This document shows positions 1 to 34,022 of a stretch of DNA of 34,022 bases, in pieces. Within the stretch, counting starts at the first letter, position 1. Every line of letters starts with the position of its first letter. The stretch covers positions 1 to 34,022 of the forward strand of contig JABHUT010000145.1 in NCBI GenBank assembly GCA_018658685.1, given 5' to 3'. Source of the DNA: Alphaproteobacteria bacterium (GTDB lineage Bacteria > Pseudomonadota > Alphaproteobacteria > MED-G09). The translations under genes were made by a program, and so were the position numbers. Below the pieces are notes generated by a model. That model had not been told where the DNA came from and ran no database searches. It worked only from the letters and a program-made list of their open reading frames with translations.

Positions 1-405
1 AATTCTAAATGATTCATCGCTAACTATCGGAGGATAAACATCTTGCGGTATAGATGTGATTGCATCAACTTTTCTCTTTACATCTTGAATAAGCGTATCA
101 ATATTTGCTGCAAGCGTTGCTTCAACATACATAGTTCCAAAATTTTCTCTTGAAACAGATCTTATTTTTTTTATTCCGTCTAGATCAGTAAGCGACTCCT
201 CAGCTCTTGTAATGACTTGATCTTCAATCTCTTTTGGAGACGCTCCAGGCCAAGAATATTGCACTGAAACTATAGGCGCAGTTATTATAGGAAATACTTC
301 TTTTTCTATTCTTGAAAAAGTCATAACCCCCAATATAATTATACTAGCCATAAGCAGATTCGCAGCTTTTGAATTTCTAACCCACCATGAGATAATTTTT
401 AACAT
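1..405 (-). CDS. RND efflux permease (AcrB-type inner-membrane pump), N-terminal 135 aa only; continues beyond window start
   Basis: Not in the ORF track because there is no stop in the window. Hand translation of the minus strand from ATG 405..403 gives MLKIISWWVRNSKAANLLMASIIILGVMTFSRIEKEVFPIITAPIVSVQYSWPGASPKEIEDQVITRAEESLTDLDGIKKIRSVSRENFGTMYVEATL..., open to base 1. TM1 is followed by the first periplasmic loop pattern typical of RND pumps. It starts 6 nt after the adaptor gene stop. Confidence 0.75.
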   Translation of the reverse strand, partial: MLKIISWWVRNSKAANLLMASIIILGVMTFSRIEKEVFPIITAPIVSVQYSWPGASPKEIEDQVITRAEESLTDLDGIKKIRSVSRENFGTMYVEATLAANIDTLIQDVKRKVDAITSIPQDVYPPIVSDESFRI

Positions 406-411
406 AATTAA

Positions 412-1587
412 CTAACCGCCAATATCTTTATCTAGTAAAATTGGTGTCAAAGCCATGCCTTCTTCCGCAGTATTAAGAGGGGAGGCAACAACACGCATAC
501 CTTCATTAATATCCCCTTTGACAACCAAGTAATCATTAACAACTCCAAAAATTTCTATTTTCTTTATTCTTAAATAATTTTCATCATCAATTGTATAAAT
601 TGCTCCATCATTTGTTATAGATGAGTTGGGTATTAGAAATGCATCATTAATTGTTTTTCCTTCAATTTCAGCATCCACGAACATTCCAATAGCCAAAGGA
701 GGAGTTTGATCATATGGATTCATAACTTCGGCATAAACATAAACTAACCTTGTTGGCGGATCTATAGATCCTGCTGTTCTGGTTATCCTTCCTTTCCACT
801 CATATTTTTTATCTGACACGTAAGAATAAAAATTCACCATTGGGCTCGAATTAAATTCTCCCTGATAAGCTAATGGAACTCCAAGATAAGATAACTCTGT
901 ATCGGTCAAGGGAAGTGCAATTAGAACCTGTTCAGTTGAAAAAGCAGAAGCTAATATACTTCCAGCTCCAACAAATTGACCAATACCTGTAATTTTTTTC
1001 TTAATTATTCCTTCAAATGGAAGCGTTACAATAGTTCTTTCTAAATTTAGTTTAGCCCTTTCAAGATTTGCGTTTGCTGCATTAACATTTGCTTCAGCTT
1101 CTTTTAATTGAGGTATTCTTAATGTTAAAGGATTTGCATCACCAATTCCTAATTCTTCCCAATCACGTTTAGCTAGTTCGCTTTCAGCTATTTCTCTTTC
1201 GAGTAATTTTTTTGCTTTGGCGACATTAGATTCTGCAGAAATTACTGCTAATTTATAATCTCTATCATCTATCCATATGAGAGGAGTATTAGCTTGGATA
1301 ATGCCACCGTCAACAAATTCATCTGCTGCGTCAACTATTTTACCTGAAACTTGTGATATTAAATTAATTTCATTTAGTGGTTTGACTTCACCATTAGTTT
1401 TAATTTTAAGAGTTACATTTTGTTTCTTTAATATTTCATAAAATACAGGTGTGGGTTTAGGAAATTCTATTCCTTTTTTTGGTTTAGGGCTCGATACAGA
1501 AATTATAAAAGCTAACAATATGCCACTAAAGATTACAAATAGTGGAGCAAATCTTGTTCCCAAAATTTTTTTTATTATTTTTTTCAT
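412..1587 (-). CDS. Efflux RND periplasmic adaptor (membrane fusion protein, HlyD/AcrA family)
   Basis: 391-aa ORF with an N-terminal membrane anchor (FAPLFVIFSGILLAFIISV). It has a coiled-coil hairpin (AESNVAKAKKLLEREIAESELAKRDWEELG ... EAEANVNAANANLERAKLNLERT) flanked by beta-rich segments. It is contiguous with the OMP gene upstream and the RND gene downstream. Confidence 0.85.
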   Translation of the reverse strand: MKKIIKKILGTRFAPLFVIFSGILLAFIISVSSPKPKKGIEFPKPTPVFYEILKKQNVTLKIKTNGEVKPLNEINLISQVSGKIVDAADEFVDGGIIQANTPLIWIDDRDYKLAVISAESNVAKAKKLLEREIAESELAKRDWEELGIGDANPLTLRIPQLKEAEANVNAANANLERAKLNLERTIVTLPFEGIIKKKITGIGQFVGAGSILASAFSTEQVLIALPLTDTELSYLGVPLAYQGEFNSSPMVNFYSYVSDKKYEWKGRITRTAGSIDPPTRLVYVYAEVMNPYDQTPPLAIGMFVDAEIEGKTINDAFLIPNSSITNDGAIYTIDDENYLRIKKIEIFGVVNDYLVVKGDINEGMRVVASPLNTAEEGMALTPILLDKDIGG

Positions 1588-3003
1588 TTATTTTTCACTT
1601 TCAAATGCAGGTGTTGCAATAGCCATATACATTTTTATTCTATTTGTAAGCCTTAATCTTTTTGCATTAATTAAAAGGCTTTCGGCATTAAGTCTTCTTG
1701 ATTGTGAATCTAAAAGTTCAAAAATTGTACTTAGACCCCTATTATATTGCTCCAAAGTTAATTCTTCTGCCGCTTTAGATTCCTTGAAAGATTTATTAAT
1801 TGCATTTTCTCTTTTTTCTAAGGTTTCTTCAGCAGCTATTGCATTCTCTGCTTCCTGAGCAGCTTCAAGGAGGGCTTGCGAGTAATTCTCTAAAATAGAC
1901 TCCAATTGAGCTTTTTTGATTTGAGAGTCTGCAACTCTTTTTCCACCCTGAAAAATACTTTGAGTTAAAGAGCCAATTAATGAACCAGCTAATCTTTTTG
2001 GCTCAAGGGCATCAGACCAATTATCATCTAAAGTACTCCATTGAGCGTTAAGTGATAGGCGGGGTAAAAACGCTAATCGAGTGGAAGTTAGCTGTAAACC
2101 AGCTGACTCAATTCTAGCCTCTAATACTCTGATATCTGGCCTTAGTGGAAGTCTCTCTGAGGGAGTTCCAATATCTGGATTCTCCGGTAAATTCGGTAAG
2201 CCACCAGGAGTTATGGAAGCATTTGGATATCTTCCTATTATAACCTCAAGAGTCCTTGCGGTTTCATAAAGTATTTGTTGTCTATTGATCAGATCGGCTC
2301 TTGAAGACTCTAATTGTGACCTTGCCAATCTTAAATCCCTACTTTGCGCGATACCTTTTTTATATCTATTTTCAACTCTTTTTAGGGTACTTAATCTTGT
2401 TTCAAGATTTCTTTCTGCCAAATCTTTTTGAAGCTTTGCTTCAGAAAAAATATACCATGATTGAGCTGTTATCCCAGCAATAGAAAGCTTTACAAATTCA
2501 TAATCAGCCTCGGCAGCCTCAGACTCTCTATATGCAGCACGAGATTGCCTTGAGAGTCTTCCCCATACATCAGCCTCCCAATTTAATTGAACACCTAAAC
2601 TATCCTTATATGAATACAATCTATCAATATCACCATTAGCTTCGATAGTTGTGGATAATTGATTTTTTGATAAGGAGGCGCTTATAGACGGCAGTAAGGG
2701 TGCTATTGATGCTCTAGATGATGCTCTCGCAATATCTAGTCTATTTGATGCAACTCTAAGATTTCTATTATTTTCTATAGCTTCAATGATAATATTTTTT
2801 AATTCTTTGTCTTTAAAGGTTTCAACCCAAGCGTCTATATTTTTGAGAGATTGATAGGATGTTGACCAATCAGATGGAAGAGATGGTAGATCTTTCTCAA
2901 ATTTATCTTTAGTTGAAGAGCAGCCTGAGATAGTTACTAGAAGTAATATTATCAAAGTATTTTTTGTTTTTCTTTTTACTGTATTGAAATAATTTAAAAA
3001 CAT
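1588..3003 (-). CDS. Efflux outer-membrane lipoprotein, NodT/OprM (TolC-like) family
   Basis: 471-aa ORF with lipobox LVTISG-C (Cys28) after a basic/hydrophobic signal peptide. Two long alpha-helical/coiled-coil repeats are typical of outer membrane factor proteins. Its stop abuts the adaptor start codon. Confidence 0.85.
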   Translation of the reverse strand: MFLNYFNTVKRKTKNTLIILLLVTISGCSSTKDKFEKDLPSLPSDWSTSYQSLKNIDAWVETFKDKELKNIIIEAIENNRNLRVASNRLDIARASSRASIAPLLPSISASLSKNQLSTTIEANGDIDRLYSYKDSLGVQLNWEADVWGRLSRQSRAAYRESEAAEADYEFVKLSIAGITAQSWYIFSEAKLQKDLAERNLETRLSTLKRVENRYKKGIAQSRDLRLARSQLESSRADLINRQQILYETARTLEVIIGRYPNASITPGGLPNLPENPDIGTPSERLPLRPDIRVLEARIESAGLQLTSTRLAFLPRLSLNAQWSTLDDNWSDALEPKRLAGSLIGSLTQSIFQGGKRVADSQIKKAQLESILENYSQALLEAAQEAENAIAAEETLEKRENAINKSFKESKAAEELTLEQYNRGLSTIFELLDSQSRRLNAESLLINAKRLRLTNRIKMYMAIATPAFESEK

Positions 3004-3160
3004 TACCGCCCTAACAACAGAATCAAATATATCATAACATTATTTTATTAAACTAATATGCAATAAGTATTATGAATTTATCATTTTTATGAATAGTATT
3101 AATTTCAATTTAAAATGTCTAAATTCACAATTTCTAATTAATTAAAAAAAGGTTTAAAAA

Positions 3161-3682
3161 ATGGTTAAATTTTCAAAAGAAATTGGCCCTAATCATTACC
3201 GCGAAACTTTCGGTCGATATTTCGAAGATTTTAAAGTAGGCGATATTTACGAGCATAGGCCTGGAAAAACGGTAACAGAGTATGACAATCATTTGTTCAC
3301 TCTTATGACCCTTAATACTCATCCACTTCATTTTGATGCTGAGTTTGGGAAAGGTACAGAATTTAAACAAAATCTTGTTGTGTCCACTTATACCTTATCT
3401 CTTTTAATTGGTATGAGCGTCTCAGACTGCAGTCAAAAAGCCGTGGCTAATTTAGGTATGACTGATGTGAAATTTACTTTACCTGTCTTTTGCGGCGATA
3501 CAATTTATGGATCATCTGAGGTTCTTGATAAACGAGAGTCAAAGTCAAGGAAGGGTCAAGGTATAGTTGAGATTAAAACAACAGGCACTAATCAAGATAA
3601 TAAAGTTGTTTGCACTTTTCTAAGACAAATATTGATACCTGCAAAAGGTCATGCGGTTGAGGACAAAATTGAAAATTATTAA
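3161..3682 (+). CDS. MaoC-like (R)-specific enoyl-CoA hydratase / acyl dehydratase (single hot-dog)
   Basis: 173 aa. The hydratase-2-like segment is HLFTLMTLNTHPLHFDAEFG and the C-terminal hot-dog wrap is GDTIYGSSEVLDKRESKSRKGQGIVEIKTTGTNQDNKVV. First gene of a 3-gene operon. Confidence 0.8.
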   Translation: MVKFSKEIGPNHYRETFGRYFEDFKVGDIYEHRPGKTVTEYDNHLFTLMTLNTHPLHFDAEFGKGTEFKQNLVVSTYTLSLLIGMSVSDCSQKAVANLGMTDVKFTLPVFCGDTIYGSSEVLDKRESKSRKGQGIVEIKTTGTNQDNKVVCTFLRQILIPAKGHAVEDKIENY

Positions 3683-3708
3683 TAATTACAAAAAATAGGT
3701 GTAATAAA

Positions 3709-4482
3709 ATGAATGAATCAATATTTAGCCTAAAGGGTAAAACAGCTCTGGTCACTGGTGCGGGAACAGGAGTTGGTGCATCATTAGCAATGACTCTTTC
3801 AAAGGCTGGAGCAAAAGTTGCTTTAGCTGCTAGAAGAGTAGAAAAATTAAAAGAAACTGAAGAAAAAATTTCTGAATCTGGAGGAATTGCAAAAAGCTTC
3901 TCTCTTGATGTTTCGAGTGAAAAGAATGTTCAAGATTGTTTGGAGTCTATAAGTAAAGAAATAGATGAAATCGATATTCTAGTGAATAATGCTGGGACAA
4001 CAACTGTTGCATCTATTGATGGAACAACCTCTGAAGATTGGGATACGGTAATAAATACTAACTTGAGAGGTCCATGGTATTTAGCTAAAGAGTGGGTCAA
4101 GAGAAGAAGAAGTAATGATTTAAGTGGAGGAAATGTGCTTAATATCTCCTCAATAACGGGTGAAGCAGTTCAAAAAGGAAACGGAGTGTATTGTGTTTCA
4201 AAAGCTGGCCTTTCTCACTTAACAAGACAAATGGCATTAGAATGGGCAAAATACGGGATAAGGGTTAATTCATTAGCCCCAGGCTATATGAGAACCGATA
4301 TAAATAAAGAATTCATAGATTCTGATATAAGCAATGATATGATTAAAAGGATTCCAATGCGAAGAGTTGGTTCAATTGATGAAATGGATGGAGCGCTTTT
4401 ATTACTCGTAAGTGACGCTGGTTCCTATATAACTGGTTCAACACTTATTGTTGATGGCGGTCATTTATTGAGAGATTTATAA
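3709..4482 (+). CDS. Short-chain dehydrogenase/reductase (classical SDR)
   Basis: 257 aa with TGAGTGVG dinucleotide-binding motif, NNAG, and catalytic YCVSK (YxxxK) preceded by SSITG. Confidence 0.9.
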   Translation: MNESIFSLKGKTALVTGAGTGVGASLAMTLSKAGAKVALAARRVEKLKETEEKISESGGIAKSFSLDVSSEKNVQDCLESISKEIDEIDILVNNAGTTTVASIDGTTSEDWDTVINTNLRGPWYLAKEWVKRRRSNDLSGGNVLNISSITGEAVQKGNGVYCVSKAGLSHLTRQMALEWAKYGIRVNSLAPGYMRTDINKEFIDSDISNDMIKRIPMRRVGSIDEMDGALLLLVSDAGSYITGSTLIVDGGHLLRDL

Positions 4483-4483
4483 A

Positions 4484-5068
4484 ATGAAAGAAATTGATTT
4501 CTATTTTGACTTTGGAAGTCCAACTTCCTATCTAGCTTATACACAACTTACTTTAATGGCCGAGAGAAACAATGCTGAGCTAATTTTTTATCCTATTCTC
4601 CTTGGAGGAATTTTTAAAGCTACAGGAAATAGTCCACCTGCAGCAGTTCCTGCAAAAGGTAAGTACATGATGGTAGACCTTCAAAGATTTGCTGATAAAT
4701 ATAAAGTTCCTTATGCGAGAAACCCATTTTTTCCTGTAAACACTCTTCCTTTAATGCGAGGAGCAGTTTCTTATCAGAACAATGGAGACTTTAAAAAGTA
4801 CGTAAATGTAATGTTTGAAAACATGTGGATTAAACCAAAAAATTTAAATGATATAGAAATATTGAAAACAGTTTTAACAGATAATGGTTTTGATCAGCAT
4901 GATTTCATTGAAAGAATTTCAGATCAAAATGTTAAAGAAAAATTAATTTTAAATACTGAAAATGCAGTTCAAAAAGGCATATTTGGAGCTCCAACTGTTT
5001 TTGTTGGAGATGAAATGTTTTTTGGTCAGGATAGACTAGATTTTATAGAAGATCTTATAAGTCATTAA
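4484..5068 (+). CDS. 2-hydroxychromene-2-carboxylate isomerase family protein (DsbA-like / GST-kappa-like)
   Basis: 194 aa. N-terminal DFYFDFGSPTSYLA and C-terminal FGAPTVFVGDEMFFGQDRLDFIE follow the pattern I recall for NahD-type HCCA isomerases. SPxS stands in place of the CxxC of true DsbA. Starts 1 nt after the SDR stop. Confidence 0.8.
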   Translation: MKEIDFYFDFGSPTSYLAYTQLTLMAERNNAELIFYPILLGGIFKATGNSPPAAVPAKGKYMMVDLQRFADKYKVPYARNPFFPVNTLPLMRGAVSYQNNGDFKKYVNVMFENMWIKPKNLNDIEILKTVLTDNGFDQHDFIERISDQNVKEKLILNTENAVQKGIFGAPTVFVGDEMFFGQDRLDFIEDLISH

Positions 5069-5153
5069 ATTTATTATAAAATTTTAACTTTATTTAATAA
5101 ATTTTTATAAAAATTATCATTATTTTACATCAAAAATTTATAATTAGAAAAAG

Positions 5154-5171
5154 TTGGTATCCTTCTTGCAT
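5154..5171 (+). promoter_or_regulatory. Candidate sigma-54 (-24/-12) promoter for the porin-amt operon
   Basis: TTGGTATCCTTCTTGCAT compared with consensus YTGGCACGrNNNTTGCW. GG (5156-5157) and GC (5168-5169) sit at the canonical 12-nt offset and the -12 TTGCA is perfect. It lies 44 nt upstream of the porin ATG. The -24 half is degenerate (TGGTAT). Confidence 0.35.
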
Positions 5172-5214
5172 ATTAATACATGCGAATTACGCAAATAACT
5201 TTATGGAGGAGTAA

Positions 5215-5862
5215 ATGATTTTTAAAAAGACACAAAATAAAATTAAAAAATTTGCATGTGCAATGATTCTTAGTGTCACTATGTCGGGAATGGCCTTAGC
5301 TGCTGTTGAGTGGAATACTGCTGTAACAAGTGAATATATATGGCGAGGAATGTCTCAAGGTAAGGGTGCTGCTGTTTCAGGTGGTATCGATGTTTCTGGT
5401 GAATCTGGTTTTTCTGCTGGCGTTTGGGTATCCAATGTAGATTTTGGTGACAATGCTACTTATGAATTAGATGTTTATGCAGGGTATAGTTTTGGACCTG
5501 TAAGTGTTGGTTATATTTATTATGCTTACCCAGATAATACTGATGAAGGGTATGATTTTAGTGAAGTAAATATTTCTGCTGATATAGGAGCTTTTTCTAT
5601 AGGGGCTAATATTTTGGCTGATGCTGACTGGGATATGGATTTTGGTGATGACGTTTATTATACACTTGATACTGGTTTCGCAGCTACAGAAGCTATTGGT
5701 ATTAGTTTTCACCTTGGTTTTTACGACTATGACGCAGGCGATGAAGAAACAGATTACGGAATCTCAATTGATTTTGACTCTGGATTCTCATTTGGAATAA
5801 TTGACAGCAGTAGAGATGACAGTGACCCATTCTTCGTAATCACTTACTCTATTGGCGGCTAA
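5215..5862 (+). CDS. TorF-family (TIGR02001 / Gcw_chp-type) putative outer-membrane porin
   Basis: 215 aa with a signal peptide ending ALA-AVE. NTAVTSEYIWRGMSQGKGAAVSGGIDVSGESGFSAGVWVSNVDFGDNATYELDVYAGYSF matches the family pattern (TSdYvfRGisQ...GfyaGvWaSnVdf...EiDlYgGy). It is aromatic/Gly/Asp-rich with beta-strand periodicity to the C-terminus. Confidence 0.7.
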   Translation: MIFKKTQNKIKKFACAMILSVTMSGMALAAVEWNTAVTSEYIWRGMSQGKGAAVSGGIDVSGESGFSAGVWVSNVDFGDNATYELDVYAGYSFGPVSVGYIYYAYPDNTDEGYDFSEVNISADIGAFSIGANILADADWDMDFGDDVYYTLDTGFAATEAIGISFHLGFYDYDAGDEETDYGISIDFDSGFSFGIIDSSRDDSDPFFVITYSIGG

Positions 5863-5897
5863 TTGAATATCTAACTTATAAATAATTGGAAATTAAA

Positions 5898-7190
5898 ATG
5901 AAAAATTTAATAAAAAAAGTATTAGTGATTGCCGGGTTTAGTTGCCTAGTATTCACTGGAACAGCTAATGCAGAAGTTAGTGCAGAGACAGCTTATGTAT
6001 TTAATACATTTTCTTTCTTGGTCCATGGCTTCCTAGTTATGCTGATGGCATTAGGCTTTACTTGTCTTGAGGCTGGTTTAGTTAGAACCAAAAACACTGC
6101 AACAATATGCTTAAAAAATGTTGCTCTCTATAGTCTTGCTGGAATTATGTTCTACTTAATTGGTTACGGTTTAATGTATAATGACGTAAATGGTTACATT
6201 GGATCAGCAGCGTTATGGAATCCTGAAACAACAGTAGACTCAGGTGACGGATATTCTAAAATGTCAGATTGGTTCTTCCAAATGGTATTTTGTGCAACTG
6301 CTATGTCTATTGTTAGTGGAACTATTGCCGAGAGAATTAAATTAGTACCTTTCTTAATTTTTGCTATTTTCCTTACTGGAATAATATACCCAATTCAAGG
6401 TTCTTGGACTTGGGGTGGCGGATGGTTATCTGAGATGGGTTTCTCTGATTTTGCAGGTTCAACAATTGTTCATTCAGTCGGTGGTTGGGCTGCACTAACA
6501 GGTGCTTTGATTATTGGTCCCCGTATTGGTAAATATGGTCCAAATGGCCAGGTTAATGCTATACCAGGGTCAAATCTTCCACTAGCAACTATAGGTACAT
6601 TTATCCTATGGTTTGGATGGTTTGGGTTTAACGGCGGTTCTCAATTAGCCTTAGGGTCAGCCGCTGATGCTGCAGCAATAGCAAATGTTTACGTAAATAC
6701 CAACATGGCTGCTTGCGCTGGTTTAGTTGCAGCTCTTATTTTATCAATTCTTCTTTATAAAAAGACTGATTTAACATTTGTTCTTAATGGTGCCTTAGCT
6801 GGTCTAGTTGCAATAACTGCAGGTCCAGATGTAGCAACTCCATTACAAGCAATGATTATAGGAGCTATTGGTGGTATTCTAACAACTCTTGCAATACCTC
6901 TTTTAGATAAAATTGGTATTGATGATGTAGTTGGCGCAATTTCAGTTCATCTTGTATCAGGTATATGGGGAACTTTAGCCGTAGCAATTCCAGGCTTAAA
7001 TGGAAGTGGCGATATAGGAACCCAGATAATTGGTATTGTATCAATTGGTCTCTTTACTGTAATTCTCAGTGGAATTGGATGGTTTGCTCTTAAGGCCATC
7101 TATGGCTTGAGACCTTCAGAAGAAGAAGAAAATATTGGGTTAGACATTTCGGAATTAGGAATGGATGCTTACCCAGAATTTAAAAACTAG
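5898..7190 (+). CDS. amt: Ammonium transporter (Amt family)
   Basis: The track ORF begins at TTG 5886, but ATG 5898 (MKNLIKKVLV...) is the more likely start. It has a cleavable-type signal sequence (...TGTANA-EV) and is multi-TM. Amt signatures FSDFAGSTIVHSVGGWAALTGALIIGPRIGKY and VVGAISVHLVSGIWGTL supply the twin-His pore residues. Confidence 0.93.
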   Translation: MKNLIKKVLVIAGFSCLVFTGTANAEVSAETAYVFNTFSFLVHGFLVMLMALGFTCLEAGLVRTKNTATICLKNVALYSLAGIMFYLIGYGLMYNDVNGYIGSAALWNPETTVDSGDGYSKMSDWFFQMVFCATAMSIVSGTIAERIKLVPFLIFAIFLTGIIYPIQGSWTWGGGWLSEMGFSDFAGSTIVHSVGGWAALTGALIIGPRIGKYGPNGQVNAIPGSNLPLATIGTFILWFGWFGFNGGSQLALGSAADAAAIANVYVNTNMAACAGLVAALILSILLYKKTDLTFVLNGALAGLVAITAGPDVATPLQAMIIGAIGGILTTLAIPLLDKIGIDDVVGAISVHLVSGIWGTLAVAIPGLNGSGDIGTQIIGIVSIGLFTVILSGIGWFALKAIYGLRPSEEEENIGLDISELGMDAYPEFKN

Positions 7191-7232
7191 TCATAGATAG
7201 GTTTCCTCCCCCCCAAGAAAAACCAATGACTA

Positions 7233-7269
7233 AAACCACCGTACTTTATCCCCTGAAGTACGGTGGTTT
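7233..7269. terminator. Bidirectional intrinsic terminator hairpin between convergent amt and FAD-oxidase genes
   Basis: Perfect 14-bp stem AAACCACCGTACTT (7233-7246) / AAGTACGGTGGTTT (7256-7269) with a 9-nt loop. On the minus strand it is followed by TTTTAG. On the plus strand the stem ends in TTT followed by A/T. The minus-strand gene stop (7268-7270) lies in the stem edge. Confidence 0.7.
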
Positions 7270-8623
7270 AAAATATTTTACCGGGATTCATTATATTATT
7301 AGGATCAAGTGCTTTTTTTATTTGAGCCATAACGTCTACTGATATTCCTTTTTCTTTTCTTAGATGTTCTTTTTTCCCCAAACCTATTCCATGTTCACCT
7401 GTACATGTTCCGCCCATCTTTAATGCTCTAGTAACGAGTCTGTCATTAATATCTTTTGCCTCGTTAACTTCATCTTCATTTTCAGGATCAAGTAATAAAA
7501 TCAAATGAAAGTTTCCATCACCAACATGCCCAACGATTGGAGCAATAATAGTTGAGGATTCTAAATCTTTTTTTGTTTCTAAAATACATTCTGTTAAAGA
7601 GGAAATCGGAACACAAATATCAGTTGTAAAACTTTTTTTTCCAGGTGCTAAACTTAATGCAGCATAAAGTGCGCTATGGCGTGCACTCCAAAGTTTGTCT
7701 ATTTCTTCTTGCTGGTCCGACCAGTTAAAATTAATTAAACTATTTTCTTTAGCAATTTCTTCAAATTTTTCTATCTGCTCCCTAACACCAAGAGGTGTTC
7801 CATGAATTTCTATAAATAAAGTGGGTTTTTCTTCATGACTAGTTTTTTTGTATTGATTAATAGCCTTAATTTGCAGCTCATCTAAAAGTTCAATTCTAGA
7901 TAGAGGAAGACCAATTTGGATAGCTTCGATGACAGTATTTACTGCTCCGTCAAGCTCTGAAAAGCTACATACGCCAGCAGAAATAGCCTCAGGCCTTCCA
8001 TGTAACCTTAGGCTAATTTCAGAAATAAATCCTAACGTTCCTTCTGATCCTAGCATTAGGTGCGTTAGATCATATCCAGCCGATGATTTCCTTGCCCTTG
8101 AACCTGTTTGGATTATTTTACCATCAGGCATAATGACCTCTAAGCCAATAACTTGTTCTCGAATAGTACCGTATTTTACTGTATTTGTTCCTGATGCTCC
8201 AGTTGAACACATACCCCCAATAGATGCATTAGCGCCCGGATCAACTGGAAAGAATAATCCCGTATCTCTCAAAAAGGAGTTTAATTCTTCACGTGTTACA
8301 CCTGCTTGAACTCTACAATCCATATCTTCCATATTAACCTGAATAACTTTATTCATATTTCTTGAGTCAATTGTAATACCGCCATTTACAGCATGCACAT
8401 GACCCTCGAGTGCCGTCCCAGTTCCATAAGGTATTACAGGAATATTATTTTTAGAGGCAAAAGAAATTATTCTGGATACTTCATTTGATGTTTCAGGAAA
8501 AACTACTGCATCCGGAAGATTTTCAGGAACATGCCAAGATTCATCATGGCTGTGTTGAGATCTAACTGATTCAGAGGTTACTAATCTATCACCAAATAAA
8601 TTTTCTAATTCAGATAAATCCAT
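7268..8623 (-). CDS. FAD-linked oxidase, GlcD / D-lactate (D-2-hydroxyacid) dehydrogenase family
   Basis: 451 aa. The PCMH-type FAD-binding N-domain includes IPVIPYGTGTALEGH and ASIGGMCSTGASGT. The C-terminal FAD-oxidase_C signature is GGTCTGEHGIGLGKKEHL ... MNPGKIF. Confidence 0.8.
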   Translation of the reverse strand: MDLSELENLFGDRLVTSESVRSQHSHDESWHVPENLPDAVVFPETSNEVSRIISFASKNNIPVIPYGTGTALEGHVHAVNGGITIDSRNMNKVIQVNMEDMDCRVQAGVTREELNSFLRDTGLFFPVDPGANASIGGMCSTGASGTNTVKYGTIREQVIGLEVIMPDGKIIQTGSRARKSSAGYDLTHLMLGSEGTLGFISEISLRLHGRPEAISAGVCSFSELDGAVNTVIEAIQIGLPLSRIELLDELQIKAINQYKKTSHEEKPTLFIEIHGTPLGVREQIEKFEEIAKENSLINFNWSDQQEEIDKLWSARHSALYAALSLAPGKKSFTTDICVPISSLTECILETKKDLESSTIIAPIVGHVGDGNFHLILLLDPENEDEVNEAKDINDRLVTRALKMGGTCTGEHGIGLGKKEHLRKEKGISVDVMAQIKKALDPNNIMNPGKIF

Positions 8624-8635
8624 TTTTATAAAATT

Positions 8636-9838
8636 TTAGAGTCCAAGAACAAATTTAGCCATTATATTTCTTTGAACTTCATCTGACCCACCATAAATAG
8701 TAGATGCTCGGTTATTCAAGTATGAAGGAAAAGCTGTTAAAGCATGATCTGGACCAATTTTTTCTACATTTGAAAATGGTTGTCTAGCTTCATTCTGTAG
8801 GGGCATGGTATAGTAACCAACTGCTTCAACTGTAAGCATATCTACTTCCTGTTTTAAATTAGATCCACTAGATTTTAATATTGATGAAGCAGGACCAGGA
8901 TGACCTCTTTCAGCAATATCAGCCATAATTCTATGCTCGGTCATCAGAAGTGCTTGAACTTTTATTTCTGTTTCAGATAATGATTTTAAAAAAGCATCGT
9001 CTTCAAGCAAACTATTGCCAGTATCTGATCTTTCAACAGATGCAATTTGTTTAATTTTATTAATATTGGATTGAATACCAGCTGCATAATTACCGCCTCT
9101 TTCAAACTCAAGTAAGTATTTTGCGACTGTCCATCCATCATTTTCTTCACCAACTACATTTTCAATCGGTACCTTTACATCATCAAAAAATGTTTGATTA
9201 ACCTCATGATCACCAGCCATTGTGATTATTGGTTTAATCTCGATACCAGGAGTATCCATATCAATAAGTAAAAATGTTATGCCTTGTTGCGGTTTACCAC
9301 TATTATCTGTTCTTACTAGACAAAAAATTCTATTTGCATGCTGAGCATGTGTTGTCCAAATCTTTGTTCCATTTACAATATAGTGATCTCCATTTTTTAC
9401 AGCCTTGCATTGTAAGGATGCCAAATCTGATCCTGAACCAGGCTCTGAATACCCTTGGCACCAGAAATCCTCACCAGATAAAATTTTAGGTAAGTATAAA
9501 TCTTTTTGTTTTTGAGTACCATATTTCATAAGAACAGGGCCAACCATTGCTAATCCCATTGCTGTTGGAGATGGTGCGCCTGCCTTGGCACATTCAGTAG
9601 AAAAAATATATCTTTGCATATCGTCCCAACCAGTACCGCCGTATTCTTTTGGCCACTTTCCACCAATCCAACCTTTTTTGTGAAGAATTTTATGCCACTT
9701 GGAAGAGTATTCAACTTCGCTAAATACGCTTGCAGTTAGCTTTCCTGCCTCTCTTAACTCACTTGTAAGTTCAGAGTCTAGAAACTTAACAACTTCTTTT
9801 CGAAAATCTTCATATTCAGGTTTGAAACTTAAATCCAT
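8636..9838 (-). CDS. Acyl-CoA dehydrogenase
   Basis: 400 aa with WPKEYGG, CQGYSEPGSGSDLASL, IVNGTKIWTT, LEFERGG and C-terminal IYGGSDEVQRNIMAK. It sits 12 nt upstream of the FAD oxidase on the same strand. Confidence 0.9.
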   Translation of the reverse strand: MDLSFKPEYEDFRKEVVKFLDSELTSELREAGKLTASVFSEVEYSSKWHKILHKKGWIGGKWPKEYGGTGWDDMQRYIFSTECAKAGAPSPTAMGLAMVGPVLMKYGTQKQKDLYLPKILSGEDFWCQGYSEPGSGSDLASLQCKAVKNGDHYIVNGTKIWTTHAQHANRIFCLVRTDNSGKPQQGITFLLIDMDTPGIEIKPIITMAGDHEVNQTFFDDVKVPIENVVGEENDGWTVAKYLLEFERGGNYAAGIQSNINKIKQIASVERSDTGNSLLEDDAFLKSLSETEIKVQALLMTEHRIMADIAERGHPGPASSILKSSGSNLKQEVDMLTVEAVGYYTMPLQNEARQPFSNVEKIGPDHALTAFPSYLNNRASTIYGGSDEVQRNIMAKFVLGL

Positions 9839-9960
9839 TTTTTACTCCACTTTGAAAAATAATACTTAACTTTAAAAGCTATATTTGCATACTATAAAAC
9901 ATACTTGATAAGTTTATAAATAGTAATTAGAAATAAATCTAATTTTTTTGGGGTGACATA

Positions 9961-11538
9961 ATGCCGTATTATGAAGATATAGTTTTTTTAAGTGACATAC
10001 CTAGGTATCATGCTACCCATAACCCTGATCAAACTGCATTTGTTTATGAAGATAAAGAGACATCTTATAAAGATTTTAATATTAGAACTGAAAAAGTTGC
10101 CAATGGATTAGTTGAGATTGGAATAGCCAATCAAGAACGTGTTGCTTTCATGGATAAGAATTCTGATTTATTTTACGAAGTAGTTTTGGGTTGTACAAAA
10201 GCAAATGCAGTTGTAGTTGGAATTAATTGGAGGCTTGCTCCGCCAGAAGTGGCTTACATTTTAAATGATAGTGGAGCAAAAGTACTTTTTGTAGGCGAAG
10301 AGTTTTTTGATTTGGCCGATAAAATATTAGAACTATCAACAAGTGTCGAAACTGTAATTTGTCTTTCGGGATCAAGAGATGGATGGTCTTCTTATCAATC
10401 TTGGATAGATCAGCAGAACGATGAGCTTTGCTCAAGACAACCGAACTTAGATGATGTTGCTATTCAAATGTATACTTCAGGTACAACCGGAAACCCTAAA
10501 GGTGTTCAATTAACTCATGGAAATTTTCATTCCTCAAGAAATCGAGAACCCCAAAAAGGAATGGAATTTGGTGAATGGAATGAAGATGATGCAAGTTTAG
10601 TAGCAATGCCAAGTTTTCATATTGGTGGTGCTGGTTGGGGAATACAAGGTCTTTATGCATGCGCAAAAAATGTTGTTTTGAAAGAATTCATACCTGAAGA
10701 TGTTTTAGAAGTAATAGGAAAATATAAAATTTCTAAGATTTTTATGGTCCCTGCAGCAATGAAAATGGTTTTAGATCATCCACATTCAAGAAAAACTGAT
10801 TACTCTAATATTAAATACATATTATATGGAGCCTCACCAATTCCTTTAGATTTACTTAAAGAAGCTATGGAAGTTTTTGAATGTGGCTTTGTTCAATTAT
10901 ACGGTATGACAGAAACTTGTGGTTCGGTAACCTATTTGCCACCAGAGGATCATTCAATAGAAGGAAACGAAAGAATGAAATCAGCTGGTAAAGCATACCC
11001 TCATTGTGAAATTTCTATTTTAGATGATGAAAGTAAAGAGCTTGCCTTAGGGGAAGTTGGTGAGATAGCGGTAAGATCAACATCAAATATGCTTGGTTAC
11101 TGGAATCTCCCAGACGAGACAGCAAAAACTTTAAAAGATGGCTGGTTAAGAACTGGTGATGCTGGTTATATGGACTCAGATGGATATGTATATGTACATG
11201 ATAGAGTTAAGGATATGATTGTTTCAGGTGGAGAAAATGTTTATCCGGCTGAGGTTGAAAGTGCAATTTTTGGTCATGAAAAAATTAGTGATGTTGCTGT
11301 AATAGGTATACCTGATGATAGATGGGGTGAGGCCGTTAAGGCCGTTGTTGTTTTAAAAGAAGGTGAAAGTGCATCTGAAGAAGAGATTATTAATTTTGCA
11401 AAAGAGAGAATTGCAGGATTTAAATCTCCCAAATCAGTTGATTTTATTTCAGAACTTCCTAGAAATCCGTCTGGAAAAATTTTAAAGAAAGAATTAAGAG
11501 CCCCTTACTGGGAAGGTCGTGAAAGACAAATTAATTAA
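9961..11538 (+). CDS. AMP-dependent acyl-CoA synthetase/ligase
   Basis: 525 aa with the AMP-binding motif YTSGTTGNPKGV, plus YGMTET, TGDAGYMDSDGYVYVHDRVKDMIVSGGENVYPAEVE and PRNPSGKILKKEL. Confidence 0.9.
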   Translation: MPYYEDIVFLSDIPRYHATHNPDQTAFVYEDKETSYKDFNIRTEKVANGLVEIGIANQERVAFMDKNSDLFYEVVLGCTKANAVVVGINWRLAPPEVAYILNDSGAKVLFVGEEFFDLADKILELSTSVETVICLSGSRDGWSSYQSWIDQQNDELCSRQPNLDDVAIQMYTSGTTGNPKGVQLTHGNFHSSRNREPQKGMEFGEWNEDDASLVAMPSFHIGGAGWGIQGLYACAKNVVLKEFIPEDVLEVIGKYKISKIFMVPAAMKMVLDHPHSRKTDYSNIKYILYGASPIPLDLLKEAMEVFECGFVQLYGMTETCGSVTYLPPEDHSIEGNERMKSAGKAYPHCEISILDDESKELALGEVGEIAVRSTSNMLGYWNLPDETAKTLKDGWLRTGDAGYMDSDGYVYVHDRVKDMIVSGGENVYPAEVESAIFGHEKISDVAVIGIPDDRWGEAVKAVVVLKEGESASEEEIINFAKERIAGFKSPKSVDFISELPRNPSGKILKKELRAPYWEGRERQIN

Positions 11539-11554
11539 TTTTGGAGCGTAATTT

Positions 11555-11968
11555 ATGAGTAATCAAAAACCAATAGCAGACAATCTTTTTACTTGGCCAT
11601 CCGATAAGCCAAAATTATTAGGTAGTCGCGACAGTGAAACAGGTAGATATTTCTTTCCTGCAAAAAGATCAAATACCCATGAGCAGGTTGAATTATCGAC
11701 AAAAGGTACATTATGGACTTGGACTGTGCAGAGATTTATGCCTAAAACACCATACATAGGAACAGAAAATCCTGAAGATTTTGAACCTTATCCTGTTGGA
11801 TATATTGAATTACCTGGACAAATTATGGTAGAGTCAAGATTATCTGGAGTTAAGGCAGAAGATTTAAAAATTGGAATGGAAATGGAGCTTTCAATAGAGC
11901 CATTTGTTAAAAATGAAGATGGAGAAGATCTAATGATGTTTTCCTTTAAACCATCTAAAGATTTATAG
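11555..11968 (+). CDS. DUF35-type OB-fold acyl-CoA-associated protein (thiolase partner)
   Basis: 137 aa. LLGSRDSETGRYFFPAKRS...GTLWTWTVQR...VGYIELPGQIMVESRL...IGMEMEL follows the DUF35_N + OB pattern. An RBS (GGAG) precedes it, and it lies 9 nt upstream of the thiolase-like gene. The protein has no Cys at all. Confidence 0.75.
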   Translation: MSNQKPIADNLFTWPSDKPKLLGSRDSETGRYFFPAKRSNTHEQVELSTKGTLWTWTVQRFMPKTPYIGTENPEDFEPYPVGYIELPGQIMVESRLSGVKAEDLKIGMEMELSIEPFVKNEDGEDLMMFSFKPSKDL

Positions 11969-11977
11969 GAGAAAATT

Positions 11978-13123
11978 ATGTCAGATGTAGCAATAATAGG
12001 AATTGGAATTCATCCCTTTGGAAGAACAGAAGGTATGACAGGTTTGCAACAGGGCGTTCATGCTGCGCGCGAAGCCTTATCAGATGCAGAAATGGAATGG
12101 GGTGATATTCAGTTTGCCTTTGGAGGATCTTCAGCAGCTGGAAATGCTGATGCAATGGTTAATGATTTAGGTCTTACTGGTATCCCATTTATGAATGTTT
12201 CAAATGGTTGTGCAACTGGTGGATCATCTCTTTTGTCTGCTTACACAACTATTAAATCAGGCCAATTTGATATTGGTATGGCGGTAGGTTTTGATAAACA
12301 TCCAAGAGGTGCTTTTAATGCTGATCCTGAAGCCTCAGGACTTGAGAGGTGGTATGGAGAAACTGGATTGATGTTAACAACTCAATTTTTTGGGATGAAA
12401 ATTCAACGCTATATGCATGATTATGGTATTACTTCTGATTCTCTAGCTATTGTTGCTGAAAAAGCATTTAATAATGCATCCTTAAATCCAAATGCTTGGA
12501 GACGTGATCCAGTATCAAAAGATACCATTCTAAATGCTATGATGGTTTCTGATCCATTAACAAAATATATGTTTTGTTCTCCTGGAGAAGGTGCGGTTGC
12601 TCTAATAATGTGTAGAGCTGATATTGCTCATAAGTTCACAAGTAAGCCTTTGTTTTTAAAAGGAGCAGCCTTTAGGTCAAGGCCACTAGGTTCTTTTGAG
12701 GTTTTTAGTCCTTCTTTAGAAATTGAAAGAGGCCCAAGCCCTACTGTGGGGGCATCTGAGGCAACATTTGAAATGGCAGGTATGACTCGTGAAGATATAG
12801 ATATTGCTCAACTTCAAGACACGGAATCTGGTGCAGAGATAATGCATATGGCTGAAAATGGATTTTGTAAAGATGGTGATCAAGAAAAACTTCTTCAAGA
12901 TGGAGACACAAAACTTAATGGAAAATTACCAGTAAATACAGATGGTGGATGTATAGCAAATGGTGAGCCTGTAGGAGCATCAGGTTTAAGGCAAGTTTAT
13001 GAGAATTGCGTTCAATTAAGAGGAGCGGCTGGCAAAAGGCAGGTTCAAGGAAATCCTAAAACAGCCTATACTCATGTTTATGGGGCTCCTGGAATATCAG
13101 CTTGTACAATTGTAACTACTTAA
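11978..13123 (+). CDS. Thiolase-like protein, SCP-x / lipid-transfer-protein type
   Basis: 381 aa. The nucleophile-Cys motif is NVSNGCATGGSSL, followed by AVGFDK. The C-terminal thiolase motif is NTDGGCIANGEPVGASGLRQ, with Glu where canonical thiolases have His in GHP. Confidence 0.85.
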   Translation: MSDVAIIGIGIHPFGRTEGMTGLQQGVHAAREALSDAEMEWGDIQFAFGGSSAAGNADAMVNDLGLTGIPFMNVSNGCATGGSSLLSAYTTIKSGQFDIGMAVGFDKHPRGAFNADPEASGLERWYGETGLMLTTQFFGMKIQRYMHDYGITSDSLAIVAEKAFNNASLNPNAWRRDPVSKDTILNAMMVSDPLTKYMFCSPGEGAVALIMCRADIAHKFTSKPLFLKGAAFRSRPLGSFEVFSPSLEIERGPSPTVGASEATFEMAGMTREDIDIAQLQDTESGAEIMHMAENGFCKDGDQEKLLQDGDTKLNGKLPVNTDGGCIANGEPVGASGLRQVYENCVQLRGAAGKRQVQGNPKTAYTHVYGAPGISACTIVTT

Positions 13124-13133
13124 GAGATTTATA

Positions 13134-14135
13134 ATGATTAATAAACAATTTACCTTAGCAGGGAGACCTGTTGGGCGTCCTATAGAAGATTCTGATTTTG
13201 AATACAAAGAATCTGAAATTGGAGAACCTAATGAGAATGAAGTTCTTCTCGAAAATCTAGTAATAGAGTTTCAACCTGCCCAAAAAGGTTGGATGGAGCA
13301 AATTTCTAATTATGTTGCACCTCTGGAAATTGGGGATGTTATGAGGTGTGGTGGAATTGCAAGAGTATTAGAAAGTAAATCTAAAAAATTCAAAAAAGGT
13401 GATATTGTTTCCGGTCAAACATGTTGGCAAACGCATCCAATTCTTGATGCTACTGAACTTGAGAAAGTAGATGATGAAAGTATGGCTACTAAATACTTGG
13501 GTGCTTTAGGAAGTACTGGGTTAACAGCATATTTCGGAGTTACAAAAATCAGTAAACCAAAACCAGGTGATACAGTTGTTATAACTGGTGCTGCAGGAGG
13601 TGTAGGATCCGTTGCAGGACAAATTTTCAAAATTGCTGGCTGCAAAGTTATAGGGATTGCTGGTGGTAAAGAAAAATGCGACATGTTGATTGATGAATTT
13701 GGATTTGATGGAGCTGTTGATTATAAGTCTGAAGATATAAATGAAGCTCTAAAAAAGTTGTGTCCAGAAGGGGCTAATGTTCTTTACGATAATGTGGGTG
13801 GAAGAATTCTTAATGATTGCTTAAATCACATTGCTATGAATGCACGAGTTGCTATTTGTGGAATTATATCTCGACACAAAACAGATAATTCAAATTTCGG
13901 ACCAGAAAATTACGCTAATTTGATTTTTAAGAGAGCTAAAATGGAAGGATTTATCGTTATTGATTTTATGTCAGAGAGCGGAGACGCAAGAAAGAAATTA
14001 AAAAAATGGATCTCTGAAGGAAAGATTAATTGCAAGGAAGATATGCAAGAAGGTTTCGAAAATGCTCCAAAAACTCTTAGACGATTATTTGAGAGTAAAA
14101 ATAAAGGCAAGCAACTTTTAAAGATAGCTGATTAA
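13134..14135 (+). CDS. NADP-dependent oxidoreductase, zinc-independent MDR (alkenal/enone reductase, YncB/CurA/LTB4-dehydrogenase-like)
   Basis: 333 aa with N-terminal FTLAGRPVGRPIEDSDFEY and nucleotide motif GAAGGVGSVAGQIFKIAGCKVIGIAGGKEKC. No zinc-ligand GHE motif. Confidence 0.85.
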   Translation: MINKQFTLAGRPVGRPIEDSDFEYKESEIGEPNENEVLLENLVIEFQPAQKGWMEQISNYVAPLEIGDVMRCGGIARVLESKSKKFKKGDIVSGQTCWQTHPILDATELEKVDDESMATKYLGALGSTGLTAYFGVTKISKPKPGDTVVITGAAGGVGSVAGQIFKIAGCKVIGIAGGKEKCDMLIDEFGFDGAVDYKSEDINEALKKLCPEGANVLYDNVGGRILNDCLNHIAMNARVAICGIISRHKTDNSNFGPENYANLIFKRAKMEGFIVIDFMSESGDARKKLKKWISEGKINCKEDMQEGFENAPKTLRRLFESKNKGKQLLKIAD

Positions 14136-14587
14136 AATTTCATAGACCCTGCTACTCCAGATCGTCCATTCAAATTTTCAATATTAAGAGTTTTTTCATT
14201 TTGGGCTGTATCCATAAATTCATAAACCTCTGTAATTTTTGAACTTTCAATTTTAAATATATGGCAATAGGTCTGATCCATAACCTCCCCATTTAAAGAT
14301 TTACCTCTAGCACTCATTAAGCCAGTTACTCTATCATCATCTGCGCACATAATTTTCCAATTCTCAGCAAATGCTACTGTATTTTGATCTAAACTTGCAA
14401 CTACCGCTGGGACTAGAATGCCGTAGACATTTTCTTTACCTTCCCAGTATCCAGAGAAAGGAGATTCACCAATGATATGAAATTTTACATTTTCATCCAT
14501 TAGTGAAATTACTGTTTCAAAATCTCCACTACTTATTGATTTATAATATGTTTCCATAATTTTTCTATTTTTATTGCTATTACTCAT
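14132..14587 (-). CDS. SnoaL-like / NTF2-fold protein (ketosteroid-isomerase-like)
   Basis: 151 aa. IMETYYKSISSGDFETVISLMDENVKFHIIGESPFSGYWEGKENV is the typical SnoaL_2-type opening. Its stop overlaps the stop of the convergent reductase gene (TTAA, 14132-14135). Confidence 0.6.
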   Translation of the reverse strand: MSNSNKNRKIMETYYKSISSGDFETVISLMDENVKFHIIGESPFSGYWEGKENVYGILVPAVVASLDQNTVAFAENWKIMCADDDRVTGLMSARGKSLNGEVMDQTYCHIFKIESSKITEVYEFMDTAQNEKTLNIENLNGRSGVAGSMKF

Positions 14588-14620
14588 AGAAACATCTCCT
14601 TATTTAGTTTATGTTCTCTT

Positions 14621-14649
14621 TTACTTTATATGAATAAAGTAAGTATAAT
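14621..14649 (+). promoter_or_regulatory. Candidate sigma-70 promoter with embedded 9-bp inverted repeat (possible operator) upstream of the ACAD operon
   Basis: -35 TTACTT (14621-14626), 17-nt spacer, perfect -10 TATAAT (14644-14649). The inverted repeat TTACTTTAT (14621-14629) / ATAAAGTAA (14634-14642) has a 4-nt spacer and spans the -35 and spacer. Confidence 0.3.
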
Positions 14650-14681
14650 TTAACTAAATGTAAAATATTTTGGAGCTAATA

Positions 14682-15827
14682 ATGAATACACCTTTTAATT
14701 TTCATCTAACGCAATTTTCTAATGAAGCGGAAATTTTAAGATATGAAGTAAGAGAATTTTTATCGGATGCGCTTAAAGATATCTCAAAAGAAACCAGAGC
14801 GGAAACTTGGTATGGTGCTGACGAAGAATTCAGCAAAAAAGTAGGTAAAAAGGGGTGGATAGGATTAAACTGGCCAAAAGAATATGGCGGAGCAGGTCGT
14901 TCAGCAATGGAGCGATATGTTATTTTAGAAGAAATGTTGACTGCGGGCGCACCTGTAGGTGCTCATTGGATTTCCGATAGGCAGTCAGGTCCTCTTATTA
15001 TTCGATATGGAACTGAGAAGCACCAAAAAGAGTTGCTTCCAGGAATCTTAAAGGGTGAGTCTTATTTTTGTATAGGAATGTCAGAACCAGACTCTGGTTC
15101 AGATTTAGCGGCTCTTAGAACTAAAGCTGAAAAAAAAGATAATATTTATATTGTTAACGGAACTAAGCTTTGGACATCTGGAGCACATCGATGTCAGTAT
15201 ATGATTGCTTGTTTTAGAACATCGCAAGAAGAAGATAGACATGGAGGTCTTAGTCAATTTATTGTCGATTTATCTCTTCCTGGAATCACTATTAGACCAA
15301 TTATTGATTTAGCTGGTCGCCATCATTTTAATGAGGTTATTTTCGAAGATGCTGAGGTACCTGCCGATATGCTTATTGGAGAAGAGGGAAATGGCTGGAA
15401 TCAAGTTACAGCGGAATTAGCTTTAGAACGTTCTGGCCCTGAGAGATATTTATCCAGCTATATACTTTTACAAGAGTTGGTTAATGAGTTTTCTATTAGA
15501 AATGATGATGAAGGCGTTACAGAAATTGGAAGGCAAATGGCTCACCTTACAACCCTAAGACAAATGTCAGTATCAGTTGCAGGTATGCTTGATGAGGGTC
15601 AAAATCCTGCTCTAGAGGCTTCAGTTGTAAAAGATCTTGGAGCAGTTTTTGAGCAAGAGCTTCCAAATATAGCTCATAGATTAATGGGTCTTGAGCCTGA
15701 TGCAAACGGATCTGACTTTCAAAGATATTTAGCAATTTTAACACAAATTTCTCCTTCTTTTTCATTAAGGGGTGGAACAAGAGAAATATTAAGAGGAATT
15801 ATTGCTAGAGGATTGGGGTTAAGATAA
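14682..15827 (+). CDS. Acyl-CoA dehydrogenase, catalytic (alpha-type) subunit of a probable heteromeric pair
   Basis: The track ORF starts at TTG 14670, but ATG 14682 sits 6 nt after GGAG and is preferred. Motifs: WPKEYGG, CIGMSEPDSGSDLAAL, IVNGTKLWTS, ELALERSG (Glu at the IVD/LCAD-type base position), and C-terminal RGGTREILRG. Confidence 0.9.
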   Translation: MNTPFNFHLTQFSNEAEILRYEVREFLSDALKDISKETRAETWYGADEEFSKKVGKKGWIGLNWPKEYGGAGRSAMERYVILEEMLTAGAPVGAHWISDRQSGPLIIRYGTEKHQKELLPGILKGESYFCIGMSEPDSGSDLAALRTKAEKKDNIYIVNGTKLWTSGAHRCQYMIACFRTSQEEDRHGGLSQFIVDLSLPGITIRPIIDLAGRHHFNEVIFEDAEVPADMLIGEEGNGWNQVTAELALERSGPERYLSSYILLQELVNEFSIRNDDEGVTEIGRQMAHLTTLRQMSVSVAGMLDEGQNPALEASVVKDLGAVFEQELPNIAHRLMGLEPDANGSDFQRYLAILTQISPSFSLRGGTREILRGIIARGLGLR

Positions 15828-16868
15828 ATGTTAAATGAGACATCGCAGTTATTATCTGATTCTGCCGAGAAAATATTTTCAGATCATGTATCAAAAGAAT
15901 GTATTGTAAATTCTGAAAAAGGAGTTTGGCCAAAAGAACTTTGGAATGAAATTGTTAATAATGGTCTTAATTTAGTTTTAGTTCCTGAGGCGCTAGGTGG
16001 TGTAGGTGGTTCATGGTTTGATGCAGGTATTCTGTTTAAGGCAATAGGAAGGTATCAGGCCCCTATCCCTCTTGCAGAAAATATTATTGCTGGACATCTT
16101 CTTGGTTTAGGAGGAATTCCATTACCCGAAGAGTCTATTGTTACGATTCTTGATGGTGATCTTTCTATTTCTGATAATAAATGTTCAGGTGTTTCTAAGA
16201 GAACACCTTTTGGTTCTAGCGCAACGCATGGGGTAGCTGTTGTAGTTGGTAAGAATTCTTCTCAAGTAATATTACTATCAATACCAAAGAATTCCATAAG
16301 TGATGATAAGAATCTAGCATTAGAGAGTAGAGCTAATATTGATTTTTCTGATGCTGAGATTATAAGCTCATCTGAAATTGATATTCCATCTGATTATATT
16401 TTAAAAATTGGAGCCTTGATGAGGTCTTGTCAGATTGCTGGAGGGTTAGAGTTTTTGTTAGATCAATCTGTTAGATATGCAAACGATAGGGTGCAGTTTG
16501 GTAGACCAATTGCTAAATTTCAAGCAATTCAACAAGAACTTGCTGTTCTTGCAACTCATGTAGCAGCTTCTGGCGTAGCAGCTGATTATGCTAGCTCATC
16601 TATGGATAATGGCTGTGAGGATCTAGCAATTGCATCTGCTAAAAGCAGGGTTGATGATGCAGTATCAATTTGCGCAAGTATAGCTCATCAAGTTCATGGA
16701 GCTATAGGCTTTACTTATGAGCATGGTTTACATTTTTCAACTAGAAGACTTTGGTCTTGGAGAGCTGAGTATGGGGCGGGAAGCTACTGGGCAAAATCTC
16801 TTGGTGAAAAGGCAGTTGCCTCTGGTGCTGAAAAGTTTTGGCCATCAATCACTTCTGGAAAAATCTAA
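15828..16868 (+). CDS. Acyl-CoA dehydrogenase family protein, degenerate (beta-type) subunit
   Basis: 346 aa. The ATG immediately follows the alpha stop (TAAATG). The C-terminal ACAD helical domain is conserved (YANDRVQFGRPIAKFQAIQQELA, HQVHGAIGFTYEHGLHFSTRRLWSWRAEYG). The middle-domain SEPxxGSD signature is absent. Confidence 0.75.
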   Translation: MLNETSQLLSDSAEKIFSDHVSKECIVNSEKGVWPKELWNEIVNNGLNLVLVPEALGGVGGSWFDAGILFKAIGRYQAPIPLAENIIAGHLLGLGGIPLPEESIVTILDGDLSISDNKCSGVSKRTPFGSSATHGVAVVVGKNSSQVILLSIPKNSISDDKNLALESRANIDFSDAEIISSSEIDIPSDYILKIGALMRSCQIAGGLEFLLDQSVRYANDRVQFGRPIAKFQAIQQELAVLATHVAASGVAADYASSSMDNGCEDLAIASAKSRVDDAVSICASIAHQVHGAIGFTYEHGLHFSTRRLWSWRAEYGAGSYWAKSLGEKAVASGAEKFWPSITSGKI

Positions 16869-16870
16869 AG

Positions 16871-17326
16871 TTGACAATAAAAGTTAAAAGTTGGCGTTAT
16901 TTTGAAGATGTTTCAGTCGGTGAAAAAAGAAAATCTGATCTTAAATTAATTACTGAAGAGGAAATAATTAATTTTGCAAAACAATATGATCCACAATGGT
17001 TTCATACTGATAAGGATGAAGCAAAAAATTCAAATTTTAAAGGAATTATTGCCAGTGGAATTCATGTAGCAGCTCTTTGGAGATTATTGGATCACGAGAT
17101 TAATAGTGATATTAATTTTGTTTGTGGAATAGGCTGGGATAATGTCAGATGGAAGAATCCTCTACGCCCAAATAGTAAAATATATGTAACATCTGAGTGT
17201 ATTTCAAAAAGTAATACATCATCAAAAGATAGAGGAGTGGCAGTATTTGATCATTCAGTAAAATATGAGGATGCTACTGATATTTTAGTTTTTAAGGGAA
17301 CTTGTTTAATTTATAAGAAGCAGTAA
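16871..17326 (+). CDS. MaoC-like (R)-specific enoyl-CoA hydratase
   Basis: The track ORF begins at TTG 16838, 31 nt inside the upstream gene. In-frame TTG 16871, 2 nt after the upstream stop, gives MTIKVKSWRYFEDVSVGE..., a typical MaoC N-terminus. The start is uncertain. The hydratase motif region is FAKQYDPQWFHTDKDEAK. Confidence 0.75.
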   Translation: MTIKVKSWRYFEDVSVGEKRKSDLKLITEEEIINFAKQYDPQWFHTDKDEAKNSNFKGIIASGIHVAALWRLLDHEINSDINFVCGIGWDNVRWKNPLRPNSKIYVTSECISKSNTSSKDRGVAVFDHSVKYEDATDILVFKGTCLIYKKQ

Positions 17327-17371
17327 AAAATTGCTTTATAATATAAGATAAATTATTAATACAAATCATTA

Positions 17372-18601
17372 ATGAAGGTTAAAATGTTAGATATTGATGA
17401 AGATACAAAGAAAGTTTTAGAGGGCTTTGAAAGAGAAAAAGCAAGAACAGGTCCTCCTGAAGGATTTCCAGGTTTTCCTGTTATTCCAGGAGAGCGTTAC
17501 ACAGATTCTGAGTTTCAAAAACTAGAAATTAAACATTTATGGCATAAATCTTGGGTTTATGCATGTCACTCTGACCAACTTCCTGAGAAAGGAAGTTATT
17601 TTGTTTGGGATAAACTAAAAGTTCCAATTGTAATAGTTAATTCAGGTGATGATAAAATTAAGGCTTACTATAATACGTGTCGTCATAGAGGTGCCCCTGT
17701 CGTTAATGATAAAAGTGGAAAGGCAAGACTTCTAGTTTGCACATATCATGGGTGGAGTTATGATCTTGATGGTAATCTTATAAACTTAAGGGATCCTAGA
17801 GATTTTGTTGATTTAGATAAATCTTGTCAAAGTTTGATTGAGGTATCTTGTGATCGACTTGGTAATTGGATATTTATAAATTTAGATCCTGATGCGGAAC
17901 CTTTAAAGGATTATTTAGGTATTCTCGGCGAGCATATGGAACAGTTCCAGCCGGATAAATTAAGACATGTTCACTCTAAGTCTTATCCAGTTAATAGCAA
18001 TGTAAAGGTACTTTTAGATGCATTTCTTGAGGTTTATCATGTGCCTTCAATTCATAAAAAAACGGTAAGTCGGTTTATTGATATAGAAGGTACATATATA
18101 AATTTATGGCCCAATGGCCATTCTAGGATGGTGACTCCTCATCGGGACCCTGACTGGAAAGATCCTGGGGCAATAGGATTAAAAGAGATAGAGACTGTTT
18201 CTGAAATACCAAAGCATCAAAATGCTTCGTATAGTTTTTTTCCTAATTTGGTCACTCCGCCAGCAGCAACTGGTATTCCATTTTTAACTTTTTGGCCTAC
18301 ATCTGATGATACTTGTGAAATTGATGTCCATTGGTTTTCGCCTGATTGGGGGGATGGCGATCTTCCAGAGGTATGGGAAAAAAGGATTGAGAATTTTGAG
18401 AATATTTTGTTTGAAGATACTCAGTTTGCACCCGATATTCAGGCTAGCGTTTCAAGCCCTGGATTTAAAGGTGTATTACTAAATTATCAAGAAAGAAGAA
18501 TTTATCATTGGCATGAAGAGCTTGATAAAAAAATTGGGCATAATAAGATGGATCAAGATTATAGTATCCCAAAAGTCCTAAGCCCGTTCATAGAAAAATA
18601 A
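17372..18601 (+). CDS. Rieske [2Fe-2S] non-heme-iron oxygenase, alpha (catalytic) subunit
   Basis: 409 aa. Rieske motif CRHRG-x15-CTYHGWSY (CxH-x17-CxxH). The mononuclear-iron region is NVKVLLDAFLEVYHVPSIHKKT. An alternative start at ATG 17384 has the better RBS (GAAGG, 5-nt spacing). Confidence 0.9.
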   Translation: MKVKMLDIDEDTKKVLEGFEREKARTGPPEGFPGFPVIPGERYTDSEFQKLEIKHLWHKSWVYACHSDQLPEKGSYFVWDKLKVPIVIVNSGDDKIKAYYNTCRHRGAPVVNDKSGKARLLVCTYHGWSYDLDGNLINLRDPRDFVDLDKSCQSLIEVSCDRLGNWIFINLDPDAEPLKDYLGILGEHMEQFQPDKLRHVHSKSYPVNSNVKVLLDAFLEVYHVPSIHKKTVSRFIDIEGTYINLWPNGHSRMVTPHRDPDWKDPGAIGLKEIETVSEIPKHQNASYSFFPNLVTPPAATGIPFLTFWPTSDDTCEIDVHWFSPDWGDGDLPEVWEKRIENFENILFEDTQFAPDIQASVSSPGFKGVLLNYQERRIYHWHEELDKKIGHNKMDQDYSIPKVLSPFIEK

Positions 18602-18622
18602 TTATTATAATAAGGATTAATT

Positions 18623-19495
18623 TTGACAGATTCAAAACAAAGATTTGGTTTATCTTATGATGAGCTAGCTACAAGAGAGACTGTCTATAAAGAAAATCTT
18701 CTTGATGGTCACTCTGTTTTAATAACAGGGGCTGGAAGCGGAATGGGAAAAGCAATGGCATTTCTTTTTGCTCGCCTTGGCGCAAAAGTGACTATCTGTG
18801 GCCGTAAAGAAGAAAAATTAATCAAAGTTTATGATGAAATTTTTAATCGGTGTGGAAAAAAAATTTTTTGGGAAGTTTCAAATGTTCGTGATCCAGATAA
18901 AGTAGAAGGGATGCTAGATGGTATTTTAGAACGTGATGGAAAAATTGATACAGTTATTAATAACGCTGGAGGACAATTTCCTCAAGATGCCATAGATTTT
19001 TCCCGAAAGGGGTGGCTTGCCGTTGTCGATCTTAATTTAAATGGACCTTGGTGGGTTATGCAAGAAGCAGCAAAGCGTTGGAAAAAATCTGGAACACATG
19101 GAAATATTATAAATTTAGTGGCTAATGTAGAAAGAGGCATGCCTCAAGCGGCTCATACTTGTGCCGCTAGGGCTGGAACAATTTATTTATCTAAAACTTT
19201 GGCAACAGAATGGGCACCTTATAAAATCAGAGTTAATTGTATTGCCCCTGGCACAATTGAAACTGAAGGATTTGAAGTTTATCCAGATAAAGCATTAGAG
19301 AGATTTCATAAAGCAAACCCAATGCAAAAATTAGGTGATGTTTGGGATATAGCAGAAGCATCTGTTTACTTAGCTTCTGATTCAGGAAGTTTTGTGACAG
19401 GAGAAATTTTAACAATTGATGGCGGTATGGCTCAATGGGGCGTTGTTTGGCCAGCAGGTATGCCTGATTATTTTAAAATGGATGGAGGAGATTAA
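18623..19495 (+). CDS. SDR of the PECR/DECR subgroup (trans-2-enoyl-CoA / 2,4-dienoyl-CoA reductase-like)
   Basis: TTG start 6 nt after AAGGA. Motifs are TGAGSGMG and NNAGGQFPQDAIDFSRKGWLAVVDLNLNG. In AHTCAARAGTIYLSKTLATEWAPYKIRVNCIAPGTI, AARAG replaces the classical YxxxK. Both blocks track my recollection of human PECR (NNGGGQF...[33 protein letters not shown]...[11 protein letters not shown]). Confidence 0.75.
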   Translation: MTDSKQRFGLSYDELATRETVYKENLLDGHSVLITGAGSGMGKAMAFLFARLGAKVTICGRKEEKLIKVYDEIFNRCGKKIFWEVSNVRDPDKVEGMLDGILERDGKIDTVINNAGGQFPQDAIDFSRKGWLAVVDLNLNGPWWVMQEAAKRWKKSGTHGNIINLVANVERGMPQAAHTCAARAGTIYLSKTLATEWAPYKIRVNCIAPGTIETEGFEVYPDKALERFHKANPMQKLGDVWDIAEASVYLASDSGSFVTGEILTIDGGMAQWGVVWPAGMPDYFKMDGGD

Positions 19496-20455
19496 TTGAA
19501 AGCTATTTATTATGAGAAGTATGGAAATATTTCTGTTTTAAAGCAAGGTGAAATTGATGATCCTAAAAAAGTATTAGATAAAGAAGTATTAATAAAAGTT
19601 AATTTTTTTTCCCTAAACCCTTTAGACTATAAGCTCCGTAACGGAATGTTGAAACTAATGACATTCCGAACGTTTCCAAGGACAACAGGCTCAGATTTTA
19701 GTGGTGAGATTGTAGCTAAAGGAGAGAGTGTTAATAATTTTGAGATAGGTGAAAAAGTTTTTGGTTTTTTATCACAATTGAATGAAGGAACTTCATCACA
19801 ATTTATTAAAGTTAATCAATCTATTCTATCTAAAGCGCCTACTAATATTGATATAGGAAAAGCAGCAGCTGTTCCATTGGCTGCATTAACTTCTTATCAG
19901 GCATTAGTTCAATTAGCTAAAATCAAAAAAGGAAATAAAGTCTTGATTAATGGTGCATCCGGAGGAACAGGTATTTTTGCTATTCAAATAGCAAAAATAT
20001 TTGGAGCTAAAGTTACATCCATAACAAGTCATAGAAATATTAATTGGATGTTAGATACATTCTTAGTAGATGAAGCCATTGATTATACTAAAGAAAATTC
20101 TCTAAATAATTTAAGGAAGAATGAATATGATATAATTTATGATTGTTATGGAAACTTATCATTTAATAAAATAAAAGACTTTTTAAAATCTGATGGATCA
20201 TTCATTACAACTGACCCTTTTCGATTAGAAAGTATAGCTGGAAGATTTTTTTCAATATTTTCTAATAGAAAATTTTTATCCGTTGTTGTTAAGTCAAATG
20301 GAATTGATTTAAGTATTGTAAGGGATTGGATAGAAGAAGAAAAAATAAAAGTTTTCATTGATAAAATTTTTAATTTTATAGACACTAGTAAGGCTTATGA
20401 ATATTTAGAAACTCAAAGAGTAAAAGGAAAAATTATTGTTCAAATAAACGAATAA
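19496..20455 (+). CDS. Zinc-independent MDR oxidoreductase (NADPH:quinone reductase / enoyl reductase-like)
   Basis: TTG start directly after the SDR stop, preceded by GGAGGAG. MKAIYYEKYG..., GSDFSGEIVAKG and NGASGGTGIFAIQIAKIFGAKV are present. No GHE zinc motif. Confidence 0.8.
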   Translation: MKAIYYEKYGNISVLKQGEIDDPKKVLDKEVLIKVNFFSLNPLDYKLRNGMLKLMTFRTFPRTTGSDFSGEIVAKGESVNNFEIGEKVFGFLSQLNEGTSSQFIKVNQSILSKAPTNIDIGKAAAVPLAALTSYQALVQLAKIKKGNKVLINGASGGTGIFAIQIAKIFGAKVTSITSHRNINWMLDTFLVDEAIDYTKENSLNNLRKNEYDIIYDCYGNLSFNKIKDFLKSDGSFITTDPFRLESIAGRFFSIFSNRKFLSVVVKSNGIDLSIVRDWIEEEKIKVFIDKIFNFIDTSKAYEYLETQRVKGKIIVQINE

Positions 20456-20472
20456 TTAAAAGGGAGAGGGAA

Positions 20473-21447
20473 GTGCAATTAAGTAAGGATAAATTATTAG
20501 ACGCATATACTAGAATGAAAAAGATTAGAGTCTTTGAAGAAACTATGCGTGATGAGTTTGCTAAGGGAACTGTTCCAGCATTTATACATCTTTATATAGG
20601 CCAGGAAGCAATAGCGACAGGTATATGTGTTGAGCTAAACGATACTGATACAATTTCTAGTACTCACAGAGGTCACGGACATTGTATCGCCAAGAAGTCA
20701 AACCTCGAAAAAATGACAATGGAAATTTTTTGTCGAGCTGATGGTTTATGTGAGGGTAAGGGCGGTTCTATGCATATTGCTGATCTCTCAGTTGGGATGC
20801 TTGGAGCAAATGCAATAGTTGGTGCTAATGCCCCTATTGCTGTTGGAGCAGCATTAAAACAAAGGGTTTTAGGTGAAAATTTAGTTTCCGCAGCATTTAT
20901 TGGTGACGGTGCTTCAAATCAAGGTGCTGTATTTGAATCAATGAATCTTGCTAGTGTATTAAAACTTCCTGTTTTATTTGTTTTTGAGAATAACGGTTAT
21001 GGTGAATTTACGGGAGTGGATTATCATTGTGGAGGAGGAGATATTGCAGGAAGAGCAAAAGGGTTTGGTATGCCATCTTATAAAGTAGATGGATCTGATT
21101 TTTTTGCTGTTCAAGAAGTTGCTGCCGAAGCTGCTGAGAGGGCAAGAAAAGGAGAAGGACCTAGTGCAATAGAATGTGTAGCAAAAAGATGGTATGGACA
21201 TTTTGAAGGTGATCCTCAGCACTATCGTACAAAAGAGGAACTTGAAACCATAAGAAGAGATTTTGATCCATTAAAAATTTTTCGTAAAAAAGTAGAAGAG
21301 GCGGGTCTTGTTGACAGTAAAGATTTAAATATGATTGATGAAGATCTTTCAAGCGAAGTTACAGCAGCAGTTGAAAAGGCAAAGAATAGCCCCTTACCTA
21401 ATGTTGAAGAGCTAACGACTAATGTATACGAAAAAGGGAGCTACTAA
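20473..21447 (+). CDS. Thiamine-diphosphate-dependent 2-oxoacid/acetoin dehydrogenase E1 component, alpha subunit
   Basis: GTG start after GGGAGAGGGA. 324 aa with TPP motif GDGASNQGAVFESMNLASVLKLPVLFVFENNGY (GDG-x26-NN) and HRGHGH upstream. Confidence 0.9.
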   Translation: MQLSKDKLLDAYTRMKKIRVFEETMRDEFAKGTVPAFIHLYIGQEAIATGICVELNDTDTISSTHRGHGHCIAKKSNLEKMTMEIFCRADGLCEGKGGSMHIADLSVGMLGANAIVGANAPIAVGAALKQRVLGENLVSAAFIGDGASNQGAVFESMNLASVLKLPVLFVFENNGYGEFTGVDYHCGGGDIAGRAKGFGMPSYKVDGSDFFAVQEVAAEAAERARKGEGPSAIECVAKRWYGHFEGDPQHYRTKEELETIRRDFDPLKIFRKKVEEAGLVDSKDLNMIDEDLSSEVTAAVEKAKNSPLPNVEELTTNVYEKGSY

Positions 21448-22460
21448 TGAGCATTAAAACTTATAGAGAGTCTATTATTGAGGCAATGATCCTCGAGATG
21501 AAACGTGATGAGAAAGTGTTTGTGATTGGTGAAGACATTTCAGGTGGAAGAGGTTGTGGTGATTTTGAGGGCGAAGCTGCTGGTGGCCCAATGGGTTTAA
21601 CTCAAGGTTTATGGGATGAATTTGGAGCAAAAAGAGTCATTGACACACCTATTAGTGAAACAGCAATTATGGGAGCGGCTGCAGGAGCAGCTCTTTCTGG
21701 TCTTAGGCCAATAGCAGAATTAATGTTTTCAGATTTTTTTGGTGTTTGTTTTGACCAAATTTATAATCAAGCAGCAAAGTTTCGTTTTATGTATGGTGAA
21801 CAAGGCGCAACCCCTCTCGTAATTAGAACGATGATAGGCGCAGGAATTGGTTGTGGTCCACAACACTCTCAATCACCTTATTCAATTTTTGCAAATATAC
21901 CTGGTTTAAAAGTAGTCACGCCTTCAAATCCTTATGATGCGAAAGGGCTTTTAATTTCTGCAATTCGAGACAATGATCCGGTCATGTTTTGTGAACATAA
22001 ATCCCTTCTTGGTATGGAAGGAGAGGTCCCTGATGATTCTTACGAGGTTCCTCTTGGAAAAGGGAAAATTATAAAAGAAGGTAATGATATTACCATTGTT
22101 GCTATTGGTCAGATGGTTGGAATTACTCAAGGATGTCTAACAAAATTAGAGGAAAAAGGTATTTCTGCAGAAATTATCGACCCTAGATCTCTATCGCCTT
22201 TTGATGAGGATATGGTTTATGATAGTGTTGAAAAAACTGGGAGACTTTTAGTGATTGATGAATCAAATCCAGTTTGTTCATTTGGATCTTGGATAACTAG
22301 TATGGTTAGTGATGAAGTATTTTCTTCTCTTAAAGCTCCTACAAGAGTTTTAACACCACCACATTGTCCTGTTCCCGCCGCACCTAACCTAGAGGCTGCT
22401 TATTTACCCGACATGGAAAGGATTGTTGAGGCAACAGATTATCTTACAAATTACAGCTAG
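21447..22460 (+). CDS. 2-oxoacid/acetoin dehydrogenase E1 component, beta subunit
   Basis: 337 aa. The ATG overlaps the alpha stop by 1 nt (TAATG). The pyrimidine-binding domain is VIDTPISETAIMGAAAGAALSGLRPIAELMFSDF, followed by a transketolase-C-like tail. Confidence 0.9.
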   Translation: MSIKTYRESIIEAMILEMKRDEKVFVIGEDISGGRGCGDFEGEAAGGPMGLTQGLWDEFGAKRVIDTPISETAIMGAAAGAALSGLRPIAELMFSDFFGVCFDQIYNQAAKFRFMYGEQGATPLVIRTMIGAGIGCGPQHSQSPYSIFANIPGLKVVTPSNPYDAKGLLISAIRDNDPVMFCEHKSLLGMEGEVPDDSYEVPLGKGKIIKEGNDITIVAIGQMVGITQGCLTKLEEKGISAEIIDPRSLSPFDEDMVYDSVEKTGRLLVIDESNPVCSFGSWITSMVSDEVFSSLKAPTRVLTPPHCPVPAAPNLEAAYLPDMERIVEATDYLTNYS

Positions 22461-24292
22461 TCTAATAACTCGAAATTTAATAAAACGTTACCAGCCATAT
22501 TACCACCATATTGGTAGCCAGAATTCATAAATAGATTACTGCCCGCTATAACCGGTCCAAGACCTTCAATGGTTCCGCCATATGCTTTAATATCCGTAAA
22601 TTCTGAAAAATCAACATTCGTGTTAAATTCCCATAACAGCTTGCCTGAAGTATTATCCAAAATATACATCCATCCATCCATGCCAGCGGCAATTATTATA
22701 TCATTTGTAGAACTAAGAGCTGCTGAAATTCCTCTATCACAAGCACCACCAAGCCCTTCACATCTATCTTGAGGTTCAAATTTCCAGTTTAGTGATCCGG
22801 TTTTCGCATCCAGAGAGTAGACTCCGGGTGTAGCTGGACCAGGAAATTTATTAATATAGTTTTTATCAGAAATTCCCGCAAAAATACTCTTTCCATCCGT
22901 CGTCATACCCCAATGAACTCCACCAGCAAACCCACCTCTTCCTATTTTTTTTGACCATAAAAGCTTTCCATTTTGATCTGGATCTAAAGCATAAACATGT
23001 CCTGATTTCCTGCCTCCAAAGAGTATACTCTTGTCATCATCCAAGTCTATTAAGATTGTTGAGGCTCCAAAATCCCAATCTGGTCCATTTTCTTCAGGAC
23101 AACCTGATCCAGATGAAATAAAGCAACCCATATTCCATGCATCACCAGTCTGTGCTTGAAAAGACCAAACAATCCCACCTTTAGTTTTATCAATTGCTAA
23201 AATTGAATCACTCGTATCTGCTGCTGGTGATGTATATGATTCACCAGTCCCTACATAAATAAGATTCCTCTTATTATCCACTGTTGGAGAATTCCATACA
23301 GGAACCCCAGAAGGTGCTAAAATTTTCTTACCAGATTCATTATATTTTCCAGTATGTTTCGGAGGTACTGGTATAGAATAAGTTCTCCATAACTCATCTC
23401 CATTTTCAGCACTTAAAGCCATTACACCACCCCTAAAAGAACAACACTCATAATCTGGGTTTGCTCCATCAGCCCACTCTCGAGATGAAAGTGGAACATA
23501 AATGACGTTATCGTATACTCGAACTGATCCAGTTAGTATTACTCTTGGATGATATCTAAGAGATTTAGTCCAGAGGTTTTCTCCAGTAATTGCATCATGC
23601 TTATAAACATTTCCTTCATAATCGCCAGAGAAAACAAAATACTTTCCGTTTATTTTTTCTAATACTGGTGCAGATCTAATTTCGCCTTGAATTTTAGTTC
23701 TCCAGCGAACACAGCCATCATCTCTATCTAAAGCATAAAGATGTGAATTTTGATCGCCGATAAAGACTACATTACCAGAAACAGAAGGTTGAGACCTTGA
23801 TCTTGTGGCGCCCGGAAATGCAAAGACCCATTTTAATTTTAGTTTATCTAAATTTTGACTATCTATATTAGAGTTAGTATTTCTAGTATTTTCTCGATCA
23901 TAACCCCATTGAGTATATGAATTATTATTGAATTTTATAGTTGAATTTTTTTCACAATATTTTGGTTCAGGTAAATTTGTTGTTATAGGGCTTCCACTAA
24001 TATATTCTGCAAGCTTAACCTTTTCTTTATCTGTTAAGTGAGACGATTGAGATGACATTACACCATTTAAAGTTTCTAATATATAATCTGCTGACATGGC
24101 AGAGAATGTAGTCGCATGAGGTGCTCTTGGCGTACCCCCGCTATGACAACCCAAACAAGATTCATTAAAAATTTTTCCTGAAATCTTATCTGATCCGGTA
24201 AATAAACCCCCCTCATCTTCAACAGCTGTACTTGCATGCGTTGGGGATGAGTAGGTTGATATAAATAACAGTAAGAATAAAATTTTTTTCAT
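22457..24292 (-). CDS. Quinohemoprotein: N-terminal cytochrome c domain fused to PQQ-type beta-propeller dehydrogenase (polyvinyl-alcohol-dehydrogenase-like architecture)
   Basis: 611 aa with a signal peptide (MKKILFLLLFISTYSSPTHAS). The heme-c motif CLGCH is at residues 46-50 (nt 24143-24157), with a candidate distal Met in NGVMSS. The propeller opening is WGYDRENTRNTN...LKLKWVF. A vicinal Cys-Cys (YECCSF, nt 23441-23446) resembles PQQ alcohol dehydrogenases. Confidence 0.75.
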   Translation of the reverse strand: MKKILFLLLFISTYSSPTHASTAVEDEGGLFTGSDKISGKIFNESCLGCHSGGTPRAPHATTFSAMSADYILETLNGVMSSQSSHLTDKEKVKLAEYISGSPITTNLPEPKYCEKNSTIKFNNNSYTQWGYDRENTRNTNSNIDSQNLDKLKLKWVFAFPGATRSRSQPSVSGNVVFIGDQNSHLYALDRDDGCVRWRTKIQGEIRSAPVLEKINGKYFVFSGDYEGNVYKHDAITGENLWTKSLRYHPRVILTGSVRVYDNVIYVPLSSREWADGANPDYECCSFRGGVMALSAENGDELWRTYSIPVPPKHTGKYNESGKKILAPSGVPVWNSPTVDNKRNLIYVGTGESYTSPAADTSDSILAIDKTKGGIVWSFQAQTGDAWNMGCFISSGSGCPEENGPDWDFGASTILIDLDDDKSILFGGRKSGHVYALDPDQNGKLLWSKKIGRGGFAGGVHWGMTTDGKSIFAGISDKNYINKFPGPATPGVYSLDAKTGSLNWKFEPQDRCEGLGGACDRGISAALSSTNDIIIAAGMDGWMYILDNTSGKLLWEFNTNVDFSEFTDIKAYGGTIEGLGPVIAGSNLFMNSGYQYGGNMAGNVLLNFELLD

Positions 24293-24315
24293 TTACTAAT
24301 TCCTTAAATATATAA

Positions 24316-24966
24316 TTATTTCTTAATTCCAGCATATAAGATATCTACGTGATCAGAGGAATACTTACCAATATTTATAGTTCGATTAATCATAATTGTT
24401 CTTAAGCTTAAATGCTCTAGCCCTCCATAGAATTGACTTTCAAAGACAGGGAAATTTAGACTCTCTTTAACTTCACCAATCTCTATTGAATTCTCAATAA
24501 TATTTTTGAGTATTTTTGAATATCTTTTTTTAACTATATGGGCTTCAGAATCTTTATATTTTTCCCAACGCAATTCTTTAATAAAGAGTTTATGAATTTT
24601 TGGAGTTGCTTTCATCCCTTCAAGATATCTGATAGCTAAAAATAGTAGGCGAGAGTATAGGTCTGTTACTTCCTGGATATCTTTTTCAGTTTTTTCTATA
24701 AAAGGCTCAAACCATTCATTAACTATTTGATTAAGCAAATCTTGTTTATTATCAAAATATTTATAAATAGTTGCTTCAGATATTCCAGCTGCTTTAGAAA
24801 TTTTTACCATTGATAAATCATTGATTCCACCTTCTTCGAGAATTCTTTTTGACGCTTCAATTATTTCTTTTGGGCGAGAGCTTTTGCGACGTTTCCAAGC
24901 ATTTTGATGGCTTGATATAGCTTTAATATTAGATTCTGATAATTGATTTTTTACCGATCTTCCCAT
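24316..24966 (-). CDS. TetR/AcrR-family transcriptional regulator
   Basis: 216 aa. The N-terminal HTH is LSMVKISKAAGISEATIYKYFDNKQDLL, followed by a helical ligand-binding domain. A strong RBS (AAGGAAGG) precedes the ATG. It lies 23 nt upstream of the quinohemoprotein gene on the same strand. Confidence 0.85.
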   Translation of the reverse strand: MGRSVKNQLSESNIKAISSHQNAWKRRKSSRPKEIIEASKRILEEGGINDLSMVKISKAAGISEATIYKYFDNKQDLLNQIVNEWFEPFIEKTEKDIQEVTDLYSRLLFLAIRYLEGMKATPKIHKLFIKELRWEKYKDSEAHIVKKRYSKILKNIIENSIEIGEVKESLNFPVFESQFYGGLEHLSLRTIMINRTINIGKYSSDHVDILYAGIKK

Positions 24967-25062
24967 AAGACCTTCCTTATTAATGTATTATTTAATATTA
25001 ATCATTATATTATATATGTATAACATTTTTTGATAGTAATGATAGTTTGCAAAGGTAATTAG

Positions 25063-25560
25063 GTGGTTAAGGAAAATAAAAAAATATGGGAAGAATTAAT
25101 CTCAAAACCTAAAGGGCTTCCAAATGATATTTTTTCTGGACTTAGTTTTCCTGGCGGAACTTTTTTTATCGACACCAATACAAACTTATTAATTTATAAA
25201 TCAACAGGCATGATTGTTAATAAAAAAAATCTAAATAACTTTATACATGCTCACCCTATTTTTTTATTCACTTCTACATTAAGGGGTTCAGGTGCGTCCA
25301 TACAGGATATTTTTGATTTATTGGATTATGATGTAAATAATGGTCCGATGCTTGGCCAGTGTAATATGTCTTTCAAATCACCATTACAATTAGAACGAGA
25401 ATATAAGATTGATGGAAAAATTGTTTCACTAAAAGAAAAGATAAGCAAAAAACTCGGAAGGATTAAGATTTTAGATTTTACTTTATCAATGTTTGATAAT
25501 CATAATTCGAAAGTAGCTAGTGTTGATTATGTATGGATACTTCCGGAGAAGGAGGCATAA
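25063..25560 (+). CDS. Hot-dog fold protein resembling the non-catalytic N-terminal half of MaoC dehydratases (MaoC_dehydrat_N-like)
   Basis: 165 aa with a GTG start after AAAGG. AHPIFLFTSTLRG and MLGQCNMSFKSPLQLEREYKIDGKIVSLKEK...GRIKILDFTLSMFDNHNSKVASVDYVWIL match the hot-dog helix/sheet pattern. No D-x-N-P-x-H catalytic motif is present. Confidence 0.45.
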   Translation: MVKENKKIWEELISKPKGLPNDIFSGLSFPGGTFFIDTNTNLLIYKSTGMIVNKKNLNNFIHAHPIFLFTSTLRGSGASIQDIFDLLDYDVNNGPMLGQCNMSFKSPLQLEREYKIDGKIVSLKEKISKKLGRIKILDFTLSMFDNHNSKVASVDYVWILPEKEA

Positions 25561-25967
25561 TGTATAGTAAAGGATCTAATTTAAAGGATTGGGCGTTTTT
25601 AGTACCTCAGGAAAGTATGAATACTTGGGCTGTTATTCTAGACGATCCAAACCCTATTCATCTAGATGCTAATGCTGCCAAACAAGTCGGTTTGGGTGAC
25701 AAAACTATAAATCAAGGCCCGGCAAATATTGCTTATATATTGAACATGATTGAAGAAAATTTTCCTAACTCTCGAATTCTAAAGATGAATAATAAGATGA
25801 CTGATTCAGTTCTTGAGGGTGATTTAGTAACTGTTTCTGGACAGATTTCAGAAATTAAAGCTGAAGGTGATCAATTTATTGCTTCATGTTCAATAAAGTT
25901 AACTGTAGGAGAAGATAAAATTGCTGTATTATCTGAAATTGATGTATTGTTTGAGAGATCTCAATAA
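25560..25967 (+). CDS. MaoC-like (R)-specific enoyl-CoA hydratase, catalytic hot-dog subunit
   Basis: The track ORF starts at 25533. ATG 25560 overlaps the upstream stop by 1 nt (TAATG) and follows GGAGAAGGAGG, so it is preferred. The hydratase-2 motif is present: WAVILDDPNPIHLDANAAK (D-x-N-P-I-H-x5-A). Confidence 0.75.
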   Translation: MYSKGSNLKDWAFLVPQESMNTWAVILDDPNPIHLDANAAKQVGLGDKTINQGPANIAYILNMIEENFPNSRILKMNNKMTDSVLEGDLVTVSGQISEIKAEGDQFIASCSIKLTVGEDKIAVLSEIDVLFERSQ

Positions 25968-26377
25968 ACCTTTCTTAGCTTCATCCACCAGTCCTGAACT
26001 TCCGCTGCATGACTTTCGCCATATTCTTTTGCTAAATCAGATGCGTCCTCAGGTACTTTTTGCATTTCTGTAACCCCGACAGGTGCTGCGTCTTCAATAG
26101 GGTCCAACCATTCGAGATTAATATCCTCAATAACTCCATCATATTGTGCACCAGCTGCTTCATGATATTCACTGATTTGATGTTTAAGTAAAAAATCTAA
26201 ATATGTGGGGTAGACCAAAAGAGTATAATAGGAACTTCTTTCTCTTCCTCTATAGTATTCATAGCGAATAATGCAATCCTCATTAGCGTGTGATTGTTTA
26301 TATAGTTCTTTTGACAGTTCTTCGAATTTTTGCTCTTGACCTTCTACTATTTTAATATGGGCTAATAAAGACGACAT
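25961..26377 (-). CDS. ABM (antibiotic-biosynthesis-monooxygenase / Dabb ferredoxin-like) domain protein with ~45-aa C-terminal extension, paralog 1
   Basis: 138 aa. LLAHIKIVEGQEQKFEEL...EDCIIRYEYY...YYTLLVYPTYLDFLLKHQISEYH follows the ABM pattern (beta1-KpG-x-F ... E-x-gC-x-Y ... E-x-W-x-s-x-a-x-H-x-x-s-x-H). The family call is made by eye only. Confidence 0.45.
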   Translation of the reverse strand: MSSLLAHIKIVEGQEQKFEELSKELYKQSHANEDCIIRYEYYRGRERSSYYTLLVYPTYLDFLLKHQISEYHEAAGAQYDGVIEDINLEWLDPIEDAAPVGVTEMQKVPEDASDLAKEYGESHAAEVQDWWMKLRKVY

Positions 26378-26429
26378 GTTTAACTCCTTTGCTAAATTAT
26401 TATATTATTTTCTTATAAAGTTCTTTTAT

Positions 26430-26843
26430 TTATTTTTCTCTTAAATCAAACCACCATTTTTGAACTACAGCAGGATAGGTTTCTATATATTCTTTTGCTA
26501 ATTCAGGAGCATTTTCAGGTAACTCTTGCATTTCTGTAATACCTACGGGTGCTGCATTTTCAATAGGATCTAACCATTCAAGGTCTAGGCTCTCAATAAC
26601 TCCTCCGAATTGAGCTCCAGCCTCTTCATGATGTTTGCTAATTTGATGCTTAATAAGAAAATCTAAATATGTTGGATAAACTAATAACGAGTAATAAGAG
26701 TTTTTCTCTCTTCCTCTATAATGCTCATAACGAATAATACAATCTTCATTGGCATGCGATTGTTTGTAGAGTTCCTTTTGAAGTTCTTCGAATTTTTGTT
26801 CTTGACCCTCTACGACTTTAACGTGCGCAAGTAGTGATGACAT
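26430..26843 (-). CDS. ABM-domain protein with C-terminal extension, paralog 2
   Basis: 137 aa, collinear with paralog 1 (104 of 137 aligned residues identical by hand alignment), with the same ABM-like pattern. Confidence 0.45.
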   Translation of the reverse strand: MSSLLAHVKVVEGQEQKFEELQKELYKQSHANEDCIIRYEHYRGREKNSYYSLLVYPTYLDFLIKHQISKHHEEAGAQFGGVIESLDLEWLDPIENAAPVGITEMQELPENAPELAKEYIETYPAVVQKWWFDLREK

Positions 26844-26871
26844 GATTGCTTCCTTTTTATTATTGAATTAT

Positions 26872-27387
26872 TTATTTATCTAGCTTTCTATATTTTTCAT
26901 TATCGGCCCTAAGGTTGAAACCTAAAAATAAGCCTCCGAGATCACCTCTAATACCCTCTGATTTGACAGAAAAATTATCATCTAAAATATACAACCTTCT
27001 ACTAACCTTCCAGCCTTCAGGTGTTTTCGAAAATTCATCATGATATCTACCGCAATAAACATTAACATCTTGAATTCCAGCCTCGGTTATTTCACCGCCT
27101 GAGGTTAGTCCATAACTTTCTACTTCCGCTTTATCACCATTTATCTCAATGGCTACATTGCTGATTAAATGCCAGCTATGACCACCTTTCTCAACTTCCA
27201 TAACTGCGGGGATAAAACCTTTTGCATCTCCTGCATAAAATCCATAATCAATGAAGCCATCTTCTATAAAGCAACTTCTCAAGAGGTCTTCATCCATCCA
27301 GTCAAGTGCACGACAATATCTTGTTAAGCAATCGTTAATACTTTGTATTGCCTCAATTTTTTCTAATCTTTCTTCAATATTGCTCAT
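26872..27387 (-). CDS. SnoaL_4-type NTF2-fold protein (ring-hydroxylating-dioxygenase-beta-like fold)
   Basis: 171 aa. IEAIQSINDCLTRYCRALDWMDEDLLRSCFIEDGFIDYG is the typical SnoaL_4 opening. First gene of the minus-strand SnoaL_4/ABM/ABM unit. Confidence 0.6.
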   Translation of the reverse strand: MSNIEERLEKIEAIQSINDCLTRYCRALDWMDEDLLRSCFIEDGFIDYGFYAGDAKGFIPAVMEVEKGGHSWHLISNVAIEINGDKAEVESYGLTSGGEITEAGIQDVNVYCGRYHDEFSKTPEGWKVSRRLYILDDNFSVKSEGIRGDLGGLFLGFNLRADNEKYRKLDK

Positions 27388-27423
27388 AATGCCTCCATAT
27401 AAATAATCGTTGATAACTTACTC

Positions 27424-27436
27424 TACAAACACAAAA
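27424..27436 (-). promoter_or_regulatory. Shared 13-nt element copy 1 (TTTTGTGTTTGTA on minus strand), 36 nt upstream of the SnoaL_4 start
   Basis: Exact 13-mer TACAAACACAAAA (plus strand), identical to 29962-29974. Its TTGTA end can serve as a -35 for the minus-strand gene. Confidence 0.3.
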
Positions 27437-27440
27437 AATA

Positions 27441-27469
27441 TTGTCAATTAGTAAAGAGGCAAGTATAAA
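27441..27469 (+). promoter_or_regulatory. Candidate sigma-70 promoter for the PQQ dehydrogenase gene
   Basis: TTGTCA (27441-27446), 17 nt, TATAAA (27464-27469). It lies about 30 nt upstream of the TTG start and its AGGAG RBS. Confidence 0.35.
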
Positions 27470-27500
27470 ATAATGTATTTTTTATTCAGGAGAAAGAATT

Positions 27501-29465
27501 TTGCGAAGTCTATTAATTATTTTATTCTTTATTTTATATACTTCTCAAGGTTACTCAGAGGTTGATGACTGGTCTTCTTATGGAAAAGACTCAGGCGGCG
27601 GCCATTATTCTAAAGCTACAGAGATTACTCCTGAAAATGTAAAAAATTTAAAAAAAGTTTGGACACATCGATCTGGTGATTATCACAAGGGTTTAAACTG
27701 GACAGAAGATGTTACACCAAACAGCAGTCAGCAAACATCTTTTCAAGCCACTCCTCTTTTAGTGAATGAAACTTTATATTATTGCACTCCTTATAATAGA
27801 GTTTTTGCTTTGGACCCTGCAACAGGTGAGGAAAAATGGATTTTTGATCCGAAAGTTGAAAAAGAGGGTAAAGCACTTATGCACTGCAGAGGTGTTGGTA
27901 GTTGGATTGATAGTGAAAAAGTTGAATCTGATAAATGTTATCATAGGATTATCACAGGAACAATTGATGCAGAGCTCTTTTCTATTGACGGAAAAACTGG
28001 AGAGCTATGTAAGGACTTTGGTGATGATGGTCTTGTCGATTTAAGATCCGGTCTAGGCGATCACAATCCAGCATTTTATTATAGTGTTTCACCACCAGCT
28101 ATTATAGGTGATTTAGTAATCGTTGGCGGAGGCATTCCTGATAATGTAAGTACTTCTGTACCGGGAGGTGTAGTTCGTGCTTATGATATTCGGACAGGTG
28201 AGTTAGTTTGGTATTGGGACCCTATTCCTCCAGGTCAAGAACCAGTTATCGATGATCTAGGAAACCAGTTATATCAAAGAGGGACAACAAATGTTTGGTC
28301 GATAATTTCGACCGACCCTGAATTAAATCTTGTTTATTTACCAACTGGTAATACTGCAGCAGATAATTATGGTGGCCATCGAAATGGATCAGACTATTAT
28401 TCTAGTTCTGTTGTTGCATTAAACGCCTCAACTGGAGAGGTTGTTTGGCATTTTCAAACAGTTCATCATGATATTTGGGATTATGATGTTCCATCACAAC
28501 CAACTTTTTATGATATAAAAAAAGACGGAAAGATTATTAAGGCTTTAGCTCAAACAACAAAGATGGGATTAGTTTTTTTACTGAATAGAGAAACTGGTGA
28601 ACCTATTTTTCCAATTGAAGAAAGAGATGTACCCCAAGGAGCCGTGGATGGTGACTATGTTACAAAGACACAACCTTTTCCATCAAAGCCAGCACCTCTT
28701 ACTCCGACTTATTTAGATCCTGAAGATGTTTTTGGCTTTACTCCTTGGGATAAAGGATATTGTAAAAAAGCTGCCGAAGATTATAGGAATGAAGGTCTTT
28801 ATACACCTCCATCAATTGAAGGTAGTGTCCATTATCCAAGCGCGATTGGGGGAGCGAATTGGGGTGGTCCTGCAATTGATGCTTCTAGAAATATTCTCAT
28901 TGCAAATACTATGAACCTCTCCAGTACTATAGTAATGATCCCAAGAAGTGATTGTGATAAAGCCCTTAAAGATTTAGCAAGGGATAGCGTTCAATCAAGA
29001 TTTTCAGCATTGCAACAAAATGAAGGGACGCCTTATTGTACAATTAGAGCTTTTGGTTTTATGTCACCTTTAGGTGTTCCATGTACAAAACCACCTTGGG
29101 GCAATCTAACGGCAATTGATTTAGATACTGGAGAGCATTTGTGGCAAATTCCTCTTGGAACTTCTAAAGATTTAGCACCTTTTCCATTTTGGTGGATAAA
29201 AGGGGCTCCTAATATAGGGGGACCTACAGTAACTGCTTCAGGCTTAACATTTATTGCGGCAACTAGTGATTATTATTTGCGAGCATTTAATACTTTAACA
29301 GGTGAAGAGTTAGCTAAGTTTCGATTACCAACTGGGGGCCACGCAACACCTATGACTTATAAAAATAAGAATGGCAAACAATTTGTAGTTATAGCTGCTG
29401 GAGGTCACTGGGCTGTAGGATCACCAGCTTCTGATCACTTGATAGCATATGCCCTTCCAGACTAG
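27501..29465 (+). CDS. PQQ-dependent dehydrogenase, glucose/quinate/shikimate family, secreted form without N-terminal membrane anchor
   Basis: TTG start 8 nt after AGGAG, with signal peptide MRSLLIILFFILYTSQGYS. 654 aa. Motifs: DDWSSYGKDSGGGHYSKATEITPENVKNLKKVWTHRSGD, HHDIWDYDVPSQPTF and GGANWGG. No vicinal Cys-Cys, as in the GDH type. Confidence 0.85.
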   Translation: MRSLLIILFFILYTSQGYSEVDDWSSYGKDSGGGHYSKATEITPENVKNLKKVWTHRSGDYHKGLNWTEDVTPNSSQQTSFQATPLLVNETLYYCTPYNRVFALDPATGEEKWIFDPKVEKEGKALMHCRGVGSWIDSEKVESDKCYHRIITGTIDAELFSIDGKTGELCKDFGDDGLVDLRSGLGDHNPAFYYSVSPPAIIGDLVIVGGGIPDNVSTSVPGGVVRAYDIRTGELVWYWDPIPPGQEPVIDDLGNQLYQRGTTNVWSIISTDPELNLVYLPTGNTAADNYGGHRNGSDYYSSSVVALNASTGEVVWHFQTVHHDIWDYDVPSQPTFYDIKKDGKIIKALAQTTKMGLVFLLNRETGEPIFPIEERDVPQGAVDGDYVTKTQPFPSKPAPLTPTYLDPEDVFGFTPWDKGYCKKAAEDYRNEGLYTPPSIEGSVHYPSAIGGANWGGPAIDASRNILIANTMNLSSTIVMIPRSDCDKALKDLARDSVQSRFSALQQNEGTPYCTIRAFGFMSPLGVPCTKPPWGNLTAIDLDTGEHLWQIPLGTSKDLAPFPFWWIKGAPNIGGPTVTASGLTFIAATSDYYLRAFNTLTGEELAKFRLPTGGHATPMTYKNKNGKQFVVIAAGGHWAVGSPASDHLIAYALPD

Positions 29466-29479
29466 GCTGTTGATTAATA

Positions 29480-29920
29480 TTAAATAATTATTAATGCTTC
29501 TCTAAATATCATGATAGCTAGAGCTATCCAGCTTAACATAAAAAGAGAAAATCTAAACCACACAAGATTAATTGTTGCTTGAAGAATAGAATGAATAATT
29601 CTAATTACAACATAAGTCCAAGCACAATAAAGGTGAAGAACATCCGTATGATTAAGACCCCAAATTATAAATGAAATTGCGTAAAATATAGTTGGTTGTT
29701 CAAAAAGATGATTATAATTATCCGCAACTCTTTCAACTTTACTAGGAAAAATTCCACCAATTGAAGCAGGGTGTGAGAACTTTTGAACATCAACTCCATC
29801 TTCTTCAAGTTTTTTTGCTGCGGGGAGTCTAGTTGCATACATCCAAACCATCATCACAAAAGATAATACACACATTATAATGGCTGGTTGTAATATTAAA
29901 TCATTCATAAGTTTCTCCAA
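29480..29920 (-). CDS. MAPEG-family small membrane protein (glutathione-transferase-like)
   Basis: 146 aa with four hydrophobic segments. RVADNYNHLFEQPTIFY resembles the R-x-x-x-N-x-x-E-x-x-P core of bacterial MAPEG proteins. Confidence 0.5.
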   Translation of the reverse strand: MEKLMNDLILQPAIIMCVLSFVMMVWMYATRLPAAKKLEEDGVDVQKFSHPASIGGIFPSKVERVADNYNHLFEQPTIFYAISFIIWGLNHTDVLHLYCAWTYVVIRIIHSILQATINLVWFRFSLFMLSWIALAIMIFREALIII

Positions 29921-29961
29921 TTTAAGAAGTACTCTAATATATTATGATTAAATATGAATCT

Positions 29962-29974
29962 TACAAACACAAAA
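29962..29974 (-). promoter_or_regulatory. Shared 13-nt element copy 2, 41 nt upstream of the MAPEG start
   Basis: Exact TACAAACACAAAA. On the minus strand, TTGTAA -16 nt- TAATAT follows, giving a plausible -35/-10. Confidence 0.3.
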
Positions 29975-29995
29975 TAATATGATTTTATCGATTTA

Positions 29996-30023
29996 TTGAC
30001 AGTTATAAAAACTCAAGTAAAAT
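29996..30023 (+). promoter_or_regulatory. Candidate sigma-70 promoter for the VOC / NTF2-like gene pair
   Basis: Perfect -35 TTGACA (29996-30001), 16-nt spacer, -10 TAAAAT (30018-30023). Confidence 0.4.
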
Positions 30024-30050
30024 TTTGTTATTAGGATGGGGGTATCTAAT

Positions 30051-30512
30051 ATGGCAATTAACGGTTTGCATCATGCGGCAATTTCAACACCTGATATTGA
30101 TAGATTGATGAAGTGGTATAATGATAATTTTGGTTTCGAAGAGGTTTCAAGGTCTGAATGGCCCTCGGGATCTGAACAAATCGATGATGTCGTCGGCTTA
30201 AGAAGTAGTGCGGCAAAGCAAGGTTTTTTAAAATGCGGTAATATTATGATTGAATTTTTCGAGTATTCTAGTCCAGAACCTGAGTTAATGGACAGGAATC
30301 GTCCAGTCAACAATCATGGTCATACTCATGTTTGTATAGATGTAACAAATATTGAGGAGGAATATGAAAGATTAGTTAAAAATGGTGTTACATTTCATGC
30401 TCCACCTCAAGATTTTGGTCAGGTAAAGGCAACCTACGGTCGAGATATTGATGGTAATGTTTTTGAGTTACAAGAAATTATTGCAAAAGACCATCCAGCA
30501 AGAGTATTTTAA
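30051..30512 (+). CDS. VOC-family protein (glyoxalase / bleomycin-resistance / extradiol-dioxygenase fold)
   Basis: The track ORF starts at ATG 30036. ATG 30051 (MAINGLHHAAISTPDIDRLMKWYNDNFGFEE) sits 6 nt after a G-rich RBS and downstream of the predicted promoter, so it is preferred. A second beta-alpha-beta-beta-beta module follows: GHTHVCIDVTNIEEEYERLVKNGVTFH...DGNVFELQE. Confidence 0.8.
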   Translation: MAINGLHHAAISTPDIDRLMKWYNDNFGFEEVSRSEWPSGSEQIDDVVGLRSSAAKQGFLKCGNIMIEFFEYSSPEPELMDRNRPVNNHGHTHVCIDVTNIEEEYERLVKNGVTFHAPPQDFGQVKATYGRDIDGNVFELQEIIAKDHPARVF

Positions 30513-30533
30513 AATTTTTCATTAAGGCCAATT

Positions 30534-30929
30534 ATGAATTCTAATTTAATAACAAGTGAAGAGTTATTAAGTCTTCTTCAAGATATATATTTTAATAATA
30601 TTGACTCCGCTAATGCTGAATTCGCAGTACAGGCTATGCATGAGTCTGTTGAATGGATTCATACCCAGGTTTGGGAGCATGATGGCCATGATGCTAGCAC
30701 TATTGATACATTGAATGGACGTGAAGCGGTTAAGAAATTTCTTATCGGCCGGGTAAAAGAGATGCAAGTCGAAGGCATTATTCATAAAGTGCATAAAGTA
30801 TTGACTGATGGTACTTCTGGAGCTTTCCAGGCGAGTGTAATAGGTGTTGATGGAAGTGAAAAATCATTCTCTGGTTGGGTTGAGATAAAAGATAAAAAAA
30901 TAATTTCTTACCGAGTAATGCCTCTGTAA
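30534..30929 (+). CDS. Small NTF2/SnoaL-like fold protein (tentative)
   Basis: 131 aa. The length, the N-terminal helices followed by beta-rich GAFQASVIGVDGSEKSFSGWVEIKDKKIISYRVMP, and the context suggest an NTF2-like cone. No diagnostic motif is present. Confidence 0.35.
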   Translation: MNSNLITSEELLSLLQDIYFNNIDSANAEFAVQAMHESVEWIHTQVWEHDGHDASTIDTLNGREAVKKFLIGRVKEMQVEGIIHKVHKVLTDGTSGAFQASVIGVDGSEKSFSGWVEIKDKKIISYRVMPL

Positions 30930-30935
30930 AGTTAT

Positions 30936-32525
30936 TTATTTACCAAAAACTTTTTCTCCCAAGTCGAAATTTTTTAATTTAAATTTTTGAACTTTTGTTG
31001 AAGACATAGGCCAATCATCTATAAAGACAATATATCTAGGAATTTTAAAATTTGAGATTTGTCCTTTTGAAAATACGATAAGATCTTCTTTTGATATTTT
31101 TGATCCAGGTTTTCTTTCAACAAATAACGCTGGAACTTCACCAAGGTGGTCATCATCCACTCCAACTACTTGACTGATCAAAACTTCTTCGTGGCTATCA
31201 AAATAAGCTTCAATTTCCAACGCTGCTACATTTTCTCCACCAACCTTCAACATATCTTTTAATCTTCCATGAAAACGAATATGCCCTTCTTTACTTAAAG
31301 ACCCAATATCCCCACTTGAAAACCAACCATCTGATGATAAGGCATTCTCAGTTGCTTTTTTATCATTTAAATAACCGGAAAATACGTGCTTTCCTTTAAT
31401 TTCAATAAGTCCTTTTTCATCCGGACCTAGAACTTCATTTGTTTCAGGGTTTAATATCCTTATTTCTGCACCTGGCCATGGTTTGCCGCATGTTGAGATT
31501 CTGTCTTCCAGAGAATCTTCAGGTGAGCCAAATGAGGTAACACCTCCCACCTCTGTTAATCCATAAGCAGAAACTAAGCTAGCTTGAGGAACTTTATTTT
31601 GGAAGGACCTTAAAGTTTCTATTGGGGCTACGTTATTTATTAATCTTAGGCTTTTGAGATTTTCAGGTAAGAAATCTTGATGGTTAATAAGCGAAACCAT
31701 TACAGCTGGAAAAGCAGGAAAAGCAATTGAAACATCTTTTTCAATTAATGTTTTAATTGAAGTATCAGGATCAAAATGAATAGTTGAGATAAAGGTTGAT
31801 TTTGAAATTGCACAGGCCATAAATGGAAGTATTGATGACATATGAAACATAGGAAGAGGGTCCCAAAAAACATCTTCTTCGCTCATACTCCATCTATTGA
31901 CCATTGCGTTTGCAACATAAATTAAACTTGCATGGCTTAAAGGACATCCTTTTGGATTTGCAGTTGTTCCAGATGTATACATAATAAATGCTGGATCATC
32001 ATCTTGGCCTATTGGGTCTTGGTGAATTTTATTGTTTACTTCAATCTCTTCAAAGTCTTTAAAGTCCTTAAATCTTTTATCTTTAGATCCACCTATAATG
32101 TATACATCAGATAGATTTTGAGGCTTTCCTTCAGGGGAATCATAGACGGAACTTATTAAATTAGAGAAATTAGTTACTTCATCAGAATCTGAGCTAGTAA
32201 ACAATGCTTTGCAACCACTATCATGCATTACATAGTGAAGTTCTTTTGCCTTATAACGAGCATTAATATTTACCGGAACAATACCTGCGTAAATGGCACC
32301 ATACATAAGAGTTAGATATTCAATTGAATTGAATAAAAGTATTCCTACTTTATCTCCCTTTTGAAGACCAAGCTCTCTAAATTTTTTGGCATATGAGGTT
32401 GTAAGTTCTGAAAATTCTTCGAAACTTAATGTTCTATTGTCTACTGTTAAGCAATCTTTTTTAGAAAATTTATCATCAAAAATGGTTGATATTTGTCCTA
32501 AATTTTTAGCATCCTTTAAATTCAT
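30936..32525 (-). CDS. AMP-dependent acyl-CoA synthetase/ligase
   Basis: 529 aa with YTSGTTANPKG, YGLTEVGG, SGDIGSLSKEGHIRFHGRLKDMLKVGGENVAALEIE and the C-terminal Lys region SSTKVQKFKL. Confidence 0.9.
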   Translation of the reverse strand: MNLKDAKNLGQISTIFDDKFSKKDCLTVDNRTLSFEEFSELTTSYAKKFRELGLQKGDKVGILLFNSIEYLTLMYGAIYAGIVPVNINARYKAKELHYVMHDSGCKALFTSSDSDEVTNFSNLISSVYDSPEGKPQNLSDVYIIGGSKDKRFKDFKDFEEIEVNNKIHQDPIGQDDDPAFIMYTSGTTANPKGCPLSHASLIYVANAMVNRWSMSEEDVFWDPLPMFHMSSILPFMACAISKSTFISTIHFDPDTSIKTLIEKDVSIAFPAFPAVMVSLINHQDFLPENLKSLRLINNVAPIETLRSFQNKVPQASLVSAYGLTEVGGVTSFGSPEDSLEDRISTCGKPWPGAEIRILNPETNEVLGPDEKGLIEIKGKHVFSGYLNDKKATENALSSDGWFSSGDIGSLSKEGHIRFHGRLKDMLKVGGENVAALEIEAYFDSHEEVLISQVVGVDDDHLGEVPALFVERKPGSKISKEDLIVFSKGQISNFKIPRYIVFIDDWPMSSTKVQKFKLKNFDLGEKVFGK

Positions 32526-32651
32526 AAGTTTCCTCTGATATCAACTATAGTAAATTATCATTCGCTTGGAATATTAAAATTATTGTGTGATAATTCTAGA
32601 AGGTATTAAATAAAAATGAAATAAAAAAGAATAAAATTTGGGAAGAAAATT

Positions 32652-34022
32652 ATGATTAATATTGGTCTTACAACGGCAAAACAAGCAGAGCTTCGTCCAA
32701 ACTCTTGGGCTGTATATGATCAGACTTCAGGAAAAAGAATAACATTTTTTGAGTTGGATGAATTAGTTAAAAAGACTGCTAATGGCCTTATGAGCCTTGA
32801 TTTAAAGAAAGGTGATAGAGTTTCGATTCTTTCACAAAATTCGATTGAATTTCTATCCCTCTTTTTTGCTTGTGGACGGGTTGGTTTGGTTGCTCATGCG
32901 CTAAATTGGCGATTGGGTGTGGATGAGTTAGCTCAGATATTAAAAAATGGCGAACCTAGTGTGATTATAACTCAGGGTAAGTTTCAAAGTGTAGCTAAAG
33001 ATTTACAGAAGAAGATAGATTTTATTGACCATTGGTTGGAGTATGATGTTGATAGTGATCATTCTTTTAATTTGTTATTAGATAAGTCACCGTCAACAGA
33101 GCCAATAGTAGCAGAAGATATTGGTGACGAAGATCCTTTTTTTATTTTGTATACGGGTGGAACAACTGGCGTTTCCAAAGGGGCTTTGCATACTCATAAA
33201 TCTGCATATTTTGGTATGTTAAACCAAACAGTTGCTGAACGAATAGTGCCTTCAGATGTCTATATGCTTACGGGTCAAATGTTTCATATTCCTGTTTTGT
33301 TGGCTATGAATTACACCTCTCACGGTTGCCCCATTGTTTTGATGAATTTCGATGCTGAACTTGCACTGAATCTTATTCAGGAAGAAAAGGTCTCTGGATT
33401 TCTTGGAATTACAACAATGCTTAATTGGATGCTAGCAGTTGAAGGTTTCGATAACTTTGATTTATCAAGCTTAAGGTGCGTTCAATATGGAGGTGGTCCA
33501 ATGCCAACTCGAGTAATAGAGGAAGTTCTTCAGAAACTTCCTGGTGGTATTATTCAGGGTTATGGACAAACAGAAGGAACTACTATGACATTTCTTTCTC
33601 AAGAAGATCATATTAATGCAGTAAACGGCATTCATCCTGAAAGACTTAAATCTTGTGGTCGAGCAGGATATGTTACATCTGTTCTTGTTGTTGGGCCTGA
33701 TGGAAAGCCTGTCCCAAATGACAATAAAACACCTGGTGAAATAATAGTTAAGTCTGATGCAAATATGGTTGGTTATTATCGTCAACAAGAGTTAACCGAT
33801 AAATGTATAAAAGATGGATGGATGTGGACAGGCGATATAGCAACCTGGGATGATGAGCAATATATTTTTATTAAGGATAGGGCAAAAGATATGATTATAT
33901 CTGGCGGCGAGAATATATACTCTGTTCAGGTAGAAGAGGCTGTATCACAGCATGAGGCTGTACTTGAAACTGCAGTTTTTGGAATACCTGATGATGAATG
34001 GGGTGAATCAGTTATGGCTTAT
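32652..34022 (+). CDS. AMP-dependent acyl-CoA synthetase/ligase, 5' 457 codons; continues beyond window end
   Basis: Not in the ORF track because there is no stop in the window. Hand translation from ATG 32652 gives MINIGLTTAKQAELRPNSWAVYDQTSGKRITFFELDELVKK... with YTGGTTGVSKG, GYGQTEGT, TGDIATWDDEQYIFIKDRAKDMIISGGENIYSVQVE and FGIPDDEWGESVMAY at the edge. The frame is open for exactly 1371 nt. Confidence 0.85.
   Translation, partial: MINIGLTTAKQAELRPNSWAVYDQTSGKRITFFELDELVKKTANGLMSLDLKKGDRVSILSQNSIEFLSLFFACGRVGLVAHALNWRLGVDELAQILKNGEPSVIITQGKFQSVAKDLQKKIDFIDHWLEYDVDSDHSFNLLLDKSPSTEPIVAEDIGDEDPFFILYTGGTTGVSKGALHTHKSAYFGMLNQTVAERIVPSDVYMLTGQMFHIPVLLAMNYTSHGCPIVLMNFDAELALNLIQEEKVSGFLGITTMLNWMLAVEGFDNFDLSSLRCVQYGGGPMPTRVIEEVLQKLPGGIIQGYGQTEGTTMTFLSQEDHINAVNGIHPERLKSCGRAGYVTSVLVVGPDGKPVPNDNKTPGEIIVKSDANMVGYYRQQELTDKCIKDGWMWTGDIATWDDEQYIFIKDRAKDMIISGGENIYSVQVEEAVSQHEAVLETAVFGIPDDEWGESVMAY

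Follow-up and report, generated by a model that had tools for sequence, protein, structure and literature searches.

The analysed stretch of 34,022 nucleotides (referred to as the window) carries a real and conserved cluster of ~30 genes for the breakdown of a bulky, fatty-acid-like compound as its CoA ester. On balance we favour reading this chromosomal PS1/OCS116 island as serving to degrade, aerobically and via CoA esters, a bulky hydrophobic carboxylic acid whose usual beta-oxidation is blocked, and we lean towards an uncharacterised route that acts on a sterically hindered (branched, alicyclic or alkyl-aromatic) acid. The source organism is an alphaproteobacterium of the PS1/OCS116 clade, a common marine bacterium. 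The enrichment of acyl-CoA catabolic genes in the window is far above chance. Synteny extends over nine PS1-type genomes with amino-acid identities of 76-99%, and four PS1 species share the arrangement of genes between GlcD and E1 beta. A dense acyl-CoA catabolic island had been claimed in the first-pass annotation, which also proposed a comparison of gene neighbourhoods, and both the island and its conserved order across PS1 species were confirmed. PS1 species differ in PQQ2 (27501-29465), the QOR-type MDR and the split hydratase. The thiolase-like protein was found with identical sequence on contigs from 100 blocks of a public assembly collection, which suggests that this or a near-identical organism is widespread. 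The searchable literature yielded no experimental work on any orthologue.

Every ORF of at least 100 aa in the window was scanned with the Pfam and NCBIfam profiles (Table 1). The island starts at ~3161 and continues past the window end for at least 8.5 kb. It comprises no fewer than 10 transcription units, distributed over both strands, within which the genes are closely spaced or overlap. One unit of four genes holds a ligase, the DUF35 protein without zinc, the thiolase-like protein and an ene-reductase. A unit of eight genes contains the acyl-CoA dehydrogenase (ACAD) alpha/beta pair, MaoC, the Rieske oxygenase, the PECR-type SDR, the QOR-type MDR and E1 alpha/beta. The third set consists of a TetR regulator and a PQQ/cytochrome c propeller, the two genes of a split double hot-dog hydratase, the ABM paralogues, NTF2-fold proteins, a VOC protein and two further ligases. 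Gcw_chp and Amt genes, bounded by a strong terminator at 7233-7269, break up the middle of the island. For the three CoA ligases, three ACADs, DUF35/thiolase-like pair, two non-zinc MDRs, GlcD-like oxidase, E1 alpha/beta pair, Rieske oxygenase and two signal-peptide PQQ proteins, the scans agreed with the earlier inventory. Its four MaoC/hot-dog genes from 7268 onwards were right as a total for the whole window; three lie in 7268-34022 and the fourth is upstream at 3161-3682.

Table 1. Genes assigned in the window, with the matches behind each assignment.
Feature	Position	Strand	Basis
MaoC-type hydratase (RipB/Ich-like), upstream of 7268-34022	3161-3682	+	Pfam MC_hydratase, MaoC; NCBIfam RipB_Ich 208 bits, below cutoff (340)
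Classical SDR, candidate 3-hydroxyacyl-CoA dehydrogenase	3709-4482	+	Pfam adh_short_C2; no NCBIfam equivalog reached
DsbA-like thioredoxin-fold protein	4484-5068	+	Pfam DSBA, 1.9e-42
GlcD-like FAD-linked oxidase / D-2-hydroxyacid dehydrogenase type	7268-8623	-	Pfam FAD_binding_4, FAD-oxidase_C; NCBIfam glcD 345 bits, below cutoff (568)
ACAD1, PimC-like acyl-CoA dehydrogenase	8636-9838	-	NCBIfam pimC_large 404 bits, below cutoff (624)
Acyl-CoA ligase 1	9961-11538	+	Pfam AMP-binding; NCBIfam subfamily PRK06187 616 bits, above cutoff
DUF35 OB-fold partner, no zinc ribbon	11555-11968	+	Pfam OB_ChsH2_C only
Thiolase-like protein	11978-13123	+	Alignments to BbsB, SCP2-thiolase, archaeal thiolase
Non-zinc MDR ene-reductase (CurA / LTB4-12HD type)	13134-14135	+	Pfam ADH_N_2; NCBIfam CurA 330 bits, below cutoff (440)
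SnoaL_2 / NTF2-fold protein	14132-14587	-	Pfam
ACAD alpha of heteromeric pair	14682-15827 (ORF opens 14670)	+	Best solved structures Tcur3483 (6wy9), Mtb ChsE4 (4x28); start from gene call of locus L001
ACAD beta, shortened partner subunit	15828-16868	+	Best solved structures Tcur3481, ChsE5; middle ACAD domain missing (Pfam)
MaoC1 single hot-dog hydratase	16871-17326 (ORF opens 16838)	+	Pfam MaoC
Rieske non-haem iron oxygenase, alpha-only type (Rieske404)	17384-18601 (ORF opens 17372)	+	Pfam Rieske, Ring_hydroxyl_A
PECR/DECR/AtuB-type SDR (enoyl-thioester reductase type)	18623-19495	+	Solved-structure matches, alignments
Non-zinc MDR, quinone-oxidoreductase (QOR) type	19496-20455	+	Pfam; NCBIfam PIG3 family below cutoff
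ThDP-dependent E1 alpha	20473-21447	+	Pfam E1_dh; best solved structure human PDH E1 alpha, 186 bits
E1 beta	21447-22460	+	Pfam Transket_pyr, Transketolase_C; NCBIfam PRK09212 317.7 bits (cutoff 321)
PQQ-like beta-propeller, signal peptide, N-terminal cytochrome c (CLGCH)	22457-24292	-	Pfam; N-terminus
TetR regulator, YsiA/FadR-like C-terminal domain	24316-24966	-	Pfam TetR_N, TetR_C_4; NCBIfam Bacillus FadR 77 bits, below cutoff
Hot-dog partner subunit, N-terminal half of split double hot-dog hydratase	25063-25560	+	Predicted structure; no Pfam match
MaoC2, canonical DPNPIH motif	25533-25967	+	Pfam MaoC; sequence; 28 nt overlap with preceding gene
Two tandem ABM-fold paralogues	25961-26377 and 26430-26843	-	Pfam ABM
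SnoaL_4 / NTF2 protein, weak Ring_hydroxyl_B similarity	26872-27387	-	Pfam
Soluble signal-peptide PQQ dehydrogenase (PQQ2), glucose/quinate/shikimate type	27501-29465	+	Pfam PQQ 764 bits; TIGR03074 727 bits (profile positions 152-783)
MAPEG membrane protein	29480-29920	-	Pfam
VOC/glyoxalase-fold protein	30036-30512	+	Pfam
Small, weakly SnoaL-like protein	30534-30929	+	Pfam
Acyl-CoA ligase 2	30936-32525	-	Pfam
Acyl-CoA ligase 3, cut by window end	32652-34022	+	Pfam; sequence

The thiolase-like protein had been described as an SCPx-type thiolase, which the alignments do not support. The nucleophilic Cys78 is retained, but HDCF is changed to QDTE and GHP to GEP, i.e. both catalytic His and the acid/base Cys of HDCF are gone, and these changes are invariant in more than 120 homologues. 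The protein is without the residues known for thiolysis or retro-aldol cleavage; the catalytic Tyr/Tyr of Ltp2 and the Tyr/Cys pair of Sal are both missing from it. Among solved structures it scored 154 bits with BbsB and 88 bits with Ltp2 (6ok1). The DUF35 partner contains no Cys, whereas its Halieaceae orthologue retains a CxxC...CxxC motif. The ene-reductase of the same unit is 48% identical to the reductase of the Halieaceae module, and ACAD1 is 47% identical to the ACAD following DUF35-thiolase in Novosphingobium and Croceicoccus. In two genomes (L024, L025) the DUF35/thiolase-like pair is surrounded by housekeeping genes only and thus may be general-purpose.

Judged by its best solved-structure matches, the ACAD pair belongs to the heteromeric type known from steroid side-chain degradation, a type that the first-pass annotation had mentioned. 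The adjoining SnoaL_2/NTF2 gene (14132-14587) keeps this place even in the most divergent PS1-like loci. MaoC/hot-dog hydratases are (R)-specific, and the earlier assignment of the hydratases to the (R)-specific type agrees with the folds found here. MaoC1 is 44-57% identical to the MaoC adjoining Rieske orthologues elsewhere. Rieske404 displays the CxH...CxxH and DxxxE..HxxxxH motifs, and no Rieske beta subunit is present. Its closest solved structures are a putative aromatic-ring dioxygenase, phthalate dioxygenase and carnitine monooxygenase, and its solved relatives also include the stachydrine demethylase-type entry 3vca. For the SDR at 18623-19495, human PECR ranked third among the solved structures and its active-site sequence AVHSGAARAG aligned with AAHTCAARAG of the SDR, in line with the PECR-like SDR reported before. 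In the third set, the product of 25063-25560 is predicted to adopt a hot-dog fold (pLDDT 80, from a 14-sequence alignment) with ChsH1-ChsH2 and HadAB as the best structural matches of the model, and its remote homologues occur as N-terminal fusions to MaoC domains.

Profile scans gave no match to ECH_1/2, 3HCDH or the classical thiolase family in any window ORF, and three crotonase queries (tblastn, all frames) found nothing in the window or the 8.5 kb beyond. As the first-pass annotation had stated, there is no crotonase, FadB or FadA in the window, and the proposed look outside it revealed none within ~7 kb. Lack of a crotonase is not a general feature of the pathway. In Paracoccus pantotrophus a crotonase sits between the orthologous Rieske and SDR genes, whereas the PS1 cluster uses MaoC instead; it is therefore a lineage trait. 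A crotonase also adjoins the orthologous DUF35/thiolase module of Halieaceae. PhyH (2OG oxygenase), a HACL/OXC-type ThDP lyase, AMACR (CoA_transf_3) and an SCP2 domain were absent from the window, ~10 kb upstream and 8.5 kb downstream. Neither the window nor its flanks contain KstD, KshA, HsaA-D, FadD3 or IpdAB, and no E2, E3, Rieske reductase or clear 3-hydroxyacyl-CoA dehydrogenase was identified in the window.

Orthologues of Rieske404 are widespread (53-62% identity), and many environmental contigs, like Paracoccus, retain the pair of Rieske and PECR-type SDR. In loci L017 and L018 and in Paracoccus we observed identities of 53-62% for the Rieske enzyme and 55-57% for the SDR, which reaches 67% in metagenome loci. 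Both genes occur together in 9 of the 12 metagenome loci with enough flank; in Croceicoccus the Rieske orthologue alone was matched, not its SDR partner. Outside PS1 the Rieske gene is directly followed by a thiolase-like protein with a DUF35 in 10 of 12 loci. The linkage of ACAD alpha/beta, MaoC and Rieske, as well as a QOR or CurA-type reductase with the Rieske gene, was seen outside PS1 in none of the 12, and just 1 of 12 metagenome loci has E1 together with the Rieske gene. Accessory genes common to the island and the Rieske clusters are the ABM pair, the ligase, VOC, a Rieske ferredoxin, a second Rieske alpha, PQQ-cytochrome c and E1. Elsewhere the SDR-Rieske clusters further include GSTs, a KASIII::DUF35 fusion, a CMD protein and Rieske components of the aromatic type. 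DUF35, thiolase-like, ACAD1-like, E1 alpha and E1 beta genes (with E2 and VOC) are contiguous on pNL2 of Novosphingobium aromaticivorans and in Croceicoccus marinus, and in Croceicoccus the Rieske set and the DUF35/thiolase set are at most 40 kb apart.

In the route we favour, beta-oxidation would be blocked by a branched, ring-attached or alicyclic carbon. The acid would be converted to its thioester, the heteromeric ACAD would desaturate the hindered alpha-beta bond, the MaoC hydratases would add water to give (R)-alcohols, and the DUF35/thiolase-like complex would cleave the C-C bond. The Rieske oxygenase may hydroxylate a carbon out of the hydratases' reach, probably on the CoA ester, while the PECR-type SDR and the two MDRs would remove conjugated double bonds and E1 alpha/beta would cleave the resulting 2-oxo or alpha-hydroxy-keto intermediate. 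The island probably arose by recombination, specific to this lineage, of two gene sets also found elsewhere, both on Sphingomonadales megaplasmids and the Rieske set in Paracoccus, with further occurrences in many uncultured Proteobacteria.

A possible but rather unlikely reading is that an aryl- or alkyl-aromatic carboxylic acid is degraded aerobically by a pathway of the ibuprofen (ipf-like) or 'hybrid' type. Here a CoA ester would undergo Rieske ring dioxygenation, the thiolase-like/DUF35 proteins would remove the side chain and neighbouring aromatic-type genes would open the ring. Rieske404 is of the ring-hydroxylating alpha type, and the Rieske, thiolase-like and DUF35 succession outside PS1 parallels the ipfA-ipfD-ipfE scheme. 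Genetic evidence shows that growth on ibuprofen requires ipfD, and in the same paper the release of propionyl-CoA is ascribed to the thiolase encoded by ipfDE. A second Rieske alpha, a Rieske ferredoxin, an SDR and two VOC proteins just beyond the window point in the same direction, as do the orthologous modules on plasmids of Croceicoccus marinus and the aromatic-compound degrader Novosphingobium aromaticivorans. However, the beta subunit is missing, the VOC proteins, candidate extradiol dioxygenases, are short (158-178 aa) and some of the closest solved Rieske relatives (carnitine monooxygenase, 3vca) are monooxygenases of the non-aromatic kind. Moreover, the PS1 Rieske gene lies between the ACAD pair with MaoC and the enoyl reductases, which fits an aliphatic or alicyclic chain better.

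We also regard it as improbable that there is no single pathway and that unrelated lipid and redox paralogues, common in Parvibaculum-like bacteria and each unit with its own substrate, came together by chance in a gene-dense stretch. The number of transcription units on both strands, the Gcw_chp and Amt genes with their terminator, the pairs free of any island in L024 and L025 and the genes that differ among PS1 species are consistent with such a collection. The TetR gene is the sole regulator gene seen in the island, and a search for an operator motif common to its units found none. Against chance, Rieske, SDR, MaoC, ABM pair, ligase, VOC, PQQ-cytochrome c and E1 recur in distant taxa, as does the set of DUF35-thiolase, ACAD and E1; Croceicoccus again has both modules side by side, and the GlcD-to-E1 beta gene order persists across four PS1 species. 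Counted against the single hindered-acid route were the Gcw_chp/Amt interruption, the solitary DUF35/thiolase pairs, the failure to find the ACAD alpha/beta-MaoC-Rieske linkage, the QOR or the CurA-type reductase beside the Rieske gene outside PS1, the rarity of E1 beside it, the enzymes missing from the window (E2, E3, Rieske reductase, clear 3-hydroxyacyl-CoA dehydrogenase) and the lost thiolase residues.

The peroxisome-like phytol pathway of the first-pass annotation is mostly unsupported, and we consider a bacterial counterpart of the peroxisomal alpha- and beta-oxidation of phytol-derived 3-methyl and 2-methyl branched acids very unlikely. PQQ enzymes would oxidise phytol, the PECR-like SDR would reduce phytenoyl-CoA, a hydroxylase and a ThDP enzyme would perform alpha-oxidation, and MaoC, SDR and SCPx thiolase would carry out (R)-specific beta-oxidation. 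The SDR does resemble PECR and the AtuB-like SDR of the citronellol pathway, MaoC hydratases are present, crotonase/FadBA is not nearby, a P450terp-like gene lies upstream, and the GlcD-like oxidase with E1 alpha/beta could in principle lead from 2-hydroxy via 2-oxo to acyl-CoA(n-1). Yet the Rieske enzyme is not PhyH, E1 alpha/beta is not a HACL-type lyase, and the suggested check for PhyH and AMACR found neither in the regions covered, where SCP2 is missing as well. The thiolase-like protein is without its catalytic His and HDCF Cys, the evolutionary association of the SDR is with the Rieske oxygenase, in clusters with GSTs and aromatic-type Rieske components, and orthologous clusters elsewhere have crotonases. 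The step from alcohol to acid is not supported either: PQQ2, the strong PQQ enzyme, is of the glucose/quinate/shikimate family and did not turn up in the remaining PS1 loci of the comparison, several of which end before its expected position.

Nothing specific to either phytol or sterols was found, and least probable of all is a sterol or bile-acid side-chain module in which heteromeric ACAD, MaoC and a thiolase-like/DUF35 aldolase release propionyl- or acetyl-CoA: the ACAD pair is closest to Tcur3483/3481 and ChsE4/5, the split hydratase is predicted to be structurally closest to ChsH1-ChsH2, DUF35 and NTF2-fold proteins are present and the Sphingobium Chol11 side-chain cluster includes a Rieske enzyme, but the latter is a KshA homologue whereas Rieske404 is of the Ring_hydroxyl_A type, the Ltp2 and Sal residue pairs are missing, Ltp2 scores below BbsB, the steroid-nucleus genes are absent from the window and its flanks and all similarities are far below the NCBIfam equivalog cutoffs.

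The FadR/YsiA-type ligand domain of the TetR regulator and the P450terp-like CYP108 gene 3-4 kb upstream of the window were counted in favour of the hindered-acid route. Signal-peptide-like N-termini were seen on both PQQ proteins, and relatives of the PQQ/cytochrome c propeller (36-40% identity) adjoin Rieske clusters elsewhere. The ligase of the widespread Rieske cluster shares 37% identity with ligase 2 and is likewise flanked by ABM pairs.

All ORFs of at least 100 aa were profiled against Pfam and NCBIfam, and these scans reproduced the gene list of the first-pass annotation almost exactly. We found three AMP-dependent CoA ligases, three ACAD genes, a DUF35 gene adjoining a thiolase-like gene, two non-zinc MDRs (one of the CurA/LTB4-12HD type, one of the quinone-oxidoreductase type), a GlcD-like FAD oxidase, genes for E1 alpha and E1 beta, a Rieske/Ring_hydroxyl_A oxygenase, an SDR with 2,4-dienoyl-CoA reductase as top NCBIfam match and two PQQ-propeller proteins with signal-peptide-like N-termini. 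The remaining matches comprised a TetR regulator, two tandem ABM proteins, NTF2-fold (SnoaL) proteins, MAPEG and VOC. Only ligase 1 reached an NCBIfam curated cutoff, that of a subfamily model, and hence no NCBIfam name can be transferred to the other proteins. An Rfam scan of the window gave no match. The window is AT-rich (GC 0.31-0.39) without a compositional break and has a high coding density. Table entries give the positions of the individual features.

Positions of the genes and sequence elements discussed (window coordinates unless a flank sequence is named)
Feature	Position	Strand	Remark
P450	L019 14616-15857		upstream flank
RND outer-membrane factor and membrane-fusion genes	412-3003		directly upstream of the island
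Upstream MaoC gene	3161-3682		Pfam MaoC
Upstream SDR	3709-4482		adjoins MaoC gene
MaoC, SDR and DsbA-like genes	3161-5068
Hairpin	7233-7269		between convergent Amt and GlcD-like genes
ACAD1	8636-9838	-
Direct repeat	9944-10012		spans ligase 1 gene start
DUF35	11555-11968	+
Thiolase-like	11978-13123	+
Ene-reductase	13134-14135	+
ACAD alpha	14682-15827	+
ACAD beta	15828-16868	+
MaoC1	16871-17326	+	Pfam MaoC on 16838-17326
Rieske404	17384-18601	+
PECR-type SDR	18623-19495	+
QOR	19496-20455	+
E1 alpha/beta	20473-22460	+
PQQ/cytochrome c propeller	22457-24292	-
AT-rich palindrome	24981-25012		adjoins TetR gene
hyp165 (hot-dog gene)	25063-25560	+	no Pfam match
MaoC2	25533-25967	+	Pfam MaoC; DPNPIH motif
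ABM pair	25961-26843	-	tandem, very similar
13-nt repeat TACAAACACAAAA	27424-27436 and 29962-29974		exact copies
PQQ2	27501-29465	+
Downstream flank	L007 1-8500

No ORF in the window matched the crotonase, FadB-type dehydrogenase or classical thiolase families in Pfam or NCBIfam (the absence of FadB is taken from the Pfam scans), and three crotonase queries gave no tblastn match in the window or its 8.5 kb downstream flank. Across the 10 kb upstream and 8.5 kb downstream that were scanned, the only crotonase-fold gene is the ECH_2 gene of a valine-type set ∼7.4 kb before the window. The label "crotonase-free" holds locally for the window; the conserved pathway as such does not have this trait, since crotonases occupy the corresponding places in Paracoccus and Halieaceae. 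Four MaoC/hot-dog genes had been counted from position 7268 onwards. The window does hold four, but only three fall in that range and the fourth is the upstream MaoC gene.

The island exceeds its initial range of 7268-34022, with MaoC, SDR and DsbA-like genes lying further upstream. The SDR beside this MaoC gene is a candidate (3R)-hydroxyacyl-CoA dehydrogenase and reaches no specific NCBIfam model. Gcw_chp, Amt and a terminator hairpin split these genes from the rest of the island. The hairpin consists of a perfect 14-nt inverted repeat in a 16-bp stem overall, has a T-run on either strand and is probably a bidirectional terminator dividing a Gcw_chp-Amt insert from the island; apart from it, a promoter and terminator scan gave no enrichment over shuffles. 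We proposed transcription units from gene spacing: ACAD1-GlcD (-); ligase 1, DUF35, thiolase-like and ene-reductase (+, gaps of 9-16 nt); SnoaL (-); an eight-gene unit of ACAD alpha, ACAD beta, MaoC1, Rieske, SDR, QOR, E1 alpha and E1 beta (+, gaps of at most 45 nt); TetR-PQQ/cytochrome c (-); a split hydratase (+); SnoaL4-ABM-ABM (-); PQQ2 (+); MAPEG (-); VOC with a small protein (+); ligase 2 (-); and ligase 3 (+). The 8.5 kb of downstream flank add a second E1 alpha/beta pair, ThuA, a Zn-ADH, two VOC genes, a second Rieske alpha (459 aa), a Rieske ferredoxin and an SDR. On the upstream side, the inner-membrane component of the RND pump is encoded just ahead of the window start and is adjoined by a P450 gene ∼3-4.3 kb upstream of window position 1. 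The best match of this P450 is P450terp/CYP108 (356 bits), followed by CYP125, CYP124 and CYP153; a CYP152-type alpha-hydroxylase was considered and ruled out, the protein being CYP108/P450terp-like. Beyond it lies the valine-type set, with aldehyde dehydrogenase, ACAD, ECH_2 hydrolase-like and 3-hydroxyisobutyrate dehydrogenase-like genes.

The neighbourhood is indeed conserved in related genomes. Genes 76-98% identical to the Rieske gene at the protein level occur in genomes labelled PS1 clade, OCS116 cluster, 'Rhodobiaceae MED801' and 'alpha proteobacterium MED-G09', and the identical thiolase-like protein sequence is present on contigs from 100 blocks of a public assembly collection. In tblastn maps the order from GlcD to E1 beta is kept in four PS1 species, and a core of SnoaL(-), ACAD alpha, ACAD beta, MaoC and Rieske persists in the most divergent PS1 loci too. 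The PS1 loci differ from one another in QOR, the split hydratase and some accessory genes.

Against solved structures the thiolase-like protein scored 154 bits with the benzoylsuccinyl-CoA thiolase BbsB, 144 bits with SCP2-thiolase type 1, 133 bits with the archaeal thiolase of the thiolase/HMGCS/DUF35 complex and 88 bits with the steroid aldolase Ltp2. Residue alignments to BbsB, SCP2-thiolase and the archaeal thiolase place the nucleophilic Cys78 in NVSNGCATG, where it is retained, whereas the HDCF/HDAF motif reads QDTE and the GHP motif reads GEP. Both thiolase histidines and the acid/base cysteine are therefore lost. These substitutions are invariant in 120 homologues (68-100% identity) and also occur in the orthologues of Novosphingobium, Rhodococcus and Halieaceae (60-67% identity). 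The subfamily as a whole is widely conserved, with 60-70% identity between its Rhodococcus and PS1 members. The initial assignment as an SCPx-type thiolase agrees with Cys78 but not with the two altered motifs, and no SCP2 domain is present. In the Sal aldolases the catalytic pair is Tyr/Cys (PMC12329534); both this pair and the Tyr/Tyr pair of Ltp2 are missing, with QDTE at that position. Judged from sequence, the predicted active site matches neither the known thiolases nor the Ltp2/Sal aldolases.

The DUF35 protein has BbsA as its sole NCBIfam match. It contains no cysteine and therefore no zinc ribbon; cysteines are likewise missing in Novosphingobium, Rhodococcus and two other genomes, and the Halieaceae orthologue keeps the ribbon (CxxC...CxxC). 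The pair is not specific to the island and stands alone among housekeeping genes in two genomes (L024 and L025, two of the loci with thiolase-like homologues). Its companions in Halieaceae are SnoaL, a Rieske alpha, a ligase, an orthologous ene-reductase (48%) and a crotonase. On pNL2 of N. aromaticivorans and in Croceicoccus marinus we observed a run of DUF35, thiolase-like, ACAD (47% to ACAD1), E1 alpha, E1 beta, E2 and VOC.

A second conserved combination is formed by the Rieske oxygenase and the PECR-type SDR. Both the Rieske and the mononuclear-iron motifs are intact in the Rieske protein, which aligns with solved enzymes over its N-terminal half only (∼90 bits), the relatives being a putative aromatic-ring dioxygenase, phthalate dioxygenase, carnitine monooxygenase and the stachydrine demethylase-type entry 3vca. 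The side-chain Rieske of Sphingobium Chol11 was dropped as a relative because it is a KshA homologue. The SDR scored 167 bits with 3imf (a Bacillus SDR), 166 with the AtuB-like 'citronellol catabolism' entry 6lln, 148 with human PECR and 124 with DECR; against the NCBIfam 2,4-dienoyl-CoA reductase model it reached 203 bits at a cutoff of 318. Its active-site stretch AAHTCAARAG aligns with AVHSGAARAG of PECR, and the classical YxxxK tyrosine is absent (pattern H-S/T-x-A-A-R/K-A/S-G). On the basis of this similarity and the shared stretch without Tyr, the name "PECR-like" is correct at the family level.

The Rieske protein belongs to a widespread family, Rieske404 (∼404 aa, 53-62% identity), and beside its orthologue stands an orthologue of the PECR-type SDR (55-57%). 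We located non-PS1 loci by a metagenome scan with tblastn mapping and counted partners in the 12 loci with enough flank. The cluster outside PS1 is strongly conserved. Its usual order begins with ABM - ligase - ABM, a Rieske ferredoxin, VOC - ACAD, a family III CoA-transferase and two GST genes, and continues with Rieske404 - KASIII::DUF35 fusion - thiolase-like - PECR-type SDR - CMD, MaoC, a second Rieske alpha, TetR and an SDR. CMD was found in all 12 loci, ABM and ACAD in 11 each, the Rieske ferredoxin, KASIII::DUF35 and the Rieske-adjacent thiolase-like gene in 10 each, the PECR-type SDR and the second Rieske alpha in 9 each, and VOC, ligase, GST and CoA-transferase in 8 each. MaoC and PQQ/cytochrome c were present in 3/12 and E1 in 1/12, and none of the 12 contained the ChsE-type ACAD pair, QOR, the CurA-type reductase or a thiolase of the window type. 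Between the PS1 and non-PS1 clusters identity is 57% for both Rieske and SDR, 44% for MaoC, 38% for the ABM pair, VOC and the Rieske ferredoxin, and 37% for the ligase and the second Rieske alpha. The PS1 thiolase-like/DUF35 pair lies in another operon than the Rieske gene and shares only 28-29% with the Rieske-adjacent thiolase-like proteins of the non-PS1 loci, which makes it a different subfamily. Directly after the Rieske gene most non-PS1 relatives carry the KASIII/HMGCS-like::DUF35 fusion (∼480 aa) and then the thiolase-like gene, an order that recalls the archaeal thiolase/HMGCS/DUF35 complex and PhlABC. The tandem ABM genes of the window differ in arrangement from the widespread cluster, where two ABM genes flank a CoA ligase instead.

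The genes for ACAD alpha and beta abut without a gap, and beta lacks the middle domain. Their nearest solved structures are Tcur3483/Tcur3481 of T. curvata and ChsE4/ChsE5 of M. tuberculosis, and by sequence the pair is of the predicted heteromeric type with one full and one shortened subunit. MaoC/hot-dog genes of the hydratase-2 type are present as first described, three recognised by Pfam and a fourth, hyp165, by modelling. A single-sequence AlphaFold model of hyp165 (pLDDT 42) was unusable and a model from a 14-sequence alignment was used instead (pLDDT 80, pTM 0.75); it resembles ChsH1-ChsH2, HadAB and MaoC-like structures. Remote relatives of hyp165 include ∼300-aa proteins in which its domain is fused ahead of a MaoC domain. 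On the strength of the model and these fusions, hyp165 and the overlapping MaoC2 therefore make up a split double hot-dog hydratase. An hhalign comparison of shallow PS1 alignments of hyp165 with MaoC1 and MaoC2 had no power, as MaoC1 against MaoC2 itself gave ∼2% probability. By analogy with their family, the hydratases are predicted to be (R)-specific. Of the parts of a 2-oxoacid or acetoin dehydrogenase complex, E1 alpha/beta is present, and no E2 or E3 gene was found in the window or its flanks. Orthologous E1 sets elsewhere are accompanied by E2, a lipoyl protein (Croceicoccus) or LpdA (Paracoccus), which suggests that the E1 enzyme uses E2/E3 encoded elsewhere. The alpha and beta subunits of the second E1 pair beyond the window share 52% and 50% with those of the window pair; with the E1 of Novosphingobium, Croceicoccus and Paracoccus the second pair shares 60-61%, and it is thus the closer orthologue of the E1 genes in the Novosphingobium/Croceicoccus DUF35 run.

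Orthologous clusters were detected in three cultured bacteria: N. aromaticivorans DSM 12444 (pNL2, SARO_RS18605-18680), Croceicoccus marinus E4A9 (pCME4A9I, A9D14_RS16370-16550) and Paracoccus pantotrophus DSM 2944 (pPAN2, ESD82_RS07860-07970). DUF35, thiolase-like, ACAD1, E1 alpha/beta, Rieske and MaoC have orthologues of 46-65% identity there, while the PECR-type SDR was matched in Paracoccus only (57%). Like the PS1 island, these clusters include VOC, ThuA, ligases, TetR, a PQQ propeller and ABM as accessory families; unlike it, they are plasmid-borne, come with TonB or ABC uptake systems and E2/E3 or a lipoyl protein, and have no ChsE4/5-type ACAD pair beside the Rieske gene. On pPAN2, Rieske404 is followed by an enoyl-CoA hydratase-related (crotonase) gene in the place of the PS1 MaoC and then by PECR-type SDR and ligase, with E1 alpha/beta, LpdA, ThuA, VOC and an ABC transporter nearby. 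In Croceicoccus marinus the Rieske module (MaoC at 49%, E1 pair, lipoyl protein, TetR, PQQ propeller) is separated by 27 kb from the DUF35/thiolase-like-ACAD-E1-E2 module. The PS1 island thus recombines, in a lineage-specific way, two gene sets that also accompany each other in other Alphaproteobacteria. We consider it rather unlikely that its units are functionally unrelated. Searches of the literature library found no published function for the three clusters, no paper on any orthologue of the island genes, and no usable result for PS1/OCS116 metabolism, bacterial phytol genes or the N. aromaticivorans orthologues (about Saro_355x-356x).

From the components and their conserved linkage, which are observed directly, we infer an order of reactions and a type of substrate. 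An acid would be thioesterified by one of the three ligases, its hindered alpha-beta bond desaturated by the heteromeric ACAD and water added by the MaoC-type hydratases. The DUF35/thiolase-like complex would then cleave a C-C bond, by a chemistry that must differ from that of textbook thiolases. The Rieske enzyme would oxygenate a carbon out of reach of hydration; by analogy with IpfAB and KshA it probably acts on the CoA ester. The PECR-type SDR and the two MDRs would reduce conjugated double bonds, and the E1 enzymes may decarboxylate or cleave a 2-oxo or acyloin intermediate. The TetR regulator, of the FadR/YsiA type, is a probable acyl-CoA sensor. We lean, with some reserve, towards this CoA-dependent breakdown of a hindered acid as the function of the island.

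Within this hindered-acid reading, candidate substrates were weighed by comparison with known systems. The ipfABDEF system of Sphingomonadaceae (ibuprofen), likened here by component families, comprises a CoA ligase, a Rieske enzyme, an SCPx-like thiolase and a DUF35-type partner that act on the CoA ester. All these families are present in the window. As in ipf, a thiolase-like/DUF35 module is encoded right after the Rieske gene in 10/12 non-PS1 loci, but in PS1 it lies in another operon; the island also lacks a Rieske beta subunit and has extra ACADs, hydratases, reductases and E1. BbsAB of anaerobic toluene degradation is related through BbsB, the top solved relative of the thiolase-like protein, and its DUF35-type partner BbsA, a thiolase subunit by NCBIfam profile name only. 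However, BbsB keeps the HD and GHP histidines, neither of which the window protein has, and the cysteine-free window DUF35 has no zinc ribbon. The ring-hydroxylating-type Rieske, the ipf-like adjacency of thiolase-like and DUF35, the aromatic-type genes next door and the sphingomonad plasmid context hint at an aryl-CoA substrate. The AtuB/PECR-type SDR, the P450terp-like neighbour, the ChsE/ChsH-type enzymes, the NTF2 and ABM folds and three C=C reductases hint at an isoprenoid or alicyclic one. Both sets of hints are real and none is decisive; an aryl or alkyl-aromatic substrate seems to us doubtful, though worth keeping in mind.

A phytol-type substrate is improbable. The initial reading had likened the island to peroxisomal oxidation (MFE-2 hydratase-2/(3R)-dehydrogenase, SCPx, PECR and AMACR, with PhyH and HACL1), and three points of likeness exist: MaoC-type hydratases instead of a crotonase, the H-S/T-x-A-A-R-A-G stretch of the SDR as in PECR, and a thiolase-like protein that by overall similarity (144 bits) resembles the SCP2-thiolase branch. 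Unlike in SCPx, the catalytic His and the HDCF Cys are replaced. The AMACR fold (PF02515, family III CoA-transferase) is absent from the window, the 8.5 kb downstream and the 10 kb upstream, and Pfam matched neither PhyH nor full TPP_enzyme N/M/C domains in the window, with only a sub-cutoff TPP_enzyme_C match on E1 alpha. Missing the thiolase catalytic set, an AMACR-fold gene, PhyH, a HACL-type lyase and an SCP2 domain, the island does not merit the name "peroxisome-like", and alpha-oxidation as first proposed is not supported, its oxygenase being Rieske/Ring_hydroxyl_A and its ThDP enzyme E1 alpha/beta. It also has ACADs rather than acyl-CoA oxidases.

Least probable of all is a sterol side chain. 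The comparison set comprised ChsE4-ChsE5, ChsH1-ChsH2 and Ltp2-DUF35 of Mtb/T. curvata and the proteobacterial Scd/Shy/Sal enzymes. The heteromeric ACAD has the ChsE4-ChsE5 type as best solved relatives, the modelled split hydratase has ChsH1-ChsH2 as its top structural match, and a thiolase-superfamily protein is paired with a DUF35 OB-fold protein as in Ltp2-DUF35. These similarities are distant (∼60-160 bits), the DUF35 has no zinc site, the thiolase-like protein keeps a Cys nucleophile without a Tyr/Tyr or Tyr/Cys pair, and the steroid-nucleus genes KstD, KshA and HsaA-D were not found in the window or flanks. These modules contain nothing that corresponds to the additional Rieske, PECR-type SDR and E1 alpha/beta of the island. 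The sterol proposal fails on the aldolase residues, the Rieske subtype and the missing nucleus genes.

A more far-reaching reading is unlikely on present evidence: the PS1 island and the Rieske404 cluster would represent a so far undescribed way to degrade, aerobically and via CoA, carbon skeletons on which beta-oxidation stalls. The Rieske enzyme would hydroxylate a tertiary or ring carbon of the acyl-CoA, the thiolase-superfamily/DUF35 complex with its new Cys/Glu/Gln active site would break a C-C bond and the ThDP E1 would remove a keto unit. Its natural substrates might be acids of isoprenoid origin, from the breakdown of phytol or carotenoids, or else dissolved organic matter of the carboxyl-rich alicyclic kind. 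If true, the strategy would be a functional analogue, not a homologue, of peroxisomal alpha/beta-oxidation.

PS1/OCS116 bacteria, an abundant and oligotrophic marine clade, are common in the surface ocean. Should the island serve the turnover of a defined class of hydrophobic, branched or alicyclic acids, it would tie a named clade to the fate of algal lipids or of terpenoid-derived dissolved organic matter. All families involved are already known, uncharacterised catabolic clusters built from them are very common, and nothing in the island is mechanistically unprecedented yet. New are the assembly in an abundant marine clade, its membership in a widespread, unstudied Rieske/PECR-type-SDR cluster and the thiolase-like subfamily with an altered active site. 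Two conserved and widespread gene sets, Rieske with PECR-type SDR and DUF35 with the histidine-less thiolase-like protein, have no assigned reaction, and their orthologues in the cultured, genetically tractable Novosphingobium aromaticivorans and Paracoccus pantotrophus make the function testable.

The two PQQ proteins had been taken to convert an alcohol to the acid, which is a weak proposal. PQQ2 belongs to the glucose/quinate/shikimate PQQ dehydrogenase family (727 bits), and the other propeller scored only 109 bits with the alcohol-dehydrogenase family. None of the other PS1 loci in the comparison yielded PQQ2, but several of them stop short of where it would be expected. PQQ2 is a soluble, signal-peptide version of this normally membrane-anchored family and matches profile positions 152-783 only. 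The 13-nt repeat TACAAACACAAAA lies in the divergent promoter regions SnoaL4/PQQ2 and MAPEG/VOC. As a shared operator its count with 2 mismatches was not above chance and it was absent from the loci of other species; it could be a shared regulatory site or chance. An AT-rich palindrome adjoins the TetR gene, and the direct repeat at the start of ligase 1 (30 nt, 70% identity, copies 39 nt apart) may be due to chance.

Follow-up and report, generated by a model that had tools for sequence, protein, structure and literature searches.

An eight-gene block that combines a Rieske oxygenase and an acetoin-type thiamine enzyme within a fat-breakdown island of a PS1-clade marine alphaproteobacterium

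Can enzymes for thioester dehydrogenation and hydration, oxygenation, C=C reduction and thiamine-dependent C–C chemistry, encoded by eight adjacent genes, serve one catabolic unit, and what would such a unit degrade? The question is raised by a 34,022-nt stretch of DNA (the whole of which is called the window here) from a marine alphaproteobacterium of the PS1 clade. The locus in Rhodobiaceae MED801 (L005) is 98% identical, and PS1/OCS116 SAGs are 82–84% identical. The PS1 clade is abundant in the ocean. The eight genes are as follows.

14682–15827, + strand: ACAD-α, catalytic, with N and M domains (Pfam/NCBIfam; dN/dS 0.03)
15828–16868, + strand: ACAD-β, non-catalytic partner (top NCBIfam match IpdE2)
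16871–17326, + strand: MaoC hot-dog (R)-specific enoyl-CoA hydratase (Pfam PF01575; PDB 3exz, Rv0130, PaaZ)
17384–18601, + strand: Rieske-α, an α-only Rieske non-heme-iron monooxygenase (Pfam, motifs, PDB neighbors)
18623–19495, + strand: SDR, DECR/PECR/AtuB-like, of the 2,4-dienoyl-CoA/trans-2-enoyl-CoA reductase type (NCBIfam, PDB)
19496–20455, + strand: MDR, quinone-oxidoreductase/enoyl-reductase-like (Pfam/NCBIfam)
20473–21447, + strand: E1α, acetoin-dehydrogenase-type (Pfam E1_dh)
21447–22460, + strand: E1β, acetoin-dehydrogenase-type (Pfam/NCBIfam, motifs)

The ORF list and junction sequences confirm the layout described in an initial sequence-only reading: eight tightly packed genes on the + strand at 14682–22460, with spacers along the block of 0, 2, 45 (or 57), 21, 0, 17 and −1 nt. 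The E1β stop codon TAG (22458–22460) and the stop of a convergent 611-aa gene on the − strand (22457–22459) overlap in CTAG. The enzyme families named in that reading also stand, as judged by Pfam, NCBIfam and PDB relatives. All eight genes are intact and under purifying selection (dN/dS 0.03–0.14 against orthologues). They form a real, selected block within a large fat-breakdown island. None of the eight proteins matches a substrate-specific (equivalog) model in NCBIfam, so the substrate class rests on family resemblance and neighbors. The composition had been thought to fall outside textbook operons, and no description of it was found in the literature; the pairing of a Rieske oxygenase with an acetoin-type thiamine enzyme is one that has not yet been described.

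The Rieske-α protein carries Cys-X-His...Cys-X2-His at 17678–17749 and a D/H/H iron site at 18017–18055, and the motif residues are invariant across 14 homologues. Homologues begin at the second ATG (17384), with 17372 also possible as a start. The family is 55–61% identical across Alpha- and Gammaproteobacteria, and no ferredoxin or reductase for the protein is present in the operon. The SDR scores 203 bits against the NCBIfam 2,4-dienoyl-CoA reductase model, under its cut-off of 318, and its PDB relatives are 3imf, 6lln (a citronellol-catabolism dehydrogenase) and PECR 1yxm. MaoC has its D-x4-H motif at 16988–17005 and is 40–42% identical to the MaoC of Niveispirillum and Paracoccus Rieske2 clusters; gene callers use its TTG start at 16871, and an alternative TTG lies at 16838. 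The ACAD-α ATG and its GGAG ribosome-binding site are kept in all relatives, whereas the ORF list opens the frame mechanically at a TTG (14670). ACAD-α has the IVD/LCAD-type Glu in ALERSG (15420–15437); in ACAD-β, which has no Pfam match to a middle domain, the helix-G Glu is replaced by Met (GALMRS, 16410–16427). Confinement of the Glu to the α subunit is the rule given in PMC10925408. Each of the two proteins matches a different subunit of the α2β2 ACADs with solved structures, the nearest being IpdE1 (6wy9, 163 bits) and ChsE4 (4x28_A) for α and IpdE2 (6wy8_A) and ChsE5 (4x28_D) for β.

The E1 pair retains the residues that, read from the sequence, TPP activation and lipoyl acylation would require: in E1α the TPP motif GDG...NN (20902–20994) and YGHFEGD (21193–21213), in E1β the PISE Glu (21648–21659) and the QHSQ His (21861–21872). 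E1α scores under the NCBIfam PDH equivalog cut-off, and E1β contains no lipoyl domain. E1α is 55–57% identical to its counterparts in Acinetobacter and Klebsiella clusters; acetoin reductase and butanediol dehydrogenase are carried by the Acinetobacter and Rhodococcus clusters. Overall, E1αβ is closer to the E1 of aco clusters with E2, LpdA, acetoin reductase and butanediol dehydrogenase (55–58%) than to a paralogue in its own genome (52–53%). On the source scaffold (L085), that paralogue is part of an E1αβ–E2 operon lying about 11–13 kb downstream, so the E1 is not the orphan it had been taken for. The E2 has lipoyl, E3-binding and catalytic domains. Its adjacency in L085 spans a scaffold N-gap, and the same E1α–E1β–E2 arrangement is found on the gap-free contig L013.

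All eight genes occur in the same order in the two closest relatives only (L005 and L007), and seven of them, without the low-GC MDR, in five PS1/OCS116 genomes (L008–L012), so a search of other genomes shows that the order is not unique to this one. The farther relatives L013 and L014 have only ACADαβ–MaoC–Rieske; there is no SDR or E1 at a Rieske identity of 77%. Beyond the clade, Rieske and SDR alone stay together, within a different, widespread and uncharacterized cluster. The tight block proposed earlier is real, but its fixed eight-gene composition is not: this comparison of gene orders shows the operon to be an evolutionary mosaic. The MDR is a recent, low-GC accessory insertion. Its GC content is 27% against 36–39% in its neighbors, its dN/dS of 0.14 is the highest among the eight genes, and a spacer of about 125 nt takes its place in L008–L012. 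Given this varied composition, the eight genes do not constitute one indispensable linear pathway.

The block is also part of something larger. Its surroundings include the following.

9961–14135, + strand: upstream co-directional four-gene module (Pfam/NCBIfam)
9961–11538, + strand: long-chain-type acyl-CoA ligase
11555–11968, + strand: DUF35/OB protein, carrying a ChsH2_C OB domain
11978–13123, + strand: SCP2/BbsB-type thiolase (nearest solved relative BbsB, 7pxp)
13134–14135, + strand: alkenal/enone-reductase MDR
22457–24292, − strand: periplasmic dehydrogenase convergent with E1β: signal peptide, N-terminal cytochrome c and PQQ-type β-propeller (Pfam/NCBIfam)
24316–24966, − strand: TetR regulator, C-terminal domain YsiA/FadR-like (Pfam); a gap of 23 nt separates it from the PQQ gene downstream

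The functional unit is far larger than 14682–22460, taking in the upstream ligase/DUF35/thiolase, the PQQ/cytochrome-c dehydrogenase, a P450 and a second Rieske system. In L008–L012 the upstream module is contiguous with the operon, the intervening SnoaL gene being absent. The PQQ dehydrogenase (cytochrome c motif CLGCH at 24143–24157), which belongs to the same system as the operon, accompanies the Rieske family in every PS1 locus and in 22 of the 38 distant ones. A CYP108/P450terp-like P450 (356 bits) adjoins the island's RND pump, and in L013 a CYP108-like P450 lies directly upstream of the ACADα operon. Downstream in PS1 is the second Rieske system, a Rieske2–E1–E2 module, to which a Niveispirillum SDR–Rieske2–E1α–E1β–E2 operon is orthologous.

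The reading that we favor, tentatively and at somewhat less than an even chance, is that the eight genes make up a single transcriptional block within an island of at least 45 kb whose substrate is a bulky, methyl-branched and/or alicyclic carboxylic acid, degraded in CoA-activated form. The acid would be made outside the operon by the periplasmic cytochrome-c/PQQ-type dehydrogenase, the CYP108 (P450terp)-like P450 and an aldehyde dehydrogenase, and then activated by the CoA ligase. For a substrate whose bulk defeats ordinary enzymes, the IpdE/ChsE-type α2β2 ACAD and the MaoC (R)-hydratase would carry out a β-oxidation-like turn, with thiolysis by the BbsAB-type DUF35/thiolase just upstream. 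Obstructing C=C bonds would be removed by the DECR/PECR/AtuB-like SDR and, in this lineage, likewise by the extra MDR. The Rieske monooxygenase may hydroxylate the carbon that blocks β-oxidation, producing an α-hydroxy-carbonyl (acyloin) motif directly or after oxidation. The acetoin-dehydrogenase-type E1αβ would cleave the acyloin C–C bond with TPP, and the acyl half would pass to the lipoyl-E2 that the paralogous operon downstream encodes, and then to CoA. Cleavage of an α-hydroxyketone by the E1, as first proposed from the sequence, gains support because the E1 is of the acetoin-dehydrogenase type. Families, anatomy, synteny and selection are observed directly; the substrate and the order of the reactions, including that first proposed, we infer.

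A terpenoid or isoprenoid origin is most plausible for the substrate, which is probably unsaturated, given the CYP108/P450terp-like P450, the island's three C=C reductases, four NTF2/SnoaL-like proteins, ABM and VOC proteins and TetR/FadR-like regulator. Against this reading, hallmarks of the known acyclic-terpene (Atu) pathway, geranyl-CoA carboxylase among them, were found neither in the window nor in the flanking DNA examined.

The strongest rival, unlikely but deserving weight, is that independent modules became co-directional by accretion in a streamlined genome and serve different pathways. ACADαβ–MaoC–Rieske would then act as a catabolic unit of its own, E1αβ would simply add another acetoin/2-oxoacid dehydrogenase E1 that uses the nearby E2, and the MDR would be a passenger. 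The stepwise gene content of the relatives, the outlying composition and fast evolution of the MDR, the conserved 125-nt spacer before E1α in the seven-gene genomes and the similarity of the E1 to clusters including bona fide aco-type ones all favor it. So does the absence of any E1 less than 10 kb away from Rieske across the 38 full-length loci from outside PS1, from which it follows that Rieske function is not generally E1-dependent. Against it, E1αβ keeps the same position between SDR and PQQ dehydrogenase in seven PS1 genomes, the window's junctions are 0, 17 and −1 nt, and its ORF list holds no acetoin reductase or butanediol dehydrogenase beside the operon's E1. Moreover, in L060 E1α–E1β–PQQ form one operon convergent with Rieske–SDR, and this arrangement and the Niveispirillum operon argue for a functional Rieske–E1 link. 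Pairing of Rieske with an AcoAB-type E1 recurs twice, in one Rhodobiaceae MAG and in the Rieske2–E1–E2 module of PS1 and Niveispirillum. In Paracoccus pPAN2, lpdA is present together with both types of Rieske, but the stretches viewed contain no E1.

Degradation of a steroid (sterol or bile-acid) side chain or C/D ring, as by actinobacterial Chs/Ipd systems or the side-chain cluster of Sphingobium Chol11, is improbable. In its favor, the solved proteins nearest to the ACAD pair are IpdE1–IpdE2 and ChsE4–ChsE5. The ChsH2_C domain, MaoC, SCP2-type thiolase, TetR and NTF2-fold proteins also fit, and the Chol11 cluster encodes a heteromeric ACAD together with a CoA ligase and a Rieske monooxygenase whose role is unknown (bioRxiv 10.1101/2021.05.19.444901). 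However, the match to IpdE/ChsE is a moderate one, at 163 and 58 bits, and the thiolase is nearer to BbsB than to Ltp2 (154 versus 88 bits). By sequence and fold the PDB neighbors of Rieske-α are CntA, Stc2 and 3n0q, with no KshA similarity detected among them, and KstD, HsaA-D and other hallmark ring-cleavage genes are absent from the window and about 20 kb of flanks.

Least probable is oxygenation of an aromatic or alicyclic CoA thioester with side-chain removal, following the logic of PhlABC or of ibuprofen ipf, the system to which this scheme is likened, in which the Rieske enzyme oxygenates the CoA ester, a thiolase-like/DUF35 complex de-acylates it and the SDR is a dihydrodiol dehydrogenase: the non-PS1 Rieske gene is nearly always flanked by CoA-transferase (36/38), an HMGS-like::DUF35 fusion (36/38), SCP2-thiolase (34/38) and SDR (adjacent or near in 35/38), PhlC is among the thiolase's solved relatives and VOC/glyoxalase-fold proteins lie nearby, but the oxygenase is α-only, without a β subunit, and nearest to aliphatic monooxygenases and demethylases, the SDR is DECR/PECR-like and not BphB-like, and in PS1 operons no HMGS::DUF35/thiolase pair stands next to Rieske.

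As for control of the block, two signals lie ahead of it.

14620–14649, + strand: σ70-like promoter candidate, TTTACT-18 nt-TATAAT (sequence)
14621–14642: perfect 9-4-9 palindrome TTACTTTAT-ATGA-ATAAAGTAA inside the promoter candidate, a possible operator

Both the TATAAT promoter and the embedded palindrome of the sequence-only reading are present, but their significance is modest and the evidence for a promoter or operator weak. Promoter-like matches in the AT-rich DNA here are not commoner than in shuffles (42 versus 58±8), and a perfect inverted repeat of at least 9 bp arises in about 2.5–3% of shuffles of that spacer (p ~0.03). The palindrome and −10 element are partially conserved in L005 and L007 and unrecognizable in other relatives, and the window contains no second palindrome copy. 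The AT-rich spacer ahead of E1α in the seven-gene relatives could hold a promoter of its own. The TetR protein at 24316–24966, whose position is kept in PS1 relatives despite fast evolution, is a candidate regulator of the island.

The eight-gene block at 14682-22460 is a variant of known catabolic cluster types, in which every family is familiar and the recurrent pairing of a Rieske oxygenase with an AcoAB-type E1 is undescribed. Our best reading, plausible though tentative, is that it helps to break down a bulky acyl-CoA of the terpenoid type, methyl-branched or alicyclic and probably unsaturated, by a route resembling β-oxidation. The sequence-only reading had described the gene combination and proposed a chemistry for it; the description stands, and the interpretation is upheld in part.

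Operon and adjoining genes (coordinates, strand, description)
9961-14135, +, upstream module: long-chain-type CoA ligase, DUF35 protein, thiolase closest to BbsB, enone/alkenal reductase
14132-14587, -, SnoaL-like gene, antisense between the upstream module and the operon, overlapping the stop of the enone/alkenal reductase gene by 4 nt
14682-22460, +, operon: ACADα, ACADβ, MaoC, Rieske α, SDR, MDR, E1α, E1β
22457-24292, -, convergent 611-aa periplasmic cytochrome-c/PQQ dehydrogenase
24316-24966, -, TetR gene

The ORF list and the junction sequences bear out eight co-directional genes separated by 0, 2, 45, 21, 0, 17 and -1 nt, the spacer of 45 nt becoming 57 nt with the second ATG of the Rieske gene. 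As had been claimed, the stop codons of E1β and of the convergent 611-aa gene overlap, in the tetranucleotide CTAG, and Pfam and NCBIfam agree with the domain labels first assigned. The ACADα start (ATG 14682) and its GGAG are kept in every related locus compared, while gene callers and homologues prefer TTG 16871 as the start of MaoC and ATG 17384 as that of the Rieske gene. Because the junctions are short or overlapping and nothing points to a terminator within the block, the eight genes are predicted to form a single operon; terminator-like matches in a scan of the window occur at chance level and lie within genes. None of the eight genes is broken, and each shows purifying selection: dN/dS relative to L007 (one of the two closest relatives) is 0.03-0.14, values that are approximate because dS is near saturation.

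The proposed promoter, TTTACT-18-TATAAT, and a perfect 9-4-9 palindrome are present, but the evidence that they function is weak. The window is AT-rich (GC 31-39%), and promoter-like matches within it show no enrichment over shuffles. The palindrome has a p of ~0.03 in shuffles of the spacer and no second copy in the window, and it is partly conserved in the two closest relatives only (L005 and L007), being absent in the others. A conserved TetR operator is therefore unsupported. Rfam and tRNA scans of the window returned nothing.

A search with the Rieske protein recovered JGI metagenome contigs that are identical. By a genome scan, the window belongs to marine Alphaproteobacteria of the PS1 clade/"Rhodobiaceae", with 98% identity to MED801, 90% to MED-G09 and 82-84% to PS1/OCS116 single-cell genomes. 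Gene order was surveyed by tblastn of all window proteins against 80 fetched loci. L005 and L007 have the complete eight-gene order, five PS1/OCS116 genomes (L008-L012) have a seven-gene form from which MDR is missing, and two more distant relatives (L013 and L014) have a four-gene form, ACADα-ACADβ-MaoC-Rieske followed by the convergent PQQ gene. Shared gene order thus ranges from 8/8 in two genomes through 7/8 in five to 4/8 in two, and elsewhere only Rieske and SDR occur together. The operon is real and recurrent, yet mosaic. The MDR gene (19496-20455) is a compositional outlier, with a GC of 27% versus 36-39% in neighboring genes, and has the highest dN/dS of the block, which together mark it as a recent accessory. 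In its place, L008-L012 carry a conserved ~125-nt AT-rich spacer between SDR and E1α, with homology at its 3' end to the end of the MDR region. This spacer contains TTGATTAAAAC-T7-CAGTCAAAAT, a possible internal promoter or operator of these genomes.

The Rieske protein has a CXH-X17-CXXH motif, and 14 homologues all share its ligands C99/H101/C119/H122 and D212/H219/H224, as expected of a non-heme iron oxygenase α subunit with its cluster and iron sites intact. It is encoded without a β subunit. Its sequence and an AF2 model of moderate confidence (pLDDT 72) both put it nearest to the α3 monooxygenases CntA and Stc2, and the top fold matches of the model are CntA, Stc2 and TPADO. Identity as KshA, the steroid 9α-hydroxylase, was considered and rejected, as PDB sequence matches at ≤1e-5 include no KshA chain and the nearest folds are CntA/Stc2. 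No ferredoxin or reductase partner is encoded in the operon or the window; a Rieske-type ferredoxin adjoins a second Rieske α ~20 kb past the operon on L085, the source scaffold that reaches past the 3' end of the window. The SDR next to the Rieske gene scores best with the 2,4-dienoyl-CoA reductase model NF005811 (203 bits, below the 318 cut-off), and its PDB neighbors are 3imf, the citronellol-catabolism dehydrogenase 6lln, PECR and DECR.

Proteins of the Rieske family 55-61% identical to this one occur in Woeseiaceae, Steroidobacteraceae, Caulobacterales and others. Outside PS1, the family sits in a different and highly conserved cluster (L015-L084 and L087; e.g., L070 3724-21066), often with a second Rieske α, in hosts that include Woeseiaceae, Steroidobacteraceae, Caulobacterales, Eilatimonas and Niveispirillum.

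Neighbors of the Rieske gene outside PS1 (genes ≤10 kb from Rieske, 38 loci with full flanks)
CoA-transferase III, 36/38 loci
HMG-CoA-synthase-like::DUF35 fusion, 36/38 loci
DECR-like SDR, 35/38 loci
SCP2-thiolase, 34/38 loci
CMD protein, 32/38 loci
ACAD, 32/38 loci
TonB receptor, 30/38 loci
CoA ligase, 30/38 loci
PQQ/cytochrome-c dehydrogenase, 22/38 loci
E1, 0/38 loci

The PS1 operon resembles this widespread cluster in its orthologous Rieske (55-61%) and SDR (50-64%) and in drawing on the same PQQ/cytochrome-c dehydrogenase, MaoC and CoA-ligase families. It differs in lacking the CoA-transferase and an HMGS::DUF35/thiolase pair beside Rieske, and has the heteromeric ACAD, MaoC and E1αβ instead. 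The widespread arrangement is annotated on a Niveispirillum plasmid, and a variant with crotonase, lpdA and ThuA is annotated on pPAN2 of Paracoccus pantotrophus. The literature search found no paper on the cluster or on the pPAN2 variant, and it is apparently uncharacterized.

The E1α and E1β proteins share 55-58% identity with the E1 of clusters in Acinetobacter, Klebsiella and Rhodococcus, all of which also encode E2 and LpdA; those of Acinetobacter and Rhodococcus include acetoin reductase and 2,3-butanediol dehydrogenase as well. This close relation to aco-cluster E1 points to an acetoin-dehydrogenase-type enzyme (AcoA/AcoB). The TPP motif, YGHFEGD, PISE and QHSQ are present, and the Glu and His residues are read as putatively serving cofactor activation and lipoyl acylation. 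A housekeeping PDH E1 was rejected, since the proteins fall below the NCBIfam PDH equivalog cut-offs (E1α 322.9 vs 393.85; E1β 317.7 vs 321 and 306 vs 454) and are nearer aco-cluster E1. The E1α homologue search was uninformative for function, because its list is filled with 88-99% identical, generically named proteins. Unlike the aco systems, the PS1 operon has no E2, E3 or acetoin/butanediol genes and ends at E1β, and its E1 lies between an enoyl-reductase-type gene and the PQQ/cytochrome-c dehydrogenase within an acyl-CoA catabolic block.

The E1 had been taken for an orphan, which does not hold for the genome as a whole. Past the 3' end of the window, L085 (120.7 kb) carries a third CoA ligase and then a paralogous E1α-E1β-E2 operon, so the operon E1 is without an E2 locally and is not an orphan in the genome. 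The paralogous E1 is 52-53% identical to that of the operon, and the E2, the only one nearby, has lipoyl, E3-binding and catalytic domains; no E3 was seen. An N-gap breaks the scaffold near window position 33719, and the gap-free L013 has the same ACS-ACS-E2-E1β order, its E1β being an 81% orthologue of the paralogue. The third ligase, an AMP-binding acyl-CoA ligase at ~32652-34022 (+), is cut off by the window end. Also on L085 are ThuA, Zn-ADH, two VOC proteins and the second Rieske α with its Rieske ferredoxin and an SDR. At L085 1-8894, in reverse orientation, the SDR, Rieske-type ferredoxin and second Rieske α (463 aa) share one strand, and the two VOC, Zn-ADH, ThuA and paralogous E1α-E1β-E2 genes lie on the other.

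With the downstream module and the operon, PS1 has two parallel Rieske and E1 modules, and just one of the two includes an E2. Two independent observations indicate that the Rieske-E1 association is meaningful. For one, a different Rhodobiaceae MAG (L060) has an E1α-E1β-PQQ operon convergent with Rieske-SDR, again with no E2, and its E1 is ~55% identical to both PS1 paralogues. Second, the Niveispirillum plasmid carries SDR-Rieske2-E1α-E1β-E2 in one operon, adjoining MaoC, ACAD, Rieske ferredoxin, VOC and ThuA genes; proteins there are orthologous to the PS1 downstream module at 49, 62, 63 and 44% identity. The literature search on the gene combination and on PS1 catabolism found no paper on the PS1 cluster, and no description of a Rieske oxygenase paired with an acetoin-type TPP enzyme was found, in line with the initial remark that the composition matches no textbook operon. 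The rival view that the operon is a mosaic of unrelated modules draws on the accessory MDR and on the four-gene relatives, and is set against the repeated meeting of Rieske with E1 in other Alphaproteobacteria; we consider it unlikely, though it carries some weight.

The case for a β-oxidation-like pathway begins with the two ACADs. Among solved structures, ACADα is closest to IpdE1 (6wy9, 163 bits) and ChsE4 (4x28_A), and ACADβ to IpdE2 (6wy8_A) and ChsE5 (4x28_D). These are two paralogues with a spacer of 0 nt, each nearest a different heterotetramer subunit, and are predicted to be a ChsE/IpdE-type pair. Enzymes of this class assemble as α2β2 tetramers that bind two FAD, as the PS1 pair would be expected to do. 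A reading of motifs places the helix-G Glu of ACADα within ALERSG, where it lines up with the ER of IpdE1; ACADβ has Met at this position (GALMRS), no YEG-type Glu and no middle-domain match. Glu in α and Met in β fit the rule that in heteromeric ACADs α alone is catalytic (PMC10925408). The MaoC protein (PF01575, 53 bits; PDB matches 3exz and Rv0130) has the catalytic D-x4-H as DPQWFH at residues 40-45, and is a predicted hot-dog (R)-specific enoyl-CoA hydratase. The upstream module runs directly into the operon in L008-L012, with no SnoaL gene between.

Steroid degradation is the next alternative. Like the ChsE4-ChsE5/FadE26-27 and IpdE1-IpdE2 systems, the PS1 operon has adjacent ACAD paralogues with Glu in α only and a MaoC hydratase next, and a DUF35 (ChsH2_C OB) protein and an SCP2-type thiolase are near it. 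However, the ACAD similarity is moderate, the thiolase is nearer BbsB than Ltp2, the PS1 island has no other steroid genes and no KshA-type oxygenase, and, unlike the hosts of steroid-catabolism ACAD systems, this one is a streamlined marine alphaproteobacterium. On this balance a steroid substrate is very improbable. The bile-salt side-chain cluster of Sphingobium sp. Chol11 contains the CoA ligase SclA, the heteromeric ACAD Nov2c221/222 and the Rieske monooxygenase Nov2c228, whose role is unassigned, and is proposed to substitute for canonical aldolytic or thiolytic cleavage (bioRxiv 10.1101/2021.05.19.444901). It is similar to PS1 in bringing these three enzyme types together in one catabolic cluster. 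The two Rieske proteins, likened by description, differ in type, KshA homologue in Chol11 and CntA/Stc2-like in PS1, and the Chol11 cluster has amidases and no TPP E1.

Clues to the substrate come from the flanks. About 4 kb upstream of the window start are an RND pump inner-membrane component, a P450 and an aldehyde dehydrogenase; the P450 is strongly P450terp/CYP108-like (356 bits), with CYP125 and CYP124 as its next matches, and in L013 a P450 is immediately upstream of the ACADα operon. On L093, the locus covering this upstream DNA, the segment 11183-21176 has the CYP108/P450terp-like P450, a rhodanese and the aldehyde dehydrogenase beside the RND pump. An ACAD/3-hydroxyisobutyryl-CoA hydrolase-like/3-hydroxyisobutyrate dehydrogenase-like set (valine or methacrylyl-CoA type) follows, and then an acetyl/propionyl-CoA synthetase. 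Across the island there are three C=C reductases, four NTF2/SnoaL-like proteins, two ABM proteins and some VOC proteins, together with a FadR-like TetR, two more MaoC-type genes and another PQQ dehydrogenase. PQQ alcohol dehydrogenases have a known role in terpene alcohol oxidation. The likeness to terpenoid systems lies in the CYP108-like P450 near the island and the resemblance of the SDR to 6lln. The P450terp and Atu pathways differ in having no Rieske oxygenase or TPP E1, and their geranyl-CoA carboxylase, isohexenylglutaconyl-CoA hydratase and terpredoxin/reductase genes were not seen in the island. No biotin carboxylase/carboxyltransferase (geranyl-CoA carboxylase AtuC/AtuF) is among the window or flank genes, where an AtuB-like SDR is the only Atu component present. 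The Ambrox paper offers general alicyclic-terpenoid logic only. An ipf/PhlABC-like aromatic-CoA route is highly doubtful. In the window and flanks examined, no hallmark genes were seen for aromatic ring cleavage, nor for steroid ring cleavage or the Atu carboxylase route.

What is shown are the gene families, their layout, the synteny and the selection; for the terpenoid-type β-oxidation that we favor, the substrate, the order of reactions and the sharing of the E2 are inferred. The heteromeric ACAD and MaoC, with the upstream DUF35 and thiolase, would shorten the chain; the SDR, with MDR in the window lineage, would remove double bonds; the Rieske monooxygenase would hydroxylate a blocking carbon; and the acetoin-type E1, with the neighboring E2, would cleave the resulting α-hydroxy-carbonyl motif. 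A stronger claim, that the Rieske and E1 form an undescribed C-C cleavage strategy, is distinctly unlikely at present. Here an α-only Rieske would hydroxylate beside a carbonyl of a terpenoid-type (methyl-branched or alicyclic) acyl-CoA or ketone, and the E2-less E1αβ would cleave an acyloin or 2-hydroxyacyl-CoA via a lipoyl-E2 borrowed from the paralogous complex. Peroxisomal α-oxidation of phytanic acid uses the hydroxylase PhyH and a TPP-dependent 2-hydroxyacyl-CoA lyase, with PECR acting on phytenoyl-CoA. The likeness is a functional analogy, covering hydroxylation beside a carbonyl, TPP-dependent C-C cleavage past a 3-methyl branch and a PECR-type reductase. The enzyme families differ throughout (Fe/2OG versus Rieske, and ALS-type TPP lyase versus E1αβ).

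PS1-clade bacteria are common in surface seawater, and near-identical variants of the operon E1α number in the hundreds in ocean metagenomes, some of them on >500 contigs. Their island holds the enzyme logic of steroid and terpenoid breakdown (heteromeric ACADs, MaoC, DUF35/thiolases, P450terp-like and Rieske oxygenases), and to this is added the pairing of Rieske with an acetoin-type TPP enzyme, which recurs in other Alphaproteobacteria. Branched and alicyclic lipids are a likely source of the carboxyl-rich alicyclic part of dissolved organic matter in the sea. Should the operon act on a terpenoid-derived compound, it would offer a genetic handle on the use of such lipids by oligotrophic bacterioplankton. 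Were the Rieske/TPP cleavage true, ocean PS1 bacteria would have a counterpart of eukaryotic α-oxidation, a bypass of methyl branches and quaternary carbons in dissolved organic matter derived from phytol, carotenoids and other terpenoids. The Rieske-SDR cluster is much more widespread than the PS1 operon and can be studied in cultured carriers, namely Paracoccus pantotrophus DSM 2944, Niveispirillum cyanobacteriorum TH16, Croceicoccus marinus and Eilatimonas milleporae.

Several smaller features of the window deserve mention. A 165-aa protein without a Pfam match (25063-25560, +) overlaps a MaoC hot-dog gene (25533-25967, +) by 28 nt; the pair is divergent from the TetR gene, is conserved in relatives and may encode a heteromeric ChsH1/ChsH2-like hydratase. 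Tandem paralogues of the ABM fold (antibiotic-biosynthesis-monooxygenase-like) follow (25961-26377 and 26430-26843, both -), and the single copy in L008-L013 indicates a recent tandem duplication in the window. The second PQQ dehydrogenase (27501-29465) matches the membrane-bound glucose/quinate/shikimate family (727 bits); its match runs from profile position 152 onward, so the membrane domain at the N-terminus is missing, and a start resembling a signal peptide stands in its place. At 7191-7267, where the ammonium-transporter and FAD-oxidase genes converge, the spacer contains a perfect inverted repeat of 12 bp. No intergenic region of the window has a longer one, and it probably terminates transcription from both sides.

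Follow-up and report, generated by a model that had tools for sequence, protein, structure and literature searches.

An acetoin/2,3-butanediol cluster of Acinetobacter, composed of lipA, E1a, E1b, E2, lpdA, acetoin reductase and 2,3-butanediol dehydrogenase genes, and a plasmid locus of Sphingopyxis sp. 113P3 encoding a PQQ protein that we take to be PvaA, each contain relatives of enzymes encoded in the locus described here. For the elimination enzyme BaiE, the roles of residues Y30 and H83 have been described (PMC12065433), and SteC is a BaiE-like dehydratase acting in aerobic steroid degradation (PMC13101464). No described pathway with the same gene membership as the present locus was found, in line with the initial annotation, which knew of none.

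The window (i.e., the whole stretch of DNA analyzed, 34,022 nucleotides) originates from a PS1/OCS116 marine alphaproteobacterium. PS1/OCS116 is an abundant, uncultured group of marine bacteria. Comparisons used 24 GTDB species-representative loci with the titles PS1 clade, OCS116, Rhodobiaceae or MED-G09, and synteny was counted across 23 related loci, none shorter than 12 kb. The block originally delimited, 22457-32525, has arbitrary boundaries and is part of a larger island, which, from about 7.3 kb onwards, occupies the greater part of the window and runs on past its right end. In the best reading of the data, this block forms the middle of a catabolic gene island that is conserved among PS1/OCS116 marine Alphaproteobacteria, with the following features:

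14670..17326, +, acyl-CoA dehydrogenase (ACAD) pair (large subunit and truncated partner, best match IpdE2-like) and MaoC hydratase
17372..20455, +, Rieske alpha-only oxygenase, SDR and MDR oxidoreductase, between the ACAD/MaoC and E1 alpha/beta genes
20473..21447, +, ThDP-dependent E1 alpha, acetoin-dehydrogenase (AcoA) type (PF00676)
21447..22460, +, E1 beta, AcoB type (Transket_pyr and Transketolase_C)
22457..24292, -, secreted quinohemoprotein dehydrogenase, PVADH-type architecture (N-terminal heme-c domain and PQQ propeller)
24316..24966, -, TetR-family regulator, YsiA/FadR-like C-terminal domain (TetR_N and TetR_C_4)
25063..25560, +, 165-aa protein, possible non-catalytic hot-dog partner of the following gene (hhalign against MaoC profile)
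25533..25967, +, MaoC-type (R)-specific enoyl-CoA hydratase subunit (PF01575, E 1.9e-9)
25961..26377, -, ABM-fold paralogue 1, C-terminal two-helix extension (domain match, fold search)
26430..26843, -, ABM-fold paralogue 2, tandem duplicate of paralogue 1
26872..27387, -, SnoaL_4/NTF2-fold protein (PF13577, E 1.9e-19)
27501..29465, +, secreted PQQ dehydrogenase, glucose/quinate family (GDH-type; full-length PF01011, 764 bits)
29480..29920, -, MAPEG-family membrane protein (PF01124, E 7e-21; hydrophobic segments)
30036..30512, +, single-module VOC protein, glyoxalase I/methylmalonyl-CoA-epimerase-like (PF00903; NCBIfam matches weak)
30534..30929, +, 131-aa NTF2-like (SnoaL_2-like) protein, co-directional with VOC (SnoaL_2, E 0.002)
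30936..32525, -, acyl-CoA ligase b (AMP-binding domains)
32652..34022, +, acyl-CoA ligase c, cut by the window end (AMP-binding; full length 519 aa)

Every domain named in the initial annotation was found where it had been placed, the weaker calls being the 165-aa hot-dog partner and the 131-aa NTF2-like protein, and the four proposed divergent promoter regions are present as divergent intergenic spacers (24967-25062, 27388-27500, 29921-30035 and 32526-32651). No protein, ligase b included, attained an equivalog threshold for a characterized enzyme; for example, E1 alpha scored 323 bits against the PDH_E1_alph_y model (cut-off 394) and TetR 77 bits against the FadR-Bacillus model (cut-off 200).

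The ancestral core is an operon of MAPEG, SnoaL_4, ABM and heme-c/PQQ dehydrogenase genes, flanked by the VOC and NTF2-like genes, a divergent acyl-CoA ligase pair, AcoAB-type E1/E2 genes, and the ACAD pair with MaoC. Across the 23 related loci the order runs from the ligase pair through NTF2-like and VOC genes to the operon, which MAPEG opens and the heme-c/PQQ gene closes, and on to MaoC and the ACAD pair. Core genes adjoin one another in 20-22 of these loci, with protein identities of 60-95%, which exceeds chance and bears out the proposal that they are true neighbors in related genomes. The PQQ/heme enzyme and MAPEG were each present in 22/23 loci, SnoaL_4, VOC and the NTF2-like gene in 20/23, and MaoC and ACAD_c in 19/23; the ACAD pair and MaoC (17-19/23 overall) lie directly behind the PQQ gene in L009, L012, L014 and L024-L036. 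Ligase b was found in 17/23 loci, some of which stop short of its position. In L012 and L014 the core genes are tightly spaced on one strand. The SnoaL_2 match of the NTF2-like protein, for which a Pfam search at E <= 0.001 was empty, recurs in 12 of 14 orthologues.

In the window lineage, insertions have broken up this operon. They comprise an E1ab/MDR/SDR/Rieske segment together with TetR, a duplicated ABM gene, the GDH-type PQQ dehydrogenase and the hot-dog pair, the last four being lineage-specific. MAPEG lies immediately upstream of SnoaL_4 save in the window's genus. Within PS1, the GDH-type gene is confined to that genus (4/23 loci), so that two PQQ dehydrogenases, originally regarded as a trait of the block, are not clade-wide; in the assembly collection, the exact protein sequence is indexed in 114 blocks, and those places that were read are metagenome assemblies. 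Description of the block as TetR-linked did not hold either: TetR is a strain-variable accessory gene, with orthologues (at least 45% identity) in 8/23 loci, cleanly deleted in L001, L003, L004 and L008, and missing in sister strains bearing the identical GDH-type protein; in L009, L010 and L044 a non-orthologous TetR occupies the same junction. Tandem ABM copies (76% identity to each other) are likewise limited to the window's genus (4/23 loci), and in nearly all PS1 loci a single copy stands ahead of the PQQ gene, either next to it or separated from it by a TetR or hot-dog insertion. The ABM family has few members, since a search of 1.84 billion representatives gave 168 at E <= 1e-3, and a fold search with its AF2 model, which is of low confidence (mean pLDDT 64.5), gave the ABM fold with two additional C-terminal helices. 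The hot-dog pair occurs in 7/23 loci, where the 165-aa gene, overlapping the MaoC gene by 28 nt, is invariably paired with the 144-aa gene. Of the split hot-dog hydratase proposed earlier, the MaoC subunit stands, with its conserved motif D38-x-N-P-x-H43; the 165-aa half is plausible, since this protein had no match in Pfam and PDB sequence searches and weak similarity to the MaoC profile (hhalign probability 52%, E 1.4e-4).

Inheritance, rather than selection, may account for part of the synteny within the clade. In distant Proteobacteria, the closest relatives of the heme-c/PQQ dehydrogenase sit in an operon with the order E1a-E1b-PQQ-E2, next to a gene for a GDH-type PQQ enzyme; E1a-E1b-PQQ(-E2) adjacency together with a GDH-type gene (42-53% identity) was found in L013, L039-L041, L047-L049, L051, L052 and L084, a grouping that we count as support, i.e., as independent re-association. 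Among loci whose flanks extend 2.2 kb or more on each side, E1 genes adjoined the PQQ gene in 6/9 loci of the 40-47% identity tier as compared to 0/20 below 40%, and a neighbor-joining tree placed the PS1 enzymes as sister to the clade containing 10 of the 11 E1-adjacent enzymes. E1 alpha homologues (52-63% identity) lie immediately upstream of these distant PVADH-type genes. The original block limits left out the adjoining AcoAB-type E1 genes, the commonest neighbor of the closest PQQ/heme relatives outside the clade; E1 alpha lies outside that block, yet belongs to it functionally. E1 alpha and E1 beta share 57.7% and 54.7% identity with E1 alpha and AcoB of the Acinetobacter cluster, respectively, E1 beta and the convergent PQQ gene share 4 bp at their 3' ends, and a second E2, E1b and E1a set lies off-window beyond ligase c on the opposite strand. 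Other remote PVADH-type genes have SnoaL_4 nearby (L080 and L081, the former also with an ABM138-family gene) or adjoin Rieske (54-56% identity) and SDR (52%) homologues (L091, L092, L099 and L111). As a point against this association, PQQ genes did not adjoin more distant SnoaL_4 homologues (37-46% identity).

The SnoaL_4 protein is a predicted dehydratase, i.e., an elimination enzyme of the BaiE kind. Its family profile matched BaiE (4l8p) with E 7.7e-4, and the Tyr, Asp and His of BaiE align with Y24, D29 and H73, which are unchanged across 33 homologues of 35-87% identity. A PDB fold search with its AF2 model (pLDDT 90.6) gave BaiE (4leh, TM 0.74/0.76) as best match, with LinA, LdpA and scytalone dehydratase ranking next. 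As this fold and these residues fit elimination enzymes, a cyclase role is unlikely, and the analogy to quinone, polyketide and terpenoid tailoring is not supported; PKS, NRPS and terpene-synthase domains were absent from the window and fetched flanks. A promoter-like TTGACA-16-TAGAGT sequence lies upstream of the SnoaL_4-ABM genes (27420..27447, -), and five species of the genus retain it ahead of SnoaL_4; consensus promoter matches over the region did not exceed their frequency in shuffles, and a search for a shared operator motif found none.

The 611-aa heme-c/PQQ dehydrogenase (30% identity to the Sphingopyxis PQQ protein) combines a Sec-type N-terminus, a PQQ beta-propeller and a single CxxCH motif (C46-H50, invariant across the family) inside a Cytochrome_CBB3 match. 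The GDH-type enzyme covers positions 152-783 only of TIGR03074, which indicates a GDH/quinate family member without the N-terminal membrane anchor. Signal-peptide-like N-termini were limited to these two PQQ enzymes; the small enzymes have none and MAPEG is membrane-embedded. With CoA ligases and beta-oxidation-type genes conserved alongside, these N-termini make the proposed route from periplasmic oxidation via small enzymes to CoA compatible with the data; its reactive-carbonyl chemistry is putative. Counting against the reading, one periplasmic enzyme stands amid cytoplasmic ones in the operon, so that an uptake step has to be assumed; no obvious importer was found in the window, and TonB receptors were found in relatives only.

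A loose toolbox instead of a single linear pathway also fits, as the genes are divided among numerous short units that alternate between strands, and the content between conserved anchors differs among species. Under the catabolic pathway that we prefer, we infer gene by gene that the secreted quinohemoprotein would work in the periplasm, turning secondary alcohols of the substrate into ketones and handing the electrons to its own heme c, with the secreted GDH-type enzyme acting likewise where present. Following uptake, the SnoaL_4 enzyme would remove the hydroxyl beside the new carbonyl to give an enone, and MAPEG (glutathione-dependent), VOC, ABM and NTF2-like proteins may isomerize or detoxify electrophilic oxo-intermediates. 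The acetoin-dehydrogenase-type E1ab/E2 would split an alpha-hydroxyketone (an acyloin, from a vicinal diol) into acyl-CoA and aldehyde, and the ligases, ACAD pair, MaoC hydratases and upstream thiolase/DUF35 genes would finish CoA-dependent degradation. Taken as a whole, this best explanation, comprising catabolic island, putative substrate and five-step scheme, has in our judgment an even chance of being correct. Overall, the island probably degrades a hydroxylated hydrophobic compound, i.e., a lipid, isoprenoid or alicyclic molecule that carries a diol or polyol.

All of the genes named in the initial annotation, which had singled out 22457-32525 as a TetR-linked block combining two secreted PQQ dehydrogenases with a dense set of small enzyme folds, were recovered between 22457 and 34022 by an ORF list and profile searches, and the four divergent intergenic spacers were also present as claimed. 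The gene content held overall, with two soft spots, i.e., the 165-aa protein that had been paired with a MaoC hydratase as a split hot-dog enzyme and the 131-aa NTF2-like protein. In the window, which has a G+C content of approx. 35%, the block and the genes adjoining it are as follows.

Genes of the block and its immediate surroundings
20473-22460, convergent with the heme-c/PQQ gene (4-bp overlap): E1 alpha and E1 beta of a ThDP-dependent dehydrogenase (E1ab)
22457-24292, minus strand: secreted protein of 611 aa, with a PQQ beta-propeller behind a single CxxCH heme-c motif (residues 46-50) (heme-c/PQQ dehydrogenase)
24316-24966, minus strand: TetR regulator with a YsiA/FadR-type C-terminal domain
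25063-25560, plus strand: 165-aa protein, overlapping the downstream MaoC gene by 28 nt
25533-25967, plus strand: MaoC hydratase of 144 aa, with a DxNPxH motif
25961-26377, minus strand: ABM-fold protein of 138 aa
26430-26843, minus strand: ABM-fold protein of 137 aa
26872-27387, minus strand: SnoaL_4 protein
27501-29465, plus strand: PQQ dehydrogenase of 654 aa (GDH-type)
29480-29920, minus strand: MAPEG membrane protein
30036-30512, plus strand: VOC protein
30534-30929, plus strand: NTF2-like protein of 131 aa
30936-32525, minus strand: acyl-CoA ligase
32652-34022, plus strand: acyl-CoA ligase, running off the window end

The block, made up of about eight short transcription units on alternating strands, is not self-contained and is one piece of a larger island. 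Three more acyl-CoA dehydrogenases (ACADs) are encoded elsewhere in the window, two of them as an adjacent large/truncated pair with a MaoC hydratase gene behind it. The window further encodes a third ligase, an SCP2-type thiolase accompanied by a DUF35/OB protein, a GlcD-like FAD oxidase, RND efflux components, further MaoC, SDR and DSBA-like proteins, and SnoaL_2, Rieske oxygenase, SDR and MDR proteins. In identical contigs that extend past the right end of the window, the rest of the ligase is followed, on the opposite strand, by E2, a second E1 beta/alpha pair, ThuA and an MDR dehydrogenase. Signal-peptide-like N-termini were found in the two PQQ enzymes only; the MAPEG protein has hydrophobic segments and the other proteins look cytoplasmic. 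The island is catabolic apart from an ammonium transporter (Amt) and a Gcw_chp protein, encoded within it at 5215-7190.

In the assembly collection, 114 indexed blocks contain the exact 654-aa protein; the eight places listed are ENA metagenome assemblies. A scan of GTDB species representatives for the ABM family yielded 24 loci, nearly all of them titled PS1 clade, OCS116 cluster, Rhodobiaceae MAG or MED-G09. Synteny was assessed by tblastn of all window proteins against the related loci, and occurrences were counted on the 23 loci of at least 12 kb.

Occurrence of window genes among 23 related loci of at least 12 kb
PQQ/heme enzyme: 22/23
MAPEG: 22/23
SnoaL_4: 20/23
VOC: 20/23
NTF2-like: 20/23
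MaoC: 19/23
Second ACAD: 19/23
TetR (at least 45% identity): 8/23
Hot-dog pair (165-aa and 144-aa genes): 7/23
GDH-type PQQ enzyme: 4/23
Two ABM copies: 4/23

These comparisons indicate that the block is real and conserved across PS1/OCS116. The stable gene order runs from E1 alpha', E1 beta' and E2 through ligase c (-), ligase b (+), NTF2-like (-) and VOC (-) to MAPEG (+), SnoaL_4 (+), ABM (+) and heme-c/PQQ (+), and then to MaoC (-), ACAD (-), ACAD (-) and SnoaL_2 (+). In two of the related loci (L012 and L014), the four core genes lie on the same strand with gaps of roughly 10-25 bp; the ancestral unit was therefore an operon of the MAPEG, SnoaL_4, ABM and PQQ genes, and this operon is still contiguous at about 61-66% protein identity. 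In the lineage of the window the operon was split by several insertions: the GDH-type gene came to lie between MAPEG and SnoaL_4, ABM was duplicated, and the hot-dog pair with TetR now separates ABM from the PQQ gene; a further insertion, an E1ab-MDR-SDR-Rieske segment, lies beyond the PQQ gene. With the GDH-type enzyme present in only 4 of 23 loci, the pairing of two PQQ enzymes emphasized in the initial annotation is not a clade-wide feature.

The description of the block as TetR-linked did not survive the comparison either, as the regulator is missing in sister strains and in 15 of the 23 related loci. Among near-identical strains, TetR is an indel, with four loci (L001, L003, L004 and L008) lacking about 672 bp that contain the whole gene, and a non-orthologous TetR (28% identity) occupies the same ABM/PQQ junction in three others (L009, L010 and L044). 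The presence/absence polymorphism is clean (window 24293-25062; about 7440-7570 in the four loci lacking the gene), and the strains share an identical GDH-type protein. Comparing the k-mers and palindromes of the four divergent spacers revealed no operator-like motif in common; the sole shared 13-mer, TACAAACACAAAA, at 27424 and 29962, was not found in other species of the genus and was not over-represented when up to 2 mismatches were allowed. Scanning for promoters and terminators gave no excess of matches over shuffled controls. A promoter-like TTGACA-16-TAGAGT arrangement 5' of SnoaL_4 (27420-27447) is kept in five species of the genus. The 13-mer, which is common to the SnoaL_4 upstream region and the MAPEG/VOC spacer (29962-29974) in this species only, may be a trace of promoter duplication that arose when the GDH-type gene split the operon.

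Two further observations concern the related loci. A gene for a 96-aa ABM protein, which does not belong to the family of the ABM proteins of the window (ABM138), lies between the divergent ligases in L010 (1019-1309) and L012 (4236-4526); it has been lost from the window, where the spacer measures only 126 bp. Fragmented ligase, E2 and ThuA genes were seen in L003 and L004 (13436-21029), where the remaining locus is intact; the fragments probably reflect frameshift errors of assembly, or possibly pseudogenes.

The 611-aa enzyme carries a signal-peptide-like N-terminus (MKKILFLLLFISTYSSPTHA), a Cytochrome_CBB3 domain at residues 40-98, in which the CLGCH motif (residues 46-50) is invariant in 15 homologues, and PQQ/PQQ_2 domains. 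This order of signal peptide, single CxxCH heme-c domain and PQQ propeller is that of polyvinyl alcohol (PVA) dehydrogenase (cytochrome), EC 1.1.2.6, PvaA, and "polyvinyl alcohol dehydrogenase (cytochrome)" is what JGI calls several of the >3,000 homologues. A separate gene for cytochrome c was not found in the window. As a reference for PVA degradation we used a PQQ protein from a plasmid of Sphingopyxis sp. 113P3, which we take to be PvaA, and the hypothetical 357-aa gene upstream of it, which we take to encode the oxidised-PVA hydrolase; the record carries neither annotation. The 611-aa enzyme is only 30% identical to the Sphingopyxis protein, which was the remotest sequence compared and formed the outgroup of a neighbor-joining (NJ) tree, and tblastn found no match to the 357-aa gene in the window. 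Gene context differs as well, with MAPEG, SnoaL_4, ABM and AcoAB-type genes as the neighbors here. By its sequence, the enzyme would thus be classed as a PVADH-type quinohemoprotein, yet it should not be filed as a PVA dehydrogenase. A DxD at the catalytic aspartate is a mark of lanthanide-dependent PQQ alcohol dehydrogenases; D405-W-D407 of the 611-aa enzyme, a candidate for such a pattern, is invariant in 15 homologues. A homologue on an Aromatoleum plasmid lies in an IS-rich, uninformative context.

Adjoining the heme-c/PQQ gene is a partner that the initial annotation had left outside its block, i.e., the E1ab pair, whose alpha and beta subunits are 57.7% and 54.7% identical to AcoA and AcoB of Acinetobacter variabilis, where the cluster comprises lipA, E1 alpha, E1 beta, E2, lpdA, acetoin reductase and 2,3-butanediol dehydrogenase (DH). 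Pyruvate-dehydrogenase models scored under their cut-offs on the E1 of the window; we therefore assign the E1 beside the PQQ gene to the acyloin-cleaving (acetoin) dehydrogenases. No E2 or E3 gene adjoins 20473-22460, E2 and the second E1 set being located about 10 kb away, off the window. The island resembles the acetoin dehydrogenase system (AcoA/AcoB/AcoC/AcoL) in the similarity of E1ab and in the lipoyl E2 just beyond the window; unlike in aco operons, E3, acetoin reductase and butanediol dehydrogenase were not found in the cluster, which does not represent a full aco system.

Context look-ups and a metagenome scan added 80 further PQQ loci, among which, at 40-47% identity to the 611-aa enzyme, a single-strand arrangement E1 alpha-E1 beta-PQQ-E2 is recurrent (L041, L047, L048, L051, L052 and L084, with variants in L013, L039, L040 and L049). 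These operons differ from the aco operon in that a gene for a periplasmic quinohemoprotein stands between E1 beta and E2. Adjoining them are a Cupin_7 gene and a GDH-type PQQ gene (42-53% identical to that of the window), and often nearby are TonB-dependent receptors, SDRs, and a P450 or M24 peptidase. Among loci in which the PQQ gene has flanks of 2.2 kb or more in both directions, E1 adjoined that gene in 6 of 9 loci in the 40-47% identity tier and in none of 20 loci below 40%. In the NJ tree, the PS1 enzymes were sister to a clade holding 10 of the 11 E1-adjacent enzymes. AcoAB-type E1/E2 and a GDH-type PQQ enzyme have repeatedly been found in company with this PQQ subfamily. The E1 subunits of the window, of the second PS1 pair and of the distant operons are about equally related to each other (50-66%), and the same sets are 53-59% identical to AcoA/AcoB of the Acinetobacter plasmid cluster.

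Other combinations were seen among the more distant loci. In L041 (8014-13067), from a distant proteobacterium, the heme-c/PQQ gene sits between E1 beta and E2 of an operon of the acetoin-dehydrogenase type. A remote homologue (L081) follows SnoaL_4 (40%) and SDR genes; in L080 the order is PQQ, a 387-aa protein without Pfam match, P450, an ABM138-like gene and SnoaL_4 (49%); and in L091, L092, L099 and L111 the PQQ gene lies beside a Rieske oxygenase (54-56%) and/or an SDR (52%). In L013 (15701-20158), genes for a molybdopterin oxidoreductase, an Fe-S subunit and a NarJ-like chaperone adjoin the E1-PQQ module, a set reminiscent of anaerobic hydroxylases of the ethylbenzene/steroid-C25 dehydrogenase type.

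The 654-aa enzyme matches the catalytic propeller of the membrane-bound PQQ glucose/quinate/shikimate dehydrogenases (TIGR03074) over its full length, with a score of 726.6 bits (cut-off 832.65) over profile positions 152-783 only. The membrane anchor (profile positions 1-151) is absent and is replaced by a signal-peptide-like N-terminus of the cleavable type, past which no hydrophobic 19-mer was found; by score and anchor the enzyme is set apart from the membrane-bound TIGR03074 dehydrogenases.

The SnoaL_4 protein (PF13577, E = 1.9e-19) has a BaiE-like active site. Its family profile matches BaiE at E = 7.7e-4, with the Tyr/Asp/His residues of BaiE corresponding to Y24, D29 and H73, which are invariant in 33 homologues down to 35% identity. 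The best PDB match of the AlphaFold model (pLDDT 90.6) is BaiE (TM 0.74/0.76), followed by a putative scytalone dehydratase, LinA, LdpA and scytalone dehydratase; all characterised fold matches are elimination enzymes, and no cyclase was found among the best 50. In BaiE, Tyr30 touches the 3-oxo group and His83 touches the 7-hydroxyl and C6 (PMC12065433), and SteC, a BaiE-like dehydratase, works in aerobic steroid degradation (PMC13101464). The SnoaL_4 protein is therefore best read, on the basis of its model and these relatives, as a predicted dehydratase acting next to a carbonyl and not as a polyketide cyclase. While it shares the cone fold and the Tyr/Asp/His residues with BaiE, SteC, LinA and scytalone dehydratase, sequence identity is ~17%, and it differs from them by a C-terminal tail of ~30 residues that has no regular structure and lower confidence in the model. 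Distant SnoaL_4 homologues had no PQQ genes in their context, and the link is not far-reaching.

The two ABM proteins share 76% identity and score 25.2 and 22.7 bits against PF03992 (cut-off 23.1), paralogue 2 falling just under. The model (mean pLDDT 64.5) shows an ABM fold with two extra C-terminal helices; its matches to PA3566, LsrG and YgiN (target-normalised TM 0.75-0.83, from a low-confidence model) are among many that do not discriminate any particular function. These proteins are members of the ABM superfamily by fold, with oxygenase activity putative. The ABM138 family is small (168 representatives at E ≤ 1e-3 among 1.84 billion proteins), and the ~100-aa ABM proteins encoded in distant E1-PQQ loci and between the ligases of relatives represent a different subfamily, giving no match to the ABM138 profile. 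In unrelated bacteria, ABM138 genes directly follow an oxygenase gene, which is a P450 in L035 (3637-5343) and L080 (9340-11779) and a 2OG-Fe(II) oxygenase in L037 (1205-2621), a layout that recalls the EthD-type helper of P450 systems. In L080 the ABM138 member precedes SnoaL_4.

For the remaining small enzymes, assignments were less specific. The 144-aa protein has a MaoC domain with the DxNPxH hydratase motif; the 165-aa protein, which gave no family match and no PDB sequence match, shows a weak profile-profile likeness to MaoC (hhalign 52%, E = 1.4e-4). Encoded by overlapping genes, the pair may be a split hot-dog enzyme of the ChsH1/ChsH2 or HadAB kind, the hot-dog fold of the partner being tentative at that hhalign probability of 52% only. 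The 131-aa protein matches SnoaL_2 weakly (E = 0.002), as do 12 of its 14 orthologues, and a PDB sequence search with it gave no meaningful match. For the VOC, MAPEG and NTF2-like proteins, no close characterised relative was found.

Part of the window bears a likeness to steroid-degradation clusters, in which ChsE ACAD pairs, the ChsH MaoC, the Ltp2 thiolase with DUF35 and FadD ligases have as their counterparts here a heteromeric-type ACAD pair with MaoC, an SCP2-type thiolase with DUF35/OB, several ligases and SnoaL-like proteins. The stretch 8636-17326 (ACAD, ligase, DUF35/OB with SCP2-type thiolase, and the large/truncated ACAD pair with MaoC) recalls a steroid side-chain module, with every score of its proteins far under equivalog cut-offs; steroid-specific NCBIfam models likewise scored far under their cut-offs across the window proteins. 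No KstD-, KshA-, HsaABCD/Tes- or IpdAB-type matches, and no KshAB or ring-opening/meta-cleavage genes, were detected among the window proteins scanned, and the nearest solved relatives of the Rieske protein (17372-18601) are alpha-type oxygenases, e.g., carnitine monooxygenase, and not KshA. Membership in steroid degradation was rejected, as KshA is not among the nearest solved relatives of the Rieske protein and the window has no ring-cleavage genes; the likeness is partial, covering the ACAD pair, MaoC, the thiolase with DUF35 and the BaiE-like dehydratase.

Overall, the reading we favor, at even odds, is that the block forms the centre of an island, conserved in the clade, for the catabolism of a hydroxylated hydrophobic substrate; any single step of the route is rated much less probable than the whole. 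Secondary alcohols or diols would be oxidised in the periplasm to ketones or acyloins; SnoaL_4 would dehydrate next to the carbonyl; the resulting electrophiles could be handled by the MAPEG, VOC, ABM and NTF2-like proteins; ThDP-dependent acyloin cleavage would yield acyl-CoA and an aldehyde; and the ligases, ACAD pair, hydratases and thiolase would carry out CoA-dependent degradation. This retains the earlier proposal of periplasmic oxidation feeding CoA-dependent catabolism and drops its emphasis on TetR, on a clade-wide PQQ pair and on tailoring enzymes. A loose catabolic toolbox or flexible genomic island, in which separately regulated enzymes for many dissolved organic compounds stand together through inheritance and recombination hot-spots and not as one pathway, is a doubtful reading that deserves real weight. 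It would leave only small sub-modules as functional units (e.g., the four-gene operon, the VOC/NTF2 pair, the ligases), and is consistent with the many short units on alternating strands, with the unrelated Amt and Gcw_chp genes, with the lack of a common operator in the spacers, and with insertions and deletions at the same junctions across species, which involve TetR variants, the GDH-type gene, the hot-dog pair, a TonB receptor with Cupin_7 and Rieske genes, and the E1ab-MDR-SDR-Rieske segment. However, the persistence of the four-gene operon and the re-association of E1ab, the GDH-type enzyme, SnoaL_4, ABM, Rieske and SDR genes in unrelated lineages argue against mere cohabitation. A bolder version of the catabolic reading, which we put forward tentatively and consider unlikely, is that the secreted heme-c/PQQ subfamily and the acetoin-type E1/E2 form an undescribed route converting vicinal diols of large lipids or alicyclics to acyloins in the periplasm, followed by O2-free C-C cleavage to acyl-CoA and aldehyde. 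E1 alpha-E1 beta-PQQ-E2 would then be its operon, usually with a second, GDH-type PQQ enzyme; if so, the module has in PS1/OCS116 been combined with a MAPEG protein, a BaiE-like dehydratase and a rare ABM family, and oxygenases or epoxide hydrolases acting on such molecules could be the source of the diols.

The same E1ab/PQQ genes might instead serve an ordinary short-chain pathway, with PQQ enzymes oxidising 2,3-butanediol, 1,2-propanediol or similar in the periplasm in place of an NAD-dependent butanediol dehydrogenase, AcoABC cleaving acetoin, and the small-fold proteins being unrelated neighbors. The 55-58% identity of the E1 subunits to AcoA/AcoB of a canonical acetoin/2,3-butanediol cluster agrees with this, as does an SDR and MDR pair directly upstream of E1 alpha, where aco clusters have acetoin reductase and butanediol DH; but these two share only 26% and 24% identity with the acetoin reductase and butanediol DH of Acinetobacter, no acetoin reductase or butanediol dehydrogenase orthologues were found, and no E3 gene (lpdA) was found in the distant module loci or PS1 flanks examined. 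Larger hydrophobic substrates are indicated both by the distant module, with its TonB-dependent receptors, P450s, Rieske oxygenases, epoxide hydrolase and GSTs, and by the heteromeric ACADs, MaoC hydratases, thiolase with DUF35 and three long-chain-type ligases of the window, and we hold the short-chain pathway to be quite improbable. ABM and SnoaL folds serve in aromatic polyketide tailoring, and the matches of the ABM model do include SnoaB, WhiE-ORFI and olivetolic acid cyclase among many others; still, a cluster tailoring a quinone, polyketide or terpenoid metabolite, the analogy drawn in the initial annotation, seems very improbable in a degradative neighborhood (ACADs, hydratases, thiolase, E1/E2, ligases) where SnoaL_4 has its nearest characterised relatives among elimination enzymes of degradation pathways and no PKS, NRPS, terpene-synthase or prenyltransferase domains occur in the window or fetched flanks. 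Degradation of PVA or another synthetic polymer, as the JGI names and the heme-c plus PQQ architecture might suggest, was rejected on the 30% identity and the absence of a hydrolase homologue in the window; the locus, moreover, occurs in open-ocean plankton genomes, and we regard this reading as exceedingly improbable.

Few members of PS1/OCS116, a group of bacteria widespread in the marine plankton, have been cultured, and the diet of the group from dissolved organic matter is poorly known. The island, a catabolic gene island built of known families and conserved across the clade, offers a testable handle on it, i.e., two secreted PQQ enzymes, a complex of the acyloin-cleaving type and a predicted dehydratase. 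A limited literature search, which is no proof of novelty, found no description of a PS1 island with this membership or of a PQQ quinohemoprotein inside an aco-type operon; the latter association, with the quinohemoprotein gene between E1 beta and E2, recurs in unrelated Proteobacteria and may be new. If the conversion of diols through acyloins to acyl-CoA is true, it would represent a new way to break the carbon chains of oxygenated lipids or alicyclic compounds, and would set right the automatic name "polyvinyl alcohol dehydrogenase", a misleading label that surveys of plastic degradation make use of.

Follow-up and report, generated by a model that had tools for sequence, protein, structure and literature searches.

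The ABM superfamily, which includes ActVA-Orf6, SnoaB, YgiN, LsrG, PA3566 and CC_2132 (3bm7), is built on a ~95-aa beta-alpha-beta-beta-alpha-beta core and carries a canonical His...Ser...His motif in helix alpha2/alpha3. Proteins of this fold form dimeric barrels (PMC4835899), and in pentangular polyketide clusters two adjacent, co-directional ABM genes are conserved as a pair, e.g., PdmH/PdmI and FkmO1/FkmO2 (PMC4383371), BenH/BenJ being a further pair of the same kind. The two members of such a pair can differ in importance, as in the pradimicin pathway, where PdmH is required and PdmI is dispensable (PMC4383371). A barrel assembled from two paralogues has a precedent in siroheme decarboxylase, in which the duplicated, unfused ferredoxin-like domains of AhbA and AhbB form a heterodimer (PMC4835899). 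Anthracycline tailoring by SnoaL and SnoaB, in turn, combines an NTF2-like cyclase with an ABM oxygenase.

Here we describe two adjacent ABM-like genes, an upstream copy (U) and a downstream copy (D), that follow a SnoaL_4 gene in a marine alphaproteobacterium of the PS1 clade, known from a 1.30-Mb MAG (83% complete, 35% GC). The window, i.e., the whole 34,022-nucleotide stretch of DNA that was analysed, is occupied by a catabolic island with acyl-CoA dehydrogenase pairs, MaoC hydratases, a DUF35-thiolase pair, a Rieske oxygenase, SDR/ADH enzymes, CoA ligases, a VOC protein, MAPEG, TetR and two PQQ dehydrogenases. Approximately ten P450 genes are scattered over the genome, none of them within the window. 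On a slight balance of probability, the pair is a lineage-specific tandem duplication in which U has been sub- or neo-functionalised and D has kept the ancestral role. The features on which this reading is based are collected in Table 1.

Table 1. The gene pair and its neighbours, numbered along the window and ordered by position.
Feature	Position	Strand	Evidence or remark
PQQ dehydrogenase, 611 aa, N-terminal cytochrome c domain	22457..24292	-	PQQ, PQQ_2 and Cytochrome_CBB3 matches
TetR-family regulator of the conserved block	24316..24966	-	PF00440, 50.6 bits
Overlapping hot-dog/MaoC gene pair, convergent on D	25063..25967	+	Ends of the pair and of D share 7 nt
Copy D, 138 aa, extended ABM-like (ABMx)	25961..26377	-	ORF; conservative, ancestral-like paralogue
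U-D spacer, 52 nt	26378..26429	-	Shine-Dalgarno AAGGAG 7 nt before the ATG of D
Copy U, 137 aa, ABMx	26430..26843	-	ORF; fast-evolving paralogue, tandem-bearing subclade only
SnoaL_4-U spacer, 28 nt	26844..26871	-	Shine-Dalgarno AAGGAAG
SnoaL_4 (NTF2-like), first gene of the predicted transcription unit	26872..27387	-	PF13577, 70.3 bits
Promoter-like site TTGACA-16-TAGAGT, upstream of SnoaL_4	27420..27447	-	Consensus match only; overlaps the 13-mer
Soluble PQQ dehydrogenase, 654 aa, glucose/quinate family	27501..29465	+	PF01011, 764 bits; TIGR03074 model positions 152-783
MAPEG-family membrane protein	29480..29920	-	PF01124, 75 bits

A sequence-only reading of this DNA had described U and D as collinear, similar reading frames behind a SnoaL_4 gene in one transcription unit, with scrambled synonymous sites and a long history of purifying selection, and much of this description held. 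BLASTP aligned the two proteins without gaps at 104 of 136 identical residues (76%; 92% positives; E 1e-82). The SnoaL_4 assignment was recovered by Pfam, the spacers are short, both U and D are preceded by a strong Shine-Dalgarno sequence, and a search of the sequence for a terminator-like site among the three genes found none. Synonymous sites are indeed scrambled: codons 2-7 all differ and encode the same peptide, SSLLAH, and different codons are used at 44 of the 104 identical residues. Nucleotide identity is 75%, with dN 0.14 and a saturated pS of 0.75 (Nei-Gojobori), and the two copies are less alike in the tail (residues 91-136, 65% identity) than in the core (82%). Gene conversion and a recent duplication were both rejected as explanations, given that pS is saturated in core and tail alike and that the longest identical run is 17 nt.

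The ABM-like character of the pair, also proposed in that reading, was confirmed by both profile and structure searches. The Pfam ABM model (PF03992) matched D at 25.2 bits over residues 1-75, above the cut-off of 23.1, and U at 22.7 bits, just under it; the upstream and downstream copies at a related locus (L069) reached 42.5 and 44.1 bits, and no NCBIfam model matched either U or D. An AF2 model of D, built on an alignment of 34 sequences (A3; 25-88% identity), reached a pLDDT of 92.1 and a pTM of 0.83, and supersedes an earlier model on a shallow alignment (pLDDT 67) in which the tail was unreliable. The newer model predicts a beta-alpha-beta-beta-alpha-beta core at residues 2-90, a confident extended segment at 91-113 and short helices at 114-122 and 129-136. 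Foldseek searches of the PDB gave 102 matches at E ≤ 1e-3, and those listed were ABM/DABB folds and close fold relatives (NIPSNAP), with TMt 0.8-0.87 and rmsd 1.6-2.0 Å. They include PA3566, CC_2132/3bm7, LsrG, Rv0793, YgiN, RslO4 and olivetolic acid cyclase, and SnoaB was among the matches of the earlier, pLDDT-67 model. The alignments span ~91-100 columns and none reaches the tail; in a sequence-profile comparison, 3bm7, a protein with no assigned function, came closest among solved structures (E 6.7e-8, core only). The modelling thus supports U and D as ABM-fold proteins with a ferredoxin-like alpha+beta core followed by a tail.

Both copies carry H66-x2-S69-x2-H72, of which H66 and H72 do not vary across 34-38 diverse members. 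We take these residues to be the generic ABM His-Ser-His motif, the first His aligning to 3bm7. IsdG-type haem degradation, which the conserved histidines had raised as a candidate function, was rejected, since no IsdG or MhuD structure was among the top 50 fold matches and the histidines belong to this generic motif.

Searched by profile, 1.84 billion representative proteins yielded 176 clusters of extended ABM proteins (ABMx) at E ≤ 1e-3, approximately 40 of them full-length. The family as defined here comprises proteins of ~130-142 aa with an LEW-DP junction and a C-terminal WW, a definition that fits both U and D. Nine residues (Y39, R43, F62, H66, H72, W90, D92, W130 and W131) are invariant in members down to 25% identity to D. 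The ~45-aa tail consists of LEW-DP, an acidic loop, two short helices and the invariant WW, and because this pattern is kept across the members, the tail is an integral and defining part of ABMx. The conserved tail beyond the ABM core that had been noticed from the two genes alone is therefore a family-wide feature, and one that is confidently modelled. ABMx is a distinct, rare and uncharacterised branch of the ABM superfamily, and its tail is in no solved structure.

Distant members recur beside genes for SnoaL-like, VOC/glyoxalase, TetR, CoA ligase, cytochrome-c/PQQ dehydrogenase and FAA-hydrolase proteins, as well as P450, Rieske, RPE65 and TonB-receptor genes, and one locus (L100, 47% identity) has nearly the complete gene set found in the PS1 family. 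Four distant members adjoin a P450 gene, but a P450 as a specific partner of ABMx in the PS1 clade is unsupported, since the window contains none and the ~10 P450 genes of the genome are scattered elsewhere; the adjacency in those members probably reflects island content. The sequence-only reading had suggested looking for tandem pairs in other genomes, and a second, independent pair does exist, in another alphaproteobacterial genus (g44), where the two copies are 59% identical, lie directly upstream of a P450 and are kept in four genomes. In the upstream copy of both the PS1 and the g44 pair, position Y41 is H or F. The retention of the tandem in every descendant, together with the independent g44 pair, would fit a heteromer equally well.

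Within the PS1 family, all 25 species genomes contained a match at E ≤ 1e-3, which in three of them (G005, G013 and G020) was limited to a weak hit on an ordinary, short ABM. The tandem of U and D occurs in four of the ten species of genus g1 (G000, G017, G021 and G024) and in matching metagenome contigs (L003-L006 and L045-L047). Four further g1 species (G016, G019, G022 and G023) carry a single gene in the syntenic position, 86-88% identical to D, and one copy is also found in all 11 species of genus g2 that carry ABMx, in the L007 and L012 lineages, and at the same locus in every other PS1-family genus searched. The single-copy loci are contiguous, reading MAPEG-SnoaL_4-ABMx-TetR-PQQ/cytochrome c or the same with the MaoC pair, and the missing U is therefore not an assembly gap. 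A candidate decayed second copy in g2 (G004:97459-97755), which appeared to have internal stops, was discarded; it encodes an ordinary ABM protein of 100 aa that is intact and lacks the tail, the stops falling past its end.

The neighbouring genes follow the same division. The PQQ/cytochrome c protein is 81-96% identical among the tandem-bearing genomes compared with 74-76% to the single-copy genomes, and because the neighbour genes are most alike among the former, these genomes form one subclade. The 654-aa soluble PQQ dehydrogenase is present in every tandem locus and in none of the single-copy loci, on the opposite strand between MAPEG and SnoaL_4, and this co-occurrence counts as a single event because the tandem genomes are one clade. 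The hot-dog/MaoC pair is found in tandem loci and in some single-copy loci, and is not tied to the duplication. In single-copy relatives, synteny places MAPEG as the first gene of a same-strand MAPEG-SnoaL_4-ABMx array, and TetR adjoins ABMx and is also present at distant loci (L100-L102). The cytochrome c/PQQ dehydrogenase is kept in all PS1 loci and recurs at the distant locus L100. SnoaL_4 adjoins ABMx in nearly all PS1 loci, its absence being confined to two sister species (L051 and L066) in which ABMx follows MAPEG after 24 nt; given that these species retain ABMx, SnoaL_4 was rejected as an obligate partner. A 13-mer lies upstream of both SnoaL_4 and MAPEG (two matches in this genome against 0.13 expected) and is absent from all 96 loci fetched from other genomes, so we claim no conserved operator.

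In maximum-likelihood (ML) trees, U, D and the single-copy g1 sequences form a polytomy inside a supported g1 clade (93/94 and 97/94). U is monophyletic (support 100/99) on a stem of 0.18-0.26 substitutions per site, compared with ~0.02 for the stem of D, and an AU test did not reject a clade of U and D (p 0.47). Omega between orthologues is 0.03-0.08 for U and 0.02-0.04 for D, bearing out the purifying selection proposed for both copies, and in most species pairs dN of U is 2-3 times that of D. The pair had also been called ancient, which is true only in part: synonymous sites between the copies are saturated, but dS is saturated even between species of the tandem-bearing subclade, and since sister-species orthologues show the same saturation, the duplication is dated only to roughly genus-level divergence. 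Rate-corrected arithmetic on dN gives the duplication an age ~1.2 times that of the divergence of D from the single-copy sequences. The same arithmetic would set it close to the parting of the tandem-bearing and single-copy subclades. The tree fits either a duplication within the subclade or an older one followed by loss of U in the sister clade.

A comparison of U, D and the single-copy sequences found six fixed changes specific to U (I10V/G, S22Q, Y41H, Y79F, I86L and A124P), at which U is disjoint from D and the single-copy sequences, and no fixed substitution specific to D. Both copies keep all nine family-invariant residues. Y41 is flanked on strand beta2 by the invariant Y39 and R43; strand periodicity would place it on the same face as these two residues and would have it in the pocket. 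In U, Y41H and Y79F amount to the loss of two tyrosine hydroxyls.

These patterns bear directly on how the two proteins work together. The sequence-only reading had inferred an obligate heterodimer whose tail could serve for docking or as a lid; in the broader form weighed here, U and D would join, obligately or by preference, in a single asymmetric alpha+beta barrel. Several observations are consistent with this, including the dimeric barrels of ABM-fold proteins, the predicted operon with strong ribosome-binding sites before both genes, the maintenance of both copies under purifying selection in all five tandem lineages, the independent pair in g44, and the precedents of the polyketide-cluster pairs and siroheme decarboxylase. 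However, had the two copies been bound to occur together, single-copy relatives would not be expected, and at least four g1 sister species and all 11 g2 carriers have one copy, with the tandem in only four of ten g1 species. The single-copy orthologues occupy the syntenic locus, and one copy appears to suffice both for the sister species and for the remaining PS1 genera that were searched; the ancestral protein needs no paralogous partner. Nor was the divergence reciprocal, with six U-specific changes against none in D; D, without derived residues, is therefore not co-adapted to a partner, and U, with every invariant residue, shows no complementary degeneration. The AF2 monomer model also places the tail confidently on its own chain, although chain swapping stays compatible with it. 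We therefore consider the obligate heterodimer not borne out, and a facultative or preferred heterodimer unlikely. A bolder form of the idea, which we hold to be quite unlikely, is that extended-ABM proteins are prone to evolve heterodimeric barrels, the PS1 and g44 pairs being independent asymmetric two-site enzymes in which the WW tail of one subunit clamps its partner and the Y41 site has been re-tuned. If true, this would be a natural and datable transition from homodimer to heterodimer, with the single-copy sister species as the "before" state.

Two further explanations concern the origin and maintenance of the second copy. If the duplication went back to the base of the genus or further and U was then lost in the single-copy sister clade, the single-copy state would be secondary, and the best tree does place U outside D and the single-copy sequences (89/72 in one tree, 22/0 in another), in keeping with the rate-corrected age. 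Yet this order depends on a very short branch that lacks support, and U, with its long stem, would be attracted to the base. With one copy in all g2 species and in the L007 lineage, the family in any case started from a single copy, and we regard such an older origin as distinctly improbable. A redundant duplicate that does the same job and only raises expression would explain why both genes share one operon, have the same length and keep all invariant residues, but a dosage pair is expected to diverge symmetrically or be homogenised. Here the divergence is strongly one-sided, the fixed changes adjoin invariant residues, there is no gene-conversion tract, and both copies persist, without homogenisation, in five lineages despite saturated synonymous sites; this explanation is very unlikely. 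Given one-sided divergence, an unchanged D and a U with all conserved residues, the best fit is that U has specialised and D remains in the old role.

Under the favoured reading of duplication followed by specialisation of U, the single ancestral ABMx gene would have functioned without a partner, its product presumably being a homodimer as in other ABM proteins. Its place in the PS1 clade is a MAPEG-SnoaL_4-ABMx array next to TetR and a cytochrome-c/PQQ dehydrogenase, a block within a large island that would serve to break down hydrophobic compounds of a terpenoid- or lipid-like kind. In one g1 subclade ABMx would then have been duplicated and the gene for the soluble PQQ dehydrogenase also inserted. 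D would have kept its original sequence and presumably its original function, with U diverging fast at first, subsequently being held under purifying selection, and most likely taking a different substrate or reaction step through sub- or neo-functionalisation. From the fold and the gene neighbours, we propose that ABMx may catalyse a cytoplasmic step in the oxidative catabolism of an imported hydrophobic compound, which could be the cofactor-independent oxygenation or the isomerisation/tautomerisation of a quinol-, enol- or diketone-type intermediate.

As a product of gene duplication the pair is unremarkable, and the main interest lies in the tail of the family and in the natural comparison of single- and double-copy states. 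The pair points to an ABMx branch in the oxidative catabolic islands (P450, Rieske, PQQ, VOC and CoA ligases) of abundant, streamlined ocean bacteria. With single and duplicated states in sister species and a second, independent pair, ABMx offers a practical natural setting in which to ask whether paralogous ABM proteins become specialised, separate homodimers or combine into heterodimers, and a route to the reaction that it adds to marine terpenoid or lipid degradation.

Set against the systems described at the outset, U and D share the core and the motif of the ABM superfamily, and differ from its solved structures in the conserved ~45-aa C-terminal extension, the alignments to these structures stopping at approximately residue 95-100. 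The SnoaL_4 gene directly upstream of ABM-fold genes recalls SnoaL/SnoaB, but there is no polyketide synthase here, the context is catabolic, and SnoaL_4 is absent in two sister species that carry ABMx. As in AhbA/AhbB, ferredoxin-like domains have been duplicated and left unfused; AhbA and AhbB, however, belong to another family, have an extra HTH domain and are both needed wherever they are present, whereas ABMx is single-gene as a rule. With PdmH/PdmI, BenH/BenJ and FkmO1/FkmO2 they share the conservation of two co-directional, adjacent ABM genes. Those pairs are biosynthetic, belong to actinomycete PKS clusters and consist of short ABM proteins that are deeply diverged paralogues, whereas U and D are 76% identical, stand in a catabolic setting in a marine alphaproteobacterium and have single-copy relatives. 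The asymmetry between a required PdmH and a dispensable PdmI nevertheless resembles that between D and U.

The arrangement of the genes around the tandem points to an array that was once continuous. Two loci of the sister species G022 and G019 (L051 and L066) lack SnoaL_4, and there a single extended ABM (ABMx) gene comes 24 nt after MAPEG; therefore the ancestral array was MAPEG-SnoaL_4-ABMx on one strand, and the 654-aa PQQ dehydrogenase, in opposite orientation, now interrupts it in the window. An identical 13-mer, TTTTGTGTTTGTA, precedes SnoaL_4 as well as MAPEG, giving 2 matches where 0.13 would be expected, with weak similarity in the flanks of the two sites, and may be a promoter piece duplicated when the operon was split. 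It was not found in any of the 96 loci fetched from other genomes, therefore a copied promoter piece is possible and a conserved operator is not claimed. At the other end, the downstream copy (D) and the MaoC gene converge with a 7-nt overlap of their 3' ends, leaving no space for a terminator between the two units.

Coordinates of the features discussed
Feature	Sequence	Position	Strand
MaoC gene	window	25533-25967	plus
D	window	25961-26377	minus
13-mer upstream of SnoaL_4	window	27424-27436	minus
13-mer upstream of MAPEG	window	29962-29974	minus
MAPEG and single ABMx	L051	4536-5417	
Hybrid gene P0004	L103 (JGI 3300034791)	65-481	
ABMx gene	L052 (G015)	2484-2888	
First ABMx gene	G018, C11	220-633	
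Second ABMx gene	G018, C24	52678-53091	
Second tandem pair	L069	4530-5399	
Distant ABMx locus	L100 (JGI 3300035199)	1-8399	
Cytochrome P450 genes	G000, contigs C112, C151, C96, C169, C115, C81, C20, C43, C48		

Several copies elsewhere allow both a biological and an assembly or binning explanation. On a 1429-bp metagenome contig, the hybrid gene P0004 is of the upstream-copy type over residues 1-92, which are identical to P0016, and of the D type over residues 93-138, with the MaoC pair coming next. This is either a tandem collapsed to one gene through unequal crossover or a metagenome assembly chimera. The ABMx gene of G015 (genus g3) shares 90% identity with D, whereas the genes beside it are much more diverged (SnoaL 51%, PQQ/cytochrome c 64%), which hints that the ABMx gene alone was transferred or recombined, or that the bin is contaminated. 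Likewise, the single metagenome-assembled genome G018 holds two single-type ABMx genes on separate contigs, with 88% and 86% identity to D, reflecting either strain heterogeneity within the bin or a dispersed duplicate.

The 1.3-Mb genome of the window, G000, carries approximately ten cytochrome P450 genes, an unusually high density which fits with specialised oxidative catabolism. A second, independent extended-ABM tandem pair, with copies 59% identical, was found in genus g44 (G065, G239 and G367), downstream of two TonB-dependent receptors and directly upstream of a P450 gene, followed by ADH, SDR, Fe-ADH and CoA ligase genes; its upstream copy has F where Y41 stands. Finally, the distant ABMx gene of L100 (47% identity) is accompanied by TetR, a two-domain VOC protein, an FAA-family hydrolase, CoA ligase, SnoaL and a cytochrome-c/PQQ dehydrogenase, and this set, nearly the same as that of the PS1 clade, argues for conservation of the pathway.
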